Shown: positions 1-64,000 of the stretch, piece after piece
Layout: each line of letters opens with the position of its first letter
Position numbering within the stretch: the stretch's first letter is position 1
NCBI GenBank assembly: GCA_003973265.1
Contig: QNYZ01000058.1
Location: 8,079-72,078 of the forward strand
From: Deltaproteobacteria bacterium
GTDB lineage: Bacteria; Desulfobacterota; Desulfobacteria; Desulfobacterales; QNYZ01
Length of the DNA: 64,000 nt
Direction of reading: 5' to 3'
Translations under genes and position numbers: made by a program
The notes under the pieces: generated by a model
Databases searched by the model: none
Told to the model about the DNA's origin: nothing
Seen by the model: the letters and a program-made list of their open reading frames with translations, nothing else

Positions 1-409
1 GGCCGAAGAGAAGGCGATTGCCGAAACCGCGGAAGAGTTTCTGGCGTTTGTAGGATTGAAGGGACGCGGAGGAGAAATCGCCAGTTCCATGCCATATGGA
101 GACCAGCGCCGGCTGGAGATTGCCCGGGCGCTGGCAACCGAGCCCAGGCTGTTGATGCTTGATGAACCGGCGGCAGGAATGAACCCCATGGAATCGCGTG
201 AGTTGATGGACCTCATCGAACGGATCCGGAAAAAGGGGGTTGCCATTTTATTAATCGAGCACGACATGAAAGTCGTCATGGGCGTCTGCGACCGGGTCGT
301 TGTCATCAATCACGGTGAATGGCTGACCGAGGGAAAACCGAAAGACGTTCAAAACGACCCGAAGGTCATCGAAGCTTATCTGGGATCCGGGGCCGCCAAT
401 GCTGCTTAA
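1..409 (+). CDS. livG: Branched-chain amino acid ABC transporter ATP-binding protein LivG, 5'-truncated by the window edge
   Basis: The frame is open from position 2, and the listed M at 56 is an internal TTG. It has the ABC signature/Walker B region (YGDQRRLEIARALATEPRLLMLDEPAAGMN), the H-loop (LLIEHDM) and the LivG-type tail KVIEAYLG. It overlaps livF by 11 nt. Confidence 0.85.
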   Translation, partial: AEEKAIAETAEEFLAFVGLKGRGGEIASSMPYGDQRRLEIARALATEPRLLMLDEPAAGMNPMESRELMDLIERIRKKGVAILLIEHDMKVVMGVCDRVVVINHGEWLTEGKPKDVQNDPKVIEAYLGSGAANAA

Positions 410-1106
410 ATTAGAAAACGTTAAGACCTATTACGGAAATATTCGCGCCCTCAAGGGGATCTCTATCGAAATCGAAGAGGGCGAAATTGTCTGCCTGATC
501 GGTGCCAACGGTGCCGGGAAATCGACGAGCCTGATGACCATCAGCGGTGTTTTGACACCGGTTGAGGGAGAGGTGCTTTACCAGGGGCAATCCATCACCG
601 GCCTGCGGCCAGACAAAATTGTTCAGCAGGGCATCTGCCAGGTGCCCGAAGGGCGCATGATATTCCCGTTGCTGACGGTAAGTGAAAACCTGGACCTGGG
701 CGCTTACCTGCGGAAAGATAAAAATGGCGTAAAAGCGGATCTTGACCGTGTTTTTTCGCTTTTCCCGGTGCTGTCCGACCGGCGCGGCCAACATGGCGGG
801 ACCCTTTCCGGCGGCGAGCAGCAGATGCTGGCCATTGGCCGGGCATTGATGGCCCGCCCCAGGCTCCTATTGCTCGATGAGCCCTCCCTGGGCCTGGCCC
901 CGATCATCGTGGATTCGATTTTTGATATTATCCGCCAGATCAACCAGGATGGTACGACAATTCTACTGGTTGAACAAAACGCACAGGTGGCCCTGCGATT
1001 CTCCCACCGGGGGTACGTTCTGGAAACCGGCGAGATTGCCCTCACCGGCAAGGCTTCCGACCTGCTCAAGAATGAAGAGGTGCGAAAGGCCTATCTGGGC
1101 GAGTAG
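399..1106 (+). CDS. livF: Branched-chain amino acid ABC transporter ATP-binding protein LivF
   Basis: Walker A GANGAGKST, signature LSGGEQQMLAIGRAL, Walker B LLLLDEPSLGLAP and the LivF-type C-terminus VRKAYLGE. Confidence 0.9.
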   Translation: MLLKLENVKTYYGNIRALKGISIEIEEGEIVCLIGANGAGKSTSLMTISGVLTPVEGEVLYQGQSITGLRPDKIVQQGICQVPEGRMIFPLLTVSENLDLGAYLRKDKNGVKADLDRVFSLFPVLSDRRGQHGGTLSGGEQQMLAIGRALMARPRLLLLDEPSLGLAPIIVDSIFDIIRQINQDGTTILLVEQNAQVALRFSHRGYVLETGEIALTGKASDLLKNEEVRKAYLGE

Positions 1107-1143
1107 GCTATTCATTGTTCGCTTCGTCTCTCCTCTAACCCAT

Positions 1144-1219
1144 GTCTCACAATTAACCCCGGGTCTCACAATTAACCCCGGGTCTCACAATTAACCCCGG
1201 GTCTCACAATTAACCCCGG
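1144..1219. repeat. Perfect direct tandem repeat, 19-bp unit GTCTCACAATTAACCCCGG x4
   Basis: Four identical head-to-tail copies at 1144-1162, 1163-1181, 1182-1200 and 1201-1219, read directly from the sequence. The array is intergenic, just after the livF stop. Confidence 0.97.
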
Positions 1220-1242
1220 GCAGCGTGCCTGGCTTGAGTGAT

Positions 1243-1452
1243 CTATCCCACGGCCCCTGCAGCTCTCAGCATACGGGTCAGCTTGGCCATTGCCGGATCC
1301 CTTTTCGGAAATCCCAGTCCGTAATCCGGCGCAGCAATGAGCCGGGCGGCGTTGAAGTGGCCCATGGCGGCCCGTAACCGCTCCCTGATCTCCACAACGG
1401 TTCTGCGATCCAGAAGTGATTCAATATTATCCGGCGGATGGCGATAACGCAC
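1243..1452 (-). pseudogene. Possible C-terminal remnant of a cobalamin-independent methionine synthase (MetE / Meth_synt_2) family gene
   Basis: The 69-aa ORF ends with LIAAPDYGLGFPKRDPAMAKLTRMLRAA. This resembles the MetE-family C-terminal PDCGL...K-R motif, but with Tyr in place of the zinc-ligand Cys. No N-terminal catalytic part lies upstream, because the cyd operon abuts it. Confidence 0.3.
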
Positions 1453-1478
1453 CCTTCCGCCGGATGATGCGGACCTGG

Positions 1479-1571
1479 TTAGTATAGATCCGTCATATCC
1501 AGGAGAACCAGGGCCACCCAGTACGAAACACCGATGACCGCCACCCAGGACAACAGTAGAAATACATTCAT
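1479..1571 (-). CDS. Small single-pass membrane protein (30 aa), candidate cytochrome bd accessory subunit (CydX/CydS-like)
   Basis: ATG at 1571 is preceded by GGAGG (complement of 1577-1581) at 5-nt spacing, and lies 41 nt downstream of the cydB stop. The peptide MNVFLLLSWVAVIGVSYWVALVLLDMTDLY is a single hydrophobic helix. The listed 63-aa ORF (1479-1670) would overlap cydB. Confidence 0.5.
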   Translation of the reverse strand: MNVFLLLSWVAVIGVSYWVALVLLDMTDLY

Positions 1572-1612
1572 TGAAACCTCCAAAAGAGAGAAGTAATTAT
1601 CTTCAGTTATGA

Positions 1613-2746
1613 TTAATACCCGTGGCCGACAACTTCTTCGACCGTCAGTTTTTTCCTGTCCATGAGCCACCAGACGTACGCCACATAAGCCAGGACGAAC
1701 GGGATGGCAATGGCCACATAGGTCATCACGGTCAGGGTAAACGGGCTTGACGATGCATTGTAGATCGTCAGGCTGGACTGAAGGCTGGCCTTTGACGGGT
1801 AAAAGGCGGTATTATTGTATGCGGGTAGAAGCAGTACGGTGAGGCCCACCAGGACGGTACCAAGCCCGCCGAACCAGATGCCGGCCGTACTGTCGGACTT
1901 TGCCGTCTTGAACACGCCCAGAATGACCAGGACCAGGCCGACAAGCAGAAAAACAAGGAGCCAGGAGTTGGCCAGCAGGTTGCCCAGGTATTTGCGCGTG
2001 ACCAGGGCGATGGTTCCCTGGTCATCCACGATCCCGAATCCCTTCATCAGCAGCAGGCTGACGAGGACATAGAGCAGAAACGGCAGGGAAATAACAAAAT
2101 TTTTAAATGCCGCCTGGCGCAGGCGTGTTTCCATCTCCGGCACGTCGGTGTAATCAATATTATTGATCAGGTACATGGCGCCAAGTGTCCGGGCATTGAA
2201 AACCAGGAAGAGGCCCAGCGACAGGTTAAACAGGCTGAACGCCGCTTCCAGGCCGCGCATCGGGTGAGTCCATTTGACGAAATTATAGATGCTGAGTTCA
2301 AAGTTCGAGCCGGTGTAGAAGGTGCCGACCGCAGCCCCGATCAAAAGGATGCCCACGGACCCGTTAATGAATAAAAAGAGTTCGTACCCTTTTTCTCCCA
2401 GCACATTACCGGGCATTTTGCGGTACTCGTAGCTGACCGCCTGAATAATGAAGGTGAACAGGATCAATATCCAGACCCAGTAAGCACCGCCAAAACTGGT
2501 GGCGTAGAACTTGGGGAAGGCGGCGAAGAGCGCACCGCCGAACAGGACCAGGGTGGTAAAGGTCAATTCCCACTTTCGCCCCAGTGAATTGATCACCAGG
2601 GCTTTTTCGGTATCTGTTTTTGCCACCTGCCACAGCAGCGTCTGGCCGCCCTGAACAAACGTCAGGAAGAGGAACAGGGCGCCGACAATCGAACAGATGA
2701 GCCACCAGAGATGTTGTAACGTCGCATAATCAAGATTTCCTATCAT
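1613..2746 (-). CDS. cydB: Cytochrome bd ubiquinol/menaquinol oxidase subunit II
   Basis: 377-aa polytopic membrane protein directly downstream of cydA with a 1-nt gap. N-terminus LDYATLQHLWWLI and overall length are typical of CydB. Confidence 0.9.
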   Translation of the reverse strand: MIGNLDYATLQHLWWLICSIVGALFLFLTFVQGGQTLLWQVAKTDTEKALVINSLGRKWELTFTTLVLFGGALFAAFPKFYATSFGGAYWVWILILFTFIIQAVSYEYRKMPGNVLGEKGYELFLFINGSVGILLIGAAVGTFYTGSNFELSIYNFVKWTHPMRGLEAAFSLFNLSLGLFLVFNARTLGAMYLINNIDYTDVPEMETRLRQAAFKNFVISLPFLLYVLVSLLLMKGFGIVDDQGTIALVTRKYLGNLLANSWLLVFLLVGLVLVILGVFKTAKSDSTAGIWFGGLGTVLVGLTVLLLPAYNNTAFYPSKASLQSSLTIYNASSSPFTLTVMTYVAIAIPFVLAYVAYVWWLMDRKKLTVEEVVGHGY

Positions 2747-2747
2747 T

Positions 2748-4283
2748 TTAATTCTCCTCCGGGCCGATGTTGATTTGTTTGGTCATAATCCGTATTTCGG
2801 CAATAAGCAGGATGGCAAACAGCACGAAAAACATGAAAAACGTGGTCTGGACCGTGCCGGTCGTCAGGTTCGAACGCGCCACTGTCACTGGCAGCAGGTT
2901 CTGGATTGTCCAGGGTTGTCGTCCGACTTCGGCGACGACCCACCCGGCTTCATGGGCGATCAGGCTGAGAAAGAACATGAGGGTTCCCAGGCCGAGAAAC
3001 CATCTTTTTTCAAGAAGTACGTCTTTCATGGAGAAGTAGAGGAATCCCAGGCAGACCAGTGGAAACAGGGTTCCTAAAAACACCATGATGTGAAAGGCAT
3101 TAAAGGAGATTCCCACCGAAGGTACGGCTGCTTCGGGTTTGGATAAAAAGCCGTAGCCAAGGTAATCCCTGTTTTGATTAAACGTGGCCAGGGATTTCTT
3201 GGAGGCGATCGTATTTCCCTTTTTCATTTCCTTTTTGTAAGCGTCGAGAGCGGCCAGGGCGAGTTTCCCCTTTTTTATTTTTTCCGCCGCGCCCATGATG
3301 TTTTCCCTGGCATTTCCGTAGACCAGGTCGTTGATGCCGGGAACGAAAGAGCCGAAAGACCGGTTGGCCAGCAGGGAGAGTATCCCGGGAACCCGGATTT
3401 CAAACTTAAAAGCGTCCTGCTTGTCGCCTACTTTTTTGTTGGTGTTTACCAAACCCAGTGCCACCACCCCGGCGTTGTGCTGTCCTGTGTAGAGTCCTTC
3501 GATAGCGGCCAGTTTCATGGGTTGGTTCTGGGCGACCTCGTAGGCGGCTTCATCGCCGGTGAAAGCGACAAAACCGGAGGAGAGCAGACCAAAAATTGCC
3601 GCTACCATGATCGAGCGCTTGGCCATTTGAATATGTCGTTTTTTAAGCAGATACCACGATGAAATGGAGATAATAAAGAAAGAAGCCAGCAGCATGGAAG
3701 CGCTGGTGGTGTGGGTGAATTTGGAAACCGCCACGGGTGAAAAGACCACATCAGAAAAACTTTGCATTTCAAAACGGGCCGTATCGGCGTTGAAAGCCTG
3801 GCCGACCGGGTGCTGCATCCAGGCGTTGGCCACGAGGATCCACACGGCCGACATATTGGAGCCGACGGCAACCATCCAGGTGGAAAAGAGATGGAATCGT
3901 TTGGACACGCGGTTCCATCCGAAAAACATGACCGCAAAAAAAGTGGCTTCGAGGAAAAAGGCGATGAGCCCTTCGATGGCCAGCGGCGCTCCGAAAATGT
4001 CACCCACCATCCAGGAGTAGTTGGACCAGTTGGTACCGAACTCAAACTCCAGAATGATACCGGTGGCCACGCCGATGGCGAAGTTAATGCCGAACAGCTT
4101 CATCCAGAACCGGGTCAGCCGCTTCCATTCCTCACTGCCTGTTTTCACGTAGATAGAGTGATAAAAAGCAATGATCCAGGTGATCCCGAGCGTGAGCGGC
4201 ACGAAGATCCAGTGATACATGGCTGTCAGCGCAAATTGCGCTCTGGCCCAGTTCACCATGGACAGGTCGAAATGTTCAATCAT
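2748..4283 (-). CDS. cydA: Cytochrome bd oxidase subunit I
   Basis: 511 aa. Conserved CydA N-terminus (LSMVNWARAQFALTAMYHWIFVPLTLG), a Q-loop region, and GWVVAEVGRQPW near the C-terminus. Confidence 0.95.
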   Translation of the reverse strand: MIEHFDLSMVNWARAQFALTAMYHWIFVPLTLGITWIIAFYHSIYVKTGSEEWKRLTRFWMKLFGINFAIGVATGIILEFEFGTNWSNYSWMVGDIFGAPLAIEGLIAFFLEATFFAVMFFGWNRVSKRFHLFSTWMVAVGSNMSAVWILVANAWMQHPVGQAFNADTARFEMQSFSDVVFSPVAVSKFTHTTSASMLLASFFIISISSWYLLKKRHIQMAKRSIMVAAIFGLLSSGFVAFTGDEAAYEVAQNQPMKLAAIEGLYTGQHNAGVVALGLVNTNKKVGDKQDAFKFEIRVPGILSLLANRSFGSFVPGINDLVYGNARENIMGAAEKIKKGKLALAALDAYKKEMKKGNTIASKKSLATFNQNRDYLGYGFLSKPEAAVPSVGISFNAFHIMVFLGTLFPLVCLGFLYFSMKDVLLEKRWFLGLGTLMFFLSLIAHEAGWVVAEVGRQPWTIQNLLPVTVARSNLTTGTVQTTFFMFFVLFAILLIAEIRIMTKQINIGPEEN

Positions 4284-4582
4284 TTTTCCTTTCCTCCTGT
4301 TGGGTCGTTGGTATGGGGGACATATTGCGTTATCTGTTCGATAACGTATGCCGATTTCTGATCTTCCGTTGTGAATTTTGAATCCAGGAAATCCTGAAAA
4401 AAGAATATCTTAAGCACCGCAAACATGATGATCAGTTTAATAATGATCAGCTTCCACAATGTCCGGCCGACGGTCATCCGGCGAAATCCGTTCAGATAGA
4501 AACGAAAAATCCGGGTGAAAAACCGGGGGGAAGGCATGTCGGGTGGGTTCATCAGCGCTGTTGATGACGGGATGGGGTTCAT
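4280..4582 (-). CDS. DUF4492-like small membrane protein encoded upstream of cydA
   Basis: Start re-assigned to ATG 4582, with GGAGG 7 nt upstream (complement of 4590-4594); it follows the Rrf2 stop at 4584-4586. The stop overlaps the cydA start (ATGA-type). The segment FYLNGFRRMTVGRTLWKLIIIKLIIMFAVLKIFFF resembles the DUF4492 family found in front of cydAB. Confidence 0.6.
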   Translation of the reverse strand: MNPIPSSTALMNPPDMPSPRFFTRIFRFYLNGFRRMTVGRTLWKLIIIKLIIMFAVLKIFFFQDFLDSKFTTEDQKSAYVIEQITQYVPHTNDPTGGKEK

Positions 4583-4583
4583 T

Positions 4584-5033
4584 TTAACGGCCTCCATGGA
4601 CTTCAAATTCGGGAAGAATCGGAACGCAGGGCCCCTCGTGGGCCAGTTGATCAAAGGTGACTTCTGCCAGCGTTGCCCGCAGCTGATCCCGGGCCCGCAT
4701 CCATACCTGGTGAACCGAACAATTGTAGGATACCTTACAGGAATCCGGCAGTGCGACACAGTCGTTTAGGAAAATTTGACCGATCATAATCTCGACCACC
4801 GTCAGAAGGGAGATCGCCTTTGCGTCTTTAATAAGGGCAATGCCGCCCTGGGGACCCTGCCGGGTCTCAATTAAACCGGCTCTGGCCAGATCCTGGGCGA
4901 TCTTGGCCAGGAAATGGGGGGGGATATCGGCCTCGCTGGCAATTGTCTGCCGTTTAACGACAATGCCACGACCCTGCAATGTCAGGTAGAGGATGCATCG
5001 GATCGCATATTCTGCTGCTCTGGTCAGTCGCAT
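4584..5033 (-). CDS. Rrf2 family transcriptional regulator (IscR/NsrR-like, probably Fe-S binding)
   Basis: Homologous start MRLTRAAEYAIRCILYL at ATG 5033 (the listed 5099 start is a TTG). It has the wHTH region and a C-terminal Cys cluster, CVALPDSCKVSYNC. It is the first gene of the cyd operon. Confidence 0.8.
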   Translation of the reverse strand: MRLTRAAEYAIRCILYLTLQGRGIVVKRQTIASEADIPPHFLAKIAQDLARAGLIETRQGPQGGIALIKDAKAISLLTVVEIMIGQIFLNDCVALPDSCKVSYNCSVHQVWMRARDQLRATLAEVTFDQLAHEGPCVPILPEFEVHGGR

Positions 5034-5169
5034 CAGGAGGCTCGCATGCAAATAGTTTTTATTAAGATAAACAGGATCGTTATTATCTTGTATAGGCAAG
5101 AAAATTTTATGTCAAGTAGAATTTAATTATCGATGGCCCCGGTTTATATTTATTGCCGGGGAGTACGGA

Positions 5170-8100
5170 TTAAATCATAACGTGTTGTTTGATTGTTCCA
5201 GGGGGCATATGTTTTTCAGCCAGCTGAACCAGGTGCGCATGGTGGGTAAAAAAGATCACCTGGGTTTGTCGGGACAGCTCGGCCAGAATAGTAAGCGTGG
5301 CCGCGGCACGGTCATCGTCAAATCGGAGCAGGATATCATCTACAATAAACGGCAACGGTTCGTGGCTGGTCAGGTATTGTTCCAGGCTGGCCAGGCGAAG
5401 CGCCAGGTAGAGTTGGTCGACCGTGCCGTCGCTCATGCCCGTAACCGGTACGGGTTTGCCCTGATCGGTCCGGATTCCGATCATCACCGGGTTGTCTTTG
5501 GTGTCATATTCCGCCCGAATCCCCCTGAAGGCGCCGGCCGTCAGGCGGGCAAACAATTCGCTGGCCCGTCTGATTAAGGGACCCTGGTGTTTTTCGCGGT
5601 ATTGCTCGATGGTTTGCGACAAAATCACCGCTGCCAGTTTAGAGCGGGCGTAATGTTCAACATCGGCCTCCAGCGCGGCCAGCAGCCGCTCTTTTTCCCC
5701 GGCCAGTTCGGCGGCCCTGGCACTGCCGTCCATACGTTTCAGTTCGGCTTCCTCGGTTCCAATGGTCTGGTGCAGCGCCAGCCGTTTTTTTTCGAGCTGG
5801 TCGATTTCATCGGATATACGTTCCATTTCAGGGGCAATGCGATCGGCCTGTATGGCCTCGGTTTCTTTGATGAACAGATCCAGTGCTGCGCCGGCGCTGA
5901 GTTTGCGCAGTTGTGTTTCAATGCCTTCCTGTTCGGCGCATAATTGCCTGCGACGCAGAGCGCGCCTTTCTATCGGTTCAAGCTCGTCGGGATCGTGGCA
6001 GCGGGCCTGGCGGCACAGGGAATCGAGCAGTGTCTGGGTGTCGGAAACCCGTTTTTCCGCATTCTGCCTGGCCGCATTTGCCGCCGCCAGCTGGGTTTCA
6101 ATACTTTTTAGGGCCGACCGGTGCTCCCGTGCCGCCGTTAGATGCGAGTTGAGCAGTACCGTTGCCCGTTCCGGCCGTTCCTGGGAAAGCGCCGGTGCCA
6201 GGGTATCCACCAGCTGGCGAACCTGATGCTGGAAAAAATCGGCATCGCGGTCGATCCCTTCCACACGTTTTCTGAGGAGGTCGGCTTTCTCTTCAAGGGT
6301 CCTGAATTGACGGATGTTATCGATGATTCTGGCCGCTGCCGGGGGCCTGACTGTGGCAGGCACCCCGATCAGGGACATGTTCTTGGCCCACCGGTCTTCC
6401 CACCGGGCCCGCTTTGATTTCAGGGAAGCCAGGTCGGCTTCTATGTCTGCTTTTTCCTGACGGCAGGCGGTCAACTCGGCCGCTATTTTTTCTCTGTCAG
6501 ACTGAAGCGCGGCCTGGGATGACAGATAGTCATTGCCAAAACCGATCAGTACTGAGAGCGGGGCATCCATGTCCGGGGGATTTTCAATACCTGAAAGCGC
6601 CTGCGTTATCTGTTTCCGGATGGATTGGATGCCGGCCGCCATGGTATCTGCTTTTAATCTATCTGCGCGGATGTCGTCTGTCTTTGTCTGGATGTCCAGA
6701 ATATCCGATAGCCATTGCCGCATTTCCCGGGGTGACAGCGGATCCATTCCAGGGACTTTCCAGCGCTGTCGCCATTCGGTTTCAACTTTGGCTTGTTCTG
6801 CCTGCGCTGCATTCAGCTCTTTTTCGGCGGTCTCAAGCATGGACTCAAGTTGATGGCGTCTGGATTCAAGAACACTTTTGCGGCTCACCTGCCCGGCTTC
6901 CCGCCGGAGGCGGTCGGCCACATCGTCTGCCTGTTCAATGCTTTTTTCAAACGCATCGGGAAGGGTCGCGCGGCGGCCAACCCGATCTATGAATGCCTGG
7001 ATGGCTTCAGAAGGTGGTGCGTGGCCCTCAAGGGTTGCGCGTACCAGGTTCCAGCCGTTTTTTCGTACGGATCGCGCTCGGTCCAGGTCGGCTTCCATCG
7101 GTACATTTTGAGACAGCCGGATGGCTTCGAGGTCTGCCTGTACCCGGGAAATCTCCTGTATGAGATTGCGGCGTTCATCTCGATGCTTTTCGATACGGTG
7201 TTTAATTTCCGAAAACGCCGTTTCAAAATGGGCGATACTCTCTGTCGACGGATACCGGGCCGAATCAATCGTTTCCGGGCTTCCGGCCAGCAGGGAAAAC
7301 CGTTTTAAGTCGGATGCCAGCGCCGCTTCCCGGGTGTTGATTGCAAGCAGGCGGGCTGAATATTGCTCCTCGACGGGGCCGGCCCCTTGTGCGGCTTGAA
7401 TGGCCGCTTTAAGGGGACCGACATCCATGGGTGTCGGCAGCATTTGTTTCTGCGTTTCCAAAGACTGGATCCGTGCCTTGAGCTTTTGAAGGCGGTCTTC
7501 GGCGGATTCCTGTCGGGCAGCGAGCTGGTCGAAAGCCGTGTGGAGTTCCTGGATGTCGCCAGCGGTTGAGGGGGACAGGTTCAACGCGGTATTTTTTAGG
7601 GAAAAATCGTCAGATTCGATTTCGGCCCGTTTTTCCGAAACCTGTCTGGCCAGGGCTTTCATTTCGGCAACCAGGCCCGGACGGTCTTTTTGTGCCTTTC
7701 GATAACTGCCCAGATCATGCTGCAGTGTTTCGATCAGTTCTGAATGCGCGATGACTTCGTTTCGAACCTCGATGGCTTCCGCCTGGTTTTCAAGGTGGCC
7801 GATGGTATCTTTGATGCGCGTCAAATCATTTTGTGCTATTTTCAGATTATTCATCGCCTGTTGTCGCTGTTCTCCGAAATGATCGGGGAGCTGCGGGACA
7901 TCTTTAAGGGTGGACAGTTCTGTTTCCACTTCCTGCAAGCGTACGATCAGGGGCAGGGCCCGGGTCATCCGTTCCAGCTTTCCGTTTTCCTGCTTTAAGT
8001 CGGTCAGTGCCCGGTGAATGCGTTCTGCTTCTTTTCGGGCGGATACCAGTGCCCGGTCGTGCGTCTGCCACGTCCTGACGGACAAAAGCACGGTTTTCTG

Positions 8101-8688
8101 CGCCCGGATCGTCTCCTTTATTTGAGACAGGGTCCGGTTAATGGCCGGCTTGGAACCACCGGGTTTGAATAATTCCCGGCAGGTCGAATCAAGGTCTTTG
8201 CGGATGCGCTGGAGATGTATCAGGCCGGCTCCGGTGGCAAAAAGAGATTCGCCGACCTGCCCGGCTCCCGAGATAATCTCTTCCCCTCCTTTGACGAGTT
8301 CTTCATGTCCGATGGCGAACATCTGTTCGAAAGCGTCTTTGCCGAGTCCGCCCAGAAATGGGACCAGCACCGTGTCGTCGAGCAGCGTCTTGTCATCGGC
8401 ATCCCGCAGGGTTTTGCTGCGGCCCTTGCGGCGGATAAATTCAATGGAAGTTCCATCGCTTTTCACCAGCCGGCCGCCGATGCGAAGGGTCGGGTGCGGG
8501 TGCAAAAAACCGGCAGTCGTTCGAATCGGGATGCCGAAGAGCAGATGCCTCAGCCCTTTTAAAGCCGTACTTTTGCCTGCCTCATTGGGGCCGTAAACCA
8601 TGTGAAACCCGGTTCCGGCAGCTGAGAAATCGAGCGAGGTCTCGGTAAACGGCCCGTAGGCGATAAACTTCAGGCTAAGGATTTTCAT
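5170..8688 (-). CDS. SbcC/YhaN-like AAA ATPase with a long coiled coil (DNA repair exonuclease ATPase subunit)
   Basis: N-terminal Walker A GPNEAGKST, roughly 900 aa of coiled-coil-type sequence, and a C-terminal signature/Walker B (MSDGTVDQLYLALRLA ... PFIVDDILLRFDD). It overlaps the upstream nuclease gene by 14 nt. Confidence 0.8.
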   Translation of the reverse strand: MKILSLKFIAYGPFTETSLDFSAAGTGFHMVYGPNEAGKSTALKGLRHLLFGIPIRTTAGFLHPHPTLRIGGRLVKSDGTSIEFIRRKGRSKTLRDADDKTLLDDTVLVPFLGGLGKDAFEQMFAIGHEELVKGGEEIISGAGQVGESLFATGAGLIHLQRIRKDLDSTCRELFKPGGSKPAINRTLSQIKETIRAQKTVLLSVRTWQTHDRALVSARKEAERIHRALTDLKQENGKLERMTRALPLIVRLQEVETELSTLKDVPQLPDHFGEQRQQAMNNLKIAQNDLTRIKDTIGHLENQAEAIEVRNEVIAHSELIETLQHDLGSYRKAQKDRPGLVAEMKALARQVSEKRAEIESDDFSLKNTALNLSPSTAGDIQELHTAFDQLAARQESAEDRLQKLKARIQSLETQKQMLPTPMDVGPLKAAIQAAQGAGPVEEQYSARLLAINTREAALASDLKRFSLLAGSPETIDSARYPSTESIAHFETAFSEIKHRIEKHRDERRNLIQEISRVQADLEAIRLSQNVPMEADLDRARSVRKNGWNLVRATLEGHAPPSEAIQAFIDRVGRRATLPDAFEKSIEQADDVADRLRREAGQVSRKSVLESRRHQLESMLETAEKELNAAQAEQAKVETEWRQRWKVPGMDPLSPREMRQWLSDILDIQTKTDDIRADRLKADTMAAGIQSIRKQITQALSGIENPPDMDAPLSVLIGFGNDYLSSQAALQSDREKIAAELTACRQEKADIEADLASLKSKRARWEDRWAKNMSLIGVPATVRPPAAARIIDNIRQFRTLEEKADLLRKRVEGIDRDADFFQHQVRQLVDTLAPALSQERPERATVLLNSHLTAAREHRSALKSIETQLAAANAARQNAEKRVSDTQTLLDSLCRQARCHDPDELEPIERRALRRRQLCAEQEGIETQLRKLSAGAALDLFIKETEAIQADRIAPEMERISDEIDQLEKKRLALHQTIGTEEAELKRMDGSARAAELAGEKERLLAALEADVEHYARSKLAAVILSQTIEQYREKHQGPLIRRASELFARLTAGAFRGIRAEYDTKDNPVMIGIRTDQGKPVPVTGMSDGTVDQLYLALRLASLEQYLTSHEPLPFIVDDILLRFDDDRAAATLTILAELSRQTQVIFFTHHAHLVQLAEKHMPPGTIKQHVMI

Positions 8689-9934
8689 CGGCCGCCGCCT
8701 CCTTTGCCAGCATGCTTTTTAATACAGCGTGCGCCTGATCAACGATTTTTCGCAAACGGGCCGGGTCGTCAATCTGCAGGACATCTTCGCCCTGTCGATA
8801 CTCAACCGGCAGTTTTTGTAAAAGTGTGGACAATTCCTGCCCCAGGTCAAGCAGGGCGTTGTCGTCGGCCTTGAGATCCGAAACCAGTTGTCCCAGCTCC
8901 CGCATGGGGCCGGTCTCTGCCGGGGTAGACATCGGCCGGGTTTTCACTTTTATCTTTTCAATCCACACCGTTTCTCCAAACCGGGCCAGTGCCGATGACC
9001 GGACGACCTGCTTCCAGTGCGCCGGGTTTCCGGTGATCTGTTCGTGGGCCTTTGTGGCGCCGGTGAAAATGATTCGGGTAATGACGGGAAGTGGTTCGTG
9101 CTGGCGGACGGCCGCGTCAAGGGTGTCTTCAAGACGCGCGAGGCATTCCGGTTCAGTGCTGGTACCGGTAAGGCTGACCGTCACCGCCTCCCAGCGGATG
9201 ACGTCCAGGGTGCGGTTTTCATGCGTGATGGATGCACTGTCATCCACAGTGACCAGAACACAACCCTTGATTCCGGATTCTCGAATATGGCGTCCCTGGA
9301 TACAGCCGGGGAATACGATGGGAGGGGTATCGCAGATGACTTCCGCCTGATGTACATGCCCGAGCGCCCAGTAATCGTATCCCCTGTTCTGCAGGTCTTC
9401 AATGGTGCAGGGTGCGTAGCTCTCGTGTCCCTCCCGGCCGGTAAGGCTGGTATGCAGTAATCCGATGTTCAGATATCCGGCCACCGGTTCCGGGTATCGA
9501 CGCGTCAGGTTGTCCTTGACAGCCGGTTTCAAAAAACTCTGTCCGTGGATGGCGACATTCAGATCATCTATGATAATCGTTTCGGGTTTCTTCGCGGAAA
9601 ACACGTGGGTATTATCCGGGTAGGGCAGCATTCTGGTGACCTGGCCGGCGGCATCATGATTACCGGAGACGATCAGCAGGCGAATACCGGCATCATCAAG
9701 GCGCCGAACCTGGCGGATAAAATAAAGCCCGGTGTTGTAGTCTTTCCAGTCGCCGTCAAAAAGATCCCCGGCGATCAGCACAAAGGCCACCGATTCACCC
9801 AGGGCCAGGTCAATGAGATTTTCAAATGCACGCCGGGAGGCCTGGCGAATCTCTTCTACGGGCATCCCTTCATAGGCCTCCAGCCGGCGAAGCGGGCTGT
9901 CCAGGTGAATATCAGCGGCGTGAATAAATTTCAT
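8675..9934 (-). CDS. SbcD/YhaO-like metallophosphoesterase (DNA repair exonuclease nuclease subunit)
   Basis: Calcineurin-like phosphoesterase motifs are present: FIHAADIHLDSP, LIAGDLFD, GNHD and GHVH. Confidence 0.85.
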   Translation of the reverse strand: MKFIHAADIHLDSPLRRLEAYEGMPVEEIRQASRRAFENLIDLALGESVAFVLIAGDLFDGDWKDYNTGLYFIRQVRRLDDAGIRLLIVSGNHDAAGQVTRMLPYPDNTHVFSAKKPETIIIDDLNVAIHGQSFLKPAVKDNLTRRYPEPVAGYLNIGLLHTSLTGREGHESYAPCTIEDLQNRGYDYWALGHVHQAEVICDTPPIVFPGCIQGRHIRESGIKGCVLVTVDDSASITHENRTLDVIRWEAVTVSLTGTSTEPECLARLEDTLDAAVRQHEPLPVITRIIFTGATKAHEQITGNPAHWKQVVRSSALARFGETVWIEKIKVKTRPMSTPAETGPMRELGQLVSDLKADDNALLDLGQELSTLLQKLPVEYRQGEDVLQIDDPARLRKIVDQAHAVLKSMLAKEAAADENP

Positions 9935-10803
9935 GGCGTTGTTTTTGTGTCCCCGCTAATTTCCGGCGCATTTTTCCTGAACCGGGCAAATTGTCTTGAA
10001 ACCGCAATGATCCGGCCGGATTCATCCCATAGCTCTCCGTCTTCCTCCAGAAGGCCGCAACTGATAAAATGGGTCCTGAATATACATTTAATACGGGATG
10101 TATCGGGAATATTGCGAATATTGACTGAAAATTCAAGGGTCGGCACCCAGGCCACCATGCCGTGGCTGGGCAATACCGCCGGGGGAAATGCATCGGCCAT
10201 CAACACGATAGAAAACACGTCCAGGGGACGAGCTGCTTCAAATTGTATCCATCCCTTTATTTCGGACGTTTTCGATAAATTCTGGCCGAGCATCCAGCCG
10301 GCACATGTCGGGTCCAGCCGGGTGTCCATATTATGAAAGATCGAGTAATTCGGCATTTTGGGGATGCGGATACATTCTTCAAAGGGCGCCATGGCAGGCG
10401 GTGACTTTTCTATCCGGTCCGCCGTGCAATCCGTTTTTTCCCCGGCAAACGTGCCGAACATGCGCACCTTTTCCTGCCCACCCTGGGACAACCTTCCCTC
10501 CAGGCGGTCAAAACCGGCCGATTGAATGATCGGTTCCACCTGGATGGTGGCATTGCCCGGTGCGGACCGGGAGATAAAATTGGCTGTTAATATCGGCGTT
10601 GATTTTTTTCGGCACCGGTGCCACATGGCACGGGTGATCATGGCCATGAGATACCCGCCATCGGGGATCCCGTTGACTGACCAGTTGTCGGAAACAACGG
10701 ATTTAAATTGAGAAGGCAGCTCTGAATCTGACGAAGCCGGATTCGGTGAATCCAGGTTGGAAAAAATCGGTGTAAGGGATATGTCCTGATCAAAAGGGTG
10801 CAT
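9931..10803 (-). CDS. Acyl-CoA thioesterase-like protein (double hot-dog, TesB/4HBT_3-like)
   Basis: 290 aa with NGIPDGGYLMAMITRAM, typical of the thioesterase-like superfamily. Its stop overlaps the sbcD-like start (TCAT at 9931-9934, i.e. ATGA on the coding strand). Confidence 0.55.
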   Translation of the reverse strand: MHPFDQDISLTPIFSNLDSPNPASSDSELPSQFKSVVSDNWSVNGIPDGGYLMAMITRAMWHRCRKKSTPILTANFISRSAPGNATIQVEPIIQSAGFDRLEGRLSQGGQEKVRMFGTFAGEKTDCTADRIEKSPPAMAPFEECIRIPKMPNYSIFHNMDTRLDPTCAGWMLGQNLSKTSEIKGWIQFEAARPLDVFSIVLMADAFPPAVLPSHGMVAWVPTLEFSVNIRNIPDTSRIKCIFRTHFISCGLLEEDGELWDESGRIIAVSRQFARFRKNAPEISGDTKTTP

Positions 10804-10862
10804 CTTGTCTCCATTTATGGGCGGCGCTGATCGTACCCGCCTGGCGATTTTTGCCGGGATGG

Positions 10863-11642
10863 TTACGAAGGCTGCGGCCTGACAAACCGCCAGTTGTCTG
10901 CATCTGAATCGCCGGTTGAAAACCGGTAGCCTGCCGTATCAAACTGTTTGATCTCCTCCGGGTTTTTGATACGGTTTTTTATCATAAAATGGGCCATCAT
11001 TCCCCGGGCGCGTTTGGCAAAAATGGCGATCACCCTGGATTTGCCGTTTTTGATCTCTTTGAAATGAAGGGTGAGCAGACGGCCGGTGAGCTTTTTGGGT
11101 TTAATGGCCTTGAAATATTCCGTGGATGCCAGATTGACGAGGACCGGCGTTTCCTCCAATGCGGCCATGGCCGCGTTCAGGCTTTGGGTAATCCGCTCGC
11201 CCCAGAAATCGTAAAGATTGTCACCGGCAGTGGTTTTCAGCCGGGTTTTCATCTCCAGGCGGTAGGGTTGGATCAGGTCGAGTGGCCGCAACGTTCCGTA
11301 CAGACCGGACAGGATACGCAGGTGATCCTGGGCATAGGCCAGGTCCTTTCTGGAATACGAATCCGCCGGGATTCGGCTGTAGACATCTCCCTTAAAAGCA
11401 AACAGTGCCTGCCTGGCATTTTCCGGCGTGAATGGAACGGAAAAAGCACGATAGCGCTTCACGTTAAGGTCGGCGATTTTGTCGCTGATATCCATCAACT
11501 GCCGCAGGTCCGGCTGGGTCAATTTTTTTAATTCACCGATCAGGCGGACCGACTGTTCGAGGTGGTCCGGGATGGTGTGGGCGAAGGGCGGCGCCGGATG
11601 GTCAAATTCCTGTCCTTTGGAGGGTGAAAGTACCATGAGCAT
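10863..11642 (-). CDS. yaaA: Peroxide stress protein YaaA (UPF0246/DUF328)
   Basis: Start re-assigned to MLMVLSPSKGQEF (ATG 11642), matching the canonical YaaA N-terminus (MLxxxSPxK). Length is 259 aa. Confidence 0.8.
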   Translation of the reverse strand: MLMVLSPSKGQEFDHPAPPFAHTIPDHLEQSVRLIGELKKLTQPDLRQLMDISDKIADLNVKRYRAFSVPFTPENARQALFAFKGDVYSRIPADSYSRKDLAYAQDHLRILSGLYGTLRPLDLIQPYRLEMKTRLKTTAGDNLYDFWGERITQSLNAAMAALEETPVLVNLASTEYFKAIKPKKLTGRLLTLHFKEIKNGKSRVIAIFAKRARGMMAHFMIKNRIKNPEEIKQFDTAGYRFSTGDSDADNWRFVRPQPS

Positions 11643-11716
11643 GGGCGGAAGTCTCCTTTTTATCTGCCGGCCGTTTTCGAATTGAAGGTGTGAGCGTTGT
11701 ACGGTATCAACATATA

Positions 11717-13345
11717 TCACGGGCTTCCTTTTCGAAAGGTGGCGATTATTTTTAACGTCAGGGGCAAAAGGCTCCGGCGATTAGTGGCCGACACGCAGAT
11801 GCCGCCAATGGTGCGGGCGTAGTGATTGGCCCTGTCCGGGCTGATCCGGTCGACTTTGTTGAGCACCCGGATTTCCGGCTTGGTATCAAGAGAGAGATCA
11901 GACAGTATTTTATTGACCGCCTCGATGCGTTCCTCGCACCGGGGTGCGCTGATATCAATCACGTGCAACAGCAGGTCGGCACTTTCCAGCTCTTCCAGGG
12001 TGGCCTGGAAAGCCACCATCAGCTCTTTGGGAAGATCCCGGATAAACCCGACCGTGTCGGTGATGATCACTTCCATGTCCTGGGGAAACCGGAGCCTGCG
12101 GCTGGACGGGTCGAGCGTGGCAAACAGCCGTTTTTCGGCGACCACATGGCTCTGGGTCAGGGTATTTAACAAAGTCGATTTCCCGGCATTGGTATACCCG
12201 ATAATGGAGATGATGGGGAGTTGATTTCGTCGTCGTCGAATGCGTTGCTGCTGCCGGTGTTTACGCACGTTATCCAGTGCTTTTTCCAGGGCCCGGATAC
12301 GCTGGCGGACCCTGCGCCGGTTGATTTCCAGCTTGGTCTCGCCGGGGCCGCGACCGCCGATACCGCCGGTCAGCCGGGACATGGCGGTGTTTTTGGTAAC
12401 CAGGCGCGGCAGCATATATTTAAGTTGAGCCAGTTCTACCTGGAGTTTTCCCTCCCTGGTCCGGGCGCGCTGGGCAAAAATATCCAGGATCAGCTGGGTA
12501 CGGTCAATCACTTTCAGTTCGATCAGGTCGGCGATGGATCGTATCTGGGAAGGGCTCAGTTCCTGGTCGAAAATGATGAGAGAGGTGCCTTCCTGGAGCG
12601 CCCGGATGGCCAGATCAAACAGTTTCCCGCGACCGAGAAGGAAGCGGGGATCGACTTTTTTCCGGAGCTGCAATACCGTGTCAATCACCTCGATACCATT
12701 GGATCTGGCCAGTTCCACAAGCTCTGTCATGGCGTTTTGGGCGATACGCCGCGGGGCGGTGGAAACGCTGACCAGAAGCGCCGTTTCCTTTCCGGAGCCC
12801 GTATCCCGGCCGGCCTGGCAGGTGGCCATTTCCGCTTCAATGGCCAGGATAAAATCATTACAACCGATATCCAGATCATGCGGCGGCAGGGGATCAAGGT
12901 GCTGGTACGACTGGCTTTTTCTGCCGGGTAGAATATGGGCGGCGAAAACACGTGCCGGGGTGCCGTCCGGCATCACATCAATGGCGGCCATGAGGTCCAG
13001 TCTCAGGAGGGCCAGGTCGGTCAGATCGTCCGTTGTGAGTGATTTCCCGTCCAGGTGGGTGTGAATACACCGAAGTCCCTTGAGCCGGTCCGGGGCCGTT
13101 CGGTATTCGCTGATGTCCGGAATGACGATCCGCCGCCGGGAGCCCACAATGACAATTTCAATTTTTCCCCGGCGGGTAATCATCACGCCGATCTGTCGCC
13201 GGATTTCCCTGGAAATCCGGCTCAATTCCTTGACCAGCAGGGGGCTGGCAATCTGGCGCGGAGGGACTTTGCGGCGATAAAGGTTTTCAATCCGGCGGAT
13301 CTGGCCGGTTTTCAGGCCGCTCATACGGCCAAACACTTTTTTCAT
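11717..13345 (-). CDS. hflX: GTPase HflX
   Basis: HflX N-terminal domain followed by a G domain, with G1 GYTNAGKSTLLN and G3 DTVGF. Confidence 0.9.
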   Translation of the reverse strand: MKKVFGRMSGLKTGQIRRIENLYRRKVPPRQIASPLLVKELSRISREIRRQIGVMITRRGKIEIVIVGSRRRIVIPDISEYRTAPDRLKGLRCIHTHLDGKSLTTDDLTDLALLRLDLMAAIDVMPDGTPARVFAAHILPGRKSQSYQHLDPLPPHDLDIGCNDFILAIEAEMATCQAGRDTGSGKETALLVSVSTAPRRIAQNAMTELVELARSNGIEVIDTVLQLRKKVDPRFLLGRGKLFDLAIRALQEGTSLIIFDQELSPSQIRSIADLIELKVIDRTQLILDIFAQRARTREGKLQVELAQLKYMLPRLVTKNTAMSRLTGGIGGRGPGETKLEINRRRVRQRIRALEKALDNVRKHRQQQRIRRRRNQLPIISIIGYTNAGKSTLLNTLTQSHVVAEKRLFATLDPSSRRLRFPQDMEVIITDTVGFIRDLPKELMVAFQATLEELESADLLLHVIDISAPRCEERIEAVNKILSDLSLDTKPEIRVLNKVDRISPDRANHYARTIGGICVSATNRRSLLPLTLKIIATFRKGSP

Positions 13346-13365
13346 CAGCAGTCTTCCCGGTGGCC

Positions 13366-14745
13366 CTAGTCGGGCTGCCCGGCGGGGTAATGAGACTCCG
13401 CCGATTCCTCAAAGCGGGTATAGGCGTGTAAAAAGGTCAGCGGCACCTTGCCGACGGGGCCGTTCCGCTGTTTGGCGATGATGAGCTCGGCTTTCCCTTT
13501 ATTGTCCTCTTCATCCTGATGGTACACTTCGTCCCGGTAGATAAAGACAACCACGTCCGCATCCTGTTCAAGGGCACCCGATTCTCTCAGGTCGGACAAC
13601 TGGGGCCGCTTGTCATGGCGTTCTTCCAGCTTTCGATTCAGCTGGGAGAGGGCGATGACCGGAACGTTGATTTCTTTGGCCAGAATTTTTAGCGATCGGG
13701 ATATTTCCGAAATCTCCAGGTCCCGCCGTTCGGACTGGCCGCGGGTCCGCATCAGCTGAAGATAATCAATGATGACTATCCCCAGGCCCTTGTCCATTTT
13801 GAGCCGGCGCGCCTTGGCGCGAATTTCCATGACGGAAAGATCGGGGGAGTCGTCGATAAAAATCGGGGCCGGCGTCAGTATACTGGCCGCATCTGTCAGA
13901 GATTTCCAGTCATCCGGACTGGAAAACCCACTGCGCAGTTTAAAAGAATCGACCCGCGCCTCGGAACAGAGCATCCGCATGGAAAGCTGTTCGATGGACA
14001 TTTCCAGAGAAAAGAACGCTACCGGGACATTGGCATCCACGGCGGCATTCCGGGCCATGTTCAGGGCCAGGGCTGTTTTCCCCATACTGGGACGGGCGGC
14101 CAGAATAATCAGGTCCGATCCCTGTAAACCGGAGGTCATGTTGTCAAATAAACTGTATCCGGTCGGAACCCCGGTGATCAGTGATTTGTCTTCTCTTCGT
14201 TTCTCCAGGGTATCAAAATTCTGCTCGAGAACTTTTCCCAGTGTCCGGAAAGCGGGGCGGGCCTGGTCCCCGGCAATTTCGAAGATGGCCGATTCGGCAA
14301 AATCAACAATTTCATCCACCGGCCCCGGGTCTTCATAGCAGCGCCTGCTGATGGCATTGGCCTTGGTGATCAATCGCCGAAGCCGGGCCTTGTCGTGGAC
14401 GATTCTGGCATAGTAGTGAACATTCGGTGCTGCGGGTACCGTATCGATAATCGACGCCAGATAGGCGGCGCCGCCGATCTCTTCCAATTGGCCGGCGTTT
14501 CGCAATGCATTGGTGACGGTAACCAGATCGATGGGGTCGTTTTTATCAAAAAGGTTTTCGATGATTTCGAAAATTATCCGGTGGGCCCTGCGATAAAAAT
14601 CCCCGGGAGAAAGGGTATCAATAATTTCTAAAAACGTGTCGCTGTCGAGCAATATCGCACTGATCAGAGACTCTTCCGCCTCCAGGCTCTGGGGGGGGAG
14701 ATGGTGCAGCGCAGGATCATTTTTGGTGTTGGCTTTTGGCGGCAT
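13366..14745 (-). CDS. dnaB: Replicative DNA helicase DnaB
   Basis: PPQSLEAEESLISAILLD N-terminus, Walker A ARPSMGKTALALN, and the IIDYLQLM and SQLNR motifs. Confidence 0.95.
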   Translation of the reverse strand: MPPKANTKNDPALHHLPPQSLEAEESLISAILLDSDTFLEIIDTLSPGDFYRRAHRIIFEIIENLFDKNDPIDLVTVTNALRNAGQLEEIGGAAYLASIIDTVPAAPNVHYYARIVHDKARLRRLITKANAISRRCYEDPGPVDEIVDFAESAIFEIAGDQARPAFRTLGKVLEQNFDTLEKRREDKSLITGVPTGYSLFDNMTSGLQGSDLIILAARPSMGKTALALNMARNAAVDANVPVAFFSLEMSIEQLSMRMLCSEARVDSFKLRSGFSSPDDWKSLTDAASILTPAPIFIDDSPDLSVMEIRAKARRLKMDKGLGIVIIDYLQLMRTRGQSERRDLEISEISRSLKILAKEINVPVIALSQLNRKLEERHDKRPQLSDLRESGALEQDADVVVFIYRDEVYHQDEEDNKGKAELIIAKQRNGPVGKVPLTFLHAYTRFEESAESHYPAGQPD

Positions 14746-14959
14746 AAGAGATTTTTTTACGCTGAATGGTTCAGTGGTTGTTTAAAGCAACACGGTATTG
14801 AGTTGCGGGCCGACTGGTTCTTTTGCCTGATATAAAAAATGTCAACCCAGCGCCATGATCCGAGGATGACAAGCCGGTTCTCATATTTTTCCGGTCATCG
14901 CGCCGCAATAATGACGACGCGGTGACCTCATGAATATGCGGGCAAACCCGTCCGCAATT

Positions 14960-15409
14960 CTATTCTTCTTCGGGTACGATCTCAACGGTAATTTCAGGCT
15001 CAACTTCCGTGTAGACCCGGATGGGCACTTTAAAACTGCCCACTTCCTTGATGGGGGCCTTCAGAAGTACCATCCGCTTTTCGACCTTGATATCCTGTTT
15101 GTCGAGGGTGTTGATGATATCCCGAATGGTAATCGATCCGTAGAGCTTGTTCTCGGTACTGACCTTTGCGGATATCTTGCAGACCACGTCTTTTAACTGC
15201 TCGGCCATTTCTTCAGCCAGTTTTCGTTCCTTGGCAATCTGCAGGTCAATCTTCTTCCTCTGGTCCTTCATTTTCCTGCGATTTTGCGGTGTCGCCGCCA
15301 TTGCTTTGCCCTGGGGCAATAAATAATTCCGGGCATACCCGTTGGCAACGTCCACTTCACTGCCGATAATGCCAAGGGATTCAATCGTTTCGTTTAAAAT
15401 AACTTTCAT
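14960..15409 (-). CDS. rplI: 50S ribosomal protein L9
   Basis: Start MKVILNETIESLG at ATG 15409 with GGAGG 5 nt upstream. It contains GYARNYLLPQGKA. Length is 149 aa. Confidence 0.9.
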   Translation of the reverse strand: MKVILNETIESLGIIGSEVDVANGYARNYLLPQGKAMAATPQNRRKMKDQRKKIDLQIAKERKLAEEMAEQLKDVVCKISAKVSTENKLYGSITIRDIINTLDKQDIKVEKRMVLLKAPIKEVGSFKVPIRVYTEVEPEITVEIVPEEE

Positions 15410-15551
15410 ATTATCCTCCCAGTTTAACATATTCTTGTAATGGTTCGATATCTGGATCGGTTTTACCTTTTCCGGTTTTCCGCGACCGATGAAACAGATA
15501 ACAATGATAAATTATCCATCGGGTCGATAACCGGTACCGAGTCAGAAAAAA

Positions 15552-16499
15552 TTATTCGGTTTTCTTATCCAGCCTTCTGAAATCGAGCCAGACATCAAAA
15601 AGACCCAGGCCGATTACCACAAACAATAACAATTGCTGCACGACAATCAGCCCGTAAAATAATATTTTGGCTGCCTTTGAAAAATTCTTTTTATTAAAAT
15701 AAAAGGAAACAATGGCGATTCCCTGGAAGAAATAGATCGTAACGAGTACGATCAAGCCATTGAGTCCGATCATGTGAAGGGTTCCGGATGGAATCAGGAG
15801 CATCCCTCCGCATGCGATGAGCAGCCATATCAGCAATTCCGGTGCCCGCCACTGATTCAACGGGCCTGTCGCCGGAAAAGGCAGGTGCCCGAAAAGAAAC
15901 AGGGGCCTGGCCGCGATCAGGTTCGCCCAGATAACCAGCAGGGTCGTGGCGCTGACCAGGGCCGGTGTGATCCGGACGAGGATATAGTGAATCTGGTCCA
16001 GCGACTCGGTCAGCATCCTGATCGTGTCCTCCGACATCCCCGCACTTTTGTAAAGGGCCATGGTCAGCTCGAGGTTCTGCGTCACGTAAGCAGATACAAT
16101 CGATCCGATTCCCCGGCCCAATGTAAAACTGTAAAAGATCAACCCGGCCGTACCCGAAGCCAGGACCAGCAGGCAGGTCATTCCAACCATTATTTCAACC
16201 GGCATCTTTTTTTCGGAAAACCGGCTCAGCAATATCCCGATAAAGAGCAGTTCGGAAAAGAAAATCAGGTCAACGCCCGGCCGGCCGATGATGATATACA
16301 TCACCACGGCCGCGATAGCCGTGACCGTCAATCCCCGCCTGGGACCCAGCTTTTGATGATAGAACCAGATCGGCAACGGGATAAACAGCGCAAAGAAGAA
16401 TCCGATGATCGGCAGGTAAACGGCCATGCCGAATAATGCCAGAACCAGGGCAACGCCACCGGCAATACGCTTTACCTCTGCGTTGGTTATGTCAGACAT
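15552..16499 (-). CDS. DUF2232 (YybS-like) polytopic membrane protein
   Basis: Start re-assigned to ATG 16499, with AGGAG upstream. It is a multi-pass membrane protein. Its position between rpsR and rplI is the conserved location of YybS/DUF2232 genes. Confidence 0.6.
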   Translation of the reverse strand: MSDITNAEVKRIAGGVALVLALFGMAVYLPIIGFFFALFIPLPIWFYHQKLGPRRGLTVTAIAAVVMYIIIGRPGVDLIFFSELLFIGILLSRFSEKKMPVEIMVGMTCLLVLASGTAGLIFYSFTLGRGIGSIVSAYVTQNLELTMALYKSAGMSEDTIRMLTESLDQIHYILVRITPALVSATTLLVIWANLIAARPLFLFGHLPFPATGPLNQWRAPELLIWLLIACGGMLLIPSGTLHMIGLNGLIVLVTIYFFQGIAIVSFYFNKKNFSKAAKILFYGLIVVQQLLLFVVIGLGLFDVWLDFRRLDKKTE

Positions 16500-16781
16500 T
16501 CCCCGGTTCTCCTGAAGGACCGCTTCGCTGGGTATTATCCATTTGCCGCGTCGTTTGCATATCGCCGGATGGCACCATTCGGACGGGATGTGTCGGCGGC
16601 AGGGTTGACGACGCATAAAAAGTAATGTGGATGGTTCCTGCGGACATGCCCATGACATGAAAAACGTATATCTGTCCGTCAGGACGCCGCGGCTTTTCAT
16701 AAGGGTGAGGCCGGTTGTTCGCCGGATACCTGGAAAGCCGGGATAACGCCATTCACGTAACTTTTTACGACATGATCAAAA

Positions 16782-17051
16782 TTATTTGCCCCGATATTTT
16801 CCCACATACGGTAACAGGGCGATGGACCGGGCGCGTTTAATGGCACGGGTCAACTGCCGCTGGTGGGTTGCACACGTGCCGGAAATCCGTCGGGGGATAA
16901 TCCTGCCGCGTTCGGTGATGTAGTATTTTAGCTGGCCCGGATCTTTATAGTCGATGGTCAGCTTGGTGTCCGCACAAAAACGGCAGACCTTTCGTCGATA
17001 AAATCTTCTTTTCTTGAATGTTGGTTTTCGTCTTGGGGAAATCGGGGGCAT
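16782..17051 (-). CDS. rpsR: 30S ribosomal protein S18
   Basis: CRFC...IDYKD...[42 protein letters not shown]. Confidence 0.95.
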
Positions 17052-17053
17052 GG

Positions 17054-17644
17054 CTACTCCTTTTCATTGCTGTCAGGGTCATCGGCAGATGTGTCGGTCG
17101 TCTCTTTTTCGTCGGGAACTGCTGTCTCGGATTCGGGTGAATCCGCTGCCGCAGGTCTCTTTGAATCTTCGGCATCTTTCGGCGTTTCGCTTTCCGGTGA
17201 CGTATCATCGGTTAACGTGGCATCTTTTTTCGCACCTTCAGCCTTTTCAGCTGCGGCCTGTTCCGCGGCAGCCAATGCTTCTGCCCGTGCCGTGGCGGCT
17301 TTTTCTTCCTGTTCGGCGATCTCGGCAATTTCAGCCTCGATAGCCGCCATGTCAACTTCCCTGTCAAGGAGAACCGTCATAAACTTTAAAAACGAATCAT
17401 TGATCTTGAATCGTCTTTCCATTTCATCCACCAGCTCGATGGTTCCGCAATAATCAAGACGGACAAAATGTCCCCGGGGCTTTTTTCTGATTTTATAGGC
17501 CAGTTGCCGATTGCCCCACTCGTCAAACTTGATTAACTGGCCGCTGAACTGGTCGATCTGATCCCTGACCTGTTCAAACAGCGTCGCACGCGCCTCTTTC
17601 CCCAAGTCCGGATCGATAATGATAATCGTTTCGTACCGTCGCAT
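17054..17644 (-). CDS. rpsF: 30S ribosomal protein S6 with a roughly 100-aa acidic low-complexity C-terminal extension
   Basis: N-terminus [14 protein letters not shown] and the S6 core, followed by an Ala/Glu/Asp/Ser/Thr-rich tail ending in NEKE. It sits directly upstream of rpsR with a 2-nt gap. Confidence 0.9.
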
Positions 17645-17890
17645 TGAACCTCCTCTTGGATATTAAGCCCCGCAGGCAAACTGCTGGAGCAAGGATAAAT
17701 AATCGGGTACTTAATCTATAATACCCACAAACCATAAAAAATAATACCATTATACCCCGGTTGTCAAGATATTTTGGGGATTCATTGTCGTGTCGATTAC
17801 CAGGTGATTGGCGCTTCCTAATTCTTTATATGCCCGGTTTATGTCCGGAAAGCCGGAAACCGGTATTTGACCCGGTGGCCATGTGCATCT

Positions 17891-18787
17891 TTAGGCACGC
17901 GGATGATACCGCCGGTGAATCTCGATCAGGTGGTCGCGGGCAACATGGGTGTAAATCTGGGTGGTGGAGATATCGGTGTGGCCCAGCATGACCTGAACCG
18001 AACGAAGATCTGCGCCGCCTTCGAGCAGATGGGTGGCAAAGCTGTGGCGCAGGCTGTGCGGGGTCACTTTCTTGATTAACCCGCAGTGGCGGGCGTACCG
18101 TTTCATCAATTTCCAGAAACCCTGGCGGGTCATCGGGTTTCCGGCCCGGGCAATAAAAAGAAATTCACTGGTATATGACTTTAACAACAAAGGGCGGGCG
18201 GCGGACATATACAGGCTGATCTTTTCATTGGCATGGTTTCCGATGGGAACGATGCGTTCTTTGGCCCCCTTGCCGAGGACACGCACAAACCCCGCTTCCA
18301 GGTTAACGCTGGTCAGCTTGAGATGGATTAATTCGGAAACCCTCAAGCCGGCGGCATAAAGGGTTTCCAGCATGGCGGCATTTCGTAAACCGGCAGGGCT
18401 TTTTATCTCCGGTGCGTTCAACAGCCGGTGGACTTCGTTTACGGTAAGAACATCGGGTAATTTCAGCGTGGTTTTCGGTAGATCAACCGTCTGGGTCGGG
18501 TCGATATCAATTTCTTTTATCTGAATAAGATACTTGAAAAATCCCCGCAGCGAGACCAGATGGCGGGCCCGTGATCTGGCTGACAGGCCCTGCTTTCTCA
18601 GGTGAATGATGTATTTTAAAATAATCGTGGTGTCGATTGTTTCAACGCGATCTTTTTTTCGGGGACCGAGATAGGCCATAAACCGGGCCAGATCCCGGGA
18701 GTACGACGCAATTGTATTCCTGGACAGCCCTTTTTCAGTTACCAGGTAATTCAGGTACTGGTCAAAAAATGTATCGGCAGGGGACAT
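17891..18787 (-). CDS. xerD: Site-specific tyrosine recombinase XerD
   Basis: N-terminal SAM-like domain (YLVTEKGLSRNTIASYSRDLARF). The catalytic residues appear in ARPLLL..., HSLRHSFATHLLEGGADLRSVQVMLGH and IYTHV. Confidence 0.8.
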   Translation of the reverse strand: MSPADTFFDQYLNYLVTEKGLSRNTIASYSRDLARFMAYLGPRKKDRVETIDTTIILKYIIHLRKQGLSARSRARHLVSLRGFFKYLIQIKEIDIDPTQTVDLPKTTLKLPDVLTVNEVHRLLNAPEIKSPAGLRNAAMLETLYAAGLRVSELIHLKLTSVNLEAGFVRVLGKGAKERIVPIGNHANEKISLYMSAARPLLLKSYTSEFLFIARAGNPMTRQGFWKLMKRYARHCGLIKKVTPHSLRHSFATHLLEGGADLRSVQVMLGHTDISTTQIYTHVARDHLIEIHRRYHPRA

Positions 18788-18878
18788 GGTTTAATGGACG
18801 ATTGAAAATGATTGATGCGGGCCTTTATATGCAGGTAGATCAAAAGCCCGTTCGGATTTTAATGCTGCCTGATTATTA

Positions 18879-19997
18879 TTAAAGCGAAATAATATAATCA
18901 TCAAGCCCCAGGCGGGTCAGCACATCCACGCCGTCGGTGGTTACCACGACCTGATTTTCCAGCCGGACACCGCCCCAGCCGGGGAGATAAATTCCCGGTT
19001 CCACCGTGCAGATCATTCCGGGTGCCAGGACCGTATCGCTGGTCGGGTTTAACCGGGGGGCTTCATGAATCGCGAGACCGGTTCCATGACCCAGCCCGTG
19101 GGTGAATTTCCCGCCAAATCCGGCCGATTCAATATGGTTTCGGGCCACGGCATCCACTTTTTTGGCGCTGATCCCCGGCCGGATTGCCCGGGTCGCCAAT
19201 TCATGGGCACGTCGGACAGCCTGATAAACCGATAAAAAGGTGTCGTCCGGTTTACCCAGGATAACCGTTCTTGAGGTATCCGAGCAATAACCGTTCTTGC
19301 GGATTCCCCAGTCAAAAAGAATCGGCTCTGCGGCCTTTATCTCCCGGTCTCCGGGAATGGCATGGGGAAGGGCGCTGTTGGGGCCGCCGGCCACAATGAC
19401 GGGGAACGACAGGCCGTCGGCGCCCGCTTCCCTCAACCCCTTTTCCATCTCCCAGGCAACGGCCTTTTCGGTAGTTCCCGGAGCCAGGTTTTTTAGAACA
19501 TGTGAGAAAACGGCTTCCGCGATGGCTGACGCTTTGCGGGTCTGTTCAATTTCGTCATCGTTTTTAACCACGCGCAGCGATTCAACCCAATCCGTGGCAG
19601 GGACCATCTCAATGCGATTGGGGTGCCGCCGGAGGTATTTATCGATACTCTGATATTGGGCGTATGGCATCCGCCGGGCCTCAAAACCGAGGCGCTCTGT
19701 TTTTAAATCCGCGAGAATATCCGGCAGGGCCTGGGGCACGCCTTTGTCATACGTGATCACCTCATAATCGGGCGCTTCCCTGACCGCTTGAAGCGTGTAC
19801 CGTCCGTCTGTGGCCAGTTTAAGTGACGTGGCCGTGATGAGCAATACGCCGGCCGTTTCGTCGAACTGGCCGTCTTCTCCTGTAAATCCACTTAGATAAC
19901 GACGGTTTTCTTCAGTGCTGACAATGAATGTGTCGATATCGCTGGCAGCCAGTTTTTCCCGGATACCCGATATTCTGTCTGATAAATGGCGGTTCAC
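18879..19997 (-). CDS. Xaa-Pro aminopeptidase / M24 family metallopeptidase
   Basis: Creatinase-like N-terminal domain plus the M24 metal ligands (DWG..., HGLGHGTGLAIHE, EPGIY). Confidence 0.85.
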   Translation of the reverse strand: MNRHLSDRISGIREKLAASDIDTFIVSTEENRRYLSGFTGEDGQFDETAGVLLITATSLKLATDGRYTLQAVREAPDYEVITYDKGVPQALPDILADLKTERLGFEARRMPYAQYQSIDKYLRRHPNRIEMVPATDWVESLRVVKNDDEIEQTRKASAIAEAVFSHVLKNLAPGTTEKAVAWEMEKGLREAGADGLSFPVIVAGGPNSALPHAIPGDREIKAAEPILFDWGIRKNGYCSDTSRTVILGKPDDTFLSVYQAVRRAHELATRAIRPGISAKKVDAVARNHIESAGFGGKFTHGLGHGTGLAIHEAPRLNPTSDTVLAPGMICTVEPGIYLPGWGGVRLENQVVVTTDGVDVLTRLGLDDYIISL

Positions 19998-20084
19998 GTG
20001 ATCTCCTGATGTTCGGTTATGGTATTACAGGGTATGGCCGGCCCAATGATATCCAATGCTTTATACGGGGCGCATTCTCCCCTG

Positions 20085-20804
20085 TCAGTCAGCGGGTTCT
20101 TCGCAGGTGGCATCCGGGTCAGGCGCCTGGTCGGTGTGCCGGACCAGAATTTTATTTGCCAGCCCCTGGCCCAGGACAAAGCGCTTGCAGTCAGCCGATA
20201 TCACCAGCTGCCCGTGGGAGTGATGCGAGATAATTTCAACAAGATCACCGGGGCGAAGCCCCATGGACAGCAACCGTGTTTTGGCCATCATTCCACCTTT
20301 AAACGACTCAATTATAACGCGTTCTCCGGGTCGTGCTTCTGTCAGGGGCATTTCTTTGTCCCGGATATTAATACAGTCTCCGCAGATTCCGTAAATTTCC
20401 ATTTTGTGCTGGAGCATATGGAAATCATAGTTGGTGGCAATCTGGTATTGCAATTGCTCCATCTGCTGGTTTTCAAACTCGATGATTTTACCGCATTTGG
20501 TACAGATCATATGGTCATGATGTTGTCGCGGATGCCGGTGCTCATATCGCACAGCGCCGTTTTGAAAGTGATTTTTCTGGGCAAATCCGTAATCACACAG
20601 CAATCTCATCGTTTCTATTATAAATGCAGGGGGGTATGATTGCCCATGCTCGCTCAGCAACCGTGAGATTTCATCTACCGTCATATGGCGTTCGGTCGTT
20701 AAAAATATTTCAAGGATTTTGAACCGGTCGTCAAAGCGATCGATTTTTTCCTGTTTGAACAATTTGCGGAACTGCTCTTTTTCCTGGACGTGTATGGGGC
20801 GCAT
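20085..20804 (-). CDS. Fur-family metalloregulator fused to a C-terminal FeoA domain
   Basis: Start at MRPIHV (ATG 20804). The Fur core carries HHDHMICTKCGKI and a second CGDC pair. It is followed by a full FeoA/SH3-like domain (PLTEARPGERVIIESFKGG...RLLSMGLRPGDLVEII...ANKILV). Confidence 0.8.
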   Translation of the reverse strand: MRPIHVQEKEQFRKLFKQEKIDRFDDRFKILEIFLTTERHMTVDEISRLLSEHGQSYPPAFIIETMRLLCDYGFAQKNHFQNGAVRYEHRHPRQHHDHMICTKCGKIIEFENQQMEQLQYQIATNYDFHMLQHKMEIYGICGDCINIRDKEMPLTEARPGERVIIESFKGGMMAKTRLLSMGLRPGDLVEIISHHSHGQLVISADCKRFVLGQGLANKILVRHTDQAPDPDATCEEPAD

Positions 20805-20929
20805 GAATAAGATCCTGTAGATGCAATGGTAACCAAAAATAATAGCGACGAAACAGTTCCTTGTCAATTTTCAGCCGGCTTGAATTTTTATTAAAGGGGG
20901 CCGGCTGGTTTTTCAGCATCTCAAAATGA

Positions 20930-20959
20930 CAAGGGCGACTCACCATTGAGTCGCCCTTG
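20930..20959. promoter_or_regulatory. Perfect 13-bp inverted repeat with a 4-nt loop (CAAGGGCGACTCA-CCAT-TGAGTCGCCCTTG)
   Basis: Read directly from the sequence. It lies about 125 nt upstream of the fur-feoA start. On the minus strand it is followed by TCATTTTGAG, so it could be a leader terminator/attenuator or an operator. Confidence 0.5.
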
Positions 20960-21253
20960 AGGAGAAAGGAGGAGGTATGAAACTGTCTTTAGTATTATAC
21001 AAATACTGTGCCAGAAATAAAAAACAATGCAAAATATCTGGGAAAAATAAAATTATCAATGTAAATACAACGTATTATATTTTAATTTATTAATAACCCT
21101 GTCGAATCCAGCGCAGGTGTACGCCAAAGACGCCCGCACCAGAGAGGTTCAGGCGCGTCAGTCCCCTGCCAATCGTCATACTCGAATTACAATTATTGTA
21201 ATTCAAAAAGAGGATTACTTTAAATAGTAGAGTGTTCGTGGTATGTGACGAGA

Positions 21254-21952
21254 ATGAATATACAGATTGGAGCAAAACGGTGGCAGTCGATTATTCAGGA
21301 AGGAGCTGCGCAGCTGGGCGTAATGGTTGATGATTCTGCCATGCGGGGATTTGAAACGCATGCCACCGAAATGATAAAATTTAATCGGAAAATAAACCTG
21401 ACCGCCATCACCGATCCGTATGGGATCGCTGTCAAACATATCGTTGATTCACTGGCGGCCGCACCGCATCTGCCTGATCAGGTCCGATTGCTGGATATCG
21501 GTTCCGGTGCCGGGTTTCCCGGTATTCCACTTAAACTCGTTCGACCCGCATCGGCCGTGACGCTGATAGATGGATCTGTTCGTAAGGTCAGCTTTTTAAA
21601 ACACATCATTCGACAGTTGAACCTTGAGGGGATATGTGCCTGTCACCTTCGGGCAGAGCAGATGGCGCCTTCCCGGAATACGGGCTTTAATGTGGTTGTT
21701 TCAAGGGCTCTGGCCGATCTTGAGCGCTGTATACAGCTGGCGTATCCGCTGGTGGACAAAGAAAAAGGCATCATCATTGCCTTAAGGGGACATGTCGCTG
21801 AAACAGAGGTGACCGCATTGCGTCAATTGTTAAAAGGGAGAGATTCCGGCCATGGTGCAGTGGAAAATGGCTTCAGTTTAAAAATCGAACGGTTTTCGCT
21901 TCCGTTTTCAGGGGATCAACGTACCCTGGTGATTGTCCGGTGTAAAGGATAG
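21254..21952 (+). CDS. rsmG: 16S rRNA (guanine527-N7)-methyltransferase RsmG (GidB)
   Basis: KFNRKINLTAI, the SAM-binding LLDIGSGAGFPGIPLK motif and RA(L) near the C-terminus. The start is either GTG 21245 or ATG 21254. Confidence 0.85.
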   Translation: MNIQIGAKRWQSIIQEGAAQLGVMVDDSAMRGFETHATEMIKFNRKINLTAITDPYGIAVKHIVDSLAAAPHLPDQVRLLDIGSGAGFPGIPLKLVRPASAVTLIDGSVRKVSFLKHIIRQLNLEGICACHLRAEQMAPSRNTGFNVVVSRALADLERCIQLAYPLVDKEKGIIIALRGHVAETEVTALRQLLKGRDSGHGAVENGFSLKIERFSLPFSGDQRTLVIVRCKG

Positions 21953-22126
21953 CGACGCCGTCCGGTGTGCGTGATGGCTCATGGCCGGCAGCGGCCTGGA
22001 ACGATCCGGCTTGACTTGCATGCCTAAAAACACATAAACTCCAGTAGAAACAAGATCGATGTAAGACAGAAACCGATCCATCGACCCATATACGCGTGGG
22101 CAGGGGTAAAGACAGGAGCGTGGCGC

Positions 22127-22203
<77 letters not shown>

Positions 22204-22399
22204 ACATGGCAACGCATCGATATCATTAAATCGAATTCGTGTCTATCCTAAACCACGATTTTGTCACCGTTAAAGCTGGTTGAATATCATATCGAATAGT
22301 CATTTTTTTCAAGGACAGAACGATATGTCCCCCATACGGTGCATGAGGAAAAAATTGACAATTCAATAGCGATCTTTAACAGCATCACTTAAGGAATTT

Positions 22400-23425
22400 A
22401 TGAAAGCAAAGCAACCCAAAAGAAAAAAACAGGTGAAACCGATACCGAAAGCCACGGCCGGGAAAAAAACAGCGGCAGCCAAAAAAGAGCCTGTAAAAAA
22501 AGCGCTGAAGAAGAAGGTGTCCAAAAAAAAGGATCCTGCGGAAAAACCGGCGGCTTCCAGAAAAGCCGTTGTAAAGTTTGATCCGCTTCAGCGTTACCTG
22601 GCGGAAATCAGCCGGCATTCGCTGTTAACCCGGGAGCGGGAGATCGAGCTGGGCATCCTGATCCAGGAAGAAGGGGACGCCGATGCCGCCTATGAGATGG
22701 TTACATCCAATTTGCGGCTCGTGGTAAAAATCTCACTGGAATTCCAGCGGGTATGGATGCAGAACCTGCTGGACCTGATTCAGGAGGGCAATATCGGGTT
22801 GATGCAGGCCGTTAAAAAATTTGATCCGTATAAAAACGTGAAATTTTCCTATTATGCGTCATTCTGGATTAAAGCGTATATCCTGAAATTTATTATGGAT
22901 AACTGGCGCATGGTAAAAATCGGCACAACTCAGGGCCAGCGCAAACTTTTTTTTAAATTGAAAAAAGAGAAACAAAAACTGATTGATGAAGGCTTTGACC
23001 CTAAGCCGAAGCTGTTATCGGAACGTCTCGGCGTTACGGAAAAAGAAATTGTGAATATGGACCAGCGTCTTAACAGCTGGGACGTGTCTCTGGATGCGCC
23101 GGTAAAAGAAGATTCGGATACTGAAAAGATCGATCTTCTCAATCTTGACGACGAATCGGTGGAAGATCAGGTGGCCCAGAAAGAGATTGAAAGCCTGTTG
23201 CATAAAAAAATCAATCGGTTCAAGAAAAAAATGACGCCGAGAGAAATCTATATTTTTGAGAAGCGGATATTCTCGGAAAGCCCGGCTACGCTCCAGGAAA
23301 TTGGCGATCTTTACGGGATTTCCCGTGAGCGTGTCCGACAGATCGAAAAAAACATCATCAAAAAATTACGAGTCTATTTTAAACAGGAGATCCCTGATTT
23401 CGGGATGTATACAGAGAGCCAATGA
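22400..23425 (+). CDS. rpoH: RNA polymerase sigma-32 (RpoH-like) factor with a roughly 65-aa Lys/Ala/Pro-rich N-terminal extension
   Basis: Sigma-70 regions 2-4 are present, together with an RpoH-box-like QGQRKLFFKLKKEK. The N-terminus KAKQPKRKKQVKPIPKATAGKKTAAAKKEPVKKALKKKVSKKK is histone-H1-like. Confidence 0.75.
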   Translation: MKAKQPKRKKQVKPIPKATAGKKTAAAKKEPVKKALKKKVSKKKDPAEKPAASRKAVVKFDPLQRYLAEISRHSLLTREREIELGILIQEEGDADAAYEMVTSNLRLVVKISLEFQRVWMQNLLDLIQEGNIGLMQAVKKFDPYKNVKFSYYASFWIKAYILKFIMDNWRMVKIGTTQGQRKLFFKLKKEKQKLIDEGFDPKPKLLSERLGVTEKEIVNMDQRLNSWDVSLDAPVKEDSDTEKIDLLNLDDESVEDQVAQKEIESLLHKKINRFKKKMTPREIYIFEKRIFSESPATLQEIGDLYGISRERVRQIEKNIIKKLRVYFKQEIPDFGMYTESQ

Positions 23426-25167
23426 TGACATATACGCAGCAATACCGGGAACCGGGTTTGGGCGGTTTCCGCCGGTTTTTGAATGTATGGGGGGTAGCGG
23501 TTTTTATGGTGGTCATGCTTTCCGGGTGTATCCCGGCATCAACAAAGCAGCTGGCGCAAAAAACAATGCCCGCGACCCGCATTGTCTATCCGGATAGTGC
23601 TTATTATCACTTCCTGCTGGCCCAGCAGGACCGCTCCGCCGGCCGGCTGGAAGCAGCGGTTTTGCAGATTGAAAAAGCCGTTCAGCTGGACCCCGACTCC
23701 GGTTACCTGAAAAAAGAATTAGCCGGTTTGTGGTCGGAACAGAAAAAAAACGAGAAAGCGCTGGAGATTCTGAAAGAGGTCATTGAGCAGGATCCGGATG
23801 ATGTTGATGCGCTGTTGATGGCGAGCCACGCGCAGCTGGCTTTGAATCGTACCGATGATGCCGTCACCACGCTTGAAAAAGTGATTGCAAAAGATGCCGG
23901 GCGGGAAGAGAGCTACCATACCCTGGGCGGTATCTATATCGGAAGAGAAGATTATAAAAACGCCCTGAGGGTGTATCGCCAGCTGGTTAAAGAACACCCG
24001 GAATCGTTTGTCGGGTATTTTTTCCTCGGAAAAATAAACACCAACCTGGGCCGGCCGGAAGCGGCGGAAGAGGCCTTTCAGAAAACACTGCTGCTGGCCC
24101 CGGATCTGGAGGAGCCTCGATTTCGATTAATTGAACTGTATCAATCCCAGGGCCAGGCAGAGAAAGCCACGGCGCTTTACCGGGAGATTCTGACGAGAAA
24201 TCCCCATAGCATCCGCGCCGCCATGGGCCTTGCCTTGTTGAACCATCAGCAGCCGGAGGCCGCGGCCCGGCTTGAAAACCTGGGCCGACAGTCTTTAGCC
24301 GATAAAAATGTGATTTCCGTATTGATCCGTCAATATATTGACACCGAAAAATACGATGACGCCATCATCCTGACCGAAGGCATGCTGAAGGGGGCACCGG
24401 ACAGCGATACGCTCCACTACCTGGCCGGGCTGGCTTACGATAAAAAAGAAAATCAAGCGATGGTGCTGCATCATTTCAGGCAGGTGACCCCCCAGACAAA
24501 GTTTTATAAATACGCCGCGCTTCAAATCGGGTTTATTTTACACGAGCAGGGTAAAACCGATGAGGCCATTTCGCAGCTGGAGACGCTGATCAGGCAGTTT
24601 CCCGAGTATGTTGAGCCATTTCTTTATCTGGGAATTTTTCACGAGGATCTCAAACAATACGAAGCGGCACTTGATTCACTGGAGAAGGGCCTCAGGGTTG
24701 AACCTGAAAATACCCGGCTTCTCTTCCGGGAGGGGGTGATTTTCGATAAGTTGGGAAACAAAGAAAAATGCATTCAGACGATGCGGGAGGTGATCCGGCT
24801 GGACCCAAAACATGCCAACGCGCTGAATTATCTTGGATATACGTATGCCGACCTTGGAAAAAACCTGCCAGAAGCCGAAGATCTGATTAAAGCGGCCGTC
24901 CAGCTGAAGCCCGAAGACGGCTATATTACCGATAGCCTTGGATGGATTTATTATAAAACCGGACGGTATGCAGAGGCTTTGAAAGTGTTATTAAAGGCCG
25001 GTCGCCTGATACCGGACGACCCCACCATTCTGGAGCATATCGGAGATGCTTATCTGAAAACCGAAGGCCGCCGGAAGGCGCTGGAATACTATCGCCGTTC
25101 GTTGAAGGTGAAAAAAGACGATACCGGAGCCATCGAGAAGAAAATTCAGGACTTAACCGGAGAATGA
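23422..25167 (+). CDS. TPR-repeat lipoprotein
   Basis: Signal peptide with lipobox (VVMLSGC) followed by many TPR units. The start overlaps the rpoH stop (ATGA at 23422-23425). Confidence 0.8.
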   Translation: MMTYTQQYREPGLGGFRRFLNVWGVAVFMVVMLSGCIPASTKQLAQKTMPATRIVYPDSAYYHFLLAQQDRSAGRLEAAVLQIEKAVQLDPDSGYLKKELAGLWSEQKKNEKALEILKEVIEQDPDDVDALLMASHAQLALNRTDDAVTTLEKVIAKDAGREESYHTLGGIYIGREDYKNALRVYRQLVKEHPESFVGYFFLGKINTNLGRPEAAEEAFQKTLLLAPDLEEPRFRLIELYQSQGQAEKATALYREILTRNPHSIRAAMGLALLNHQQPEAAARLENLGRQSLADKNVISVLIRQYIDTEKYDDAIILTEGMLKGAPDSDTLHYLAGLAYDKKENQAMVLHHFRQVTPQTKFYKYAALQIGFILHEQGKTDEAISQLETLIRQFPEYVEPFLYLGIFHEDLKQYEAALDSLEKGLRVEPENTRLLFREGVIFDKLGNKEKCIQTMREVIRLDPKHANALNYLGYTYADLGKNLPEAEDLIKAAVQLKPEDGYITDSLGWIYYKTGRYAEALKVLLKAGRLIPDDPTILEHIGDAYLKTEGRRKALEYYRRSLKVKKDDTGAIEKKIQDLTGE

Positions 25168-25982
25168 TCAAACACGGATACTCACCTGTCCTGACTTTTC
25201 GTCGATATCGGCTGTTCATATTCATCCAGGCAATGGTCCTTGCATGGATCTTCAGCGGGTGCGCCGGCCCCCGGCCGGTTCCCGGGGAAAAGGATATCTC
25301 CCGAAAAGCCGGTAAACTGCTTGAAAAACTATCCCGGCAAGAGGCATCGCCTGACCGTTTCAAGGGCTATGGGAGATATTCTCTGGACTCACCGGATGGC
25401 AGATTCTCCGGGCGAATGGCGTGGGCCGTCAAGCAGCCGGACATGTTTCGGGCGGAGATCCTCGATGTCAGCGGGCGGCCGTACACGACTCTTGCCAGTG
25501 ACGGGAAATGGCTCTACATCCATCTCAAGGCGGAAAATAAATTTTATAAAAAACCCGGCACCCAGGCCACTTTCAGCCGTGTCATAGGGGTGCCGGTGAC
25601 GGTAAGGGATATCGTTGTATTTTTGAGCGGCCGGGTGCCTGTCCACGCATATCAGGCAGCACAGGTTCAGGCGGGTGGCGCCACCGGTGTGAGAAAAGGC
25701 CCCGTATTATTCTTGCGGGGAAAATGGAATCGCCCGGTGGAGGAAATTCATTTCGACGGGGACACCCTGTCTCCGGTACGGGTCGTGATGTATTCCCGCA
25801 CAGGGGCGTTTGCATATCAGGTGGATATCAGCGGCAGGCTTCAGCCGGAGCCGACGGCGTATACGTTTTTTCAAACGCTGCTGTTTCAAGACAGCGAACA
25901 CCACGGGATCAAGATAATTGCGGACCGGCTGTGGCCGGATGTGGAGCTGCCGCCATCAATTTTTACATTGAAAAAGCGATAA
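25164..25982 (+). CDS. LolB-like / DUF4292-like outer-membrane lipoprotein
   Basis: Lipobox IFSGCAG. Size and beta-rich composition fit the LolB/DUF4292 family. The start overlaps the TPR gene stop (ATGA at 25164-25167). Confidence 0.5.
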   Translation: MIKHGYSPVLTFRRYRLFIFIQAMVLAWIFSGCAGPRPVPGEKDISRKAGKLLEKLSRQEASPDRFKGYGRYSLDSPDGRFSGRMAWAVKQPDMFRAEILDVSGRPYTTLASDGKWLYIHLKAENKFYKKPGTQATFSRVIGVPVTVRDIVVFLSGRVPVHAYQAAQVQAGGATGVRKGPVLFLRGKWNRPVEEIHFDGDTLSPVRVVMYSRTGAFAYQVDISGRLQPEPTAYTFFQTLLFQDSEHHGIKIIADRLWPDVELPPSIFTLKKR

Positions 25983-26066
25983 TTCGTAATCATTATCTGC
26001 GATGTTTGGCGGTCTTTTGTCCCAGGTCGTACAAGAGGGCTACGGACCGCCGGTAAGGATATACGC

Positions 26067-26861
26067 ATGACTGAAATATCCGGTCTCCCACCGGCAGTGG
26101 CTTTGGAATACCGGTTAAGAGATTGCCGGAACGTTGTCTCCCTGGGCGTTAAACCGAATTTTACGGATTACACGCCTGCCGAAAGGACCTTAATCAAGCG
26201 GGCCGGAAAAATTTACTACCCCAGCTCTTTTTATGCCGATCTCTTTGACGCCATGGGGAAGAAAACATTTCCCAGTTATCATACCTATAAATGTGTCCAG
26301 GATAAAATAAAACAGACAGCCCTGTTCGAATTAACCGGTATCCCCTATCCCCGGACGCGGGTTTTTTACGGTCCCAGGCAGCAGGCAGACATACGCAACC
26401 ATTTTGAATTTCCGTTCGTGGCAAAAGTGCCCCGGGGGTCGGCCATGGGCCGGGGGGTATTTCTGATTGCGGGCGAAAACGGTTTAGACGATTACCTGGC
26501 CCATTGTCGTCCTGCGTACATACAGGAATACCTTCCCATCGATCGGGATATTCGGCTGGTTGTCATCGGTCATCGGGTGGTTCACGCGTATTGGCGGGTG
26601 GCACCACCCGGTGATTTCCGAACCAACGTATCGGTAGGGGGTACGATTTCTCTGGATCCGGTACCGCAGGCGGCCATGGATCTGGCGCTTGATGTTTGCC
26701 GGCGCTGCGGGTGGGATGATGTCGGTATCGATATATGCCGGTATCGGGAAAAATATTTTGTTTTGGAAGCCAACATGAAGTACGGTAAAGAGGGCTTTCG
26801 GGCCGCAGGTATCGACTATAACCTTTTGATGGAACGGATGATCGAAGATGGCGAGATCTGA
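26067..26861 (+). CDS. ATP-grasp (RimK-like) ligase family protein
   Basis: ATP-grasp core segments are present: FPFVAKVPRGSAMGRGVFLI, YIQEYLPIDRDIRLVVIG, NVSVGG and LEANMKYG. Confidence 0.7.
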   Translation: MTEISGLPPAVALEYRLRDCRNVVSLGVKPNFTDYTPAERTLIKRAGKIYYPSSFYADLFDAMGKKTFPSYHTYKCVQDKIKQTALFELTGIPYPRTRVFYGPRQQADIRNHFEFPFVAKVPRGSAMGRGVFLIAGENGLDDYLAHCRPAYIQEYLPIDRDIRLVVIGHRVVHAYWRVAPPGDFRTNVSVGGTISLDPVPQAAMDLALDVCRRCGWDDVGIDICRYREKYFVLEANMKYGKEGFRAAGIDYNLLMERMIEDGEI

Positions 26862-28017
26862 TGAGCGGTTCTTTACGAACCTGAATAAAATACTTTCCGA
26901 CCGGGAAAGGGCGATCCTGGCCAGGATGGCCACGCCCAGCAGCGCTGCCATCCGGCGCCGGGCGGAATCAAAGATAGAAACCGAATATCGCCAGGCCTTT
27001 GCAGTGGATACGGACCGCATCTTATACTCCCGGGCGTATTCTCGCTATATCGATAAAACCCAGGTTTTTTACCTGGTACAAAATGACCATATCACGCACC
27101 GGGTACTCCATGTGCAGCTGGTGGCCAAGATTGCCCGGACCATCGGCCGCTGCCTTGGCTTGAATGAGGATTTAATCGAGGCGATTGCGCTGGGCCATGA
27201 TATCGGTCATGTGCCGTTTGGTCATGATGGCGAACGGTTTTTATCGGATTTATGTAAAGAGAGTGGGATCGGCGCATTTCATCACAGTGTCCAGGGCATC
27301 CAGTTTCTCGATCGTGTGGAACGAAAGGGGGCCGGCTGGAACCTGTGTCTGCAAACCCTCGACGGGATCCTCTGCCACGACGGGGAGATCCACGACCGGA
27401 TCTTGACTCCGGAAACAGGTAAAACGTTTAAAACGCTGGAAAGCCAGATAAATGGCAAAAAAACAAAATTGGATTGTCCCCTGATTCCCATGACACTGGA
27501 AGGTTGTGTGATGCGGATGGCAGATACGATCAGCTATATCGGGCGGGACATTGAAGATGCGATCCGGTTGAACCTGGTCCAAAGGGACGATCTGCCCGAA
27601 GATTGTGTCCGCCACCTGGGAGATACCAACGGCAATATTGTTTATCGTCTGGTAACCGATCTCATCGAGAACAGCCTCGGAAAATCGTATGTTGCATTTA
27701 GTCCGGAAAAAGCACAGGCATTGCTTTGCTTAAAACAGTTTAATTATCGCCGGATTTATCTGAATCCATCTCTCAAAGCCCGAAAAAAAGAGATCCAGGG
27801 ATTATTTGAGCACCTATTTACTAAATATCTGGAAGATCTTGAAGAAAATAACCGATCATCGGCCATCTTTTCCCATTTTCTGGAAGGGATGTCGGTAGAT
27901 TATCTGCAAGGGCATTGTCCCTCAGAGATGGTTCGTGATTTCATTTCAGGAATGACCGACCGCTATTTTTTGAACCAATGTCCTGAAAAACTCCGTCCCA
28001 AACCACTGAAGTTCTAA
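26848..28017 (+). CDS. dGTPase-like HD-domain triphosphohydrolase
   Basis: FAVDTDRILYSRAYSRYIDKTQVF, the HD motif THRVLHVQLVA...ALGHDIGHVPFGHDGE and the C-terminal ISGMTDRY. It overlaps the ATP-grasp gene by 14 nt. Confidence 0.8.
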   Translation: MARSDERFFTNLNKILSDRERAILARMATPSSAAIRRRAESKIETEYRQAFAVDTDRILYSRAYSRYIDKTQVFYLVQNDHITHRVLHVQLVAKIARTIGRCLGLNEDLIEAIALGHDIGHVPFGHDGERFLSDLCKESGIGAFHHSVQGIQFLDRVERKGAGWNLCLQTLDGILCHDGEIHDRILTPETGKTFKTLESQINGKKTKLDCPLIPMTLEGCVMRMADTISYIGRDIEDAIRLNLVQRDDLPEDCVRHLGDTNGNIVYRLVTDLIENSLGKSYVAFSPEKAQALLCLKQFNYRRIYLNPSLKARKKEIQGLFEHLFTKYLEDLEENNRSSAIFSHFLEGMSVDYLQGHCPSEMVRDFISGMTDRYFLNQCPEKLRPKPLKF

Positions 28018-28406
28018 TTCAGGTTAAACCCGGTTAAAACTGGACGATTTCACCATTGCAGGCCGTGTAACGAACTATTTTAACGGCGTGGCTTGACATA
28101 TTGCCGATCTTCGCATAGATAAATGACGATAAAAAATCTGAAGACGTATCATTCATCCAATCCATATTGAACGTATGTTATTTACAGGCTCGTACCGGGC
28201 GTGCCGGTGCCGCCGGGTAGGGGTGTAATCTGTACGTCCAAGGGATTTGGAATTTGCAGACGTGGCGGTGGAAAGCGCTTTTTTGCGTATTTTTTACAAT
28301 CACCGTATTATTTTAGATGCCCGGCGTCAGGCACCCGGACGGGTAGCATAAAGTTAAGTCCATTTGAATATAATCTTCAATTAATTCGTGGAAAAGGAGC
28401 GAAGCG

Positions 28407-29315
28407 ATGTCGGCAAAACTGATTAAGGGAACAGAAATCCGTGAAGAAATTTTAGAAGAAATTACGGCTGAAGTAAAAGAAATCAAGGAAAAGCATGGCG
28501 TGGTGCCCGGTCTGGTGACAATCCTGGTGGGGCAGAACCCGGCGTCGATCTCCTACGTCACATTGAAAATCAAAACGGCGAACCGGGTCGGATTCAAGGA
28601 AATTCAGGACAATCAGTCGGAAACAGTTTCAGAAGCGGATCTGCTGGCGCTGATCGATCGATACAATAACGATGATTCGATTAACGGCATTCTTGTTCAG
28701 CTTCCACTGCCCAAACACATCGATGAAAAAAAGGTGTTGAACGCCATTGATCCGGATAAAGACGTGGACGGGTTTCACCCTGTCAATGTCGGCCGGCTGA
28801 TGATCGGCGGCGACGAGGTTAAATTTCCACCCTGTACGCCGGCCGGTATCCAGGAGATGATTGTCCGGGCCGGTGTTGAAACCAGTGGTGCGGAAGTGGT
28901 CGTGGTCGGGCGTTCCAATATTGTGGGTAAGCCCATTGCCAATATGATGCTTCAAAAAGGACCGGGGGCCAATTCAACGGTTACCGTGGTCCATACGCGC
29001 ACCCGGGACCTGGCAGCCCACTGTCTCCGTGCCGATATTCTCATCGTGGCGGCGGGGGTTCCCGGCCTGGTGAAACCGGAATGGATCAAGCCCGGGGCTT
29101 GCGTTATTGATGTGGGCGTTAACCGGGTTGGCGAAAAGGTCAGCGAAAAAACCGGTAAAAAAATTGCAGTTCTCAAGGGCGATGTTGATTTTGATGCGGC
29201 CAGGGAGATTGCCGGTGCCATTACGCCGGTTCCCGGCGGCGTCGGCCCCATGACCATTACCATGTTGATGAAAAATACCCTGAAATCTCTTAAATTCAGT
29301 TTGGGGCTTGCCTGA
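28407..29315 (+). CDS. folD: Bifunctional methylenetetrahydrofolate dehydrogenase/methenyl-THF cyclohydrolase
   Basis: LVTILVGQNPASISYV, ILVQLPLPKHI, DVDGFHP, VVVVGRSNIVGKP and PVPGGVGPMTI. Confidence 0.95.
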   Translation: MSAKLIKGTEIREEILEEITAEVKEIKEKHGVVPGLVTILVGQNPASISYVTLKIKTANRVGFKEIQDNQSETVSEADLLALIDRYNNDDSINGILVQLPLPKHIDEKKVLNAIDPDKDVDGFHPVNVGRLMIGGDEVKFPPCTPAGIQEMIVRAGVETSGAEVVVVGRSNIVGKPIANMMLQKGPGANSTVTVVHTRTRDLAAHCLRADILIVAAGVPGLVKPEWIKPGACVIDVGVNRVGEKVSEKTGKKIAVLKGDVDFDAAREIAGAITPVPGGVGPMTITMLMKNTLKSLKFSLGLA

Positions 29316-29454
29316 TCGGTTAACCAGACAAACCGGCCGCCGCCGGGCGTAAAGAGCGCTTTCGGTGGCCGGTAATTTTACTTTTATTCCGAATATGTTA
29401 AATACCTCGATTAATAAAACCAAGTGAAGAAAAACCGGGGAGATGTGAACGGGG

Positions 29455-30438
29455 ATGCGCGATAAAATTTCTTTTCTTATGTTGACCCACCAGGGCTCAC
29501 ATACCAGGCAACTGGTTACTTCCAGGAAAACGATCAGAATTTTGTCTTTCACCGGTGTCGGCGTTTTAATAGGCATTCTGGTGCTGGGCGGTTATATCCT
29601 TAATGATTATAGTAGATTGAAAAAATCTGTGGCAGAAATTCAATCACTCGAAAAACAGATAAGCACCCAGAAAGCAGCGTTGGCTGGCCAGCACCGGCAG
29701 ATAGAGGCTTTTACCAATAAAATTAATTTGTTGAAAGAAGAACTGGTAACGCTGAGGGAATACGAATCGCGGGTAAGAGAAATTTCCAACATCAAGGATG
29801 TAAAAATCGATATCAAAGGCGTAAAGCCCGATACCGAAGCCGGCGCCGAGAAGAGAAAAGACGATTTTGGCGTGGGCGGTCCCCTGCCCGAAGATATCGA
29901 CACGAAGCTTAATCTTGAGGAGAAACACAGCCGGCTGATAGACAGAATGCATCTTCAGGCAGATCAATTAAAACAGGCATCTTTAGCGCAGACGGAAAAA
30001 GCGAAAGAGCTGATCAATACACTCTTAAAAAAGAAAAAGCGGATGGCCTTTACGCCGTCAATCCGTCCCGTCAACGGGACGATCACATCGAAGTTTGGTC
30101 ATCGCCGGTCAGCGTTTTCAGGTAAAAAGGAATTTCATAAGGGATGTGACATCGGCGCGCCGAAGGGGGCGCCCATCAGAGCCACGGCTGACGGGATGGT
30201 CATCTTTTCGGGGCGCCGCAGCTCTTTCGGCAATGTCGTTGTCATTGATCATGGTTACGGATACAGTACGCTCTATGCGCATGTCTCTAAATTATTAAAG
30301 AAAAAAGGGGACTGGGTAAAGAAAAAAGAAGTGATTGCCCTGGTGGGCAGCACAGGGCGCAGCACGGGGCCGCATGTGCATTATGAAGTCCATAAACATG
30401 GTGATTCGGTGAACCCCCAAAAATATTTCCTCAATTAG
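29455..30438 (+). CDS. M23 family (LytM-domain) peptidase with N-terminal membrane anchor and coiled coil
   Basis: C-terminal LytM domain: HKGCDIGAPKGAPIRATADGMV, GYSTLYAHVS, GSTGRSTGPHVHYEV. Confidence 0.85.
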   Translation: MRDKISFLMLTHQGSHTRQLVTSRKTIRILSFTGVGVLIGILVLGGYILNDYSRLKKSVAEIQSLEKQISTQKAALAGQHRQIEAFTNKINLLKEELVTLREYESRVREISNIKDVKIDIKGVKPDTEAGAEKRKDDFGVGGPLPEDIDTKLNLEEKHSRLIDRMHLQADQLKQASLAQTEKAKELINTLLKKKKRMAFTPSIRPVNGTITSKFGHRRSAFSGKKEFHKGCDIGAPKGAPIRATADGMVIFSGRRSSFGNVVVIDHGYGYSTLYAHVSKLLKKKGDWVKKKEVIALVGSTGRSTGPHVHYEVHKHGDSVNPQKYFLN

Positions 30439-30755
30439 AGGCGATCTCTCCAGACTGTTTTTTATATTTCTGTATACACGGTTCAACCTTTTCTGGGAAA
30501 ATATTCAAAATTTCAGTTGATTCTCCCCCGTTTTTTTACCATTATATATAGATAGCCGCAGGGTTACCTGTTCGCTTATCGGTTTCGACCGGTAAGCGAT
30601 GCCCTGCAAGGGGGAGATTCAAGTGCCCTTTTTATAATTACCGGCACAGCCCAGTCAGCAAATTCGTTATGCCGGATCGGGTCAGACATGGCGGTTTGAG
30701 CGCTATTTACGAGATCAATTAAAGCGGGTCTACGTTTAAAAGGAGTATCCTGTAA

Positions 30756-33287
30756 ATGATAGGAAGCCTGTTAACCAAGGTTTTTGGCAGTAAAAATAAG
30801 CGGGAATTGAAACGCATGGGACCCATCGTCGATGAGATCAATGCCTTTGAAGAAAAAATTCATTCCCTGAGCGACGAAGCATTAAGGGGGCAAACCGCCC
30901 TCTTTAAAGAGCGGCTGGGGCAGGGCGAGTCGCTGGACGATTTGCTGCCCGAGGCATTTGCGACGGTGCGGGAGGCGTCTTTGCGGACGCTGAATATGCG
31001 GCATTTTGATGTTCAGCTGATCGGGGGGATTGTACTTCACGATGGCCGAATCGCTGAAATGAAGACCGGTGAGGGTAAAACCCTGGTGGCAACGCTGCCG
31101 GCCTATTTAAACGCACTCACCGGTAAAGGTGTTCACATCATCACGGTAAACGATTACCTGGCCAGGCGTGATACAGAATGGATGGGACAGATTCACCGGT
31201 TTCTCGGGCTCAGCGTCGGTACCATTGTTCATGGCATGGATGAAGATGAACGTAAAAAAGCGTACCATGCGGACATTACCTACGGCACAAATAATGAATT
31301 CGGGTTTGATTACCTGCGGGATAATATGAAATTTGACCGGGAAACGCTGGTTCAGCGTGAATTGAACTATGCCATTGTGGATGAGGTGGACAGCATTCTC
31401 ATCGACGAATCCCGAACGCCGCTGATTATTTCAGGCCCGGCCGAAAAGGCGACGCATCTCTATTTCCAGGTGGACAGTATCATCCCGCAGTTGAAACGCG
31501 ATCATGATTATACCATCAATGAAAAGGACCGCAACGTGATCCTCACCGAAGATGGGGTGTCGCGGGCAGAAAAACTAATTAAAGTGGATAACCTCTATGA
31601 CCCCAAATATATTGATCTGCTGCATCATATTAATCAGGCCCTGAAAGCCCATACCCTGTTCAAGCGGGATGTTGATTATATCGTTAAAAACGGTGAGGTT
31701 ATCATTGTTGATGAATTTACCGGACGCCTGATGCCCGGGCGAAGGTACAGCGATGGTTTGCACCAGGCGCTGGAGGCCAAGGAAGGGGTGCGGATAGAAA
31801 ACGAAAACCAGACGCTGGCAACCATTACATTTCAGAATTTTTTCAGGATGTATGACAAGCTGTCCGGCATGACCGGTACCGCCGATACCGAGGCCGCGGA
31901 ATTTGAAAAAATCTACCAGCTCGACGTGGTCGTGATACCCACCAACAAGCCGATGATTCGGATCGATGACCCGGATATGATCTATAAAACCAAACGGGAA
32001 AAATACGATGCCGTCATTGAAGAGATCATCGAATTGAACAAAAAGGGGCAGCCGGTCCTGGTGGGGACGATCTCCATTGACGTGTCCGAGGATATCAGCC
32101 GCAAACTGAAAAAAAGAGGCGTAAAGCATAATGTCCTGAATGCTAAAAACCATGAAAAAGAAGCGGAGATTATCTCCCAGGCCGGCCAGCCCGGGGCGGT
32201 AACCATCTCCACCAATATGGCCGGTCGCGGTACCGATATTGTCCTGGGAGAGGGCGTGGTTGATGTGGGAGGCTTGCGCATCCTGGGCACGGAACGGCAC
32301 GAGAGCCGCCGGATAGACAATCAGCTCAGGGGGCGGGCCGGTCGTCAGGGAGATCCGGGCTCTTCCCGGTTTTACCTGGCGCTGGAAGACGATCTGCTTC
32401 GTATTTTCGGCGGGGAGCGTATGACCGGTATCATGGAGAAACTCGGGATGCAGGCGGGCGAGCCCATTGAACACAATCTGCTCAGCAAGGCCATTGAAAA
32501 CGCCCAGAGGAAGGTAGAGGGGCAGAACTTCGAAATTCGAAAGCAGGTTCTCGAATACGATGACGTCATGAATCAGCAGCGCGAGGTCATCTATAAACGG
32601 CGGCGCGAGATCCTTATGGGGAAAAGCCTGGAAGAAGACATCACGGATATAATTGCCGAAAGAATCGAGATGCTGGTAGACAGTATTGTCGAAGATAAAG
32701 TGCCGCCCGAAGAATGGGATTATGATGCACTGGACAAGGCGGTTTTTAAACAATTCAATTATCATTTTCGTGTTCCGGACGACGAGCCGCTGGAGAACCT
32801 GGACCGGGATTCGCTTATTGAGCTTCTTGATGAGGCCACCATGGCGGCTTACCGCAAGAAGGAGGCCGAAATCGGTGAGACGGATTTCAGGAACCTGGAG
32901 CGATACGTATTGCTGCAGAATATTGACACCATGTGGAAAGACCACCTGCTTTCCATGGATCATCTCAAGGAGGGGATCGGCCTGCGGGGATATGCCCAGC
33001 AAGACCCGCTGCTGATTTATAAAAAAGAAGGTTACGAGATGTTTTCCGAGATGATGGATCGGGTGGCCGAAGAGACCCTGGGCATTTTGTTCCGGATTGA
33101 GCTTGCCGCGCCCCAGGAAATTGAGCAGATTCAACAGAAAAAAGAACAGGACCTGGTGTTTTCGGGCGGCGGAGACGCCGAACCCCCCAAGCGTAAACCG
33201 GTCAAACGAAAAGAAAAAAAAGTGGGCCGAAATGCGCCCTGCCCGTGCGGCAGCGGGAAAAAATTTAAAAAATGCTGCGGCCGGTAG
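30756..33287 (+). CDS. secA: Preprotein translocase ATPase SecA
   Basis: 843 aa with the DEAD motor motifs ([31 protein letters not shown]) and the C-terminal zinc finger [14 protein letters not shown]. Confidence 0.97.
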
Positions 33288-33451
33288 GCCGCTTCCCCTT
33301 TACAAGACCGGGTGGGGATGATTATCTTTTAACAGACCTTTAGCAGCGCAATTCTGAAATGACTTATCGCCCGCTCAATCGGGTGCCGGCTCGCCAACTG
33401 CGCTGTTCAGGGTGTTATTTGACCCAAGAGGGTATTTGGATCCGGTATTAT

Positions 33452-33772
33452 ATGAACCCGTACGAACCCGAACATAAAGACGATGTTGCCAGTGAATCTG
33501 AAAACGACGTGCGGCAGCCCCCCTTGTATCGGGTGCTCCTGCTCAATGACGATTATACCACCATGGAGTTTGTCATTGAAATTCTGGTCCAGATATTCAG
33601 GAAAACCCAGAGCGCGGCGGAGCAGATCATGTTAAAGGTCCATCGGGAAGGGGTCGGCCTGTGCGGGGTCTACCCCTACGAAATTGCCGAAACCAAGGTC
33701 GATACGGTGCATCATCTGGCGCGGGAAAACGGTTTTCCCTTAAGATGCATCATGGAGAAAGATGAATCATGA
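33452..33772 (+). CDS. clpS: ATP-dependent Clp protease adaptor ClpS
   Basis: Start re-assigned to MNPYEPEH (ATG 33452), giving the usual length of about 106 aa. It contains PPLYRVLLLNDDYTTMEFVIEIL and overlaps the clpA start by 4 nt. Confidence 0.85.
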   Translation: MNPYEPEHKDDVASESENDVRQPPLYRVLLLNDDYTTMEFVIEILVQIFRKTQSAAEQIMLKVHREGVGLCGVYPYEIAETKVDTVHHLARENGFPLRCIMEKDES

Positions 33773-36018
33773 TCAGTAAAGAACTGGGCGAAACGCTGGG
33801 AATGGCCGTGCGGGAAGCCAAAAGACGGCGTCATGAATACGTCAGCGTCGAACACGTTTTGTTTGCCATCCTGTTTAACCAGACGGGAATCGATATCATT
33901 GAAAACTGCGGCGGAAACATCGAAGATATCAAGGCCGAACTGGAAACCTTCTTTGATGAACACATCGACCTGATCCCCAAAGGGCGGGAATACGTGCTGC
34001 AGCAGACCATGGGGTTTCAGCGGGTAATTCAGCGGGCCGTCGATCATGTCCGCTCGGCGGAAAAGAGCGAAGTGTCCGTGGGTGATGTCATTGCCGCTAT
34101 TTTTTATGAAAGGGAATCTCATGCCCAGTATGTACTGAATGCCCAGGGAATTACCCGTCTTGATGTATTGAATATGATCACCCACCAGGTGGCGGGCAGT
34201 TCTGAAGATCGATATCCGGGGGATGACGCCCGGCGGTTAGGCGGAGACCGGAAAGGAGTCCGAAAGAAGAAAAAAGATCCCCTGGCTGAATATACGATCG
34301 AACTGGTATCCCGGGCAGCCGGGGGAAAACTCGATCCGCTGATCGGGCGCAAGGCAGAGCTGGAACGAACCGTTCAGGTGCTTTGCCGCCGGCGTAAAAA
34401 CAACCCTGTCTTTGTCGGGGAACCGGGCGTGGGGAAAACGGCCATGGCCGAGGGATTTGCCTTGAAAATTCACGAAGGCGACGTTCCCGAAATGTTTACT
34501 GATTATAAGATTTACGCCCTTGACCTGGGGGCTCTGCTGGCGGGGACGAAATTTCGTGGTGACTTTGAGCAACGGTTGAAAGCGGTGATCTCGGCCCTGA
34601 TGGAAAAAGAGGACGCCATCCTGTTTATCGATGAAATTCACACGATTGTCGGTGCCGGTGCGACCAGCGGCGGGTCCATGGATGCGTCCAATATTCTGAA
34701 ACCGGCCCTTTCCTCGGGTGAAATGCGGGTGATCGGTTCCACCACCTACGAGGAATATAAAAATCATTTTGAAAAAGACCGGGCCCTGTCCCGACGGTTT
34801 GAAAAAATTGAAATCGCAGAACCCACCGAGGCGGAATCGATCCGGATTTTAAAAGGGTTGAAATCGAGATACGAGGAACACCACGGGATTGTTTATACGG
34901 AAAAATCCCTGAAAACGGCGGTTGCCCTTTCCAATAAATATTTAAATGACCGCTATCTGCCGGACAAGGCGATTGATGTGATCGACGAGGCCGGGGCATA
35001 TATCCGTATTTCCGGCGGATCGAGGCGTCGGAAAATAAACCCCGCTGATATCGAAAAAATCGTGGCGAAAATGGCCCGTATCCCGGCCGTGAATGTCACC
35101 ACCACGGACAGAGAAAAACTGCATGCACTGGAAGATCGGCTGAAATCGGTGATTTTCGGCCAGGATGAGGCGCTGAATGTGCTGGTTACGGCCATCAAAC
35201 GTTCTCGGGCGGGCCTGCGAACGGCAGGGCATCCGGTCGGGTCGTTCTTATTCACCGGCCCCACCGGGGTGGGGAAAACGGAAGTGGCCCGGCAGATTGC
35301 CCGGTTGCTGGATATTCATTTCCTGCGCTTTGATATGAGCGAATATATGGAAAAACATGCGGTGGCGCGGCTGATCGGTGCACCGCCCGGGTATATCGGT
35401 TTTGATCAGGGGGGGCTTTTAACCGATGATATCCGTAAACATCCCCACAGCGTTCTGCTCCTGGACGAAATTGAAAAAGCACACCCGGATCTGTTCAATA
35501 TCCTGCTCCAGATCCTGGATCATGCCACACTGACGGATAACAGCGGCCGGAAGGCTGATTTCAGAAATGTGATCGTTATCATGACCTCCAATGCCGGATC
35601 CCGGGAAATGAGCGCGCGGAGTATCGGGTTCGGCAATCAGCATAAAGACGCATTGGACAAGAGCCAGGCGGCCGTCAAAAAATTCTTCAGCCCGGAATTT
35701 CGCAACCGGCTCGATGATATCATCACCTTTGGATCCCTGAACGTGGAGATCATGGAGCTGATCGTGGACAAGTTCATCGGTGAGTTGAACGGGCAGCTGG
35801 CCGCCAAAAAAGTATCCCTGATCCTGTCACCGAAGGCACGCCTGTGGCTGGCCAAAAAGGGGCATGACCCGGCCTATGGCGCCCGGCCGCTCAACCGGAT
35901 CATCCAGACCCATATCAAGGAAGCCCTGGCCGACGAGATCCTGTTCGGAGAACTTCAAAAGGGCGGGGTGGTTTTTGTGGATATCGATAATGACACGCCT
36001 GTTTTCGAATATAAATGA
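33769..36018 (+). CDS. clpA: ATP-dependent Clp protease ATP-binding subunit ClpA
   Basis: Clp N domain plus two AAA+ modules (GEPGVGKTA and GPTGVGKTE). There is no ClpB-type middle domain and no UVR insertion. Confidence 0.95.
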
Positions 36019-36108
36019 GCGGCCATGGCGACATTATCTGAAAATCGCAGCGTCTTGAGCTCGAATGAGGATATGCGCGGCGGTTTTTCCGCGTCGGTCT
36101 GCTCTTAG

Positions 36109-36822
36109 ATGCCCGTCTATCGGCTTTCATCCGAATTGATTTTTCCACCTCCCGATCTGGCCATGAAAGAAGGCCTGCTCGCCGTGGGAGGGGACTTGAG
36201 CGTGTCGCGGCTGTTGCTTGCCTATGCCAATGGCATTTTTCCCTGGTATTCATCCGGTGAACCCATCCTCTGGTGGTCGCCCGATCCCCGTCTGGTTCTC
36301 TATCCCGGTGAGTTAACCCTTTCCAGACGTCTCAACCGGACCCTGCGGCAGGGCCGGTTCCAGGTTACCTGCGACAGGGCCTTTGAACAGGTTATTCGTA
36401 AATGTGCGTCGGTTCCCCGGAGCGATCAGGATGGAACCTGGATTACCGAAGAGATGATTTTCGCCTATACTGAACTGCACCGGGCCGGGTTTGCCCATTC
36501 TATCGAGACCTGGCAGAATAGCCGCCTGGTCGGAGGGATATACGGCGTCTCGCTGGGGAGGTGCTTTTTCGGCGAGTCCATGTTTCACCGGGTCAGCGAT
36601 GCCTCCACGGTGGCCCTGGTCTCGCTGGTGCGACAGGTGGCTGAATGGCATTTTGATTTAATCGATTGCCAGGTGACGACGAATCACCTGCTGCGGATGG
36701 GGGCAAGGGAGATATCAAGAGACCGGTTTTTGCGCCAGCTGAACAGATCATTGAAATATCCGACCCGTCGCGGGAAATGGATCCTGGAAAATGATGACAA
36801 CGTATGTGGAGGAAAAAAATGA
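36109..36822 (+). CDS. aat: Leucyl/phenylalanyl-tRNA--protein transferase
   Basis: FPPPDLAMKEGLLAVGGDLS...LLAYANGIFPWY...PILWWSPDPR and GESMFH. Confidence 0.9.
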   Translation: MPVYRLSSELIFPPPDLAMKEGLLAVGGDLSVSRLLLAYANGIFPWYSSGEPILWWSPDPRLVLYPGELTLSRRLNRTLRQGRFQVTCDRAFEQVIRKCASVPRSDQDGTWITEEMIFAYTELHRAGFAHSIETWQNSRLVGGIYGVSLGRCFFGESMFHRVSDASTVALVSLVRQVAEWHFDLIDCQVTTNHLLRMGAREISRDRFLRQLNRSLKYPTRRGKWILENDDNVCGGKK

Positions 36823-37937
36823 ATGTATCCGGGCAGCATTACCGAACGATATGGCTGGACGGAGAGAGCCATGAAGAGGTCCGGATCATAGATCAGCGTT
36901 TTCTGCCGCACCGGTTTGAGGTTGAAACACTGGCCTGCGTGGATGATGTGGCCACCGCCATTTTGGACATGCACGTGCGTGGTGCCGGGCTGATCGGCGC
37001 CACGGCCGGTTTTGGAATGTATATTGCCGCCTTACAGGCGGACCGGCATTCGGATCAGGCGTTTATGGAATCGCTGCGGGCTGCGGGCGAAAAACTAAAG
37101 GCAACACGTCCTACGGCGGTGAATCTGGCCTGGGCCGTGGACCGGCAGCTGGCAGCCATTGCGGCTGTTGAAGGGATTGAATCTAAAATCAGTACGGCAA
37201 AAAAAACAGCCCGGACCATTGCCGATGAAGATGCGGATTTCTGTCGTCGGATCGGTCGCCACGGTGTGCACCTGATCGAGGAAATCAGCCGCCGAAAATC
37301 CGGCAGGGTGGTCAATATTCTGACCCATTGCAATGCCGGGTGGCTGGCTTTTGTTGATTATGGTTCGGCCACGGCGCCGATCTATGAAGCGTTTGACCGG
37401 GGGATAAATATTCATGTCTGGGTCGATGAAACCCGCCCTCGCAACCAGGGTGCCGGTTTAACGGCCTGGGAGCTGGGAGAACAGGGCGTACCGCATACGG
37501 TCATTGTCGATAATGCCGGCGGCCATCTGATGCAGCATGAAATGGTTGATATGGTCATCACCGGCACGGACCGGACGACCGTTACCGGAGACGTGGCCAA
37601 TAAAATCGGTACCTACCTGAAAGCCCTGGCCGCCAGGGATAACGGTATTCCATTTTATGTGGCCCTGCCCTCGTCTACGTTTGACTGGGAGATGGAAGAT
37701 GGGGTCAGGGAAATTCCCATCGAAAATCGCGGGGAAGAAGAAGTGAAATTCATCCAGGGATTAGAGAGCGGCGAGATCAAAACCGTATTGCTGACGCCGG
37801 ACAAAAGTCCTGCGGCCAATTATGCTTTTGATGTCACCCCGTCCCGCCTGGTTACGGGTTTGATCACTGAACGGGGGATCTGCAGCGCCTCAAGAGACGG
37901 GGTGCTGGAGTTGTATCCTGAAAGGAATAGCTCGTGA
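36819..37937 (+). CDS. mtnA: S-methyl-5-thioribose-1-phosphate isomerase (eIF-2B alpha/beta/delta family)
   Basis: Start re-assigned to ATG 36819 (ATGA overlap with the aat stop, GGAGG at 36808-36812). It contains VRGAGLIG, HCNAG, VDETRPRNQG, GTDR and ANKIGTY. Confidence 0.85.
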   Translation: MNVSGQHYRTIWLDGESHEEVRIIDQRFLPHRFEVETLACVDDVATAILDMHVRGAGLIGATAGFGMYIAALQADRHSDQAFMESLRAAGEKLKATRPTAVNLAWAVDRQLAAIAAVEGIESKISTAKKTARTIADEDADFCRRIGRHGVHLIEEISRRKSGRVVNILTHCNAGWLAFVDYGSATAPIYEAFDRGINIHVWVDETRPRNQGAGLTAWELGEQGVPHTVIVDNAGGHLMQHEMVDMVITGTDRTTVTGDVANKIGTYLKALAARDNGIPFYVALPSSTFDWEMEDGVREIPIENRGEEEVKFIQGLESGEIKTVLLTPDKSPAANYAFDVTPSRLVTGLITERGICSASRDGVLELYPERNSS

Positions 37938-38392
37938 TTTCATAGACGGCCCGTTCAATCATTTCATGTTCAGCGACCAGCCAGTCGTCCCTCCCACCGT
38001 AAGTAATCTGCCATGATTTTACCCCCTGTATCGCTGCCAGTGAACTGCCGCACCGGTTCTTGCGACGTTTTATCTGAATCGGATTTGTAAACGCCTGTTT
38101 CAAGTTCGCCGTCTCTTTAAACCGGATATCGGCCGAAAGGGACATTGCCAGGGCGGCTGTTTTCGCAGACCGGCCGAGATATTGGCATGATGGATGCGGA
38201 GCCGCGTTATTTTTCTTCCCCCGTACAACCCGATCTTTTTTGTCCGCAGGAATGACGCGGGGAAAAGGAATTGAACAGAAAAAACTTGACAGCAAAAATT
38301 TATACGATATATATGCATATTATTCAAATATATTTTGATAAATTAAGCAAAATTAAAAATAAAATTCGCTTTGTTAAAAATAATGGAGGCGA

Positions 38393-38902
38393 CTGATCGA
38401 TCACCTGGATGCTTATATCATCAGCGAAATGCAGGCCAATGCCCGGGTAAAGCAGGTTGAACTGGCCCGGAAACTGGGCGTGGCGCAATCGACGGTACTG
38501 GAACGGGTCCGCCGGCTGGAAGAACAGGGGGTTATTAAAGGGTATAAGGCCGATATTGATCCGGGAAAGCTGGGTTTATCCGTGCAGGCCTTTGTTTCCG
38601 TGACACTCAACAGACACGGCGCAGATATTATTCGAAAATTTGAAGATGGAATCCGGGCGATGTCTTTTGTTCGAACCTCTTATCACCTGACCGGCCGGTT
38701 CGACTATCTGCTCCATGTGGCCGTCAAAGATCTGGAACAGCTGGGTGCGCTGGTCAAAACGCAGATCGCTTCCCTGCCCGGTTTTGGCAAGTCGGAGACA
38801 TTTGTCATTTTTTCCGGGATTAAGGAAGATCGGGGCTGGCCGATAGATGCCGCTGCATTATCAACGGTAAAAGATCATGGGAAACCGGGCCGACAAAAAT
38901 AG
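38393..38902 (+). CDS. Lrp/AsnC family transcriptional regulator (start codon uncertain, probably non-ATG)
   Basis: HTH region VELARKLGVAQSTVLERVRRLEEQGVIKGY plus an AsnC-type ligand domain. The conserved N-terminal LDxxDxxI segment (IDHLDAYIISE) lies upstream of the first ATG (38429) but downstream of the in-frame stop at 38381-38383. Confidence 0.75.
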   Translation: MIDHLDAYIISEMQANARVKQVELARKLGVAQSTVLERVRRLEEQGVIKGYKADIDPGKLGLSVQAFVSVTLNRHGADIIRKFEDGIRAMSFVRTSYHLTGRFDYLLHVAVKDLEQLGALVKTQIASLPGFGKSETFVIFSGIKEDRGWPIDAAALSTVKDHGKPGRQK

Positions 38903-38966
38903 TGTCCAGAAGGGATCGGGTGGACCAGATGGCGCTTTTGTCCAGGTGATTGCCCAATCAGGCGAA

Positions 38967-39022
38967 CGCTCAATCCGGAGTACGCTCAATCCGGAGTACG
39001 CTCAATCCGGTGTACGCTCAAT
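38967..39022. repeat. Direct tandem repeat, 16-bp unit CGCTCAATCCGGAGTA x3.5
   Basis: Copies at 38967-38982, 38983-38998 and 38999-39014 (one mismatch), plus a partial copy at 39015-39022. The array is intergenic between the lrp-like gene and panB. Confidence 0.95.
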
Positions 39023-39053
39023 AAGGATAACTGGTGAAAAAAAAGGATGCAGC

Positions 39054-39911
39054 ATGAATAAAAAAAAATTAATGGTTCATGATTTTTTCAGGATGAAACA
39101 GGCCGGTGAAAAAATTACCTGGCTCACTTCGTATGACTACCCCACCGCTCAATTTGCAGAGGCTGCCGGGATGGAAATGATACTGGTCGGTGATTCACTG
39201 GGCATGTGTGTCTATGGCTACGATGGGACCGTGCCGGTCACCATGGATCAATGCATTGTCCATTGTGAGGCCGTGGCCCGCGCTGCGCCGAATACATTTA
39301 TTGTCGGAGATATGCCGTTTGGCAGCTATCAGGTGTCTGATGAAGCGGCGGTGATCAATGCCACCCGGTTTTTAAAAGAGGCCGGGGTGGATGCGGTTAA
39401 GCTGGAGGGCGGGACCCGGGTCATCACCCGTATTAAAGCCATTCTGGATGCCGGCATTGTGGTGATTGGCCACATCGGCCTGACACCGCAGAGCTCGGGC
39501 CAGATCGGGGGACACAAAGCCCAGGGCAGAACCGTTGCCTCGGCCCGGCTGGTGATCGAAGATGCCCTGGCCATTGAAGCTGCCGGCGCACAAATGCTTC
39601 TCGTCGAGGCTGTCCCCCCCGAAGTGGCCGGATTTATCGCCAGAAAACTGACGATTCCCGTTTTTTCGATCGGCGCCGGTGCTGAGTGTGATGGGCAACT
39701 TCTGATCGTATCCGATCTCATCGGGCAATTTACCGCCTTTACCCCCAAATTTGTCAAAAAATATGCCAATGTGGCAGAAGTGATAACCACTGCCATGCGG
39801 GCGTACGTAAATGAGGTCAAGAATGTCACCTTTCCCACAGACGCGCACTGCTATCACATGATCAAGGGGGAAGAAGACGGATTCAAGAAGCTTGTTAAAG
39901 AATATGAATAG
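39054..39911 (+). CDS. panB: 3-methyl-2-oxobutanoate hydroxymethyltransferase
   Basis: Start re-assigned to MNKKKLMVHDF (ATG 39054). It contains ITWLTSYDYPTAQFAEAAGMEMILVGDSLGM, DMPFGSY, KLEGG and HIGLTPQ. Confidence 0.9.
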   Translation: MNKKKLMVHDFFRMKQAGEKITWLTSYDYPTAQFAEAAGMEMILVGDSLGMCVYGYDGTVPVTMDQCIVHCEAVARAAPNTFIVGDMPFGSYQVSDEAAVINATRFLKEAGVDAVKLEGGTRVITRIKAILDAGIVVIGHIGLTPQSSGQIGGHKAQGRTVASARLVIEDALAIEAAGAQMLLVEAVPPEVAGFIARKLTIPVFSIGAGAECDGQLLIVSDLIGQFTAFTPKFVKKYANVAEVITTAMRAYVNEVKNVTFPTDAHCYHMIKGEEDGFKKLVKEYE

Positions 39912-39962
39912 TTTTCGTATCTAAATTAATTGAAACACTTTTTATATCAGGGAGAAAATGCC

Positions 39963-41225
39963 ATGTCTGACCTGAGGGAACGATTAAAGATTTCCACGAA
40001 ACGGGTGGATGAAATAAACCACTTCTTGCTGGACCCCGACAACGCACTTATTTCCGGTCTGATAGACGTCGTAGAAAAATTCGGAGGCCCCGGGGAGATC
40101 AACCGGAAAGCGAAAGAGGCCCGCAAGCTTGAAAATCTTATGGGCCGCCTGGAACAGATCGATTCACCGTATGTCAAGGATCTTGAATGGTTGACTTTGC
40201 AGCGGGATAATAACGCATTCATCCGCCTGGGTGATTATCGGAATAAAATCCTGGGAAACCGGGCCGGCACCGTGTCTTTTAACGAAAAGACTGCAGTCAC
40301 GCTTGAAATTTCCGCCCTGCAGTTTTTCCCCTGGTTGATTGCCGAGGCCAGGCAGGCCATCGAACAGGGGCAGCTCATGCCGGGACGCTATATCCGTGTC
40401 CGAAATATGCAGGAACAATCGGAAGATCAGGGGGATATTCTGGCGGTTGCCGCGGCCATGCAGATTGTCGGGGCGAGCTATGTTGAGACGCTGGATACCA
40501 AGGGGACGGATGGCGCCAATGTCCATCTCGGCGGCCCGGAAACCATTACAGGTTACTTCGGGGGGATCGGACAGCCCAACGACTACCCGTTGAAGTGGGT
40601 GGAAGAGTATCTCCATTATTATACGACTTATGGCATTCAGCAGGTTTTGAATATCAATGCCGGAACGATTTTTCTGGGATACATGCTGCACAAACTGGGG
40701 GTCGATAATGAGTTTAAAATTTCCGTGTTTATGGGAAATGACAACCCGTTTGCCGTCTTATGGACCCTGATGGGATCCCGGCTGCTGTCCCGGGATGATG
40801 GAACAACCAGCCTGATCGGGTTTAATTTCTCGAACTCGGTGAATAACGATACGATCCGGGCCAGTCACGACATCCGGCAGGCCCTGGGGTTGACCGATGG
40901 GGTCCGTTTTGAGCATCATATTACCGAGACTTTCAAATCGATCGTTATCCAGCCTTACGACCGGAGAGACGAACTGGTAGAGATTGCCGGGGCCGTGCCC
41001 AATATCTCGGCCAAACACGAAGGCGGCGACGTGGAAACCGAAAAAGAACGGGAACATCCCTCGGATATTCTCGAATATTTTTTGTCAAAGGAAGAAATCC
41101 TCAAACAGGGTCTGATGGACGTGCTGGAGCGCAATTATCTGGACAAGCACGATGCGCTGAACAATACTGCAGATGCATTAACCCGGGCCGGCATTGATAT
41201 CGTTTGTGCCAGGAATCTTCATTGA
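39963..41225 (+). CDS. Protein of unknown function (420 aa), soluble, no motif recognised
   Basis: Long ORF with a GGAGA ribosome-binding site before ATG 39963. It is clearly the dominant frame over this interval. I could not identify a signal peptide, transmembrane segments, or any nucleotide- or metal-binding motif. Confidence 0.7.
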   Translation: MSDLRERLKISTKRVDEINHFLLDPDNALISGLIDVVEKFGGPGEINRKAKEARKLENLMGRLEQIDSPYVKDLEWLTLQRDNNAFIRLGDYRNKILGNRAGTVSFNEKTAVTLEISALQFFPWLIAEARQAIEQGQLMPGRYIRVRNMQEQSEDQGDILAVAAAMQIVGASYVETLDTKGTDGANVHLGGPETITGYFGGIGQPNDYPLKWVEEYLHYYTTYGIQQVLNINAGTIFLGYMLHKLGVDNEFKISVFMGNDNPFAVLWTLMGSRLLSRDDGTTSLIGFNFSNSVNNDTIRASHDIRQALGLTDGVRFEHHITETFKSIVIQPYDRRDELVEIAGAVPNISAKHEGGDVETEKEREHPSDILEYFLSKEEILKQGLMDVLERNYLDKHDALNNTADALTRAGIDIVCARNLH

Positions 41226-41541
41226 AGATAAATGCAAAGAATGGCCCTTATTTTTTGGTGTATACTTAGGGTGCCCGGCCCTGTCGCTCGCCGAAGATCA
41301 GCCGTCTACGCTGAAAATATTATTGACAGGATAGCTCCTGTTTTGTACGGTTCTAAATATATTCTCCTGACTGGTATCAGGTGCAGGTATGGGGAAGCGG
41401 CGCCTGGGAGGAGGCGCTAGATACCGTACGCCCCAATGATAATCGAGGCTTGTCGGTGTTTCTTTATACAACACAATATGTTGGGGGATCTGGTGGCCTG
41501 TACGGCTTGTTTTTAATTACGAAAATTCAAAAGGAGCGACG

Positions 41542-42507
41542 ATGAAACTCATTTGTAAGACCACGATTGTTCTGTCATTATTTCTATTTCTGATCCTAAC
41601 TTCATTCACCGTATCTGTTTTCGCACAAGATCAGGGCGCCAGCCTTTTTCCGCCGAATGCTGAACCCGGAAAGTGTTATGCCAAGGTGTTGGTACCGGCC
41701 TCTTTTAAAACGGTTAGCGAGGAAATTGTTAAACGGGAGGCCGCTGAAAAGATCGAAACGGTTCCGGCCGAATTTGAGTGGGTTGAAAAAAAGGTGCTTG
41801 TCAAGGAAGCGACAGAAAAGATTGAAGTTATCCCCGCTGTTTACGAAACCGTTGAAGAAAAAATCGAGATTGTGCCTGCCTCATTCAAACTGGAAACAAC
41901 GAAACCTGTCTATGAGACGGTTGATGTAAAAGTGATAGACAAGCCGGCCCGCACCGCATGGAAAAAGGGGAGCGGCCTGTTGGACAAAATTGATCATGCC
42001 ACGGGCGATATTATGTGCCTGGTCAATATCCCCGCGACTTATAAAACAATTAAAAAACAAGTTCTTAAGACTCCCGCGACGGTAAAGAAAGTTGAAGTCC
42101 CGGCACAATACAAGACTTATAAAAGACAGGTTGTGAAAAAGCCTGCCGAAGTAAAAAAAGTTACCATTCCGGCTGAATACAAGACCATTAAAGTGAAAAA
42201 ACTTGTAACACCGGCTAAAGAAGTGCGAATTCCTATTCCCGAGGAACGCCAGGTCGTCAAAAAACGGATAAAAGAAAGCGACGAAAAAATGTCCTGGCAG
42301 CCGGTTCTTTGTGAAACCAATATGACTCCGGATGTGATCAAGAAAATTCAGGCTGCACTGGCAGACAAGGGGTTCGAACCGGGTCCTGTTGACGGCGCAT
42401 TGGGAAGCGGCACACTCAAGGCGCTTAAGGAATTTCAGCAGAAGAACGGTCTTGCCACCGGTGGGTTGACATACGAATCTCTTAAAGCACTGGCTGTTAT
42501 GGAATAA
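41542..42507 (+). CDS. Secreted protein with internal PAxY(K/E)T repeats and a C-terminal peptidoglycan-binding (PG_binding_1) domain
   Basis: Signal peptide ending VFAQDQ. It has about 8 degenerate repeats (VPAEFEWV, IPAVYETV, VPASFKLE, KPVYETV, IPATYKTI, VPAQYKTY, IPAEYKTI). The C-terminus IQAALADKGFEPGPVDGALGSGTLKALKEFQQKNGL is a PG_binding_1-type domain. Confidence 0.8.
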   Translation: MKLICKTTIVLSLFLFLILTSFTVSVFAQDQGASLFPPNAEPGKCYAKVLVPASFKTVSEEIVKREAAEKIETVPAEFEWVEKKVLVKEATEKIEVIPAVYETVEEKIEIVPASFKLETTKPVYETVDVKVIDKPARTAWKKGSGLLDKIDHATGDIMCLVNIPATYKTIKKQVLKTPATVKKVEVPAQYKTYKRQVVKKPAEVKKVTIPAEYKTIKVKKLVTPAKEVRIPIPEERQVVKKRIKESDEKMSWQPVLCETNMTPDVIKKIQAALADKGFEPGPVDGALGSGTLKALKEFQQKNGLATGGLTYESLKALAVME

Positions 42508-42554
42508 GTTTACGCCGGAAGCTGCGGCTGGCCGGAAAAATGATATTTAAAAAT

Positions 42555-42588
42555 GGCGTCGGAGAAAGATATTTTCGGCGCCCTTTTT
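42555..42588 (+). terminator. Candidate intrinsic terminator downstream of the peptidoglycan-binding protein gene
   Basis: GGCGTCGGA / TTCGGCGCC forms a 9-bp stem (two G-U pairs) with a 10-nt loop, followed by CTTTTT. It lies in the convergent gap before the radical SAM gene. Confidence 0.5.
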
Positions 42589-42616
42589 ATGCCCGGATAT
42601 AGAAGCGGTCTGTTTT

Positions 42617-43897
42617 TTACAGGCGTTGAATCAGGTAAAGATAATTTTTGAAACAGTTCATCGTTTTTATCTTATAAAACTTTCGAACGATATTTTTGTG
42701 AATTACGGAGTTTCCGCCCATTAATGGTGAAAAATAGATGGTTCCTTTACCGACAGAGCGGTTTGCTGCTTTCCGGGTGAGATCAAAAAAAGAGGGAAGG
42801 TGGGTCTCGGGAAGGTGATCGCCATATACGAAATTGGCCGTAATTTCGATATTCGCATATGCTTTATTAATGGCCCGTATTTTGGCAAACGTCTCGGCGA
42901 CTGTGGCCGAACTGATAGGTTTTCTTAAGTAATCCAGTGTATTCTGGTCGGCGGATTCGAGCCCGATATTGATGTAAGTCGAATACGGGAGGGTATTCAG
43001 GGCGTCAAAGAGTGATGCCTGAGACCGGAGGATTGCATCCGCGCTGCCAAAGAGAAAGAGGCTGGCCCCGTCCAGGTGGGAATGCTTCAGATCGAGCAGT
43101 TGGTAGGCGGTTTCAGCGGCGAAAAGAATTCGCCCGGGATCCGTATACAGGGCGTCGTGGAGTCCTAAAAACAGCGCATTGTAGTTTTTCAGGTCCGGGC
43201 CATAAAAAGTCTTGAGTTGTTTGATCTGCCTGACAATATTTTTTTTCGTACGGGATGCGAATCCATCGCGTGTTTTTAATCGACAAAACCCGCATTTATA
43301 GAGACAGCCATCGGCGATAATCACCGGAAGGACATTGTAATCCACATGCCGGGTATCCGGTGGTAAAACGGAAATCCGTCCGCCAATGATTTGGTGAAGA
43401 TGCCGGGCGTTACGGGCAAGTATATCCGGGGTATTTCCAGTCATTTTTTCCAGGAATTGTTTTATCTCTGCGGCTTTTACCTCCGGTATGAGCCGGCGGA
43501 GATCTTTTCTCATATCCTGCCAGGCGTTGATGGCGGCCACAACCGCCCTGTCTTTAAATGGATTTCGGGTGATAAAGGAATTGGTCGGGTAGTCGGGGAG
43601 GGGAAGATAGTATTCACCAAACGCATCCCGGACACCGCTGTAATCTCCGGCCATATAGTAAACCCAGTCGTTTCCGTCGGTTCGTTTGAGCCATTCCGAC
43701 GGCGATGGCCAGCCGTTTCCATGTCCTTGAATATATTTTATTTCGTGGTTTAGATTGAATTGAAAGATGTAGGCCGGTGTTTTTATCTCTGCATAACGGC
43801 CGTAGCGGATGGGGTAACTGACCTTGGTGAATGAACTGGCGCCGGGTTTATTCAGGGTAATGGTGAAATTTTCGATTTGGTGGGAGATCATACCCAT
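42617..43897 (-). CDS. Radical SAM protein with an uncharacterised ~190-aa N-terminal domain
   Basis: CxxxCxxC motif (GCLYKCGFC) about 200 aa into the protein, followed by a TIM-barrel-like region. I could not recognise the N-terminal domain. Confidence 0.75.
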   Translation of the reverse strand: MGMISHQIENFTITLNKPGASSFTKVSYPIRYGRYAEIKTPAYIFQFNLNHEIKYIQGHGNGWPSPSEWLKRTDGNDWVYYMAGDYSGVRDAFGEYYLPLPDYPTNSFITRNPFKDRAVVAAINAWQDMRKDLRRLIPEVKAAEIKQFLEKMTGNTPDILARNARHLHQIIGGRISVLPPDTRHVDYNVLPVIIADGCLYKCGFCRLKTRDGFASRTKKNIVRQIKQLKTFYGPDLKNYNALFLGLHDALYTDPGRILFAAETAYQLLDLKHSHLDGASLFLFGSADAILRSQASLFDALNTLPYSTYINIGLESADQNTLDYLRKPISSATVAETFAKIRAINKAYANIEITANFVYGDHLPETHLPSFFDLTRKAANRSVGKGTIYFSPLMGGNSVIHKNIVRKFYKIKTMNCFKNYLYLIQRL

Positions 43898-44015
43898 CTG
43901 TATCCGGATACTTCATAATCCAAAAGATGATTTTGAGAGATGTTTTTCACGGGCGGATACTAATACACCCTAATTAACCCGTCAATATGAGCAAAATCCG
44001 GCGTGGAAAAAGTTA

Positions 44016-44056
44016 TTGACAAGTTACGCCAATTTTAATTACATTATAGCTATAAT
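44016..44056 (+). promoter_or_regulatory. Candidate sigma-70 promoter of had/oah with an overlapping perfect 14-bp palindrome
   Basis: TTGACA (44016-44021), 18 nt, then TACATT (44040-44045). The perfect palindrome ATTATAGCTATAAT (44043-44056) overlaps the -10 region. AGTTACG directly follows the -35. Confidence 0.4.
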
Positions 44057-44165
44057 ATAATTATCATCGGGATATTCGCGGTCTTCTCCTAAACAGGGAA
44101 GGCCCCGGACGGTGGAGACATTTATAAAGCTTATATTGATTGGACAGACAATAAGGAGGGGCTCG

Positions 44166-45269
44166 ATGGCAGCTGTACCTGGAAAAATTATGACATGGCA
44201 GATGGTTCGGCCAACCACCCGGAACAGAGAGACCGGTGAGGTGTTACCGGGTAAACTGGAGAAAAAAGAATTACCGGTACCGGCGCTGAAAGAAGGGGAG
44301 GTGCTTGTGGAGGTGGCCGGCTGCGGGGTGTGCCATACGGACCTGGGATATTTTTATGATGGGGTTCCCACGGTATGTAAACCGCCCCTGACGCTGGGGC
44401 ATGAAATTTCTGGAACCGTGGTGGCCGGTGATGCGGCCTGGATTGGCAAAGAGGTGTTAATCCCGGCCGTGATGCCATGCCGAAAATGTCATCTGTGTAA
44501 AACCGGGCGGGGAAACCGCTGCCTGTCTCAGAAAATGCCGGGCAACAGTATCGGTATTTACGGGGGCTTTTCAAGTCATATTCCCGTTCCCTCGATTGAC
44601 CTTTGCGAGATAAAAAATCGCGGAGATTTTCCGCTTTCCCACCTGGCAGTGGTTGCCGATGCCGCCACGACGCCGTATCAGGCGGCCCGACGCGCCGATC
44701 TTCGTCTCGGTGACCATGTCATCGTCATCGGGGTCGGGGGGGTTGGCCAGTATATGGTCCAGGAAGCCAAAGCCCTGGGCGCGGCCATGGTCATTGCCAT
44801 CGACATTGATCAGGAACGGCTGGATCTGATGAAAAAATACGGTGCCGATGAAGTTATCAATGTGACTGGTAAAAAACCCCGCGATGTGGCCGGCGAAGTC
44901 AAGGCGATCCGCAAAGAGAAGGGGTTGCCCGCCCATGGCTGGAAGATTTTCGAGGCCACCGGATCAAAACCGGGCCAGGAGCTGGCTCTGACGCTGTTAA
45001 GCTTTACCGGTAAATTGATAATTATTGGATTCGGAATGCAGAAAGTTGAATATTCCATCAGCCGCCTGATGGCCTTTGACGCGGAGATTATCGGTACCTG
45101 GGGCTGTCTGCCAGAATACTATTCCCATGTCCTGTCGATGGTCCTTTCCGGAAAAATCGCCCTGTCGCCCTTTGTGCAGACCCGGCCCATGAGCACCATT
45201 GCCGATGTGTTTGAAGAAGCACATACCCAGTCGCCGGACCGGCGCATCATCCTGGAGCCGGACTTTTAA
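44166..45269 (+). CDS. bamQ: Zn-dependent MDR alcohol dehydrogenase, probable 6-hydroxycyclohex-1-ene-1-carbonyl-CoA dehydrogenase
   Basis: Start re-assigned to ATG 44166 (AAGGAGG at 44152-44158), giving 367 aa. It has the zinc ADH motifs GCGVCHTDL and GHEISG and a structural-zinc Cys cluster (CRKCHLCKTGRGNRC). The function is inferred from its position directly upstream of oah. Confidence 0.7.
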   Translation: MAAVPGKIMTWQMVRPTTRNRETGEVLPGKLEKKELPVPALKEGEVLVEVAGCGVCHTDLGYFYDGVPTVCKPPLTLGHEISGTVVAGDAAWIGKEVLIPAVMPCRKCHLCKTGRGNRCLSQKMPGNSIGIYGGFSSHIPVPSIDLCEIKNRGDFPLSHLAVVADAATTPYQAARRADLRLGDHVIVIGVGGVGQYMVQEAKALGAAMVIAIDIDQERLDLMKKYGADEVINVTGKKPRDVAGEVKAIRKEKGLPAHGWKIFEATGSKPGQELALTLLSFTGKLIIIGFGMQKVEYSISRLMAFDAEIIGTWGCLPEYYSHVLSMVLSGKIALSPFVQTRPMSTIADVFEEAHTQSPDRRIILEPDF

Positions 45270-45353
45270 AATGGCTGGCCTGCCGGTCGACTGGCTGATC
45301 GAGCGATCTATTCAACTAAAAAAACGAAACTGAACAACAACAAGGAGACAGAC

Positions 45354-46490
45354 ATGGCTTTAGACTGGATGCCGAGAGATAACGAACCCAAAGATCACGC
45401 CCTGCACCGGGATCCCCACTGGACCACGGAAGCCCCCGGGGTGGTATACGAAAAAAAACCCTTGACCGATCCCAGGGGGAATGTGGTGGAAGGGCTGTAT
45501 ACCGCCTGGATCCGCCTGAATAATCCCAAGCAGTATAATTCATACACAACCGATATGGTCAAAGGCGTCATTGCCGGGTTTGAAAATGCGTCTCTGGATC
45601 GGAGCGTGGTGGCCGTTGTCTTTACAGGAACCGGACCGTATGCGTTCTGTACCGGTGGTAATACCAGGGAATATTCCGAATATTATTCGAGAAGGCCCGA
45701 GGAATACGGCCAGTACATGGACCTGTTCAACCACATGGTCGATTCGATTCTCTCCTGCCATAAACCAACCATCTGCCGGGTCAACGGCATGCGGATTGCC
45801 GGCGGCCAGGAAATCGGTCTGGCGTGTGATCTGGCTATATCATCCGACCTGGCTGTTTTTGGCCAGGCCGGCCCCCGGCACGGCTCCTCCCCGGCCGGCG
45901 GTTCATCCGACTTTCTGCCCTGGTTTCTCACCATGGAAGATGCCATGTGGAATTGCGTATCCTGTGAAATGTGGTCGGCCTACAAGATGAAGATGAAAGG
46001 CATGATTACCAAGGTGGTCCCGGTGTTGAAAATAGACGGTCAATGGGTGAGAAATCCGACCGTTGAAACGGATAAGTATATCGATAACGGCGAGATTGTT
46101 TATGGCGAATATAAGGCCGGTCAGGCCTTTAAAGATGGTAAGGCACTTCTCAGAGCGCATCAGGCCGATGCCGATTTTGAACTGCTGGATAAAGAAGTTG
46201 ATAAAATAATCTGGAAATTTGCCAACCTTTTTCCCGGGTGCCTGGTCAAATCCATCGAGGATGTCCGTCAGAAAAAGAAATTTTTCTGGGATACCATGAA
46301 AAACGATCACCGGCACTGGCTGGCGGCCAACATGTCCAGCGAGGCGTTCCTGGGATTTGGTGCGTTTAATACCAAGAAAATCACCGGTCAGGATACCATC
46401 GATTTTATCAAGTTCCGCCAGAATGTGGCTGATGCCAGGGACTGGGATATGGACATGTTTGCCGAAGTGATGGGAAAACCAGAAGATTGA
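45354..46490 (+). CDS. bamA: 6-oxocyclohex-1-ene-1-carbonyl-CoA hydrolase (ring-opening enoyl-CoA hydratase family)
   Basis: 378-aa extended crotonase-fold protein (VVFTGTGPYAFCTGGN, GGQEIGLACDLAI). Size, the long C-terminal extension and its neighbours (had, bamB-I) fit Oah/BamA. Confidence 0.8.
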   Translation: MALDWMPRDNEPKDHALHRDPHWTTEAPGVVYEKKPLTDPRGNVVEGLYTAWIRLNNPKQYNSYTTDMVKGVIAGFENASLDRSVVAVVFTGTGPYAFCTGGNTREYSEYYSRRPEEYGQYMDLFNHMVDSILSCHKPTICRVNGMRIAGGQEIGLACDLAISSDLAVFGQAGPRHGSSPAGGSSDFLPWFLTMEDAMWNCVSCEMWSAYKMKMKGMITKVVPVLKIDGQWVRNPTVETDKYIDNGEIVYGEYKAGQAFKDGKALLRAHQADADFELLDKEVDKIIWKFANLFPGCLVKSIEDVRQKKKFFWDTMKNDHRHWLAANMSSEAFLGFGAFNTKKITGQDTIDFIKFRQNVADARDWDMDMFAEVMGKPED

Positions 46491-46569
46491 CGATTGGCGA
46501 TTGAATATTGTTGATTGAGACAGATACGCCGGACGCCGGTTGTTCGTTAAAAATTATAGGAATCATTCG

Positions 46570-47124
46570 ATGCGGTACCCCAAAGAATGCGTTCTGAAGG
46601 AATGCCAGGAGGTCGTCATTCGGCCCCTGGCACGTGATGATGAGCCTTTGCTGCTTCAGTTTTTTAACGAGATCCCCGAAGCAGATCGCTGGTACATGCG
46701 ATACGATGTGACCGATATCGGGGTGATTAAAAAATGGTTCGAGCATATCGACTCGGATACCGTGGATTCGATCATCGCTTTGAGCGGTGATCGAATTGTC
46801 GGCCATGGCAGTCTGCATGTCAGAGGGTTCGGCTCCACCCGGCATGTGGGCCGGTTTCGAATCGTTATTCACCCCGAGTTTCGGTTACAGCGGCTGGGGA
46901 CCTGGCTCACGCTTGACCTGATCCAGCTGGCCATGGACAAGGGCCTCGAGATTTTACGGACGGATCTGGTGGCGGGGATCGAAGATGTGGCCATCGATGC
47001 CGTCCGAAAGCTTGATTTTGTTAAACGTGCCGAGATCAGGGACTATGCCAGGGATCCGGAGGGCAACCACCACGATCTGGTGGTCATGATCAAGCGTCTG
47101 CATCGGGGATGGGGGGATTTTTAA
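46570..47124 (+). CDS. GNAT family acetyltransferase (resembles the GNAT domain of Pat-type protein lysine acetyltransferases)
   Basis: Start re-assigned to ATG 46570. It contains VVIRPLARDDEPLLLQFFNEIP...RWYMRY and the acetyl-CoA-binding segment VIHPEFRLQRLGTWL. Confidence 0.75.
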   Translation: MRYPKECVLKECQEVVIRPLARDDEPLLLQFFNEIPEADRWYMRYDVTDIGVIKKWFEHIDSDTVDSIIALSGDRIVGHGSLHVRGFGSTRHVGRFRIVIHPEFRLQRLGTWLTLDLIQLAMDKGLEILRTDLVAGIEDVAIDAVRKLDFVKRAEIRDYARDPEGNHHDLVVMIKRLHRGWGDF

Positions 47125-47129
47125 TCCAG

Positions 47130-47151
47130 CGTCACGACCTGGCGTTTTTTT
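47130..47151 (+). terminator. Candidate intrinsic terminator after the first GNAT gene
   Basis: CGTCA-CGACC-TGGCG forms a short stem-loop, followed directly by TTTTTTT (47145-47151). Confidence 0.45.
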
Positions 47152-47253
47152 GAGCCTTTTTCAGGACGATTCATCCTGTCATTTCAATACCCGTCTGTTT
47201 CCGATCTGTCCGTACAATTGGCTGATGTTCGAGTCAAACGCGGTGCTTAACCG

Positions 47254-47895
47254 ATGAACGTATGTAATTTACCATCCCGGGAAATACCCTGGCCGAATGC
47301 CAACGGTCAGCTCCGGATCCGTTGCGGCTGTCATCCTGAGGAGATCCGGGGATATACCTTTGATGCGCAATTTGGCTCCTATGCGCATTTTCGGTCGTTG
47401 TACACGAAACGGGAAACACTGGAAACGATTGCCGGTCATGACGGTGCCAATGTTGTTTTAGCGCTCACCGATAACAATCATATTATCGGATTCGGCGTCC
47501 TTGATTTCCCCGAACCGAATGAGCGATGGGCCCGGCTGGGCGCCAAGCGGATGATGGAAGTCAAGGCCATTGAGGTCTGCCGGGATTTTCGTGCGGCGCG
47601 TGTGGCCAGCGGTATTCTGGAGATGCTGCTCCGGCATCCGCAATTGGAAAAAATGATCGTGTATATGGTCGGGTATTCATGGACCTGGGACCTCGACGGT
47701 ACGGGAAAGACGCCGCAGGCATACCGCAATATTTTGCTGCGTCTGTTTGCGCGTCACGGCTTTGTGGAAATGCAGACCAACGAACCCAATATCTGCCTGA
47801 AGTCGGAAAATCTATTTATGGCCAGGGTCGGAAAAGAAGTACCTGATGATATTATTCAAAAATTCAAGTGGTTACGGTTTGGCGTGAGGCCTTGA
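47254..47895 (+). CDS. AcuA-like GNAT acetyltransferase (acyl-CoA synthetase-acetylating family)
   Basis: 213 aa. By recollection of Bacillus AcuA, the architecture is collinear: ERW...EVKAIEV.RDFR, YSWTWDLDG, TNEPNI, LFMARVGK and KFKWLRF. Confidence 0.6.
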   Translation: MNVCNLPSREIPWPNANGQLRIRCGCHPEEIRGYTFDAQFGSYAHFRSLYTKRETLETIAGHDGANVVLALTDNNHIIGFGVLDFPEPNERWARLGAKRMMEVKAIEVCRDFRAARVASGILEMLLRHPQLEKMIVYMVGYSWTWDLDGTGKTPQAYRNILLRLFARHGFVEMQTNEPNICLKSENLFMARVGKEVPDDIIQKFKWLRFGVRP

Positions 47896-47954
47896 CAGGC
47901 GGGTAGCCCGGCAAAATTCTATCGTAAGTGTTCTGCATAAATACGATTTTTTTC

Positions 47955-47984
47955 TTGACAGCATAGTTACGATATAGCTAAATT
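47955..47984 (+). promoter_or_regulatory. Candidate sigma-70 promoter of bamB with an overlapping imperfect palindrome
   Basis: TTGACA (47955-47960), 18 nt, then TAAATT (47979-47984). ATATAGCTAAAT (47972-47983) is a 12-bp palindrome with one mismatched pair. AGTTACG lies at 47965-47971. Confidence 0.45.
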
Positions 47985-48135
47985 GTGATTACATTTTTCC
48001 GAAGAGCGGGATAATTGTACGAAATCCACGCGATATTTTTAATTCGCCACTTACCGGTTATCTTCTCTCGGACGAAGGATATGGGTTTTTATTAAATAAC
48101 AACAGAGGGATTCAGGCGCGCTAAAAGGGGAAAAA

Positions 48136-50109
48136 ATGAGGTACGCAGAAACAGGGTTTAATTTGGAAATAGATCTGACCCGGGGAAATATTGAAAAGGT
48201 GGCAACGGATCCGAAAGATACCGAGCTTTACCTGGGGGGGCTGGGAACAAACACCAAGATATTATGGGACAGGGTCCCCCCTGAAACAGACGCCTTTTCG
48301 CCCGAGAATCTTTTAATATTCGGGACGGGCCTGTTGTGCGGTACCGCTGCGACCGGTTGTAACCGGACCATTGTTTCCACCATTTCGCCGCAAACCAAAT
48401 TAATGGCATTTTCAATGATGGGCGGATACTGGGCACCGGAATTGAAATATGCCGGTTACGATAAGGTGGTCCTCCGCGGAAAATCACCGGATCTGGTTTA
48501 TATCTGGATCAACAATGATAAGGTCGAAATTCGCGATGCCTCTCATTTAAAGGGCAAGGGCGCGATTGAAACCGCATCGCTTCTGCAAAAGGAGTTAAAA
48601 GAACCCAAAGCCCAGGTAGCCGCCATCGGTCTGGCCGGAGAAAACCGGGTTTTTTATGCGTCCATCGAGCAGGGCCGTTCCAGTGCCAGCCGGGGCGGTA
48701 TTGGCGCGGTAATGGGTGACAAGAATGTCAAGGCGATCGTTGTTCGCGGTACCCAGGATATCAATATTGCCGATCCTGAAAAATTCATGGATCTCTGCTA
48801 TGAAGTAAACGACTATATCAAGTGGCGCCAGGAGAATCCCATTAAAGGGGTCATTCCGATTCTGGCCATCCTGGGCTCGCCCCAGGAAATGGCCATCCAT
48901 GACGAGCAGTGGCATACCGAAAACTTTTCATGGGGCAATGCCCGTACCCGCCGAAAAGGATTCTGGACCGACGAGGTATCTGAAGAGTGGCTGGAAACCA
49001 TGAACAAAGCCCGGACGCGTTTGATCAGTTGTTATAACTGTCCCATTGCCTGTGGGGCGACTATTTCATTGCCGGGGCTGCCGACTTATATGATGAAGTG
49101 TTTTACGAAACTGACCTATACCATGGCGGCCATGTCGAACCTGGAATTTGGTTTAACCATTGCCCAGCGGGCAACAGAGTATGGCGTGGATGGCTATTCC
49201 GCACCGCAGGTGATGGCGTTTGCCCTGGAACTTCTGGAAAACGGGATTTTATCGGATACGGATTTTCCGGACATGCCGGAAGACAATGAGGGCCGGCATT
49301 TCTACCTGCTTGATAAAATTGTCCGCCGGGAAGGGATTGGCGACGTGCTGGCCAATGGTACCCACTGGGCGGCCAAAGAGATCGGTAACGGGGCCGAGGA
49401 ATACGCCCATAATAATATTAAAAAACAGGAACAGCTGCCGCTCAAGCTCTCCATGCTGAACCCGATCTACTTTTTAATGTATTGTACCGGCGAAAAAATA
49501 AACATTACGCAGATTGAGGGTCAATTTCCCCAGGCTGCTTTTCCCAAGAGGGAGCAGCGGGAAAAATTTGTCAAAGACTGGTTCCAGGTTCCGGATGATA
49601 AGTTCAAGCAATACTTTCTGGACTGGGAACCCCGGGGGGAAAATTCGAATCCGTATTACCCCACGGTTGATATGACCTGCGATATTGTCGACTGGCAGGA
49701 GATGATGCACTATATCGATGATGCGCTGGGTATGTGTGCCGGGCTGTCATCCTTTCATATGAAACCCCCCTATCATATTCACAATTTTCCGCAGTTTATA
49801 ACTGCCGGTGCCGGTATTGAGATGAATGAGGAAAAACTGAAACAGGCGGCCAAGCGGTATCGGACGCTGCTCCGGGCATTTAATATCAACCGGGGGATGC
49901 GGCGAAAAGATGAAAAACCGCCCGAAGACCACTGGAAAAAGCGGTTTCCCGAGTTGGAAAAAGAGCTGCTGGATACCTACTACGTATATAAGGGATGGAA
50001 CGAAGAGGGGATTCCAACCAGAGAATCACTGCATGAGCTGGGCCTTGATTACGTGGCTGAAGATTTTATCTCAAGGGGAATTTTGACGGATGAGGGTAAA
50101 TCTTCCTGA
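48136..50109 (+). CDS. bamB: Class II benzoyl-CoA reductase active-site subunit BamB (tungsten-pterin aldehyde:ferredoxin oxidoreductase family)
   Basis: 657-aa AOR-family protein. Its N-terminus MRYAETGFNLEIDLTRGNIEKVATDPKDTELYLGGLGTNTKILWDRVPPE is very close to my recollection of Geobacter BamB. It is followed by bamC-I in canonical order. Confidence 0.9.
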   Translation: MRYAETGFNLEIDLTRGNIEKVATDPKDTELYLGGLGTNTKILWDRVPPETDAFSPENLLIFGTGLLCGTAATGCNRTIVSTISPQTKLMAFSMMGGYWAPELKYAGYDKVVLRGKSPDLVYIWINNDKVEIRDASHLKGKGAIETASLLQKELKEPKAQVAAIGLAGENRVFYASIEQGRSSASRGGIGAVMGDKNVKAIVVRGTQDINIADPEKFMDLCYEVNDYIKWRQENPIKGVIPILAILGSPQEMAIHDEQWHTENFSWGNARTRRKGFWTDEVSEEWLETMNKARTRLISCYNCPIACGATISLPGLPTYMMKCFTKLTYTMAAMSNLEFGLTIAQRATEYGVDGYSAPQVMAFALELLENGILSDTDFPDMPEDNEGRHFYLLDKIVRREGIGDVLANGTHWAAKEIGNGAEEYAHNNIKKQEQLPLKLSMLNPIYFLMYCTGEKINITQIEGQFPQAAFPKREQREKFVKDWFQVPDDKFKQYFLDWEPRGENSNPYYPTVDMTCDIVDWQEMMHYIDDALGMCAGLSSFHMKPPYHIHNFPQFITAGAGIEMNEEKLKQAAKRYRTLLRAFNINRGMRRKDEKPPEDHWKKRFPELEKELLDTYYVYKGWNEEGIPTRESLHELGLDYVAEDFISRGILTDEGKSS

Positions 50110-50160
50110 AAAGAGACGGCCTCAGATAAAGTGAAAGCATAGAGCACAAAGGAGTAAATT

Positions 50161-50697
50161 GTGACTGGTGAGAAAAAAAAGAAAATAATCAAGACCATCA
50201 GAATTGATGTGGATAAGTGTCATGGTTGCCGGGCGTGTGAGATGATATGCTCCGCTTTTCATGCCAAACCCAGATACAGCAGCAGTAATCCCGCCAGATC
50301 GCGGATTCGTGTTATCCGTGATCCGCTGGCGGATATTTATGTTCCGGTTTATGCGGGCGAATATACTGTTGCCGAATGTGCCGGCCGGGACAAGTATACC
50401 ATCAATGGTAAAGAATACTCCGAGTGCGCCTTTTGCCGGGCTTCCTGCCCGTCAAGAGCCGACTTTAAAGAACCCGATTCCGGTCTGCCGCTGAAATGTG
50501 ATATGTGCGAGGGCGAAGATGAACCGTTGTGCGTCAAATGGTGCACCGTTGATGCGCTCGTTGTTGAAGAAAGAGAAGAAGAAGTGGAGGAAGAGATCGA
50601 ACAGGAAGAACTGGAGGTCGGTCTGGAGGAATTGGCCAGTAAATATGGAATGAATACGATCATGGATGCCATTTCGCGATTATCCAAGAAGGACTGA
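50161..50697 (+). CDS. bamC: BamC, poly-[4Fe-4S] ferredoxin subunit
   Basis: GTG start with AAGGAG upstream. Cys clusters CHGCRACEMIC, CAFCRASCP and CDMC...C, with an acidic C-terminal tail. Confidence 0.85.
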   Translation: MTGEKKKKIIKTIRIDVDKCHGCRACEMICSAFHAKPRYSSSNPARSRIRVIRDPLADIYVPVYAGEYTVAECAGRDKYTINGKEYSECAFCRASCPSRADFKEPDSGLPLKCDMCEGEDEPLCVKWCTVDALVVEEREEEVEEEIEQEELEVGLEELASKYGMNTIMDAISRLSKKD

Positions 50698-50701
50698 ATC
50701 G

Positions 50702-50773
50702 TTTATTGGGTTTATTGAGTTTATTGAGTTTATTGGGTTCATTGGGTTCATTGGGTTTATTGGGTTTGTCGGG
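50702..50773. repeat. Direct tandem repeat, 9-bp unit TTTATTGGG (variants TTTATTGAG, TTCATTGGG, TTTGTCGGG) x8
   Basis: Eight head-to-tail copies read directly from the sequence, beginning 5 nt after the bamC stop, in the intergenic region before bamD. Confidence 0.95.
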
Positions 50774-50866
50774 TTAATTTAGGTTGTTACGTTGAGCGGC
50801 TTTTTTATTCTGTGATTGTATTAATCCGACCCGTTTACCCGTTGACTGAAGGAGATAGTAAAAAAA

Positions 50867-52018
50867 GTGGAAACAGTTGCTCCCTTCATAGAGGTCGTCG
50901 AAGAGATCAAAGAGGCCGGTGGAGAAATATTTAAGCTATGCTTTCAATGCGGATTGTGCGATGCGGTCTGTCCGTGGAACCGGGTTCGTGATTTCAGCAT
51001 GCGCAAACTTATCCGGGAAGCGGCCTTTGGATTAACCGAGATCGATGGCGAAGATCTCTGGCGCTGCACGACCTGCGGGAACTGTCCGACGCAGTGTCCC
51101 CGGGGGGTCAAGCAGATTGATGTGGCGGTTGCGCTGCGCCGTGTGGCAACCGAATACGAAGTTTTTCCTGCATCTGTCAAGTCGGCCAGAACAGCGCGGG
51201 CCAGCTTGATTTCCGAGGGGAACCCCCTTCAGGGAGAGCGGAAAAACCGCTCCCAATGGGCGAAGGATCAATCGATAAAACCGTTCAGCGAAGAGATGGA
51301 GGCGTTGTATTTTGTCGGGTGTTACTTAAGCTATGATCCCAGGATGAAAAAAGTGGCGGTGGCCACCGCCTCCATTCTGAAAAAAGCAGGTGTGGAATTC
51401 GGGATACTGGGCGATCGGGAAAGCTGCTGCGGAGAAAGCATCCGCAAGGCAGGCAGCGAAGAAGTATTTAAAACCCTGGCTAAGGATAACATCAAGACGT
51501 TTATCGAAAAAGGGGTCAAAAAGATCATCGTCTCTTCTCCCCATTGTTACCATACTTTTAAAAACGAATATCCTGAATTCATGGTCCACTTTGAAGTCGT
51601 TCACATGAACCAGTATCTAATGGACCTCATCGAAGACGGGCGGCTTGAATTGAAAGGGGAGTTTTCAAAAAGAGTCACCTACCACGATCCATGTTACCTG
51701 GGACGGCACAACGGCATTTACGATGAGCCCCGAAATATTTTGAACCGGGTGCCGGGACTGGAACTGGTTGAAATGGAAAATTTCAGGAAGAACAGCCTCT
51801 GCTGCGGGGGTGGCGGGGGGCGGATCTGGATGGATACCCCCAAGGAAGAACGGTTTTCCGATATCCGGCTGGAACAGGCCAAAGCGGCTGGCGCAAGCAT
51901 CCTCGCGACTTCCTGCCCATATTGTATTACCAACTTTGAGGAGAGCCGGTTGAATCTGGAATATGAAGACATTGTGGAAATTAAGGATATCACCGAGATC
52001 ATCAATGATATGCTTTAG
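50867..52018 (+). CDS. bamD: BamD, HdrD-like Fe-S protein with two CCG domains
   Basis: [12 protein letters not shown] and [12 protein letters not shown] ferredoxin motifs, plus two CCG-type cysteine-rich domains (CCGES..., DPCYLGR, CCGGGGG, SCPYC). GTG start with AAGGAGA upstream. Confidence 0.85.
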
Positions 52019-52086
52019 AAAGTAAACGCTCGTGCCTGCCGTTTAACCGGCTGATTCAGACATACTTAATTATCAGGAGAAAGAAC

Positions 52087-55000
52087 GTGGAAAACGAAGT
52101 ACTGCCAATCGAAAAGATCCAAGAACTTTCCGAAGTTCTCGGCGATAAAAACTTCGGCGATGTCATGGTTGTGGGCGGCGGAGTGAGCGGTATTCAGGCC
52201 TCACTCGATCTGGCCACGGCCGGATTTAAAGTCTACCTGGTTGAGAAGGGACCCAGCATCGGCGGTCATATGGCCCAGCTGGACAAGACCTTTCCTACCA
52301 ATGACTGTTCGATGTGAATTCTCTCTCCGAAACTGGTCGAGGTCGGCCGGCATCCAAACATTGAGGTTTTGACATTTACCGAAGTGGGAGAGGTAGAAGG
52401 GGAGAAGGGCGACTTTAAGGTCACCCTGGTCAAGAAGCCGCGCTATATCATTGAAGACAAGTGTACCGGCTGCACCACCTGTGTCGAATACTGCCCGGTG
52501 GAATATCCGGACCCGTTCAACCAGGAAATATCAAAAAATAAGGCCGTTCACGTTTATTTTTCCCAGGCGATTCCACTGGTCTCGTATATCGATGAAAGCT
52601 GCCTTTTCCTGAAAGAAAAAAAATGCGACATCTGCCGCCGGGTCTGTCAGACCGGGGCCATTGATTTTACCCAGACGACTGAAAAGACTGGAATAAACGT
52701 CGGCGCGATCATTCTATCCTCCGGTATCACGCCGTTTGATCCCGAAGTGAGGGATGAATATGGCTATACGAAGATGCAGAACGTGGTCACCAGTATGGAC
52801 TACGAGCGCTTATTATCTTCGACCGGGCCATACGAGGGTGAAGTGCGGCGGACGTCTGACAAAAAACATCCCAAAAAAATCGCGTGGCTTCAATGTGTCG
52901 GCTCCCGGCGGGTAACCGAAGGGGATAACAGCTATTGTTCCGGCGTATGCTGCACCTACACCCAGAAACAGGTCATTTTAACCAAAGACCACGATACCGA
53001 GGCCACATGTACGATTTTCCATAATGATATCCGTTCTTTTGGCAAGGATTTTGAGCGATACTTCCAGCGTGCCGAACAACTGCCCGGGGTAGAGTTTATC
53101 CGGAGCTATGCGTCTGTTGTCCGGGAGGTCCCGGAAAGTAAAAATGTGATTATCCGATATGCCACCGACAACGAAGGCGTTGTGGAACGGGAATTTGACC
53201 TGGTAGTGTTGTCGGTGGGACTGAGTCCGCCGGAGGATAACAAAAAATTAGCCGATATATTCGGAATTGAACTCAATGGATACGGATTTTGTGAAGCAGA
53301 TAGTGAAAATCCGATCAAAACCACTCAACCCGGTATCTTCGTCAGCGGTGCCTTCCAGGGGCCGACAGACATTCCCGAATCGGTTTTTACGGCCAGTGGC
53401 GCGGGGGCCCAGTGTGGCGAGCTTTTGGATTACCGGCGGGGCAAGCTGTCTAAAGAAAGGGCCTATCCGCCGGAAAAAGATGTCTCCGGAGAAAAACCCC
53501 GGATTGGCGTTTTTGTCTGTCATTGCGGGGCCAATATCTCAAGCGTCGTGGATGTACCATCCTCGGTTGAGTATGCCTTGAGCCTGCCCAATGTCGTTTT
53601 TGCCAAGGAGCAGTTGTTTTCATGTGCGACCAATTCAGCCCAGGAAATTACCGATCTGGCCAAAGAAAAGGGACTCAACCGTGTGGTGATTGCCGCCTGC
53701 TCTCCTCGAACGCTGGAGCCGCTGTTTCGGGACACCCTTCGTGAGGCGGGGTTGAATCAATACTATTGTGATATGGCCAATATCCGGGAACACTGCTCCT
53801 GGGTGCATGCCAAGCAAAAAGATGAGGCCACGGAAAAGGCGCAGGCTATTATCCGGATGTCAGTGGCCCGGACGGCCCATCTGGAACCATTAAAGGAATT
53901 TGACCTGCCGGTAAATAAAACGGCCCTGGTCGTGGGCGGTGGCATTGCCGGTATGACCTGCGCGCTTTCCATTGCCAATCAAGGCCATGATGTTCATCTC
54001 ATTGAAAAAGAGAAAGAACTGGGCGGAATGGCCTGGCATATTCCCACTACGCTGGAAGGGCTGGATGTGCACGCGTTTTTAAAAGAGACGATCGGCAAAG
54101 TGTATGCCAATCCGCGAATCCATGTCTCCCACGAGGCCACGATCAAATCGGTTACCGGCTATGTGGGCAATTTCGTCACCACGCTGGAAACGGAAGGGCG
54201 GCATAAGGAGATCAAGCATGGGGCCTCCGTCATCGCCATCGGGGCCGAGGAATCCGTTCCGGCTGAATACCTCTATGGTGAAAACGATCGGGTCGTCACC
54301 CACGTGGAGCTGGGCGAGCAGATCGCCCAGGGGGCGGAAACGGTGGCCAGGGCCGAGAATCTGGTGATGATCCAGTGTGTGGGCTGTCGCAATGAAGATC
54401 GAAATTACTGCAGCCGGGTGTGTTGCAGTCATGCGGTCAAAAATGCGCTGAGTTTAAAAAAGCTAAACCCGGCGATGCATGTCTATATCCTGTTTCGGGA
54501 TATGCGAACCTATGGGTTCAGGGAAGAAGCGTACCGGGAAGCGTCGGAAAAAGGGGTTCGGTTTATTCGCTATGATGTGGAAGACAAGCCCATGGTAGAA
54601 GCCGTGGAAGCGGGCGGAAAGTCTCTTTTGAGAGTCATGGTGACAGATCCGATTTTAGGCCAGCGCCTCGAATTAGACGCCGATATCCTTTCTCTGGCGG
54701 CAGCCGTGATTCCTTCCCGGCATACCGAAGAGATCGCCGGGTTATACAAGGTGACACTTAGCCCGGATAACTTTTTTAAAGAAGCCCATGTTAAATTAAA
54801 ACCCGTTGAATTTGCCACAGACGGCGTGTTTCTCTGCGGGATGGCCCACTACCCCAAGCATATCCCGGAAACGATCAATCAGGCCTATGGCGCGGCCGGC
54901 CGGGTATTAACCCTGCTTTCCAGGGATACCGTGGTCGCGTCCGGTTCGGTCTGCGAAGTTAAGGAGTATGATTGTGTCTCCTGCGGGGCCTGTATCACAG

Positions 55001-55224
55001 CCTGCACTTATGAAGCCATCGAATTTGTTGATACGCCCGGGGGCAAGAAAGCCTGGGTCAACCCGATTCTCTGCAAGGGTGATGGGGTCTGCAATGCCAA
55101 GTGTCCGACCAATGCCATTGTTTTAAAACATTTTACCAATGACGCCCTTTTCGGCCAGATTGATGCAGCCATTACCGCTGAAGATATGATCGAACAGATT
55201 GATGCCGTGGCCGAAAAAGTGTAA
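52087..55224 (+). CDS. bamE: BamE, HdrA-like FAD/Fe-S protein (two HdrA modules plus ferredoxin domains), predicted selenoprotein with an in-frame UGA
   Basis: ORFs 52087-52317 and 52369-55224 are in the same frame, with no other stop between them. The junction reads [30 protein letters not shown], the HdrA CSMCIL motif with TGA at the Cys position. Two GxGxxG FAD sites are present ([20 protein letters not shown]). Confidence 0.85.
52315..52317 (+). other. In-frame UGA read as selenocysteine (BamE)
   Basis: The TGA replaces the conserved Cys of the HdrA motif [10 protein letters not shown] stem-loop CTGGTCG-AGGT-CGGCCGG (52333-52350) starts 16 nt downstream and is a candidate SECIS element. 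Confidence 0.75.
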
Positions 55225-55276
55225 ACGGGATAGAATCGATTTCAAACGTGATTGAGCAACCAAAAGGTGAGAGCAA

Positions 55277-56044
55277 ATGAGTCTAAATTCTGAATTTAAA
55301 CCAAAACTACTGGGTTTTGTCTGTCACTGGTGAGTGTATGGGGCCGCGGACCTGGCTGGAGTTTCCAGACTGCAATATACCACAGATATCCGTTTGATTC
55401 GTGTCATGTGTTCGGGCCGGGTCGACCTGGAATTTATATTGAGGGCATTTTTGAACGGGCAGGATGGCGTTTTTATTGGAGGCTGCCGCCTGGATGAGTG
55501 TAATTATGTGACCCATGGAAATTACGATGCCCTGGGCAATACCTATCTGTGCAAGAAACTGCTCGAAAATATCGGCATTGATCCGGACCGGTTGAGGATT
55601 GAATTTATGTCCGGGGCCGATGGCAACATCCTGGCCGATGTCACCTCTGATTTTGCCAACGAGGTAAAGGCGATGGGGCCGCTTGGCAAAGACGAGGGAA
55701 TGGATACCGATGCGGTGCAGCGCCGCCTTAACGCGGTGATGCGCCTGGTTCCCTATATCAAACTGGTGGAAAGAGAGCGGCTGCGGGTGCCCCGCAAAAC
55801 CAGAAAGGCGTACGACGAATTTTTTACCAGTGACGAATTCAACCGGCTGTTTGATGAACTGATTGCCGATAAACTGGCGGTCAGCCGGGTAATGCTGCTG
55901 CTGGAAGAAAAACCCCGGTCGACCGGAGAAATCGTTGAGGCACTGGGGTGGGACCCGTCAGATGTTTCTAAGCATATGAATCGTTCCTCGCAACATGGAT
56001 TGGTTCACTACGATGAAGGCCTTAAACGATATGCGTTGGGATAA
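55277..56044 (+). CDS. bamF: BamF, MvhD-like (methyl-viologen-reducing hydrogenase delta subunit family) protein, predicted selenoprotein
   Basis: ATG 55277 is preceded by AAAGGTGAGAG. The product reads MSLNSEFKPKLLGFVCHW-TGA-VYGAADLAGVSRLQY, the MvhD CxWC-YxGADLAG motif with TGA at the second Cys. The listed ORF 55334-56044 is only the part after the TGA. Confidence 0.8.
55331..55333 (+). other. In-frame UGA read as selenocysteine (BamF)
   Basis: The TGA is in frame with ATG 55277 and with ORF 55334-56044. A small hairpin CTGGA-GTT-TCCAG lies at 55356-55368. Confidence 0.7.
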
Positions 56045-56098
56045 GGGCCTTTTCTAGGCCCGGGGTTAAAGGAAACGGGGAAAATTCAGGAAGCGAAT

Positions 56099-56551
56099 AT
56101 GGATATAGATAGAATCGATCAAATTATTGACAGGCACCAGTGCGAGGCCAGTTCTCTTATTCAGATTTTGCTGGATATTCAAAGTGAGAACCATTGGCTT
56201 TCCAAAGAAGCCCTGACGCGGGTGGGCGAGAAATTACAGGTACCATTTACCCGGATACAGCACATTGCGACCTTTTACAAAGCGTTCAGCCTGGTTCCCA
56301 AGGGGCGCCATGAAGTACATATCTGTGTGGGAACGGCCTGTCATGTCCGGGGTGCCACGCGCATTCTCGATACGGTTAAAGATGTGACGGGTATTATGCC
56401 GGGCGAGACGGACATGGATTTGAAGTTCAGCCTGGAGACGGTGAATTGTCTTGGGTGCTGTGCCCTGGGGCCGGTCGTGGAAATTGACGGAAAAGTTCAT
56501 GGCAAGATGTCGCCGGGAGAGACGGCAGATGTATTAAAAAACTATGAATAG
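56099..56551 (+). CDS. bamG: BamG, NuoE-like [2Fe-2S] thioredoxin-fold ferredoxin
   Basis: NuoE/HoxE pattern with Cys ligands in ICVGTACHVRG and VNCLGCCALGP. Confidence 0.85.
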   Translation: MDIDRIDQIIDRHQCEASSLIQILLDIQSENHWLSKEALTRVGEKLQVPFTRIQHIATFYKAFSLVPKGRHEVHICVGTACHVRGATRILDTVKDVTGIMPGETDMDLKFSLETVNCLGCCALGPVVEIDGKVHGKMSPGETADVLKNYE

Positions 56552-56569
56552 GGTAATGAAGGTTAGATT

Positions 56570-58492
56570 ATGTCGCAGATAAATTCGCCCGCTGAATTAG
56601 ACGCTTTCAGAAAGGGCATCCTGGCAAAAAGAGATCCTGAAACGCCTTGCATTTCAATTTGTGCGGGTGCCGGATGTATTGCTTCCGGCGCCGATGAAGT
56701 GATCGCCGCATTTGAGGCCGAGATCGGTGCACAAGGGCTGGCGGCGAACGTGGTTACCAAAGGGACGGGATGTCCCGGTTTTTGCGAAAGAGGGCCGATC
56801 GTGGTGATTTATCCCGAGGAGATCTGCTACCTCGGCGTCACCGCTGAAGATGTTCCTGAAATTATAACGGAGACCATCAAAGAGAAGAGGGTGGTTGATC
56901 GCCTGCTTTTTGAAGATCCGGCTACTGGCGAAAAGGCGGTCCATGAGTCGGATATCCCCTTTTACCGGAATCAGGAACGAAACGTTATCTGCAACAATAT
57001 CAAGATCGATTCCAAAAGCATTGACGATTATCTGGCCCTCGATGGCTATTCGGCCCTGGCCAAGGCGCTCACCGGGATGACCGATGAAGAAGTTTTGGAA
57101 GAAGTCAAAAAATCCAATCTTAGAGGGCGGGGTGGTGCCGGGTTTCCCGCAGGGATTAAGTGGGAGGGATCCCGCAACGCGGCTGAGAAGACAAAATACG
57201 TGATCGTCAACGCCGATGAGGGTGACCCGGGGGCCTTTATGGATCGGGCCTTGCTGGAGGGCAATCCGCATTCTATTCTTGAGGGGCTGATTATCGGCGG
57301 CTATGCCATTGGCGCTCATGAGGGCTATATCTATGTACGGCAGGAGTATCCCCTGGCCGTCGAGAATATCACCCTTGCCATCGAGCAGGCAGGCGCATAT
57401 GGTTTGATTGGGAAAAATATTCTTGGGTCCGGATTTGATTTCAAAGTGATCGTGCACCAGGGGGCCGGCGCATTTGTCTGCGGTGAATCGACTGCCTTGA
57501 TGACGGCCCTGGAGGGGCGGGTGGGTGAACCCCGGCCCAAATACGTTCGCTCCAATATCAAGGGGTTGTGGAATCGCCCCAGCGTTCTGAATAATGTGGA
57601 GACCTGGGCCAACGTTCCGTTGATCATCAATAAAGGCGCCGACTGGTTTACCCAAATCGGAACCGAGGGAAGCAAGGGGACAAAGATTTTTTCCCTGGTC
57701 GGCAAGATCAACAACACCGGCCTGGTTGAAGTTCCCATGGGCATCAGCCTGAAAGATATTATTTTCAAGATCGGCGGCGGGATTCCCAATGGCAAGGCTT
57801 TTAAGGCGGTGCAGACCGGTGGCCCCTCGGGCGGATGCATCCCGGCCGACCAGTTGGATTTGGAAGTCGGCTTTGATGAACTGACCCGGGCCGGTTCCAT
57901 GATGGGGTCGGGTGGTATGATCGTCATGGATGAAGATACCTGTATGGTGGATGTGGCCCGGTACTTCATCAATTTTCTGACCGATGAATCGTGCGGTAAG
58001 TGTGTTCCCTGCCGGGAAGGTCTGCGGCAGATGCATAAGATTTTGACCGATATCACAGAGGGAAACGGGAAAGAAGGCGATATTGAGCGGCTGGAGCAGT
58101 TGGCGGAAGCGGCCCGGGAGGCATCCTTGTGTGCGCTGGGTAAGAGCGCGCCAAACCCGTTTTTCAGTACCCTGCGCTATTTCAGAGATGAATACGAGGC
58201 GCATATCAGGGAAAAAAGATGTCCGGCCCTGTCCTGCAAGGAACTGATTGCCTACTATATTGATCCGGATAAGTGCAGAGCCTGTATGATCTGCGCAAGG
58301 AAATGTCCGGTCAATGCGATTGAGGGCGGAAAGAAAACAATCCATGTGGTTGACCAGGAAAAATGTACCCGTTGCGGTACCTGTTTTGAAGTGTGCCCCG
58401 CGCGATTTAATGCGGTAACAAAAATATCCGGTCAGCCGGTTCCGGCGCCGATTCCCGTTAAAGAGCGAACGATCAGCAGAAAGAGTAAATAA
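56570..58492 (+). CDS. bamH: BamH, NuoF-like NAD(H)/FMN/Fe-S subunit
   Basis: N-terminal [2Fe-2S] thioredoxin-like domain, NuoF core (GRGGAGFPAGIKW, NADEGDPGAF, ESCGKCVPCREG) and two C-terminal 4Fe-4S motifs (CRACMICARKCP, CTRCGTCFEVCP). Confidence 0.9.
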   Translation: MSQINSPAELDAFRKGILAKRDPETPCISICAGAGCIASGADEVIAAFEAEIGAQGLAANVVTKGTGCPGFCERGPIVVIYPEEICYLGVTAEDVPEIITETIKEKRVVDRLLFEDPATGEKAVHESDIPFYRNQERNVICNNIKIDSKSIDDYLALDGYSALAKALTGMTDEEVLEEVKKSNLRGRGGAGFPAGIKWEGSRNAAEKTKYVIVNADEGDPGAFMDRALLEGNPHSILEGLIIGGYAIGAHEGYIYVRQEYPLAVENITLAIEQAGAYGLIGKNILGSGFDFKVIVHQGAGAFVCGESTALMTALEGRVGEPRPKYVRSNIKGLWNRPSVLNNVETWANVPLIINKGADWFTQIGTEGSKGTKIFSLVGKINNTGLVEVPMGISLKDIIFKIGGGIPNGKAFKAVQTGGPSGGCIPADQLDLEVGFDELTRAGSMMGSGGMIVMDEDTCMVDVARYFINFLTDESCGKCVPCREGLRQMHKILTDITEGNGKEGDIERLEQLAEAAREASLCALGKSAPNPFFSTLRYFRDEYEAHIREKRCPALSCKELIAYYIDPDKCRACMICARKCPVNAIEGGKKTIHVVDQEKCTRCGTCFEVCPARFNAVTKISGQPVPAPIPVKERTISRKSK

Positions 58493-58496
58493 AAAA

Positions 58497-59090
58497 ATGA
58501 GTGATTTTCATTTAGAGATTGACGGAAACAAGGTGGGCGTAAAAGAGGGAGAGACAATCCTTGAGGCCGCCCAGCAGGCGGGGATATACATCCCTACCCT
58601 TTGTCACCACGAAAAGCTGGAACCGTTTGGCGGCTGCCGGATGTGCATCGTAGAAGTAGAAAGTCGCGGACGCACAAAGCTGGTTGTCTCCTGCGTGTAC
58701 CCGGCCGAAGCCGGTCTGGTCGTCAGAACCCGGTCAGAAAAGATCGATCGCATCCGTAAAACGATTCTGGAGCTGTTAATGGCCCATGCGCCGGATTCGC
58801 CGCCGTTGGTGGCGCTGGCTAAGGAGTATGGTGCCAATAAAGACCAGTTTGAAAAAGAGTCTTCATTCTGCATTCATTGCGGGTTGTGTGTCAGGTATTG
58901 TGAAGAGGTTAAGAAGAATTATGCAGTCGGATTTGTTGACCGGGGCGTACGCAAAGAGATCAGTTTCATTCCGGAGATTGCGGCCAAAGTGTGCAATGAC
59001 TGCAAGGAATGCTTTCCTCTTTGCCCCACATCGTATCTCCAGGCAACATTTGTTTTAACAGAATCTCTTGCGTTTCCAACGGTGCCATAA
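58497..59090 (+). CDS. bamI: BamI, NuoG N-terminal-like [2Fe-2S]/[4Fe-4S] protein
   Basis: Plant-type 2Fe-2S motif (CHHEKLEPFGGCRMC) followed by CIHCGLCVRYC and CNDCKECFPLCP. Confidence 0.85.
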   Translation: MSDFHLEIDGNKVGVKEGETILEAAQQAGIYIPTLCHHEKLEPFGGCRMCIVEVESRGRTKLVVSCVYPAEAGLVVRTRSEKIDRIRKTILELLMAHAPDSPPLVALAKEYGANKDQFEKESSFCIHCGLCVRYCEEVKKNYAVGFVDRGVRKEISFIPEIAAKVCNDCKECFPLCPTSYLQATFVLTESLAFPTVP

Positions 59091-59128
59091 ATCGGCGGCA
59101 TCACCTTGCTTTTCAGGGAATAAACCAG

Positions 59129-59941
59129 TTGAGTGCAGGAAAGAATACTGAATCTTGTCAGGTATATCGGTGCAAAAAGGGCGCCTGCCGGCCGCATGCA
59201 CTTGATTTGATCGGGGAAGAACCGCTTCTGATCCGGATTGATGAAAAGCCCTATTCCGTGGTGATGCGAACCCCGGGAGAAGAACTGTTTCATGCCGCCG
59301 GATTCTGCCTGGGAGAGGGGATTGCGGACACCCCGGATGATTTTGCCGCCATCGGGTATTGTAAAGATCTCGATCCGAATGTGATTGATGTCCGGCTGAC
59401 GCCCAAACGGCGTGAACAGATACCGGATCTTCTTAAACGGCGGGGCTTTGTCAGCCAGACCAGTTGCGGTATCTGCGGCAAGGAGATGGTCAAGGATCTG
59501 TACCAGATATTGACACCGGCAGCAGATGGCTACCAGGTGAAGATTGGCCGGATTTTTGACTGTATCGAAAAGCTGTCCGACAATCAGAGCTACTATCAGA
59601 CTACCCGGGGGTCTCACGCGGCCATTATTTTTAACGACCAGCTGGAAATGATTTCTTTTGCCGAGGATGTCGGTCGGCATAACGCGCTGGATAAAACCAT
59701 CGGCAAGGCGTTCATGGCCCGGAAGTTATCTGCGGCCAGTATACTGGTCATCACCTCCCGGCTCAGTTATGAACTGGTTCAACGCGCCGCCCGGGCGCAC
59801 CTGCCGATGATGATCAGTAATTCGCGTCCCACCGCACTGGCCGCTGAGATGGGGCGGGCGCTGAACATGACCCTGGCTTTTCCGGCCAAAAAATCTGAAT
59901 TGATCATCGTTTGCGGCCAGGATCGCATCGTGATAGAATAA
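59129..59941 (+). CDS. fdhD: FdhD-like sulfurtransferase (formate dehydrogenase accessory family); start uncertain
   Basis: LIGEEPLLIRIDEKPYSVVMRTPGEELFHAAGFCLGEGI, the Cys loop SQTSCGICG, and GRHNALDK. The listed start 59009 would overlap bamI by 82 nt. TTG 59129 with AGGGA upstream gives about 270 aa, the usual FdhD length. Confidence 0.75.
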   Translation: MSAGKNTESCQVYRCKKGACRPHALDLIGEEPLLIRIDEKPYSVVMRTPGEELFHAAGFCLGEGIADTPDDFAAIGYCKDLDPNVIDVRLTPKRREQIPDLLKRRGFVSQTSCGICGKEMVKDLYQILTPAADGYQVKIGRIFDCIEKLSDNQSYYQTTRGSHAAIIFNDQLEMISFAEDVGRHNALDKTIGKAFMARKLSAASILVITSRLSYELVQRAARAHLPMMISNSRPTALAAEMGRALNMTLAFPAKKSELIIVCGQDRIVIE

Positions 59942-59973
59942 AATGATAAAAAGCAATCATACAGGAGGACGCT

Positions 59974-60756
59974 GTGAAGATTCTCACAACTGTTAAAAAA
60001 GTAGTGGATGTTGAACTGAACATGCACGTCAAGGATGGCGCGCTGGTTGAAGACGGGATGCAATATGTCACCAACGCCTGGGATGAAAATGCGGTGGAAA
60101 CGGCGTCCCAGTTGAAAGAAAACAACGGGGCGGAAACCACACTGGTGAGCATCGGCGGCGGAGATAACACCGATATTATCCGCCGATGCTATGCCATGGG
60201 TATTGAAAACGGCATCCATGTCGATGATCCGGCACTGGAAAAGGCCGATTCATCAATCTATGCGAAAGTACTGCAAAAAGTGTATGAAGCGGGCGACTAC
60301 GACCTTGTCATTACCGGCAAGCAGGCCCAGGATACGGACAGCGGCCAGACGGGCATTATCCTGGCCGAATATCTGGGACTGCCGTGTGTCAGCAATGTCA
60401 TCGCCCTGGAAGTGATCGATGACCAGCATATCAAAGTGTCCAGGTCCGGGGATACCGGAACCGAGATCGTTGAATTAACGCTACCGGCCGTTATTTCGGT
60501 CGATGTCAGCATCAATGAACCGCGGCTGCCCCAGATGCGGGGCATCATGATGGCTAAGAAAAAGAAGATTACGGAGATGGATCTGGCGGCCCTGGGTACA
60601 TCGGCCGATGAAGTCGGCGCCGATGCTCCCAAATCGGAAATTATCGAATTTATGGCATCCCAGTCGCGCCAGGCCGGGCAGAAATTTGAAGGCGATGCTG
60701 CTGAAATTACCGCCAAAGTGGTCGATCTCCTGGCCAACGAAGCCAAGGTTATCTAG
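59974..60756 (+). CDS. etfB: Electron transfer flavoprotein beta subunit
   Basis: GTG start with AGGAGGA upstream. MKILTTVKKVVD N-terminus, with LVITGKQAQDTDSGQTG and EPRLPQMRGIMMAKKK typical of EtfB. Confidence 0.9.
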   Translation: MKILTTVKKVVDVELNMHVKDGALVEDGMQYVTNAWDENAVETASQLKENNGAETTLVSIGGGDNTDIIRRCYAMGIENGIHVDDPALEKADSSIYAKVLQKVYEAGDYDLVITGKQAQDTDSGQTGIILAEYLGLPCVSNVIALEVIDDQHIKVSRSGDTGTEIVELTLPAVISVDVSINEPRLPQMRGIMMAKKKKITEMDLAALGTSADEVGADAPKSEIIEFMASQSRQAGQKFEGDAAEITAKVVDLLANEAKVI

Positions 60757-60819
60757 CTTGCGAAGATTATTTGAGATCAGTATTTGACACGAAAACGATT
60801 TAGATAAGGAAAACATATC

Positions 60820-61785
60820 ATGGCTAAAGTACTCGTCGTTGCGGAAATCAAGCAGGGTGTGCTGAAAAGCAGTACGCCCGAACTGTTATCAAAAGCAAGA
60901 GCCATTGGTGCTTCGACCGCCGTGGTGGCCATTGGAAGCAATATTGAATCGCTTGTCCCTGAACTGGCAGGTGCCGGATCTGACACCCAGTATATTGCCG
61001 ATGATCCCGGCCTGGAGCTGTTTTCGGCCGGACCGGTTGCGGCATGCGTGGTGGATGCGGCCAGGCAATTCGGGGCCAGTCTGATCTGGTTCGGTTTTTC
61101 TGAAAGCAGTAAAGCGGTGGCGCCGCGGGTGGCCGCCCAGCTGGATGCGGCCTGTGCCACCGAAATCAACGATATCTCGCTCAATGGAGATCAGATCGAG
61201 GTCATCCGGCCCGCCATCACCAATAAGGTGATGCAGCGTGTTAAGGTCAATACTGAGAAACTGGTAGCAGTTGTCAGAGCCGGTGCATTTGAGGCGACGG
61301 AAGGGATCTCCGGAACGGAGAATGTCGTTAAACTCTCCCCGCCCGAGATGGATTTAAAAGCATTGGTCAGGGAAATATTAACGGATGCGAGCGGAGAGAT
61401 TGACCTGGCCGATGCCGATATTGTTGTTTCAGTCGGGAGAGGCGCCAAAGACCAGGCCGGCATTGACCTGGTAAGGGGGCTGGCCGATGATTTACACGCC
61501 GGCTTCGGCTCTTCCCGTGCCATGGTTGACGGCGGGTTCATGGCGCACAACAAGCAGGTGGGCCAGACCGGGAAAATTGTTGCCCCGACCTTGTATATGG
61601 CCATCGGCATCTCGGGGGCCATTCAGCATCTGGCCGGGATGAGCGGTTCAAAGGTGATCCTGGCGGTGAATAAAGATCCCGAAGCACCGATCTTTAACGT
61701 AGCGGATTATGGCATTGTCGGTGACCTCTTCGAGGTCGTACCGATCCTGCAGGAAGAGATCCGTAAAATTAAAGCTAAGCAATGA
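60820..61785 (+). CDS. etfA: Electron transfer flavoprotein alpha subunit
   Basis: C-terminal FAD-binding signature VSVGRGA...SRAMVDGGF...QVGQTGKIVAPTLYMAIGISGAIQHLAGM. Confidence 0.9.
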   Translation: MAKVLVVAEIKQGVLKSSTPELLSKARAIGASTAVVAIGSNIESLVPELAGAGSDTQYIADDPGLELFSAGPVAACVVDAARQFGASLIWFGFSESSKAVAPRVAAQLDAACATEINDISLNGDQIEVIRPAITNKVMQRVKVNTEKLVAVVRAGAFEATEGISGTENVVKLSPPEMDLKALVREILTDASGEIDLADADIVVSVGRGAKDQAGIDLVRGLADDLHAGFGSSRAMVDGGFMAHNKQVGQTGKIVAPTLYMAIGISGAIQHLAGMSGSKVILAVNKDPEAPIFNVADYGIVGDLFEVVPILQEEIRKIKAKQ

Positions 61786-61814
61786 GACTTAAAAAACAAT
61801 GCTGGTACGGCTGC

Positions 61815-61841
61815 GGGCTGTCAACAAATCCTTGACAGCCC
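61815..61841 (+). terminator. Perfect 10-bp stem-loop after etfA (possible terminator or attenuator)
   Basis: GGGCTGTCAA-CAAATCC-TTGACAGCCC, followed by GTTCTCCTT. The U-tract is weak, so function as a terminator is uncertain. Confidence 0.35.
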
Positions 61842-61947
61842 GTTCTCCTTACGGTAGGGGGAAGCGGCAATTGGAGCCGACAGGTAGCGTGTCCGCATAT
61901 GACGGTCATATGAGTACGCATTTAAAGCTAAAAAAGGTGGGGTTGCT

Positions 61948-64000
61948 GTGAATCCTCTTCTGATGTCCCTTCTTCTTATTATTGCCCTGGTGGTGTTCGG
62001 ACGAACCATGTATACCCGGATCCGGTTGCTGATGGCGCTGGAACCGGCCGATCGATTCGATCAGATCACCCGGCGTTTAAAAAGTGTGGCGGTTTTTGCC
62101 CTGGGACAAAAGCGCCTGGTGGGAAGAAAAAAAGAACGCCTGTCCGGCGTGATGCATGCATTTATCTTCTGGGGCTTTTGCGTGCTGCTCATCCGCAGCC
62201 TGAATATCTATGGTGAAGCCTTTGTCAGAGGCTTTCATCTGCCACTGCTCGGGGATCATTCGCTGCTGGGCTACCTGTATGTTTTTTTGAAAGATATCGT
62301 CGAGGGCATTGTTTTATTGATGGTGATCCTGGCCCTGTACCGCAGGGCGGTAATCAAACCCAAAAGGCTCCACAATTCATGGGAGGCGTATCTGGTCCTC
62401 GGTCTGATCGGGGTATTGATGATTTCCGATCTATTGGTCGACGGAGCCCGTTACAATCTCATCTCACTTTACAACAACCCCGGGCATCTGGATTTTTTCA
62501 ACAATCCCCGGTTTGGGTCCGAATTTAACTGGACACCGATTTCCGTACTGGCGGGGAAACTAATTTCGCCGCTGGGGGCCGGTGCCAACCGGGTAATCAT
62601 GACGATGATGTTCTGGCTGCACATCATCACCCAGTTGACTTTTCTAAATATCCTCCCACTGGGCAAACATTTTCATGTCATCACTGCGCTGCCCAATGTG
62701 TTCTTTAAAAGCCTGGACTATCCCCACGAAAAAACAAAACTTCTCGACCTGGAAGATGAATCGGTCTGGGAAGATGAGTCGCTGGGTATCAACCATATTC
62801 ACCAGCTGAACTGGAAACAGGGCCTCGACCTTTACACCTGTACCGAGTGTGGCCGCTGCAAGGAAGTATGCCCTACCTACACCACCGACAAGCCTTTGAA
62901 CCTGTTTGATTTTAATATGCAGTTGAAAGAGGAGCTGCTGGAGAATACGGATAACCTGATTAAAAGAGCAGCACTGGCCAACACCCTCCCGTCGGACGGT
63001 GATGCTGAAAATACGGAAAAAATAAAAGCGGAAATGGCCGGGCTCAACAGCCAGAAACAGCTGGTGGGGGATGTGATCGCCGAAGACACCCTCTGGGCGT
63101 GTACGACCTGCCGGGCCTGTGAAGAAGTCTGTCCGGTAACGATCGAGCATGTACCCCGCATTGTGGGCATGCGTCAGGGACAGACCCTGATGGCGGGCGT
63201 CTATCCTGATGAACTGAATGTGGCCCTCAAGGGTCTTGAACGAAACGGCAACCCCTGGGGAATCGGCTATGACAAGCGTGCTGACTGGGCCGAAGGCCTC
63301 GGTGTCAAGATGATGGCCGATGATGCCGATGTCGACTACCTGCTGTGGGTGGGATGCGCCGGTTCCTTTGACGACCGTGCCAAAAAGGTGTCAACCAGTC
63401 TGGTCAAAATCCTGCAGAAAGCCGAGGTTGATTTTGCCATCCTGGGCGTTGAGGAAAAATGTACCGGTGACTTCGCCCGGCGGGTCGGCAATGAAATGAT
63501 GTATCAGATGATGGCCCAGGAAAATATTGAAACCCTGAACAGTTACCAGGTTAAAAAAATTATCACGGCCTGCCCGCATTGCCTCAACACCCTGAAGCAT
63601 GAATACCCCCAAATGGGCGGAAACTACGAGGTCGTCCACCATACCGAGTTCATTTACCAATTGGTAAAGACCGGTAAGATCACCTTGAATTCGTCGCTGG
63701 GCGGAGCGCTGACCTACCATGATCCCTGTTATCTGGGGCGCTACAACGCCGTTTATGATCAACCCCGCTCAATTTTGCAGTCGATTTCGAAGAACGGCCT
63801 GACGGAGCTGGATCGGCATGGCCCGGAAAGTTTCTGCTGCGGTGCCGGTGGGGGCCGAATGTGGATGGAAGAAACCATTGGTAAAAGAATCAATGAAGAA
63901 CGCGCTGGAGAGATTGTTTCAAAGCAGGTGGCGAATGTGGCGGTAGGCTGCCCGTTCTGCCTGACGATGATTGAAGACGGCATGAAAGAGTTAGGTAAAG
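61948..64000 (+). CDS. Membrane-anchored Fe-S oxidoreductase (N-terminal multi-TM domain, 2x[4Fe-4S], two CCG domains; HdrD/DsrK/GlpC-like, Etf-associated type), 3'-truncated by the window edge
   Basis: This gene is not in the supplied ORF track. My manual translation from GTG 61948 (AAGGTGG upstream; alternative ATG 61963) is open to position 64000. It shows hydrophobic helices, then CTECGRCKEVCP and CTTCRACEEVCP, then CCG-domain motifs (WVGCAG, ACPHCLNTL, DPCYLGR, FCCGAGGG, VGCPFCL). Confidence 0.85.
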   Translation, partial: MNPLLMSLLLIIALVVFGRTMYTRIRLLMALEPADRFDQITRRLKSVAVFALGQKRLVGRKKERLSGVMHAFIFWGFCVLLIRSLNIYGEAFVRGFHLPLLGDHSLLGYLYVFLKDIVEGIVLLMVILALYRRAVIKPKRLHNSWEAYLVLGLIGVLMISDLLVDGARYNLISLYNNPGHLDFFNNPRFGSEFNWTPISVLAGKLISPLGAGANRVIMTMMFWLHIITQLTFLNILPLGKHFHVITALPNVFFKSLDYPHEKTKLLDLEDESVWEDESLGINHIHQLNWKQGLDLYTCTECGRCKEVCPTYTTDKPLNLFDFNMQLKEELLENTDNLIKRAALANTLPSDGDAENTEKIKAEMAGLNSQKQLVGDVIAEDTLWACTTCRACEEVCPVTIEHVPRIVGMRQGQTLMAGVYPDELNVALKGLERNGNPWGIGYDKRADWAEGLGVKMMADDADVDYLLWVGCAGSFDDRAKKVSTSLVKILQKAEVDFAILGVEEKCTGDFARRVGNEMMYQMMAQENIETLNSYQVKKIITACPHCLNTLKHEYPQMGGNYEVVHHTEFIYQLVKTGKITLNSSLGGALTYHDPCYLGRYNAVYDQPRSILQSISKNGLTELDRHGPESFCCGAGGGRMWMEETIGKRINEERAGEIVSKQVANVAVGCPFCLTMIEDGMKELGK

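Follow-up and report, generated by a model that had tools for sequence, protein, structure and literature searches.

A predicted complete class II benzoyl-CoA reductase gene cluster with adjoining fdhD and etfBA-EMO genes in an uncultured Desulfobacterales bacterium

Positions 44166-64000 of the window, which is the whole 64,000-nucleotide stretch of DNA that was analysed, carry a series of genes on the + strand. Based on the open reading frame list, Pfam and NCBIfam, these are had/bamQ, oah/bamA, a GNAT gene, an AcuA-type acetyltransferase gene, bamBCDEFGHI, fdhD, etfB, etfA and a gene for a membrane Fe-S oxidoreductase. All of them are intact, and the gene content and order read in an earlier note were confirmed gene for gene. 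The start given there, 44016, is not the start of a gene; the best match to a sigma-70-like promoter 5' of had begins there. The features are as follows.

44016-44045, + strand: putative sigma-70-like promoter 5' of had, TTGACA-18-TACATT (10/12 positions, consensus match only)
44166-45269, + strand: had/bamQ (TIGR03201, 489 bits, cut-off 338.65; ADH_N and ADH_zinc_N domains)
45354-46490, + strand: oah/bamA, ring-opening 6-oxocyclohex-1-ene-1-carbonyl-CoA hydrolase (TIGR03200, 566.6 bits, cut-off 464.45; ECH_1)
46570-47124, + strand: small GNAT acetyltransferase, 184 aa, first of a conserved pair (Acetyltransf_1, E = 1.8e-7)
47254-47895, + strand: AcuA-type protein lysine acetyltransferase homologue, 213 aa (PDB 9g7f_C, E = 1.1e-28, residues 15-210)
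47955-47984, + strand: putative sigma-70-like promoter 5' of bamB, TTGACA-18-TAAATT (10/12 positions, consensus match only)
48136-50109, + strand: bamB, tungsten-bis-pyranopterin catalytic subunit (80% identity and 1251 bits to Geobacter metallireducens BamB, 4z3w_A)
50161-50697, + strand: bamC, poly-[4Fe-4S] ferredoxin subunit (4z3w_E, E = 3.4e-83, full length)
50867-52018, + strand: bamD, HdrD/HdrBC-like, two cubane motifs and two CCG domains (CCG twice, Fer4_8)
52087-55224, + strand: bamE, two HdrA-like units fused in one flavoprotein of 1045 aa (three stretches match HdrA2 and HdrA models)
55277-56044, + strand: bamF, MvhD/VhuD-like [2Fe-2S] adaptor with a C-terminal winged helix (FlpD, E = 3.9e-37; HTH_5)
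56099-56551, + strand: bamG, NuoE/HydC-like [2Fe-2S] subunit (2Fe-2S_thioredx, E = 1e-48)
56570-58492, + strand: bamH, NuoF/HydB-like FMN/NAD(H) subunit (Complex1_51K, NADH_4Fe-4S, Fer4 twice, 2Fe-2S_thioredx)
58497-59090, + strand: bamI, NuoG N-terminal/HoxU-like Fe-S subunit, 197 aa (Fer2_4, Fer4_7, Fer4_Nqo3; HoxU and NuoG N-terminal models)
59129-59941, + strand: fdhD-type sulfurtransferase/chaperone, 270 aa, TTG start (FdhD-NarQ, E = 5.6e-56)
59974-60756, + strand: etfB, ETF beta subunit, bamO-like (ETF domain, E = 2.4e-40)
60820-61785, + strand: etfA, ETF alpha subunit, bamP-like (ETF and ETF_alpha; PDB ETF alpha subunits at about E = 1e-52)
61948-64000, + strand: EMO/EtfD-type membrane ETF:menaquinone oxidoreductase (PDB 9ojn_A, Mycobacterium smegmatis EMO, E = 1.7e-127)

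In this block of about 20 kb, the reductase is accompanied by two of the three enzymes that lead from dienoyl-CoA to 3-hydroxypimelyl-CoA, Had/BamQ and Oah/BamA, and by EtfBA and EMO. The locus was confirmed as a complete and intact cluster predicted to encode the ATP-independent tungsten/selenium benzoyl-CoA reductase of an uncultured sulfate-reducer-type bacterium. The completeness suggested earlier holds for the full set bamBCDEFGHI; the last gene of the block is cut by the window end. This EMO gene has a GTG start at 61948 and 684 of its 702 codons before the window end, and the protein has 702 aa on sister contig L083.

The catalytic subunit BamB retains the tungsten ligand Cys322 and the Glu251/His255/Glu257/His260 site. 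Structures of AOR, FOR and WOR reach at most 222 bits against it, against 1251 bits for 4z3w. With this score, the 80% identity and the BamB-specific Cys322, a generic aldehyde oxidoreductase was ruled out, and the class II identity proposed for BamB stands. Desulfobacterales genomes also hold paralogous bam clusters with BamB proteins only 55-57% identical to that of the locus, and the two BamB paralogues of D. multivorans differ in expression pattern (PMC5109826). It could be argued from this that the enzyme reduces another aryl-CoA, such as methyl-, hydroxy- or halo-benzoyl-CoA or a partly reduced naphthoyl-CoA, instead of benzoyl-CoA. This appears very improbable, as the locus BamB falls in the 80%-identity class, like D. 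multivorans BamB2, which is 79% identical to the Geobacter protein and to which the role of true benzoyl-CoA enzyme was assigned (PMC5109826). The named active-site residues are all conserved, and the flanking Had and Oah are equivalog-level matches to enzymes of the unsubstituted pathway. In what follows, benzoyl-CoA is taken as the probable substrate.

The other subunits can be compared with those of Geobacteraceae. From BamC to BamI, gene order and full length agree with the clusters of Geotalea, Geobacter argillaceus and Geomonas (56-78% identity), and the BamBCDEFGHI architecture reported earlier is borne out for all eight subunits. BamH begins with a thioredoxin-like [2Fe-2S] domain and ends with a 2x[4Fe-4S] ferredoxin domain, a layout that matches the published description. 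BamI had been called NuoG-like; this holds for the N-terminal, HoxU-like part that its 197 aa represent and not for the rest of NuoG. The first CCG domain of BamD reads S-P-H-C, a Cys-to-Ser change that is also found in the aligned Geobacteraceae BamDs. Judged from the cryo-EM description, the change would fit the modified D4 cluster.

Selenium had been claimed for this enzyme, and the codons bear this out. A single in-frame TGA is present in bamE (52315-52317, residue 77, context NDCSM-U-ILSPK) and in bamF (55331-55333, residue 19). Both codons stand at established selenocysteine sites. Each gene is read through its TGA and therefore looks truncated in a plain list of open reading frames. Among relatives, residue 77 of BamE is encoded by TGA in 53/62 and by TGT or TGC in 9/62, and residue 19 of BamF by TGA in 50/52 and by TGT in 2/52. 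The Geobacter enzyme likewise has Sec19 and a winged helix in BamF in the cryo-EM description. Hairpins 3' of both TGA codons were not more stable than in shuffled sequence, and no selA, selB, selC, selD or tRNA-Sec gene was found in the window.

Had and Oah both score above their curated equivalog cut-offs (TIGR03201 and TIGR03200), which upholds the identities given before. The gene caller places the start of had at 44166, and a GTG at 44112 is an alternative start. The genes dch/bamR and bamY (benzoate-CoA ligase) were found neither in the window, as stated earlier, nor in the 10 kb downstream; the remaining genes at 1-44000 and in the 10 kb past the window end have housekeeping or unrelated functions. 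Thus, the pathway is not self-contained at the locus.

The complex of G. metallireducens is Bam[(BC)2DEFGHI]2, encoded by bamA-I (Gmet_2088-2080), with structures in PDB 4z3w-4z40 and by cryo-EM (bioRxiv 10.64898/2026.04.10.717634). The eight subunits of the locus are like these in identity, order and size, with BamB at 80%, BamC at about 70% and the others at 56-78% to Geobacteraceae orthologues. Both systems have the Cys322 ligand, the Zn/proton-relay residues, selenocysteine in BamE and BamF (residue 19) and the BamF winged helix. The Ser in BamD and an oah gene directly upstream in the same orientation are also common to the locus and Geobacter. Unlike in G. metallireducens, had lies upstream of oah, two acetyltransferase genes lie between oah and bamB, bamI is directly followed by fdhD, etfBA and EMO, and dch is not in the locus.

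Direct observations are the identities and orthology of the genes, the conservation of catalytic and cofactor residues, the selenocysteine codons and the synteny. By orthology with G. metallireducens, the benzoyl-CoA reductase encoded here in an uncultured Desulfobacterales bacterium is very probably complete and of class II, the ATP-independent type with W, Se, Fe-S and flavin. Reduced ferredoxin and NADH would deliver electrons to BamGH by HydBC-type confurcation, and BamI and the selenocysteine-containing adaptor BamF would relay them to the FAD of BamE, the site of bifurcation. The low-potential electron would travel through BamC to the tungsten-pyranopterin of BamB, where benzoyl-CoA would be reduced to cyclohexa-1,5-diene-1-carbonyl-CoA. 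The high-potential electron would leave BamE through BamD, the likely high-potential output site by the same orthology, to ETF; the membrane EMO would reoxidise ETF and reduce menaquinone. Dch, encoded elsewhere, would hydrate the diene, Had would then oxidise the product and Oah would open the ring. The earlier proposal of electron bifurcation can be kept for BamE, with confurcation of reduced ferredoxin and NADH at BamGH now placed before it (bioRxiv 10.64898/2026.04.10.717634). The source organism is expected to have this activity and electron path and to be able to use aromatic substrates.

The Etf and membrane Fe-S module was correctly noticed before, and its membrane protein can now be assigned to the EMO/EtfD family. 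The 9ojn_A match covers the membrane and Fe-S domains. Besides hydrophobic segments and conserved His, the protein has the CX2CX2CX3C motif twice and two CCG domains. Like SaEMO of Syntrophus aciditrophicus and MsEMO of M. smegmatis (PDB 9ojn), it is a single chain of about 700 aa adjoining etfAB, with a NarI-like membrane domain with conserved His, two cubane motifs and two CCG domains (EMO architecture from bioRxiv 10.64898/2026.08.18.745454). Its first CCG motif is C-T-G, as in MsEMO (linear [3Fe-4S] type) and unlike the [4Fe-5S] variant of SaEMO. Its gene lies beside a benzoyl-CoA reductase and not beside beta-oxidation genes.

In a 2026 preprint on another organism, ETF is the high-potential acceptor of the Bam reductase and EMO hands the electrons to menaquinone; in-cell tomography and in vitro assays place ETF at BamD and show its reduction by the complex (bioRxiv 10.64898/2026.04.10.717634). 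These roles explain the etfBA-EMO module at the locus. The module could instead serve acyl-CoA dehydrogenases of the lower pathway alone (for glutaryl-, cyclohexanoyl- or fatty acyl-CoA), with its place by bamI being a matter of pathway clustering. EMO and ETF are a general route from beta-oxidation to menaquinone (bioRxiv 10.64898/2026.08.18.745454, PMC5109826), and other pairs of etf and Fe-S oxidoreductase genes in D. multivorans adjoin acyl-CoA dehydrogenase genes (PMC5109826). The benzoate-induced ETF genes of G. metallireducens (bamOP) adjoin had (bamQ) and dch (bamR) in a separate cluster about 65 genes away and not bamB-I, which counts against an outlet of the reductase. Nevertheless, no acyl-CoA dehydrogenase gene is present in or beside the bam block, etfBA-EMO lies directly beside bamB-I in three arrangements in dozens of species-level genomes, and in 20 genomes or more etfB comes after fdhD or bamI. 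With the docking of ETF at BamD and its reduction, exclusive service to the lower pathway is improbable, and an outlet for the reductase is preferred. Service to the reductase and to acyl-CoA dehydrogenases are compatible roles.

The CxxC loop and GRHNALDK motif of the FdhD-type protein align with those of E. coli FdhD (4pde). Its gene could be an ordinary formate dehydrogenase maturation gene that lies beside bamI by chance, with the GNAT and AcuA genes likewise being passengers. FdhD acts on the bis-MGD cofactors of formate dehydrogenases and BamB has a non-nucleotide bis-pyranopterin, the Geobacteraceae bam clusters examined have no adjacent fdhD, and the GNAT that adjoins bamQ in ORM2a is absent from the detected proteome (PMC13101534). 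On the other hand, 41/52 close FdhD relatives directly follow BamH, BamI, BamF or EMO in several cluster architectures, and no formate dehydrogenase gene lies in the window or 10 kb downstream. In ORM2a, the gene for FdhD lies between bamD and bamE, and proteomics detected its product (PMC13101534). An oah homologue lies within 3.5 kb of the GNAT/AcuA-like pair in 46/67 genomes, co-directional or divergent. Chance neighbours are possible but rather unlikely. Gene linkage makes it most likely that the FdhD-type protein is dedicated to maturation of the Bam complex.

Two GNATs had been read between oah and bamB. The first is one by its Acetyltransf_1 match; the second has no significant Pfam match (E = 0.11) and is AcuA-type instead, and JGI names its homologues AcuA. 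The two genes adjoin in 57/67 genomes, and a terminator-like hairpin is present at 47128-47146, 3' of the GNAT gene. The second protein has full-length homology to Bacillus subtilis AcuA, the lysine acetyltransferase of acetyl-CoA synthetase (PDB 9g7f). Unlike in B. subtilis, the gene has no acuB, acuC or adjacent CoA ligase gene; its partner is another small GNAT gene, and its linkage is to oah/had. In Rhodopseudomonas palustris, Pat and KatA control the benzoate-CoA ligase BadA, and control of aryl-CoA ligases by protein acylation is an established concept for the breakdown of benzoate by anaerobes. Linkage suggests that the pair most likely acts as a regulator through acyl-CoA-dependent acylation of proteins.

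The packing of had, oah, GNAT, fdhD and etf genes around bamB-I had been singled out for comparison, and it recurs in many Desulfobacterales. The order bamBCDEFGHI-fdhD-etfB(-etfA-EMO) is found in at least 17 species-level genomes. The order had-oah-GNAT-AcuA-bamB is present in the closest relatives (L003, L005, L006 and L007) and also in L173, L182, L198, L201 and L205, and with oah divergent in L204, L211 and L217. The closest GTDB genome (MAG CAZNZW01, BamB 96%) has the same gene order as the locus. An etf within the bam cluster is described in D. multivorans (PMC5109826), and FdhD within it in ORM2a (PMC13101534). The locus differs from the bam clusters of Desulfobacula, Desulfosarcina and Desulfococcus relatives only in that all modules are combined in one uninterrupted block.

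The ATP-independent tungsten/selenium benzoyl-CoA reductase is the enzyme with which strict anaerobes break the benzene ring. The class II system is already well understood, and the locus represents it well without being unusual. Two points may be new: an FdhD subfamily that is almost confined to bam clusters, and the linkage of the GNAT/AcuA-like pair to oah.

The plus strand carries eighteen tightly packed genes from position 44166 to the end of the window, and the ORF list contains no frameshifts among them. The identified features are as follows.

Features of the benzoyl-CoA reductase block (window coordinates, strand, description)
44166-45269, plus: had, Zn-ADH family (TIGR03201, 489 bits against a cut-off of 338.65)
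45354-46490, plus: oah, crotonase family (TIGR03200, 566.6 bits against a cut-off of 464.45)
46570-47124, plus: small GNAT (Pfam Acetyltransf_1, E = 1.8e-7)
47254-47895, plus: 213-aa AcuA-like protein (nothing significant in Pfam)
48136-50109, plus: bamB, AFOR_N and AFOR_C domains
50161-50697, plus: bamC, poly-ferredoxin
50867-52018, plus: bamD, two CCG domains
from GTG at 52087 behind AGGAG, plus: bamE, HdrA-like flavoprotein, 1045 aa
from ATG at 55277, plus: bamF, FlpD/MvhD domain and HTH_5, 255 aa
56099-56551, plus: bamG, NuoE-like
56570-58492, plus: bamH, NuoF core with an N-terminal thioredoxin-like [2Fe-2S] domain and two C-terminal [4Fe-4S] motifs
58497-59090, plus: bamI, HoxU-like N-terminal part of NuoG only
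59129-59941, plus: fdhD, FdhD-NarQ Pfam
59974-60756, plus: etfB, directly upstream of etfA
60820-61785, plus: etfA, upstream of the EMO gene
from GTG at 61948 past the window end, plus: EMO gene (membrane ETF:menaquinone oxidoreductase), hydrophobic N-terminus, two cubane motifs, two CCG domains

The ORF, Pfam and NCBIfam evidence was compared gene by gene with the list and order of the earlier note, which are therefore correct. The full length of the EMO homologue, 702 aa, was taken from a sister contig of the same metagenome.

BamB is 80% identical to the crystallised BamB of Geobacter metallireducens (4z3w_A), without gaps over 651 residues (1251 bits), whereas no AOR, FOR, WOR or other tungsten oxidoreductase structure scores above 222 bits. 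The hallmarks of BamB are membership of the AOR family, the tungsten ligand Cys322 and the Glu251/His255/Glu257/His260 site (PMC12096430). Cys322 and the four residues of this Zn/proton-relay site are all kept in the alignment to 4z3w_A. A grouping with generic aldehyde oxidoreductases, the outcome that the earlier note had named as fatal to its reading, was rejected on the basis of these scores and the BamB-specific Cys322. In D. multivorans, a BamB paralogue that is 79% identical to the Geobacter protein is taken as the true benzoyl-CoA enzyme and a 64% paralogue is not (PMC5109826). The BamB found here belongs to the 79% class.

The remaining subunits were compared with Geotalea sp. SG265, Geobacter argillaceus and Geomonas propionica, which served as references instead of the G. 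metallireducens GS-15 locus; BamB of Geotalea sp. SG265 is 94% identical to the Geobacter protein. The order oah-bamBCDEFGHI is present in all three genomes, and every subunit gave an end-to-end tblastn match at 56-81% identity, and in BamF the match extends over the winged helix at the C-terminus. All seven electron-transfer subunits are thus present at full length in the order C-D-E-F-G-H-I. BamC matches the Geobacter BamC chain with E = 3.4e-83. BamD has nine of the ten CCG cysteines, and its first CCG domain reads S-P-H-C, with the same Cys-to-Ser change as in the Geobacteraceae. This change would fit the modified distal cluster of a cryo-EM preprint, which bears a terminal sulfur ligand (bioRxiv 10.64898/2026.04.10.717634). 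As a system the locus is already known in depth; the original observation is confirmed and its interpretation supported.

Both bamE and bamF are cut short in a plain ORF list, and reading the DNA through TGA gives proteins of 1045 aa and 255 aa. The in-frame TGA of bamE (52315-52317) is residue 77, within the HdrA motif NDCSM-U-ILSPK, and that of bamF (55331-55333) is residue 19, within FVCHW-U-VYGAAD. In related loci, the BamE site is TGA in 53 of 62 and TGT or TGC in the other nine; the BamF site is TGA in 50 of 52 and TGT in two. Alternation of TGA with cysteine codons is the usual signature of a Sec/Cys site. Selenocysteine is accordingly predicted, from the codons, at both positions, and the selenium that the earlier note had ascribed to the complex is borne out to this extent. 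Residue 19 of BamF is exactly Sec19 of the G. metallireducens protein, which adjoins the [2Fe-2S] cluster (bioRxiv 10.64898/2026.04.10.717634). Codon conservation was used for the call because RNA folding was uninformative: the 60 nt after each TGA, checked for a SECIS element, fold no better than shuffled sequence (z = 0.25 and 1.36). A hairpin lies 18-36 nt downstream of the bamE TGA. No tRNA-Sec was found in the window by ARAGORN.

Had and Oah both exceed the curated equivalog cut-offs (TIGR03201 and TIGR03200), in line with the identities first given to them. The gene for the dienoyl-CoA hydratase (dch/bamR) is not in the block. Apart from Oah, neither a crotonase nor an AMP-forming ligase was found in the rest of the window or in the 10 kb that follow it, which agrees with the earlier statement that dch/bamR and the benzoate-CoA ligase gene bamY are not in the window. 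These regions encode cytochrome bd, SbcCD, HflX, DnaB, ribosomal proteins, a sigma factor, SecA, ClpSA, PanB, LpxR, ZnuABC and OmpA, among others. When the full window was scanned with Rfam, tRNA-Arg was the only match, and there were no cofactor riboswitches.

The neighbours of the block are a divergent radical-SAM gene on its upstream side and lpxR on its downstream side. The radical-SAM protein (426 aa, 42617-43897, minus strand, divergent from had) has a weak Pfam hit and no NCBIfam model, and its gene is kept at the same position in the two closest genomes (loci L003 and L005) at 62-64% identity. A mobile island was considered and rejected, as the GC content is unbroken and the flanks are housekeeping genes. 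A tyrosine recombinase (Phage_integrase with a SAM-like N-terminal domain, 17891-18787, minus strand) adjoins the rpsF-rpsR-rplI-dnaB block; it is more likely of the XerC/D type than a sign of a mobile element, since the GC content is without a break. Other genes of the window include cydAB with DUF4492 (1613-4283, minus strand), with a gene for an Rrf2-type regulator upstream (locus L088). The cytochrome bd oxidase probably serves as an oxygen defence in this presumed strict anaerobe. There is also an unusual fusion in which one ORF (20085-20867, minus strand) joins a Fur-family regulator domain to a C-terminal FeoA domain.

The source organism is uncultured, and an identical sequence is found in metagenome ERZ23498834, on a scaffold of 47 kb. 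Among species-level genomes, the nearest is a MAG of an uncultured member of the Desulfobacterales, whose BamB is 96% identical and whose gene order is the same. Two genome scans with different queries gave 515 and at least 584 stretches encoding BamB relatives. Gene order was scored as gene-order strings and, separately, from the fdhD side. The order bamBCDEFGHI-fdhD-etfB was found in at least 17 genomes, and had-oah-GNAT-AcuA-bamB in the closest relatives and several others. G. metallireducens, in contrast, splits these functions between bamA-I (Gmet_2088-2080) and etfBA (bamOP), had and dch (Gmet_2153-2150). The packing that the earlier note had singled out for comparison is thus real, but it is typical of Desulfobacterales and no peculiarity of this window.

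Variant bam clusters were also seen. Clusters of the form B-C-D-E-F-H(short), without bamG and bamI, are present in loci L034, L038, L055, L143, L152 and L153 and in many of the loci from the fdhD search (e.g., L254, L259, and L263), and they still hold fdhD. In L143, L152 and L153, the match to BamH is confined to its C-terminal ferredoxin part and overlaps the end of bamF; the others are known by gene order only. With bamG and bamI absent and BamH short, the NADH-input module seems to be missing or replaced in these clusters. Paralogous clusters of the D. multivorans BamB1 type, with BamB 55-57% identical to the one found here, are present in loci L245, L272, L274, L276, L282, L285 and L301. 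They have their own C-D-E-F-H genes and fdhD.

A path for electrons can be carried over from the Geobacter enzyme by orthology. BamH would take electrons from reduced ferredoxin at its C-terminal clusters and from NADH at its FMN. After confurcation, they would travel by way of BamI and BamF to BamE and its bifurcating FAD. From there, one electron would reach benzoyl-CoA by way of BamC and the BamB tungsten cofactor, and the other would move through BamD to ETF, EMO and menaquinone. The hydrated diene would then be handled by Had and Oah to give 3-hydroxypimelyl-CoA.

The EMO homologue matches EMO/EtfD of M. smegmatis (PDB 9ojn_A) with E = 1.7e-127 over residues 6-338 and 373-695, which cover the membrane and cytoplasmic domains. 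In EMO, a single chain combines a NarI-like five-helix membrane domain carrying three conserved haem-ligand histidines with an HdrC-like part, which has two cubane motifs, and an HdrB-like part, which has two CCG motifs (bioRxiv 10.64898/2026.08.18.745454). The homologue has four strongly hydrophobic segments. A fifth membrane region at about 215-245 is below the hydropathy threshold and is placed by the 9ojn alignment, in which His70, His225 and His241/243 are kept. Two CX2CX2CX3C motifs (298-308 and 385-395) and two CCG domains (470-545 and 594-671) follow. Judged by these features, the membrane protein has the architecture described for EMO. Its first CCG motif reads Cys-Thr-Gly and not Cys-Cys-Gly (window 63460-63468, EMO residues 505-507; sister contig L083, 11129-13237). 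The M. smegmatis protein carries this substitution too and has a linear [3Fe-4S] cluster as a result, whereas Syntrophus EMO has a [4Fe-5S] variant.

The etfB and etfA genes are directly upstream of the EMO gene, and this trio recurs in many loci. Appel et al. (April 2026) found ETF docked at BamD inside Geobacter cells and showed that the complex reduces ETF in vitro; they propose that ETF is re-oxidized by a benzoate-induced EMO (bioRxiv 10.64898/2026.04.10.717634). Because of this docking, reduction and proposed re-oxidation, the etfBA-EMO genes beside bamI are taken, by analogy, as the high-potential outlet of the reductase. Among species-level genomes there are dozens of cases, in several arrangements, in which etfB(-etfA-EMO) follows bamI or fdhD or in which etfBA-EMO precedes bamB. 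This linkage agrees with ETF and EMO as the electron outlet. The PDB matches of EtfA are equally good to bifurcating and non-bifurcating ETFs. Between etfA and the EMO gene there is a gap of 163 nt with a G+C-rich inverted repeat, gctgcgggctgtcaa...ttgacagcccgt (61800-61850, plus strand), which may act as a partial terminator or as a processing site and so set the ETF:EMO ratio.

The fdhD gene encodes a protein with a Pfam match of E = 5.6e-56. Compared with E. coli FdhD (4pde), its catalytic CxxC loop reads CGICG against CGVCG, and GRHNALDK stands in place of GRHVALDK. It scores 141.8 with TIGR00129 (cut-off 140.9) and 179 with NF001943 (cut-off 269), so that only the looser model is reached. 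No formate dehydrogenase gene was found in the window or in the 10 kb downstream, and the neighbours of fdhD are Bam genes. Among the 61 closest relatives (58-90% identity), 52 had enough upstream sequence. The gene is directly after a Bam subunit or EMO in 41 of these (BamH 20, BamI 14, EMO 5, and BamF 2), which include clusters built on BamB paralogues and clusters without bamG and bamI. In the benzene degrader ORM2a, FdhD is encoded between bamD and bamE and is present in the proteome (PMC13101534). In the three Geobacteraceae loci (Geotalea sp. SG265, G. argillaceus, and Geomonas propionica), fdhD is absent next to bamI. From its sequence relatives, the protein looks like a bam-dedicated subfamily of FdhD that occurs almost only inside bam clusters.

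It is conceivable, though a tentative suggestion, that the class II reductase of Desulfobacterales has a ninth dedicated component, an FdhD-type sulfurtransferase that would mature a site in the complex that contains sulfur. It might act on the tungsten cofactor of BamB, which is Cys-ligated, or on the extra terminal sulfide in the modified non-cubane cluster of BamD, and perhaps on that of EMO as well. BamB binds a non-nucleotide bis-pyranopterin, and the sixth ligand is now taken as water (PMC12096430). A recent survey suggests that FdhD may be required by another clade of Cys-ligated tungsten oxidoreductases. According to the structural preprints of 2026, it is unclear where the extra sulfide of modified non-cubane clusters comes from (for EMO, bioRxiv 10.64898/2026.08.18.745454).

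The 213-aa protein beside the small GNAT is a full-length homologue of Bacillus subtilis AcuA (PDB 9g7f_C, E = 1.1e-28, residues 15-210; 2q04_A, E = 4e-24), and its relatives carry the JGI name AcuA. An origin of the pair by duplication was rejected, as similarity between the two proteins is not detectable (E = 0.44). The pair is conserved across the 80 species-level genomes surveyed, in which 67 loci had enough flank. The GNAT gene is directly upstream of the AcuA-like gene in 57 of the 67, and an Oah homologue is encoded within 3.5 kb upstream of the pair in 46, either co-directional or divergent. AcuA-type enzymes have as their target the active-site lysine of an AMP-forming acyl-CoA synthetase. 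Unlike B. subtilis acuA, the AcuA-like gene does not have the acuABC context; acuB, acuC and a CoA ligase gene are all absent beside it, here and in loci L158-L160 (Desulfosarcina and relatives). In ORM2a, a GNAT gene adjoins bamQ, and its product was undetected in the proteome (PMC13101534). No publication tying AcuA to benzoyl-CoA clusters was found among the papers searched. In Rhodopseudomonas palustris, Pat and KatA control benzoate-CoA ligase. By analogy with AcuA and with this control, the pair is most likely a protein-acylation switch. It may sense acyl-CoA and be tied to the ring-opening genes, a reading that is weaker than the one for FdhD.

In L158-L160 (about 1200-8640), the pair is divergent to a second cluster with an oah-like gene (377 aa). 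In arrangements of this type, the divergent oah homologues are about 65% identical. The cluster also contains genes for an SDR, a thiolase, a ChsH2-like OB-fold protein, a 256-aa crotonase and a Zn-ADH (about 47% identity) as well as a POR/KGOR-like gene. Together, these genes may encode a paralogous pathway that cleaves the ring of another alicyclic or aromatic CoA ester.

In strict anaerobes, aromatic degradation has class II benzoyl-CoA reductase as its key enzyme, which, to our knowledge, operates at a lower redox potential than anything else in biology. The locus adds no new principle, and its value is mainly corroborative. It gives independent genomic support, from many genomes of uncultured sulfate reducers, for the 2026 proposal of an ETF and EMO outlet, since the etfB, etfA and EMO genes are physically linked to bamB-I in several gene orders. 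Two accessory functions are also suggested by the locus: an FdhD specific to bam clusters and a GNAT/AcuA pair linked to oah. These are modest leads that the Geobacter model could not reveal because its cluster is without them. In environmental genomics, the block serves as a compact marker for aromatic degradation of the benzoyl-CoA type in Desulfobacterales.

Follow-up and report, generated by a model that had tools for sequence, protein, structure and literature searches.

The established bacterial mechanism of selenocysteine (Sec) insertion has its paradigm in E. coli fdhF, the SelB-bound SECIS element of which is the canonical one for bacteria. Among the described systems that come closest to the locus presented here are several HdrA-like proteins. 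BamE of Desulfococcus multivorans DSM 2059 is the product of one of five genes in which a Sec-encoding UGA lies upstream of a SECIS (PMC5109826). Because the UGA splits the gene, D. multivorans bamE carries two locus tags, dmul_C24500/10; selA, selB and selD are present in the same organism (PMC5109826). In the HdrA of Methanococcus maripaludis (PDB 9SFI/9T1S), Sec197 lies between cluster A3 and the FAD, where it forms a bond with a Cys, and a part in a thiol-selenol electron relay has been proposed for it (PMC13518236). Finally, cryo-EM of the 1-MDa BCRII complex of Geobacter metallireducens has revealed a Cys59-Cys62 disulfide in BamE, beside the bifurcating FAD and 3.4 A from cluster E3, as well as Sec19 in BamF; it was proposed that the disulfide passes on the low-potential electron of the flavin, via cluster E3, to the tungsten subunit BamB (bioRxiv 10.64898/2026.04.10.717634). 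The Geobacter selenoproteome list contains FrhD/MvhD and no HdrA.

Here we describe a bamE gene from an uncultured organism, found in a stretch of DNA of 64 kb (the window), in which all of the features discussed lie on the plus strand. Our analysis indicates that this bamE is very probably one selenoprotein gene, with the UGA at codon 77 read as Sec to give a BamE of 1045 residues. Sec is already known in the BamE family, and the window bamE is an ordinary further case. Going by the published description, the D. multivorans protein is the equivalent subunit of a class II benzoyl-CoA reductase, from a Desulfobacterales sulfate reducer that, unlike the window organism, is cultured. M. maripaludis HdrA has a homologous TrxR-like FAD domain and the motif FPTxDCxM[U]ILAPK, but it is an archaeal protein with a single HdrA module that serves heterodisulfide/CO2 reduction, whereas the window BamE would serve aromatic ring reduction. 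The archaeal SECIS also lies in the untranslated region, so that the coding sequence is unconstrained and has KMV where the window protein has KLVEVGR. With G. metallireducens the window shares the operon order bamBCDEFGHI and the position of Sec19 in BamF, but in place of the Sec of the window BamE the Geobacter protein has a Cys, as matched to Cys59/Cys62 by motif and spacing. Since the Geobacter BamE carries Cys and no HdrA figures in the selenoproteome, the model enzyme is of the minority Cys type among the close relatives of the window. An earlier note on this DNA, made from the sequence alone, had held that Geobacter BamE was predicted to contain Sec; this was incorrect, as the Geobacter Sec sits in BamF.

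The bamE reading frame, its product and its neighbourhood

As the earlier note had claimed, bamE (52087-55224) is a single reading frame with 1045 sense codons, running from a GTG at 52087 to a TAA that ends at 55224, and its sole internal stop is the TGA at 52315-52317, which is codon 77. An AGGAG ribosome-binding site is found 7 nt 5' of the GTG. The two listed ORFs, at 52087-52317 (76 aa) and 52369-55224 (951 aa, TTG start), have a common frame, and the 51 nt separating them constitute 17 codons free of stops. The TGA lies within the motif FPTNDCSM[U] and is followed directly by the codons for ILSPK; within the C-S-M-U motif, Sec77 is predicted to pair with Cys74, encoded by the TGT at 52306-52308. 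Motif and spacing match Cys74 to Cys59 of G. metallireducens BamE and to the Cys that is bonded to Sec197 in M. maripaludis HdrA. Alignment of the window BamE to its orthologues by tblastn spans residues 1-1045, and comparative analysis indicates that the reading frame past the UGA is kept under purifying selection.

For the comparison of codon 77 we used 81 orthologous copies, which represent 80 further species of several phyla, the window's own species being absent and the best match being 84% identical. TGA is present in 78 of the copies and TGC or TGT in 3, in the identical column, which is the alternation of Cys and Sec that the earlier note had proposed to look for among orthologues. Cys74 is invariant in the unique Sec-type sequences (78/78). 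Furthermore, X197 of PDB 9sfi_A, the Sec197 of HdrA, and Cys197 of 5odc_A are both aligned with window residue 77, and the Cys-type homologues of BamE are continuous proteins. Scanning the window for other long frames split by TGA yielded bamE and bamF as the only convincing cases. Reassignment of TGA in the genetic code was also considered and rejected, because TGA terminates 17 of the 49 ordinary genes of the window.

Pfam analysis of the window BamE identified Fer4 domains and two FAD motifs, one at residues 25-63 and the other at about 613-650, and three stretches of the protein were matched by HdrA models of NCBIfam. The architecture is double HdrA-like, about 1000 aa in length, with two FAD Rossmann modules and ferredoxin domains. 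HdrA structures match residues 26-443 with an E value of 1e-120, and the NCBIfam HdrA scores fall below cut-off (907.6 vs 1100 for NF040770; 706.3 vs 1400 for NF041778); by these profiles, the window BamE is classed as a homologue of HdrA and not as HdrA proper. Its predicted role is that of a double HdrA-like FAD/Fe-S electron-transfer subunit of class II (W/Se) benzoyl-CoA reductase.

The gene sits in what is, by annotation, a complete bamBCDEFGHI cluster accompanied by had and oah. Upstream in the same operon, at 48136-52018, are bamB (tungsten AOR-like), bamC (Fe-S) and bamD (HdrD-like CCG protein), recognized by the Pfam families AFOR_N/AFOR_C, Fer4 and CCG. Downstream, at 56099-59090, bamG, bamH and bamI encode a confurcation module that is NuoE-, NuoF- and NuoG/HoxU-like in Pfam and NCBIfam, and ETF genes come after the bam cluster. 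The had and oah (bamA) genes, for downstream steps of the benzoyl-CoA pathway, are located at 44112-46490 and score above the equivalog cut-offs (TIGR03201, 489 bits against 338.65; TIGR03200, 566.6 bits against 464.45).

Predicted SECIS hairpins in bamE and bamF

The stem-loop with a GGU-containing loop that had been pointed out at 52333-52350 is real. It has a 7-bp stem (CUGGUCG/CGGCCGG in the RNA), formed by the arms CTGGTCG at 52333-52339 and CGGCCGG at 52344-52350, and the loop AGGU (AGGT, 52340-52343), and it begins 15 nt 3' of the UGA, after a spacer (52318-52332) made up of the codons I-L-S-P-K. We interpret it as a predicted bacterial SECIS. Published bSECIS criteria specify a loop of 3-9 nt, a stem of 4-16 bp, a G among the first two loop nucleotides, a UGA-to-loop distance of 16-37 nt and a minimum free energy (MFE) of <=-7.5 kcal/mol (PMC13188914). 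The earlier note had marked this region for a bacterial SECIS test, and the hairpin falls within all of these bounds: the loop has 4 nt, with G at position 2 and then another G, the stem has 7 bp, the distance from UGA to loop is 22 nt, and the hairpin is itself the MFE structure, at -10.7 kcal/mol. Like the fdhF SECIS of E. coli, it is a stem-loop of the coding sequence just 3' of the UGA and has a small apical loop containing G/U; unlike that element, to which it has no sequence similarity, it shows no evident bulged U or long lower helix in its predicted form. In the protein, the 18 nt of the SECIS dictate the peptide LVEVGR.

Folded as a single sequence, the hairpin does no better than dinucleotide shuffles (z ~0), and for this reason it is not beyond chance when taken alone. 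The comparative evidence for the predicted structure is far beyond chance. The hairpin 18-mer occurs once in the window, where 0.08 matches would be expected even with 3 mismatches allowed, and it recurs after the TGA, at fixed spacing, in 75 copies of BamE from relatives, representing 74 species loci. The search for it allowed G or A at stem position 32 and covered 207 loci, across which no occurrence was found outside the BamE site. All 78 TGA-bearing copies have the hairpin, set off by a spacer of exactly 15 nt, with the synonymous sites of the spacer free (0.7-1.5 bits); over the six codons of the hairpin (nt +19 to +36) the synonymous entropy is zero, while the flanks have 0.7-2.1 bits. 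Stem pairing is kept in all 497 stem cells, with 3 compensatory cells, and the pair changes are C-G to A-U, G-C to C-G and U-G to U-A. The observed pairing values were matched by 0/500 shuffles, and slid registers were at most 58% paired.

As a control we used Cys-type genes (113 unique metagenomic genes), which display normal synonymous variation. The stem can form in 12 of the 113, and their mean MFE is -3.6 kcal/mol vs -11.0 kcal/mol for the Sec-type genes. These patterns indicate that the hairpin is selected at the nucleotide level only in UGA-bearing genes. A remnant SECIS as a general feature of Cys-type genes was considered and dropped, because so few of the metagenomic ones form the stem; of the 3 genomic Cys-type BamE copies, 2 do form a weak hairpin at the corresponding register. 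Rfam searches returned no SECIS match, whether over the entire window at gathering score or over 52000-55700 with E values of up to 10; as Rfam covers the diverse SECIS elements of bacteria poorly, this has no weight against function.

A second predicted Sec codon is found in the next gene, bamF (55277-56044; 255 codons), which encodes an MvhD/FlpD-like protein with a C-terminal ArsR-type HTH. The frame starts at the ATG at 55277, preceded by an AGGTGA ribosome-binding site, and has an in-frame TGA at 55331-55333 (residue 19) in the context GFVCHW[U]VYGAADLAG; the FlpD match of Pfam begins at ORF residue 2, corresponding to profile position 11. Among 80 BamF-like copies, codon 19 is TGA in 78; the other 2 have TGT/TGC. 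The predicted SECIS hairpin of this gene, CUGGA-GUU-UCCAG, lies at 55356-55368, where codons +8 to +12 have low synonymous entropy and the pairs are 96-100% conserved; one of the loci (L026) has a compensatory change from U-A to G-C. The window BamF resembles VhuD and the Geobacter BamF in having its predicted Sec in a CxW[U] motif by the [2Fe-2S] site, and differs from selenoproteins of the MvhD/VhuD/FrhD family in the extra C-terminal ArsR-type HTH domain.

Alternative readings of the UGA codon

An in-frame stop that splits bamE, so that automatic callers give two ORFs, could mean that a nonsense mutation has inactivated the gene and that the downstream frame is decaying. Such a pseudogene is extremely improbable, however, given that the identical TGA is found in 78/81 copies from 80 species, that strong purifying selection persists on both sides of it, with synonymous variation, that the entire bam operon is intact and that a dedicated hairpin accompanies the TGA; conservation of this kind, as read from the sequences, refutes the pseudogene in practice. 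There is scarcely more to be said for two genuine genes, encoding a FAD-binding peptide of 76 aa and a protein of 951 aa that starts at the TTG at 52369-52371. Both the ORF lists and the public gene calls do give these products, the mis-splitting that the earlier note had expected of automatic annotators, and a weak GAGG is present 5' of the TTG. But this TTG, an internal Leu codon of bamE and a false start of the ORF and gene callers, is not kept as a start: the orthologues have CTG, CTC, TTG, CTT, CTA or TTA at this codon. Nor do they have any conserved start codon for the downstream piece, the called start of which differs between database gene calls (products of 926-952 aa). The 17 codons in between are conserved at the protein level, and the Cys-type homologues are continuous. 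Moreover, two genes would sever the GxGxxG Rossmann beta-alpha-beta motif from its FAD domain, since the 76-aa piece contains the FAD Rossmann motif and the 968-aa piece the remaining HdrA fold.

That TGA is one base away from TGC and TGT, and that the source is a metagenome assembly, might suggest a sequencing or assembly error at a true Cys codon. We consider the probability of this negligible: a distinct assembly, which over 18.9 kb departs from the window by 1 mismatch and one 9-nt indel, has TGA at both the bamE and the bamF position, codon 77 is TGA in 78 other copies, and the window has the hairpin and peptide of the Sec type rather than the Cys-type IESPKF[IV]EC.RH. Read-through of the UGA independent of SelB (near-cognate Trp/Cys), or partial termination, with the hairpin serving for pausing or mRNA stability, is very unlikely. 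It would agree with the results of our search for the Sec machinery, in which ARAGORN was run, Pfam was applied to all large window ORFs and identical contigs extended the search about 10 kb both ways; no selA, selB, selD or tRNA-Sec was found in the 64-kb window or about 10 kb past either end, and ARAGORN reported only tRNA-Arg in the window. It would also exploit the fact that the function of the hairpin is one that we infer. Against it, the hairpin fits the bSECIS constraints throughout, those on the loop G and on spacing included, and is strictly linked to TGA; in the structure of M. maripaludis HdrA, Sec is resolved at the homologous position; D. multivorans, with its Sec-type BamE, has selA, selB and selD (PMC5109826); and bamF is arranged alike, at the Sec19 position of the Geobacter enzyme structure. 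Recoding of the UGA, which the earlier note had preferred to a pseudogene or two genes, is thus supported by the shared TGA, the TGA-linked hairpin, the alignment with Sec197, the second Sec codon and hairpin in bamF, the lack of a conserved downstream start and the expected mis-splitting in public gene calls.

Proposed role of Sec77 and its meaning for the BamE family

The mechanism that we propose starts from what the sequences show: the mRNA has the UGA at codon 77 and, 15 nt on, the 7-bp hairpin with its AGGU loop, in a frame that runs on through the UGA and has no conserved restart codon. By analogy with the bacterial mechanism, SelB-GTP-Sec-tRNA(Sec) would bind the apical loop of the hairpin with the ribosome at the UGA; Sec would be inserted there, and translation would go on to the 1045-residue BamE. 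The bamF message would be recoded likewise at codon 19. Homologues suggest that Sec77 and Cys74 would form a redox-active selenenylsulfide beside the bifurcating FAD, in the first HdrA-like module, where the pair would replace the Cys59-Cys62 disulfide of Geobacter BamE and, likewise, the Cys-Sec197 pair of M. maripaludis HdrA.

In a tentative reading, held with less than even confidence and taken further below, the 18-nt SECIS is invariant in sequence, beyond structure, across several phyla, with the protein diverged to about 70% identity. This invariance would point to sequence-specific recognition by SelB or to a recent horizontal spread of the cluster.

The practical effect of these findings is in annotation. 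Of the 120 closest BamE entries among public proteins, 107 are calls of 926-952 aa with a truncated N terminus; they are missing both the motif for FAD binding and the C-x-x-U redox site, and in bamF calls residues 1-19 are likewise missing. The predicted catalytic selenol is therefore missed by gene-centric surveys of anaerobic aromatic degradation, and by structure predictions based on such entries.

The known picture of HdrA-family selenoproteins is unchanged by this locus. What the comparison does is to place selenium, in most close relatives, where two 2026 cryo-EM studies put a proposed thiol/selenol relay by the bifurcating flavin, and a Sec-type BamE would make a natural comparison for the Cys-type Geobacter enzyme. 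As a tentative reading, which we hold with less than even confidence, the Sec-type BamE (C-x-x-U) may be prevalent, and perhaps ancestral, in class II benzoyl-CoA reductases, with the C-x-x-C of Geobacter as the exception. If this is true, the low-potential electron from the bifurcating flavin would normally travel via a selenenylsulfide and not a disulfide.

The bamE frame and its operon

Translation of 52087-55224 yields 1045 sense codons in one frame, with the TGA at 52315-52317 as the sole internal stop, as the earlier note had claimed; this observation is solid from the window sequence by itself. In the ORF list the gene is split into two pieces of common frame, 52087-52317 (76 aa, GTG start) and 52369-55224 (951 aa, TTG start). 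Pfam analysis placed the FAD Rossmann motif in the 76-aa piece, with the other part of the first HdrA-like module, the second FAD module and the ferredoxin domains falling in the 968-aa remainder; neither piece makes sense alone. Reassignment of the genetic code was ruled out, because TGA is the ordinary terminator of 17 of the 49 window genes.

The source organism is uncultured. An ENA metagenome contig, TREM19-1 scaffold_74 (SAMN09060585), aligns with the window over 18.9 kb with one mismatch and one 9-nt indel in the bamC-bamD intergenic region (50710-50718), a sign that it is a separate assembly or comes from a strain variant, and it has the same bamE TGA. The public calls on this contig give bamF as 236 aa and bamE as 76 aa plus 951 aa, the mis-splitting that had been foreseen for automatic annotators.

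bamE is placed within a complete benzoyl-CoA degradation cluster: had (44112-45269; TIGR03201, 489 bits against a cut-off of 339), oah/bamA (45354-46490; TIGR03200, 567 bits against 464), the AOR-type bamB (48136-50109), then bamC and bamD (CCG domains), bamE, the MvhD/FlpD-like bamF, the NuoE-, NuoF- and NuoG-like bamG, bamH and bamI and, in the 3' part, an FdhD-like gene followed by ETF beta and alpha genes. The FdhD/NarQ-family gene, directly 3' of bamI, is 59129-59941 (270 aa) in the public call and 59009-59941 (310 aa, overlapping bamI) in the ORF list; its product may be a sulfur-transfer chaperone maturing the BamB tungsten cofactor. Beyond the ETF genes (59974-61785), a 702-aa Fe-S/CCG protein, at about 61948-64000, runs off the window end; it is whole in a relative locus, L085 (11129-13237). 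Elsewhere, a tyrosine recombinase gene (XerC/D-like; 17891-18787, minus strand) lies a few kb from tRNA-Arg(TCT) (22127-22203, minus strand), the sole tRNA gene of the window, in which no further mobile-element sign was seen.

A hairpin linked to the bamE TGA

The stem-loop reported 3' of the UGA is present (plus strand; 5' arm CTGGTCG, 52333-52339; loop AGGT, 52340-52343; 3' arm CGGCCGG, 52344-52350) and is the minimum-free-energy (MFE) fold of the 51 nt past the UGA, at -10.7 kcal/mol. Judged on the window sequence alone it is not yet above chance, its energy having no advantage over dinucleotide shuffles (z about 0), and an Rfam scan for SECIS matched no family to it. The bacterial SECIS consensus has an apical loop of 3-9 nt with a G within the first two positions, usually then G or U, a stem of 4-16 bp, a UGA-to-loop distance of 16-37 nt and an MFE <= -7.5 kcal/mol (PMC13188914). 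With its 4-nt AGGU loop, 7-bp stem and 22-nt spacing, the bamE hairpin lies within this consensus in loop, stem, spacing and MFE.

Of the 120 database entries closest to BamE in a protein search, 107 (78-99% identity) have lengths of 926-952 aa, without the N-terminus; the other 13 are full-length (1025-1047 aa, about 72% identity), have Cys at the Sec position and continue differently downstream, with CIESPKF[VI]EC.RH. A BamE scan with one genome per species gave 80 loci, from MAGs labelled Desulfobacterales, Syntrophales, Bacillota, Chloroflexota and others, with a few cultured strains (e.g. Desulfosarcina variabilis, Desulfosporosinus lacus). Cys/Sec alternation was indeed found at the aligned codon, which is TGA in 78 of 81 BamE copies, TGC in two and TGT in one.

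The 18 nt CTGGTCGAGGTCGGCCGG begin exactly 15 nt past the TGA in TGA-type BamE copies. Allowing G or A at stem position 32, this 18-mer was found in 75 related copies, from 74 species loci, and had no other occurrence in the 207 fetched loci; the window has it a single time, where 0.08 matches would be expected when 3 mismatches are tolerated. The six hairpin codons (CTG GTC GAG GTC GGC CGG) have a synonymous-codon entropy of 0 to 0.17 bits, and most flanking codons, including the five spacer codons from UGA to stem, one of 0.7 to 2.1 bits. Across 71 distinct sequences, 497 of 497 cells of the 7-bp helix are paired, with two C-G to A-U changes (L026, L051), one G-C to C-G change (L027) and a U-G to U-A change, present in five distinct sequences (six copies), that replaces Gly with Asp in the protein. 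None of 500 shuffles matches the observed paired fraction or covariation score, and slid registers pair at most 58% of cells.

The Cys-type control comprised 113 unique sequences from JGI metagenomes, fetched by the Cys-type peptide pattern. Their homologous codons display ordinary synonymous variation (0.76-2.11 bits), all seven stem pairs are possible in only 12, and nt 13-45 fold at -3.6 kcal/mol on average, versus -11.0 kcal/mol in Sec-type genes. Since synonymous sites are free and the stem is rare in Cys-type genes, the hairpin and the lack of synonymous change are features of the TGA, not of the protein.

One relative locus, L076, has two Sec-type BamE copies within about 10 kb (2884 and 13631), both with TGA and hairpin. 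Another, L072 (1847-1894), is on a contig binned as Candidatus Bathyarchaeota and has a bacterial-type BamE with TGA and a bacterial in-ORF SECIS hairpin; because an archaeon is not expected to read a bacterial SECIS, mis-binning or horizontal transfer is the probable explanation.

A second in-frame TGA in bamF

From its ATG at 55277, bamF (55277-56044) reads MSLNSEFKPKLLGFVCHW*VYGAADLAG, the TGA (55331-55333) being codon 19 (GFVCHW[U]VYGAADLAG), where Geobacter BamF has its Sec19; TGA is found there in 78 of 80 BamF-like copies. The gene has its own conserved hairpin, CUGGA-GUU-UCCAG (55356-55368), in which synonymous entropy is low and L026 shows a compensatory change. ORF and gene callers begin bamF at 55334 (236 aa) and so lose the first 19 residues, including Cys16-x-x-Sec19 of the C-H-W-U motif. 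Finding two independent predicted Sec codons in the same operon, with conserved hairpins that differ from each other, argues strongly, if indirectly, for Sec decoding by the organism. No tRNA-Sec was found in the 64-kb window, and no sel gene in the window or in roughly 10 kb beyond either end.

BamF also has a C-terminal ArsR-type HTH (HTH_5/HTH_20; residues 184-225 of the 236-aa ORF, 55334-56044) joined to its MvhD-like domain, a fusion shared with Geobacter bamF (PMC1924859). The Sec/Cys state changes independently in the two proteins: L035 has Cys in BamE (871) and Sec in BamF (3866), and both proteins are of the Cys type in L067 and L075. Two Sec-type BamF copies, both with TGA and hairpin, lie within about 10 kb in L056 (3303 and 5465). 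In L021 (13174) and L053 (13173), bamE is followed by a divergent MvhD-like gene, FLCTW[U]AYAAADLAGVSRMQY, which may use a different SECIS, since the TGA is present without the bamF hairpin sequence.

Probable selenocysteine in BamE and its alternatives

Residue 77 of BamE aligns with X197 of PDB 9sfi_A and Cys197 of 5odc_A, in the motif FPTxDC[SA][MI][U/C]ILAPK. In 9SFI, the M. maripaludis Hdr-Vhu-Fwd assembly, Sec197 lies bonded to a Cys in the space from cluster A3 to the FAD, and has been proposed as a thiol-selenol electron relay (PMC13518236). This confirms the earlier note's statement that HdrA is a selenoprotein in Methanococcus. Its statement on a predicted selenocysteine in Geobacter BamE did not hold: the structure has Cys in BamE, where the window gene would have Sec, and Sec19 in BamF, and the G. 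metallireducens selenoproteome lists FrhD (MvhD-like) and not HdrA (PMC1794560). A cryo-EM study of G. metallireducens BCRII places a Cys59-Cys62 disulfide of BamE at 3.4 A from cluster E3 and at 13.3 A from the bifurcating FAD, and proposes it as the carrier of the low-potential electron on its way to BamB (bioRxiv 10.64898/2026.04.10.717634); from motif and spacing, we infer that this pair corresponds to Cys74/Sec77 of the window protein.

The comparative data support selenocysteine as the meaning of the bamE TGA, and the hairpin as its bacterial SECIS. That bamE is a pseudogene or two separate genes, as its split annotation would have it, is very unlikely: the TGA and both flanks are conserved and no restart codon is, which upholds the recoding originally put forward. 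A sequencing error is also very unlikely, given the same TGA in the second assembly and in 78 other copies, and the presence of the Sec-type hairpin and peptide in the window. Read-through independent of SelB would leave the UGA-linked, SECIS-fitting hairpin unexplained and is likewise very unlikely.

Selenocysteine in BamE is already known from Desulfococcus multivorans, where a Sec-UGA with SECIS, as in the window bamE, has been published and selA, selB and selD are present (PMC5109826); the window gene adds another member. Three further outcomes are of some value: the extent of BamE mis-annotation, the nucleotide invariance of the putative BamE SECIS across phyla, and the fact that, in the sample of close relatives, the Cys type of the Geobacter model enzyme is in the minority.

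Follow-up and report, generated by a model that had tools for sequence, protein, structure and literature searches.

Predicted selenocysteine at a conserved in-frame TGA codon of bamF, a subunit gene of class II benzoyl-CoA reductase

The bamF gene found in the 64-kb stretch of DNA analysed here (the window) very probably encodes a selenocysteine-containing BamF protein, whose codon 19, an in-frame TGA, is decoded by means of a downstream selenocysteine insertion element (SECIS). According to the mechanism that we propose, the ribosome would start at ATG 55277 and, instead of terminating at UGA 55331, would insert selenocysteine (Sec) and continue to a product of 255 residues. A hairpin located 22-40 nt downstream (core at 55356-55368, with a GUU loop) would serve as the bacterial SECIS recruiting the SelB-GTP-Sec-tRNA(Sec) complex, the binding of SelB being itself a prediction. 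In class II benzoyl-CoA reductase, the tungsten-containing, ATP-independent and electron-bifurcating form of the enzyme, this product would serve as the MvhD-like [2Fe-2S] adaptor subunit. Sec19 would replace the non-ligand cysteine of the CxWC motif beside the cluster, where its role is presumably a redox one.

Sec at this place is not unprecedented. Sec19 of BamF from Geobacter metallireducens was resolved by cryo-EM next to the [2Fe-2S] cluster F1, where, as suggested by those who solved the structure, it forms a selenenylsulfide intermediate or acts as an electron relay (bioRxiv 10.64898/2026.04.10.717634). Current compilations of selenoproteins in prokaryotes include the MvhD/VhuD family (PF02662, CxxU; PMC13188914), and the archaeal VhuD contains Sec at two positions (PMC4989117). 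Both the Geobacter and the archaeal precedents had been named in a preliminary description of this DNA and are borne out by these reports.

Reading frame, protein fold and conservation of bamF

The features of bamF and the bam cluster described here lie on the forward strand. From ATG 55277-55279 the bamF frame reads MSLNSEFKPKLLGFVCHW, reaches the TGA at 55331-55333 and continues with VYGAADLAGVSRLQY and further to the stop codon TAA at 56042-56044. The complete coding sequence (55277-56044), supported by translation, Pfam and PDB alignment, thus has 255 codons including Sec19. Positions 55264-55273 are occupied by a purine-rich, Shine-Dalgarno-like sequence, AAGGTGAGAG, whose GGTGA core ends 6 nt 5' of the ATG. 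The mechanically derived open reading frame covers only 55334-56044 and starts with the GTG immediately 3' of the TGA, while the true start lies 57 bases 5' of this annotated one. Every coordinate in the preliminary description, from ATG 55277 and the TGA to the 55334-56044 frame and the CTGGA/GTT/TCCAG hairpin at 55356-55368, is correct. The 18-codon open stretch upstream of the TGA is by itself within chance expectation, such stretches being common, and the same applies to the hairpin of 5 bp taken by itself. The significance of both comes from homology and from conservation across species. At the level of sequence, these comparisons demonstrate the reading frame, the N-terminal homology and the conservation of the TGA.

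The 18 upstream codons correspond to the first beta-strand and the first cysteine of the MvhD/FlpD fold. With the TGA read as Cys, residues 12-134 (55310-55678) match positions 2-123 of the Pfam FlpD/MvhD profile (PF02662) with 146.5 bits, the cut-off being 22.3. The frame starting at GTG 55334 matches positions 11-123 only, with 127.4 bits, and the upstream extension accordingly contributes 19 bits and profile positions 2-10. Solved MvhD chains align with E-values from 1e-40 to 1.6e-29. One of them, 5odc_D, aligns with bamF residues 5-143 (E = 1e-40), its N-terminal segment standing opposite SEFKPKLLGFVCHWxVYGAADLAGVSRLQY of bamF. Homologues of the Cys type, 255-260 amino acids long, contain the motif KPxxLGFxCNWC-YxxADLAGVSR, colinear with KPKLLGFVCHW-TGA-VYGAADLAGVSR of bamF. 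In P0008, P0009 and others, KPRILGFxCNWC occupies the same columns and the TGA stands for the second Cys of CxWC, so that the window protein reads CHWU opposite their CNWC. The predicted model of P0008, the closest Cys homologue (mean pLDDT 70, moderate), was used solely for placing the first strand of the parallel sheet, which comprises residues 11-16 and lies 5' of the TGA position. The preliminary description had placed the bamF N-terminus 5' of an in-frame TGA coinciding with the CxWC motif of MvhD, and had proposed alignment with MvhD homologues as a check. The Cys homologues, the MvhD chains colinear from residue 5 and the conserved upstream frame in all 116 loci of the TGA type agree in supporting this placement and the conservation of the N-terminal residues.

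Cys16, Cys45, Cys70 and Cys75 form invariant columns in the alignments (where U19 is conserved with them) and are likely to be the four ligands of the [2Fe-2S] cluster. By analogy with what is stated for Geobacter BamF, position 19 would be the additional, non-ligand Cys/Sec of CxWC beside the cluster. The 255-residue product is considerably longer than the solved MvhD chains (129-141 amino acids). Its C-terminal extension, specific for BamF, includes a winged helix-turn-helix of the ArsR type at residues 203-244 (55883-56008; Pfam HTH_5, E = 1.7e-5).

Conservation of the TGA was followed in 115 other loci of the TGA type, from different genomes: the 80 closest ones (species-level genome representatives, 63-87% identical, mostly labelled Desulfobacterales or Desulfobacteraceae) and 35 more. 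The latter 35 came, together with 38 TGC/TGT sites, from another scan that started from proteins of the Cys type. L001, the genome locus nearest to the window bamF, shares 87% identity with it. In all 80 closest loci, TGA stands at the equivalent of codon 19 and is preceded by M-x5-(F/H)KPxxLGFVCHW. It is kept in 115 of 115 loci overall (116 of 116 with the window), and the 38 further homologues with TGC or TGT at the same codon complete a Sec/Cys pair. An ATG is found exactly 18 codons 5' of the TGA in 109 of the 115 loci, and 110 have a Shine-Dalgarno-like motif 4-18 nt from the equivalent ATG. The upstream peptide is kept while its codons vary synonymously: four different codons are used for each of P9, G13 and V15, and two for each of C16 and H17. 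This pattern indicates that the upstream peptide is under selection at the protein level.

Two residues next to position 19 follow the Sec/Cys state. Residue 17 (codon 55325-55327) is His in 97 of the 115 Sec forms (Gln, Asn, Thr or Ile in the rest), and every aligned Cys form has Asn there. At residue 20 (codon 55334-55336), Sec forms have Ala, Gly or Val; nearly all Cys forms have Cys or Ser (CNWCC, CNWCS), with Ala in P0008. The switch at residue 17, His with Sec and Asn with Cys, might hint at a tuned environment of the selenol. Two Sec-type copies separated by about 3.6 kb (locus L111, sites 402 and 4055) are found on a contig assigned to a Dethiobacter alkaliphilus metagenome-assembled genome (MAG). 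Their N-terminal peptides are identical, as are the first 48 nt 3' of the TGA, suggesting that the module was duplicated in tandem not long ago.

A conserved hairpin downstream of the TGA

The putative SECIS hairpin of bamF extends over 55354-55371. Its core stem pairs 55356-55360 with 55364-55368 (CTGGA/TCCAG) around a GUU loop at 55361-55363, and two extra pairs are formed across a bulged A. The loop begins 27 nt 3' of the UGA. Codons 27-31, which encode this region, are nearly frozen in 81 aligned sequences: their entropies are 0.27 (GCT), 0.28 (GGA), 0.42 (GTT), 0.00 (TCC) and 0.59 bits (AGA), compared with 2.0-2.6 bits possible and with 1.2-1.9 bits for the majority of nearby codons of four- and six-fold degeneracy. 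The RNAalifold consensus of the same 81 sequences is exactly the 5-bp hairpin with the GUU loop. When the two pairs across the bulged A are included, 98.4% of the stem cells are paired. Substitutions within the stem amount to one compensatory change of U-A to G-C (L073) and four changes of A-U to G-U, and support from covariation is thus that of a single compensatory event.

The decisive control comes from Cys-type homologues, which have the same AGVSR peptide encoded by freely varying codons. The motif CTGGRGTYTCCAG is present at 110 of 116 TGA sites and at 1 of 38 Cys sites (Fisher p = 4e-28). With the comparison limited to loci with the AGVSR peptide, the figures are 109 of 114 and 1 of 21, respectively (p = 3e-18). 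The six TGA loci without the motif still fold hairpins in other registers or of other sequences: L074 has a hairpin of -13.1 kcal/mol, L130 a 4-bp stem with the loop CGUGU and L141 a different stem of 7 bp. Comparison of the two types of loci demonstrates a constraint acting on the hairpin at the RNA level and tied to the TGA. The single Cys locus retaining the exact hairpin, GCTGGAGTTTCCAGACTGCAATAT, is L081 (1134-1181), which encodes P0008, has TGT at codon 19 and shares 63% identity with the protein of the window. Sec seems to have been replaced by Cys in this locus not long ago, the hairpin being left behind as a fossil SECIS.

Thermodynamic stability does not distinguish the hairpin. The 27-nt hairpin sequence shows no excess of stability over its shuffled versions, 65 of 200 folding as well, and the 65 nt 3' of the TGA (-11.3 kcal/mol) fold worse than shuffles (z = +1.87); stability was therefore dropped as an argument. 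In the bSECISearch model of Zhang and Gladyshev, in the form relayed by PMC13188914, a bacterial SECIS has a loop of 3-9 nt, a stem of 4-16 bp, G within the first two loop positions, 16-37 nt between UGA and loop, and a free energy of -7.5 kcal/mol or lower. Within this outline of the model, the bamF hairpin is in range with its loop of 3 nt that starts with G and U, its stem of 5-7 bp and its spacing of 27 nt. It differs in its energy, -6.0 kcal/mol for the hairpin alone being weaker than -7.5, and in being kept as a sequence rather than through covariation. An Rfam scan of 52000-56200 (E <= 10) returned no SECIS family and two chance matches only. A lower stem suggested by the minimum free energy fold, pairing codons 20-21 with codons 33-35, was rejected, as only 79.5% of its cells pair and one of the pairs is mostly broken.

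Two codons past the hairpin, codons 33-34 (CAA TAT; 55427-55432) are also uniform in Sec-type loci, with CAA for Gln33 in 75 of 81 and TAT for Tyr34 in 74 of 81. Cys-type loci have a mixture of CAA/CAG and TAT/TAC at these codons. The hairpin, nearly base for base GCUGGAGUUUCCAGA, occurs together with the constrained CAAUAU in loci labelled Desulfobacterota, Dethiobacteria/Firmicutes, Chloroflexota, Acidobacteriota, Planctomycetota and Spirochaetes. The SECIS of BamF might represent a distinct, minimal class of bacterial SECIS, with a stem of 5-7 bp, a GUU triloop and an energy weaker than the accepted threshold, a proposal that we regard as rather doubtful. If true, it would mean either that recognition by SelB is sequence-specific beyond the G-U bases of the loop, or that Sec-type BamEF/Hdr-like modules have recently spread horizontally.

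Alternative readings of the TGA codon

Even if the UGA is read through, the residue inserted could be other than Sec, or not Sec alone: near-cognate Trp or Cys, or Cys attached to tRNA(Sec) when selenium is scarce. This is the best surviving of the alternatives, and still an improbable one. The functionality of Cys at position 19 in many homologues and the thermodynamic weakness of the SECIS speak for it. Against it stand the co-occurrence of the hairpin with the TGA and the presence, in its loop, of the G-U needed for recognition of the SelB type. Moreover, Sec was observed at this very residue in the Geobacter enzyme (bioRxiv 10.64898/2026.04.10.717634), and a lineage tolerating Cys would be expected to fix TGC, which has apparently happened only occasionally, as in L081. 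We infer that selenium is incorporated into BamF of the window.

Still less probable is that the TGA is a genuine stop, BamF starting at GTG 55334 and the 18 upstream codons being non-coding or forming a short leader peptide. Such a start is what the mechanical list of reading frames and public databases imply: they give 236-residue products, and P0001, 99% identical, begins with VYGAADLAG. There is also a GGTGA immediately 5' of GTG 55334, although at zero spacing from it. Yet the codon following the TGA is GCN or GGN (Ala or Gly) in 110 of 115 orthologues, in which no start is possible there, and it is start-capable in just four. GTG 55334 is therefore a lineage-specific Val20 and not a conserved start; orthologues beginning at the equivalent of 55334, which the preliminary description had named as evidence against its reading, are not what the alignment contains. 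Database proteins begin at four different downstream positions, corresponding to 236, 230, 218 and 212 amino acids, as is typical of gene callers blocked by a TGA. The shortened protein would lack the first beta-strand and Cys16, and selection at the protein level on the upstream peptide likewise speaks against this reading.

A pseudogene, in which the TGA arose by nonsense mutation or through an error of sequencing, has nothing in its favour besides the in-frame stop itself, and is already refuted by conservation: the identical codon is present in all 115 other loci, whose genomes represent different species, and the remainder of bamF and of the operon is intact. An alternative genetic code with TGA as a sense codon was ruled out: TGA closes 19 of the 53 long open reading frames of the window, and the recoding at bamF is therefore local.

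Shortened annotation of Sec-type BamF is systematic in public collections. Most of the 120 closest database proteins listed (P0001-P0120) have 230, 236, 218 or 212 amino acids and start at assorted codons after the TGA. Since the annotated product of 236 amino acids is devoid of the first strand and of one conserved Cys of the [2Fe-2S] domain, models and expression constructs derived from it would be wrong. Correcting this very common mis-annotation is one practical value of the present analysis. The other lies in the natural Sec/Cys variation catalogued here, which offers ready-made comparison sets for a residue currently proposed to help the bifurcating FAD receive electrons from the BamF cluster.

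The bam gene cluster, bamE and related systems

According to the content and order of Pfam domains, bamF belongs to a complete bamBCDEFGHI cluster at 48136-59090, where it is located between the HdrA-like bamE and the NuoE-like bamG. Pfam matches identify bamB (AFOR, 48136-50109), bamC (50161-50697), bamD (CCG, 50867-52018), bamG (56099-56551), bamH (56570-58492) and bamI (58497-59090). This order agrees with the BamBC, BamDEF and BamGHI modules described for Geobacter (bioRxiv 10.64898/2026.04.10.717634).

The bamE gene (52087-55224) is the second gene of the cluster with an in-frame TGA. The codon is located at 52315-52317 in the CxxU motif of HdrA and is number 77 counted from GTG 52087. 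Starting 15 nt 3' of it, a 7-bp hairpin (52333-52350) carries the loop AGGU, which begins 22 nt 3' of the TGA. In the 75 Sec-type bamF loci for which the bamE motif was within range, the bamE TGA is always present, and codons 5-12 past it show almost no synonymous variation among 76 sequences. Two selenoproteins within 3 kb, as claimed in the preliminary description, are thus well supported: bamE bears the same signature of TGA conservation, hairpin and frozen synonymous sites that points to Sec in bamF. With Sec predicted in both subunits, BamE and BamF, the electron-bifurcating core of the enzyme would contain two selenocysteines, from which a selenium requirement for anaerobic degradation of aromatic compounds is predicted. 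Dependence of the locus on selenium as well as tungsten is a reasonable inference, with the reservation that the BamB sequence cannot tell tungsten from molybdenum. In Geotalea daltonii, selenite amendment led to better growth on benzoate, more benzoate oxidation and higher levels of bamF1 transcripts.

The nearest known system is that of G. metallireducens. The two share gene order, an MvhD-like domain followed by a C-terminal winged helix-turn-helix extension of about 100 amino acids, and Sec at residue 19; Geobacter BamF was described as an MvhD-homologous adaptor more than 100 amino acids longer than MvhD, whose winged helix-turn-helix contacts BamI (bioRxiv 10.64898/2026.04.10.717634). 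MAG loci of the Geobacter type (L089, L098) read ...GFLCTW-TGA-AYAAADLAGVSRLQY and have the same hairpin, but Thr at residue 17 where the window bamF has His. The organisms differ as well, the host of the window being an uncultured Desulfobacterales-like organism. Another difference concerns BamE, for which a Cys59-Cys62 pair is given in Geobacter (bioRxiv 10.64898/2026.04.10.717634), whereas the window BamE has predicted Sec in its CxxU motif; Sec77 may be equivalent to that pair. A Cys-Sec pair has been considered a possible relay to FAD in HdrA of Methanococcus maripaludis.

Archaeal VhuD resembles the window BamF as a CxxU selenoprotein of the PF02662 family and as an adaptor adjoining HdrA. 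It differs in its size of about 150 amino acids without the helix-turn-helix extension, in having two Sec positions 50 codons apart, and in employing an archaeal SECIS in the 3'-UTR instead of an in-frame hairpin (PMC4989117). MvhD of Methanothermococcus thermolithotrophicus (5ODC chain D) shares with bamF the colinear N-terminal strand and the CCNWC-Y-GAD-AG motif. It has Cys in place of Sec, comprises 140 amino acids without the C-terminal half, and has a hydrogenase partner rather than the NuoEF-like BamGHI module.

Among cultured relatives possessing a bam cluster, Desulfococcus multivorans has selA, selB and selD in its genome, and the Sec proteins named in the genome paper include BamE and an MvhD but not BamF (PMC5109826). 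None of selA, selB, selC and selD was found in the 64-kb window: no SelA, SelB or SelD domain was detected by Pfam in all 50 long open reading frames not already assigned through the analysis of bamE and bamF, and no tRNA-Sec was present.

Outside the bam region the window is ordinary chromosome, with secA, clpA/clpS, folD, dnaB, genes for ribosomal proteins S6 and L9, and cytochrome bd. Four genes precede bamB at 44112-47895. They code for a Zn-dependent dehydrogenase (had-like), a member of the enoyl-CoA hydratase family (oah-like), a GNAT acetyltransferase and a protein of 213 amino acids without a Pfam match, and are probably genes of the lower benzoyl-CoA pathway together with unknowns. 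On the other side (59009-61785), directly 3' of bamI, there is a gene of the FdhD/NarQ family, whose listed start overlaps the end of bamI, followed by etfB and etfA. The position of etfB and etfA downstream of the bam cluster fits a recent report in which an electron-transferring flavoprotein serves class II benzoyl-CoA reductase as its high-potential acceptor.
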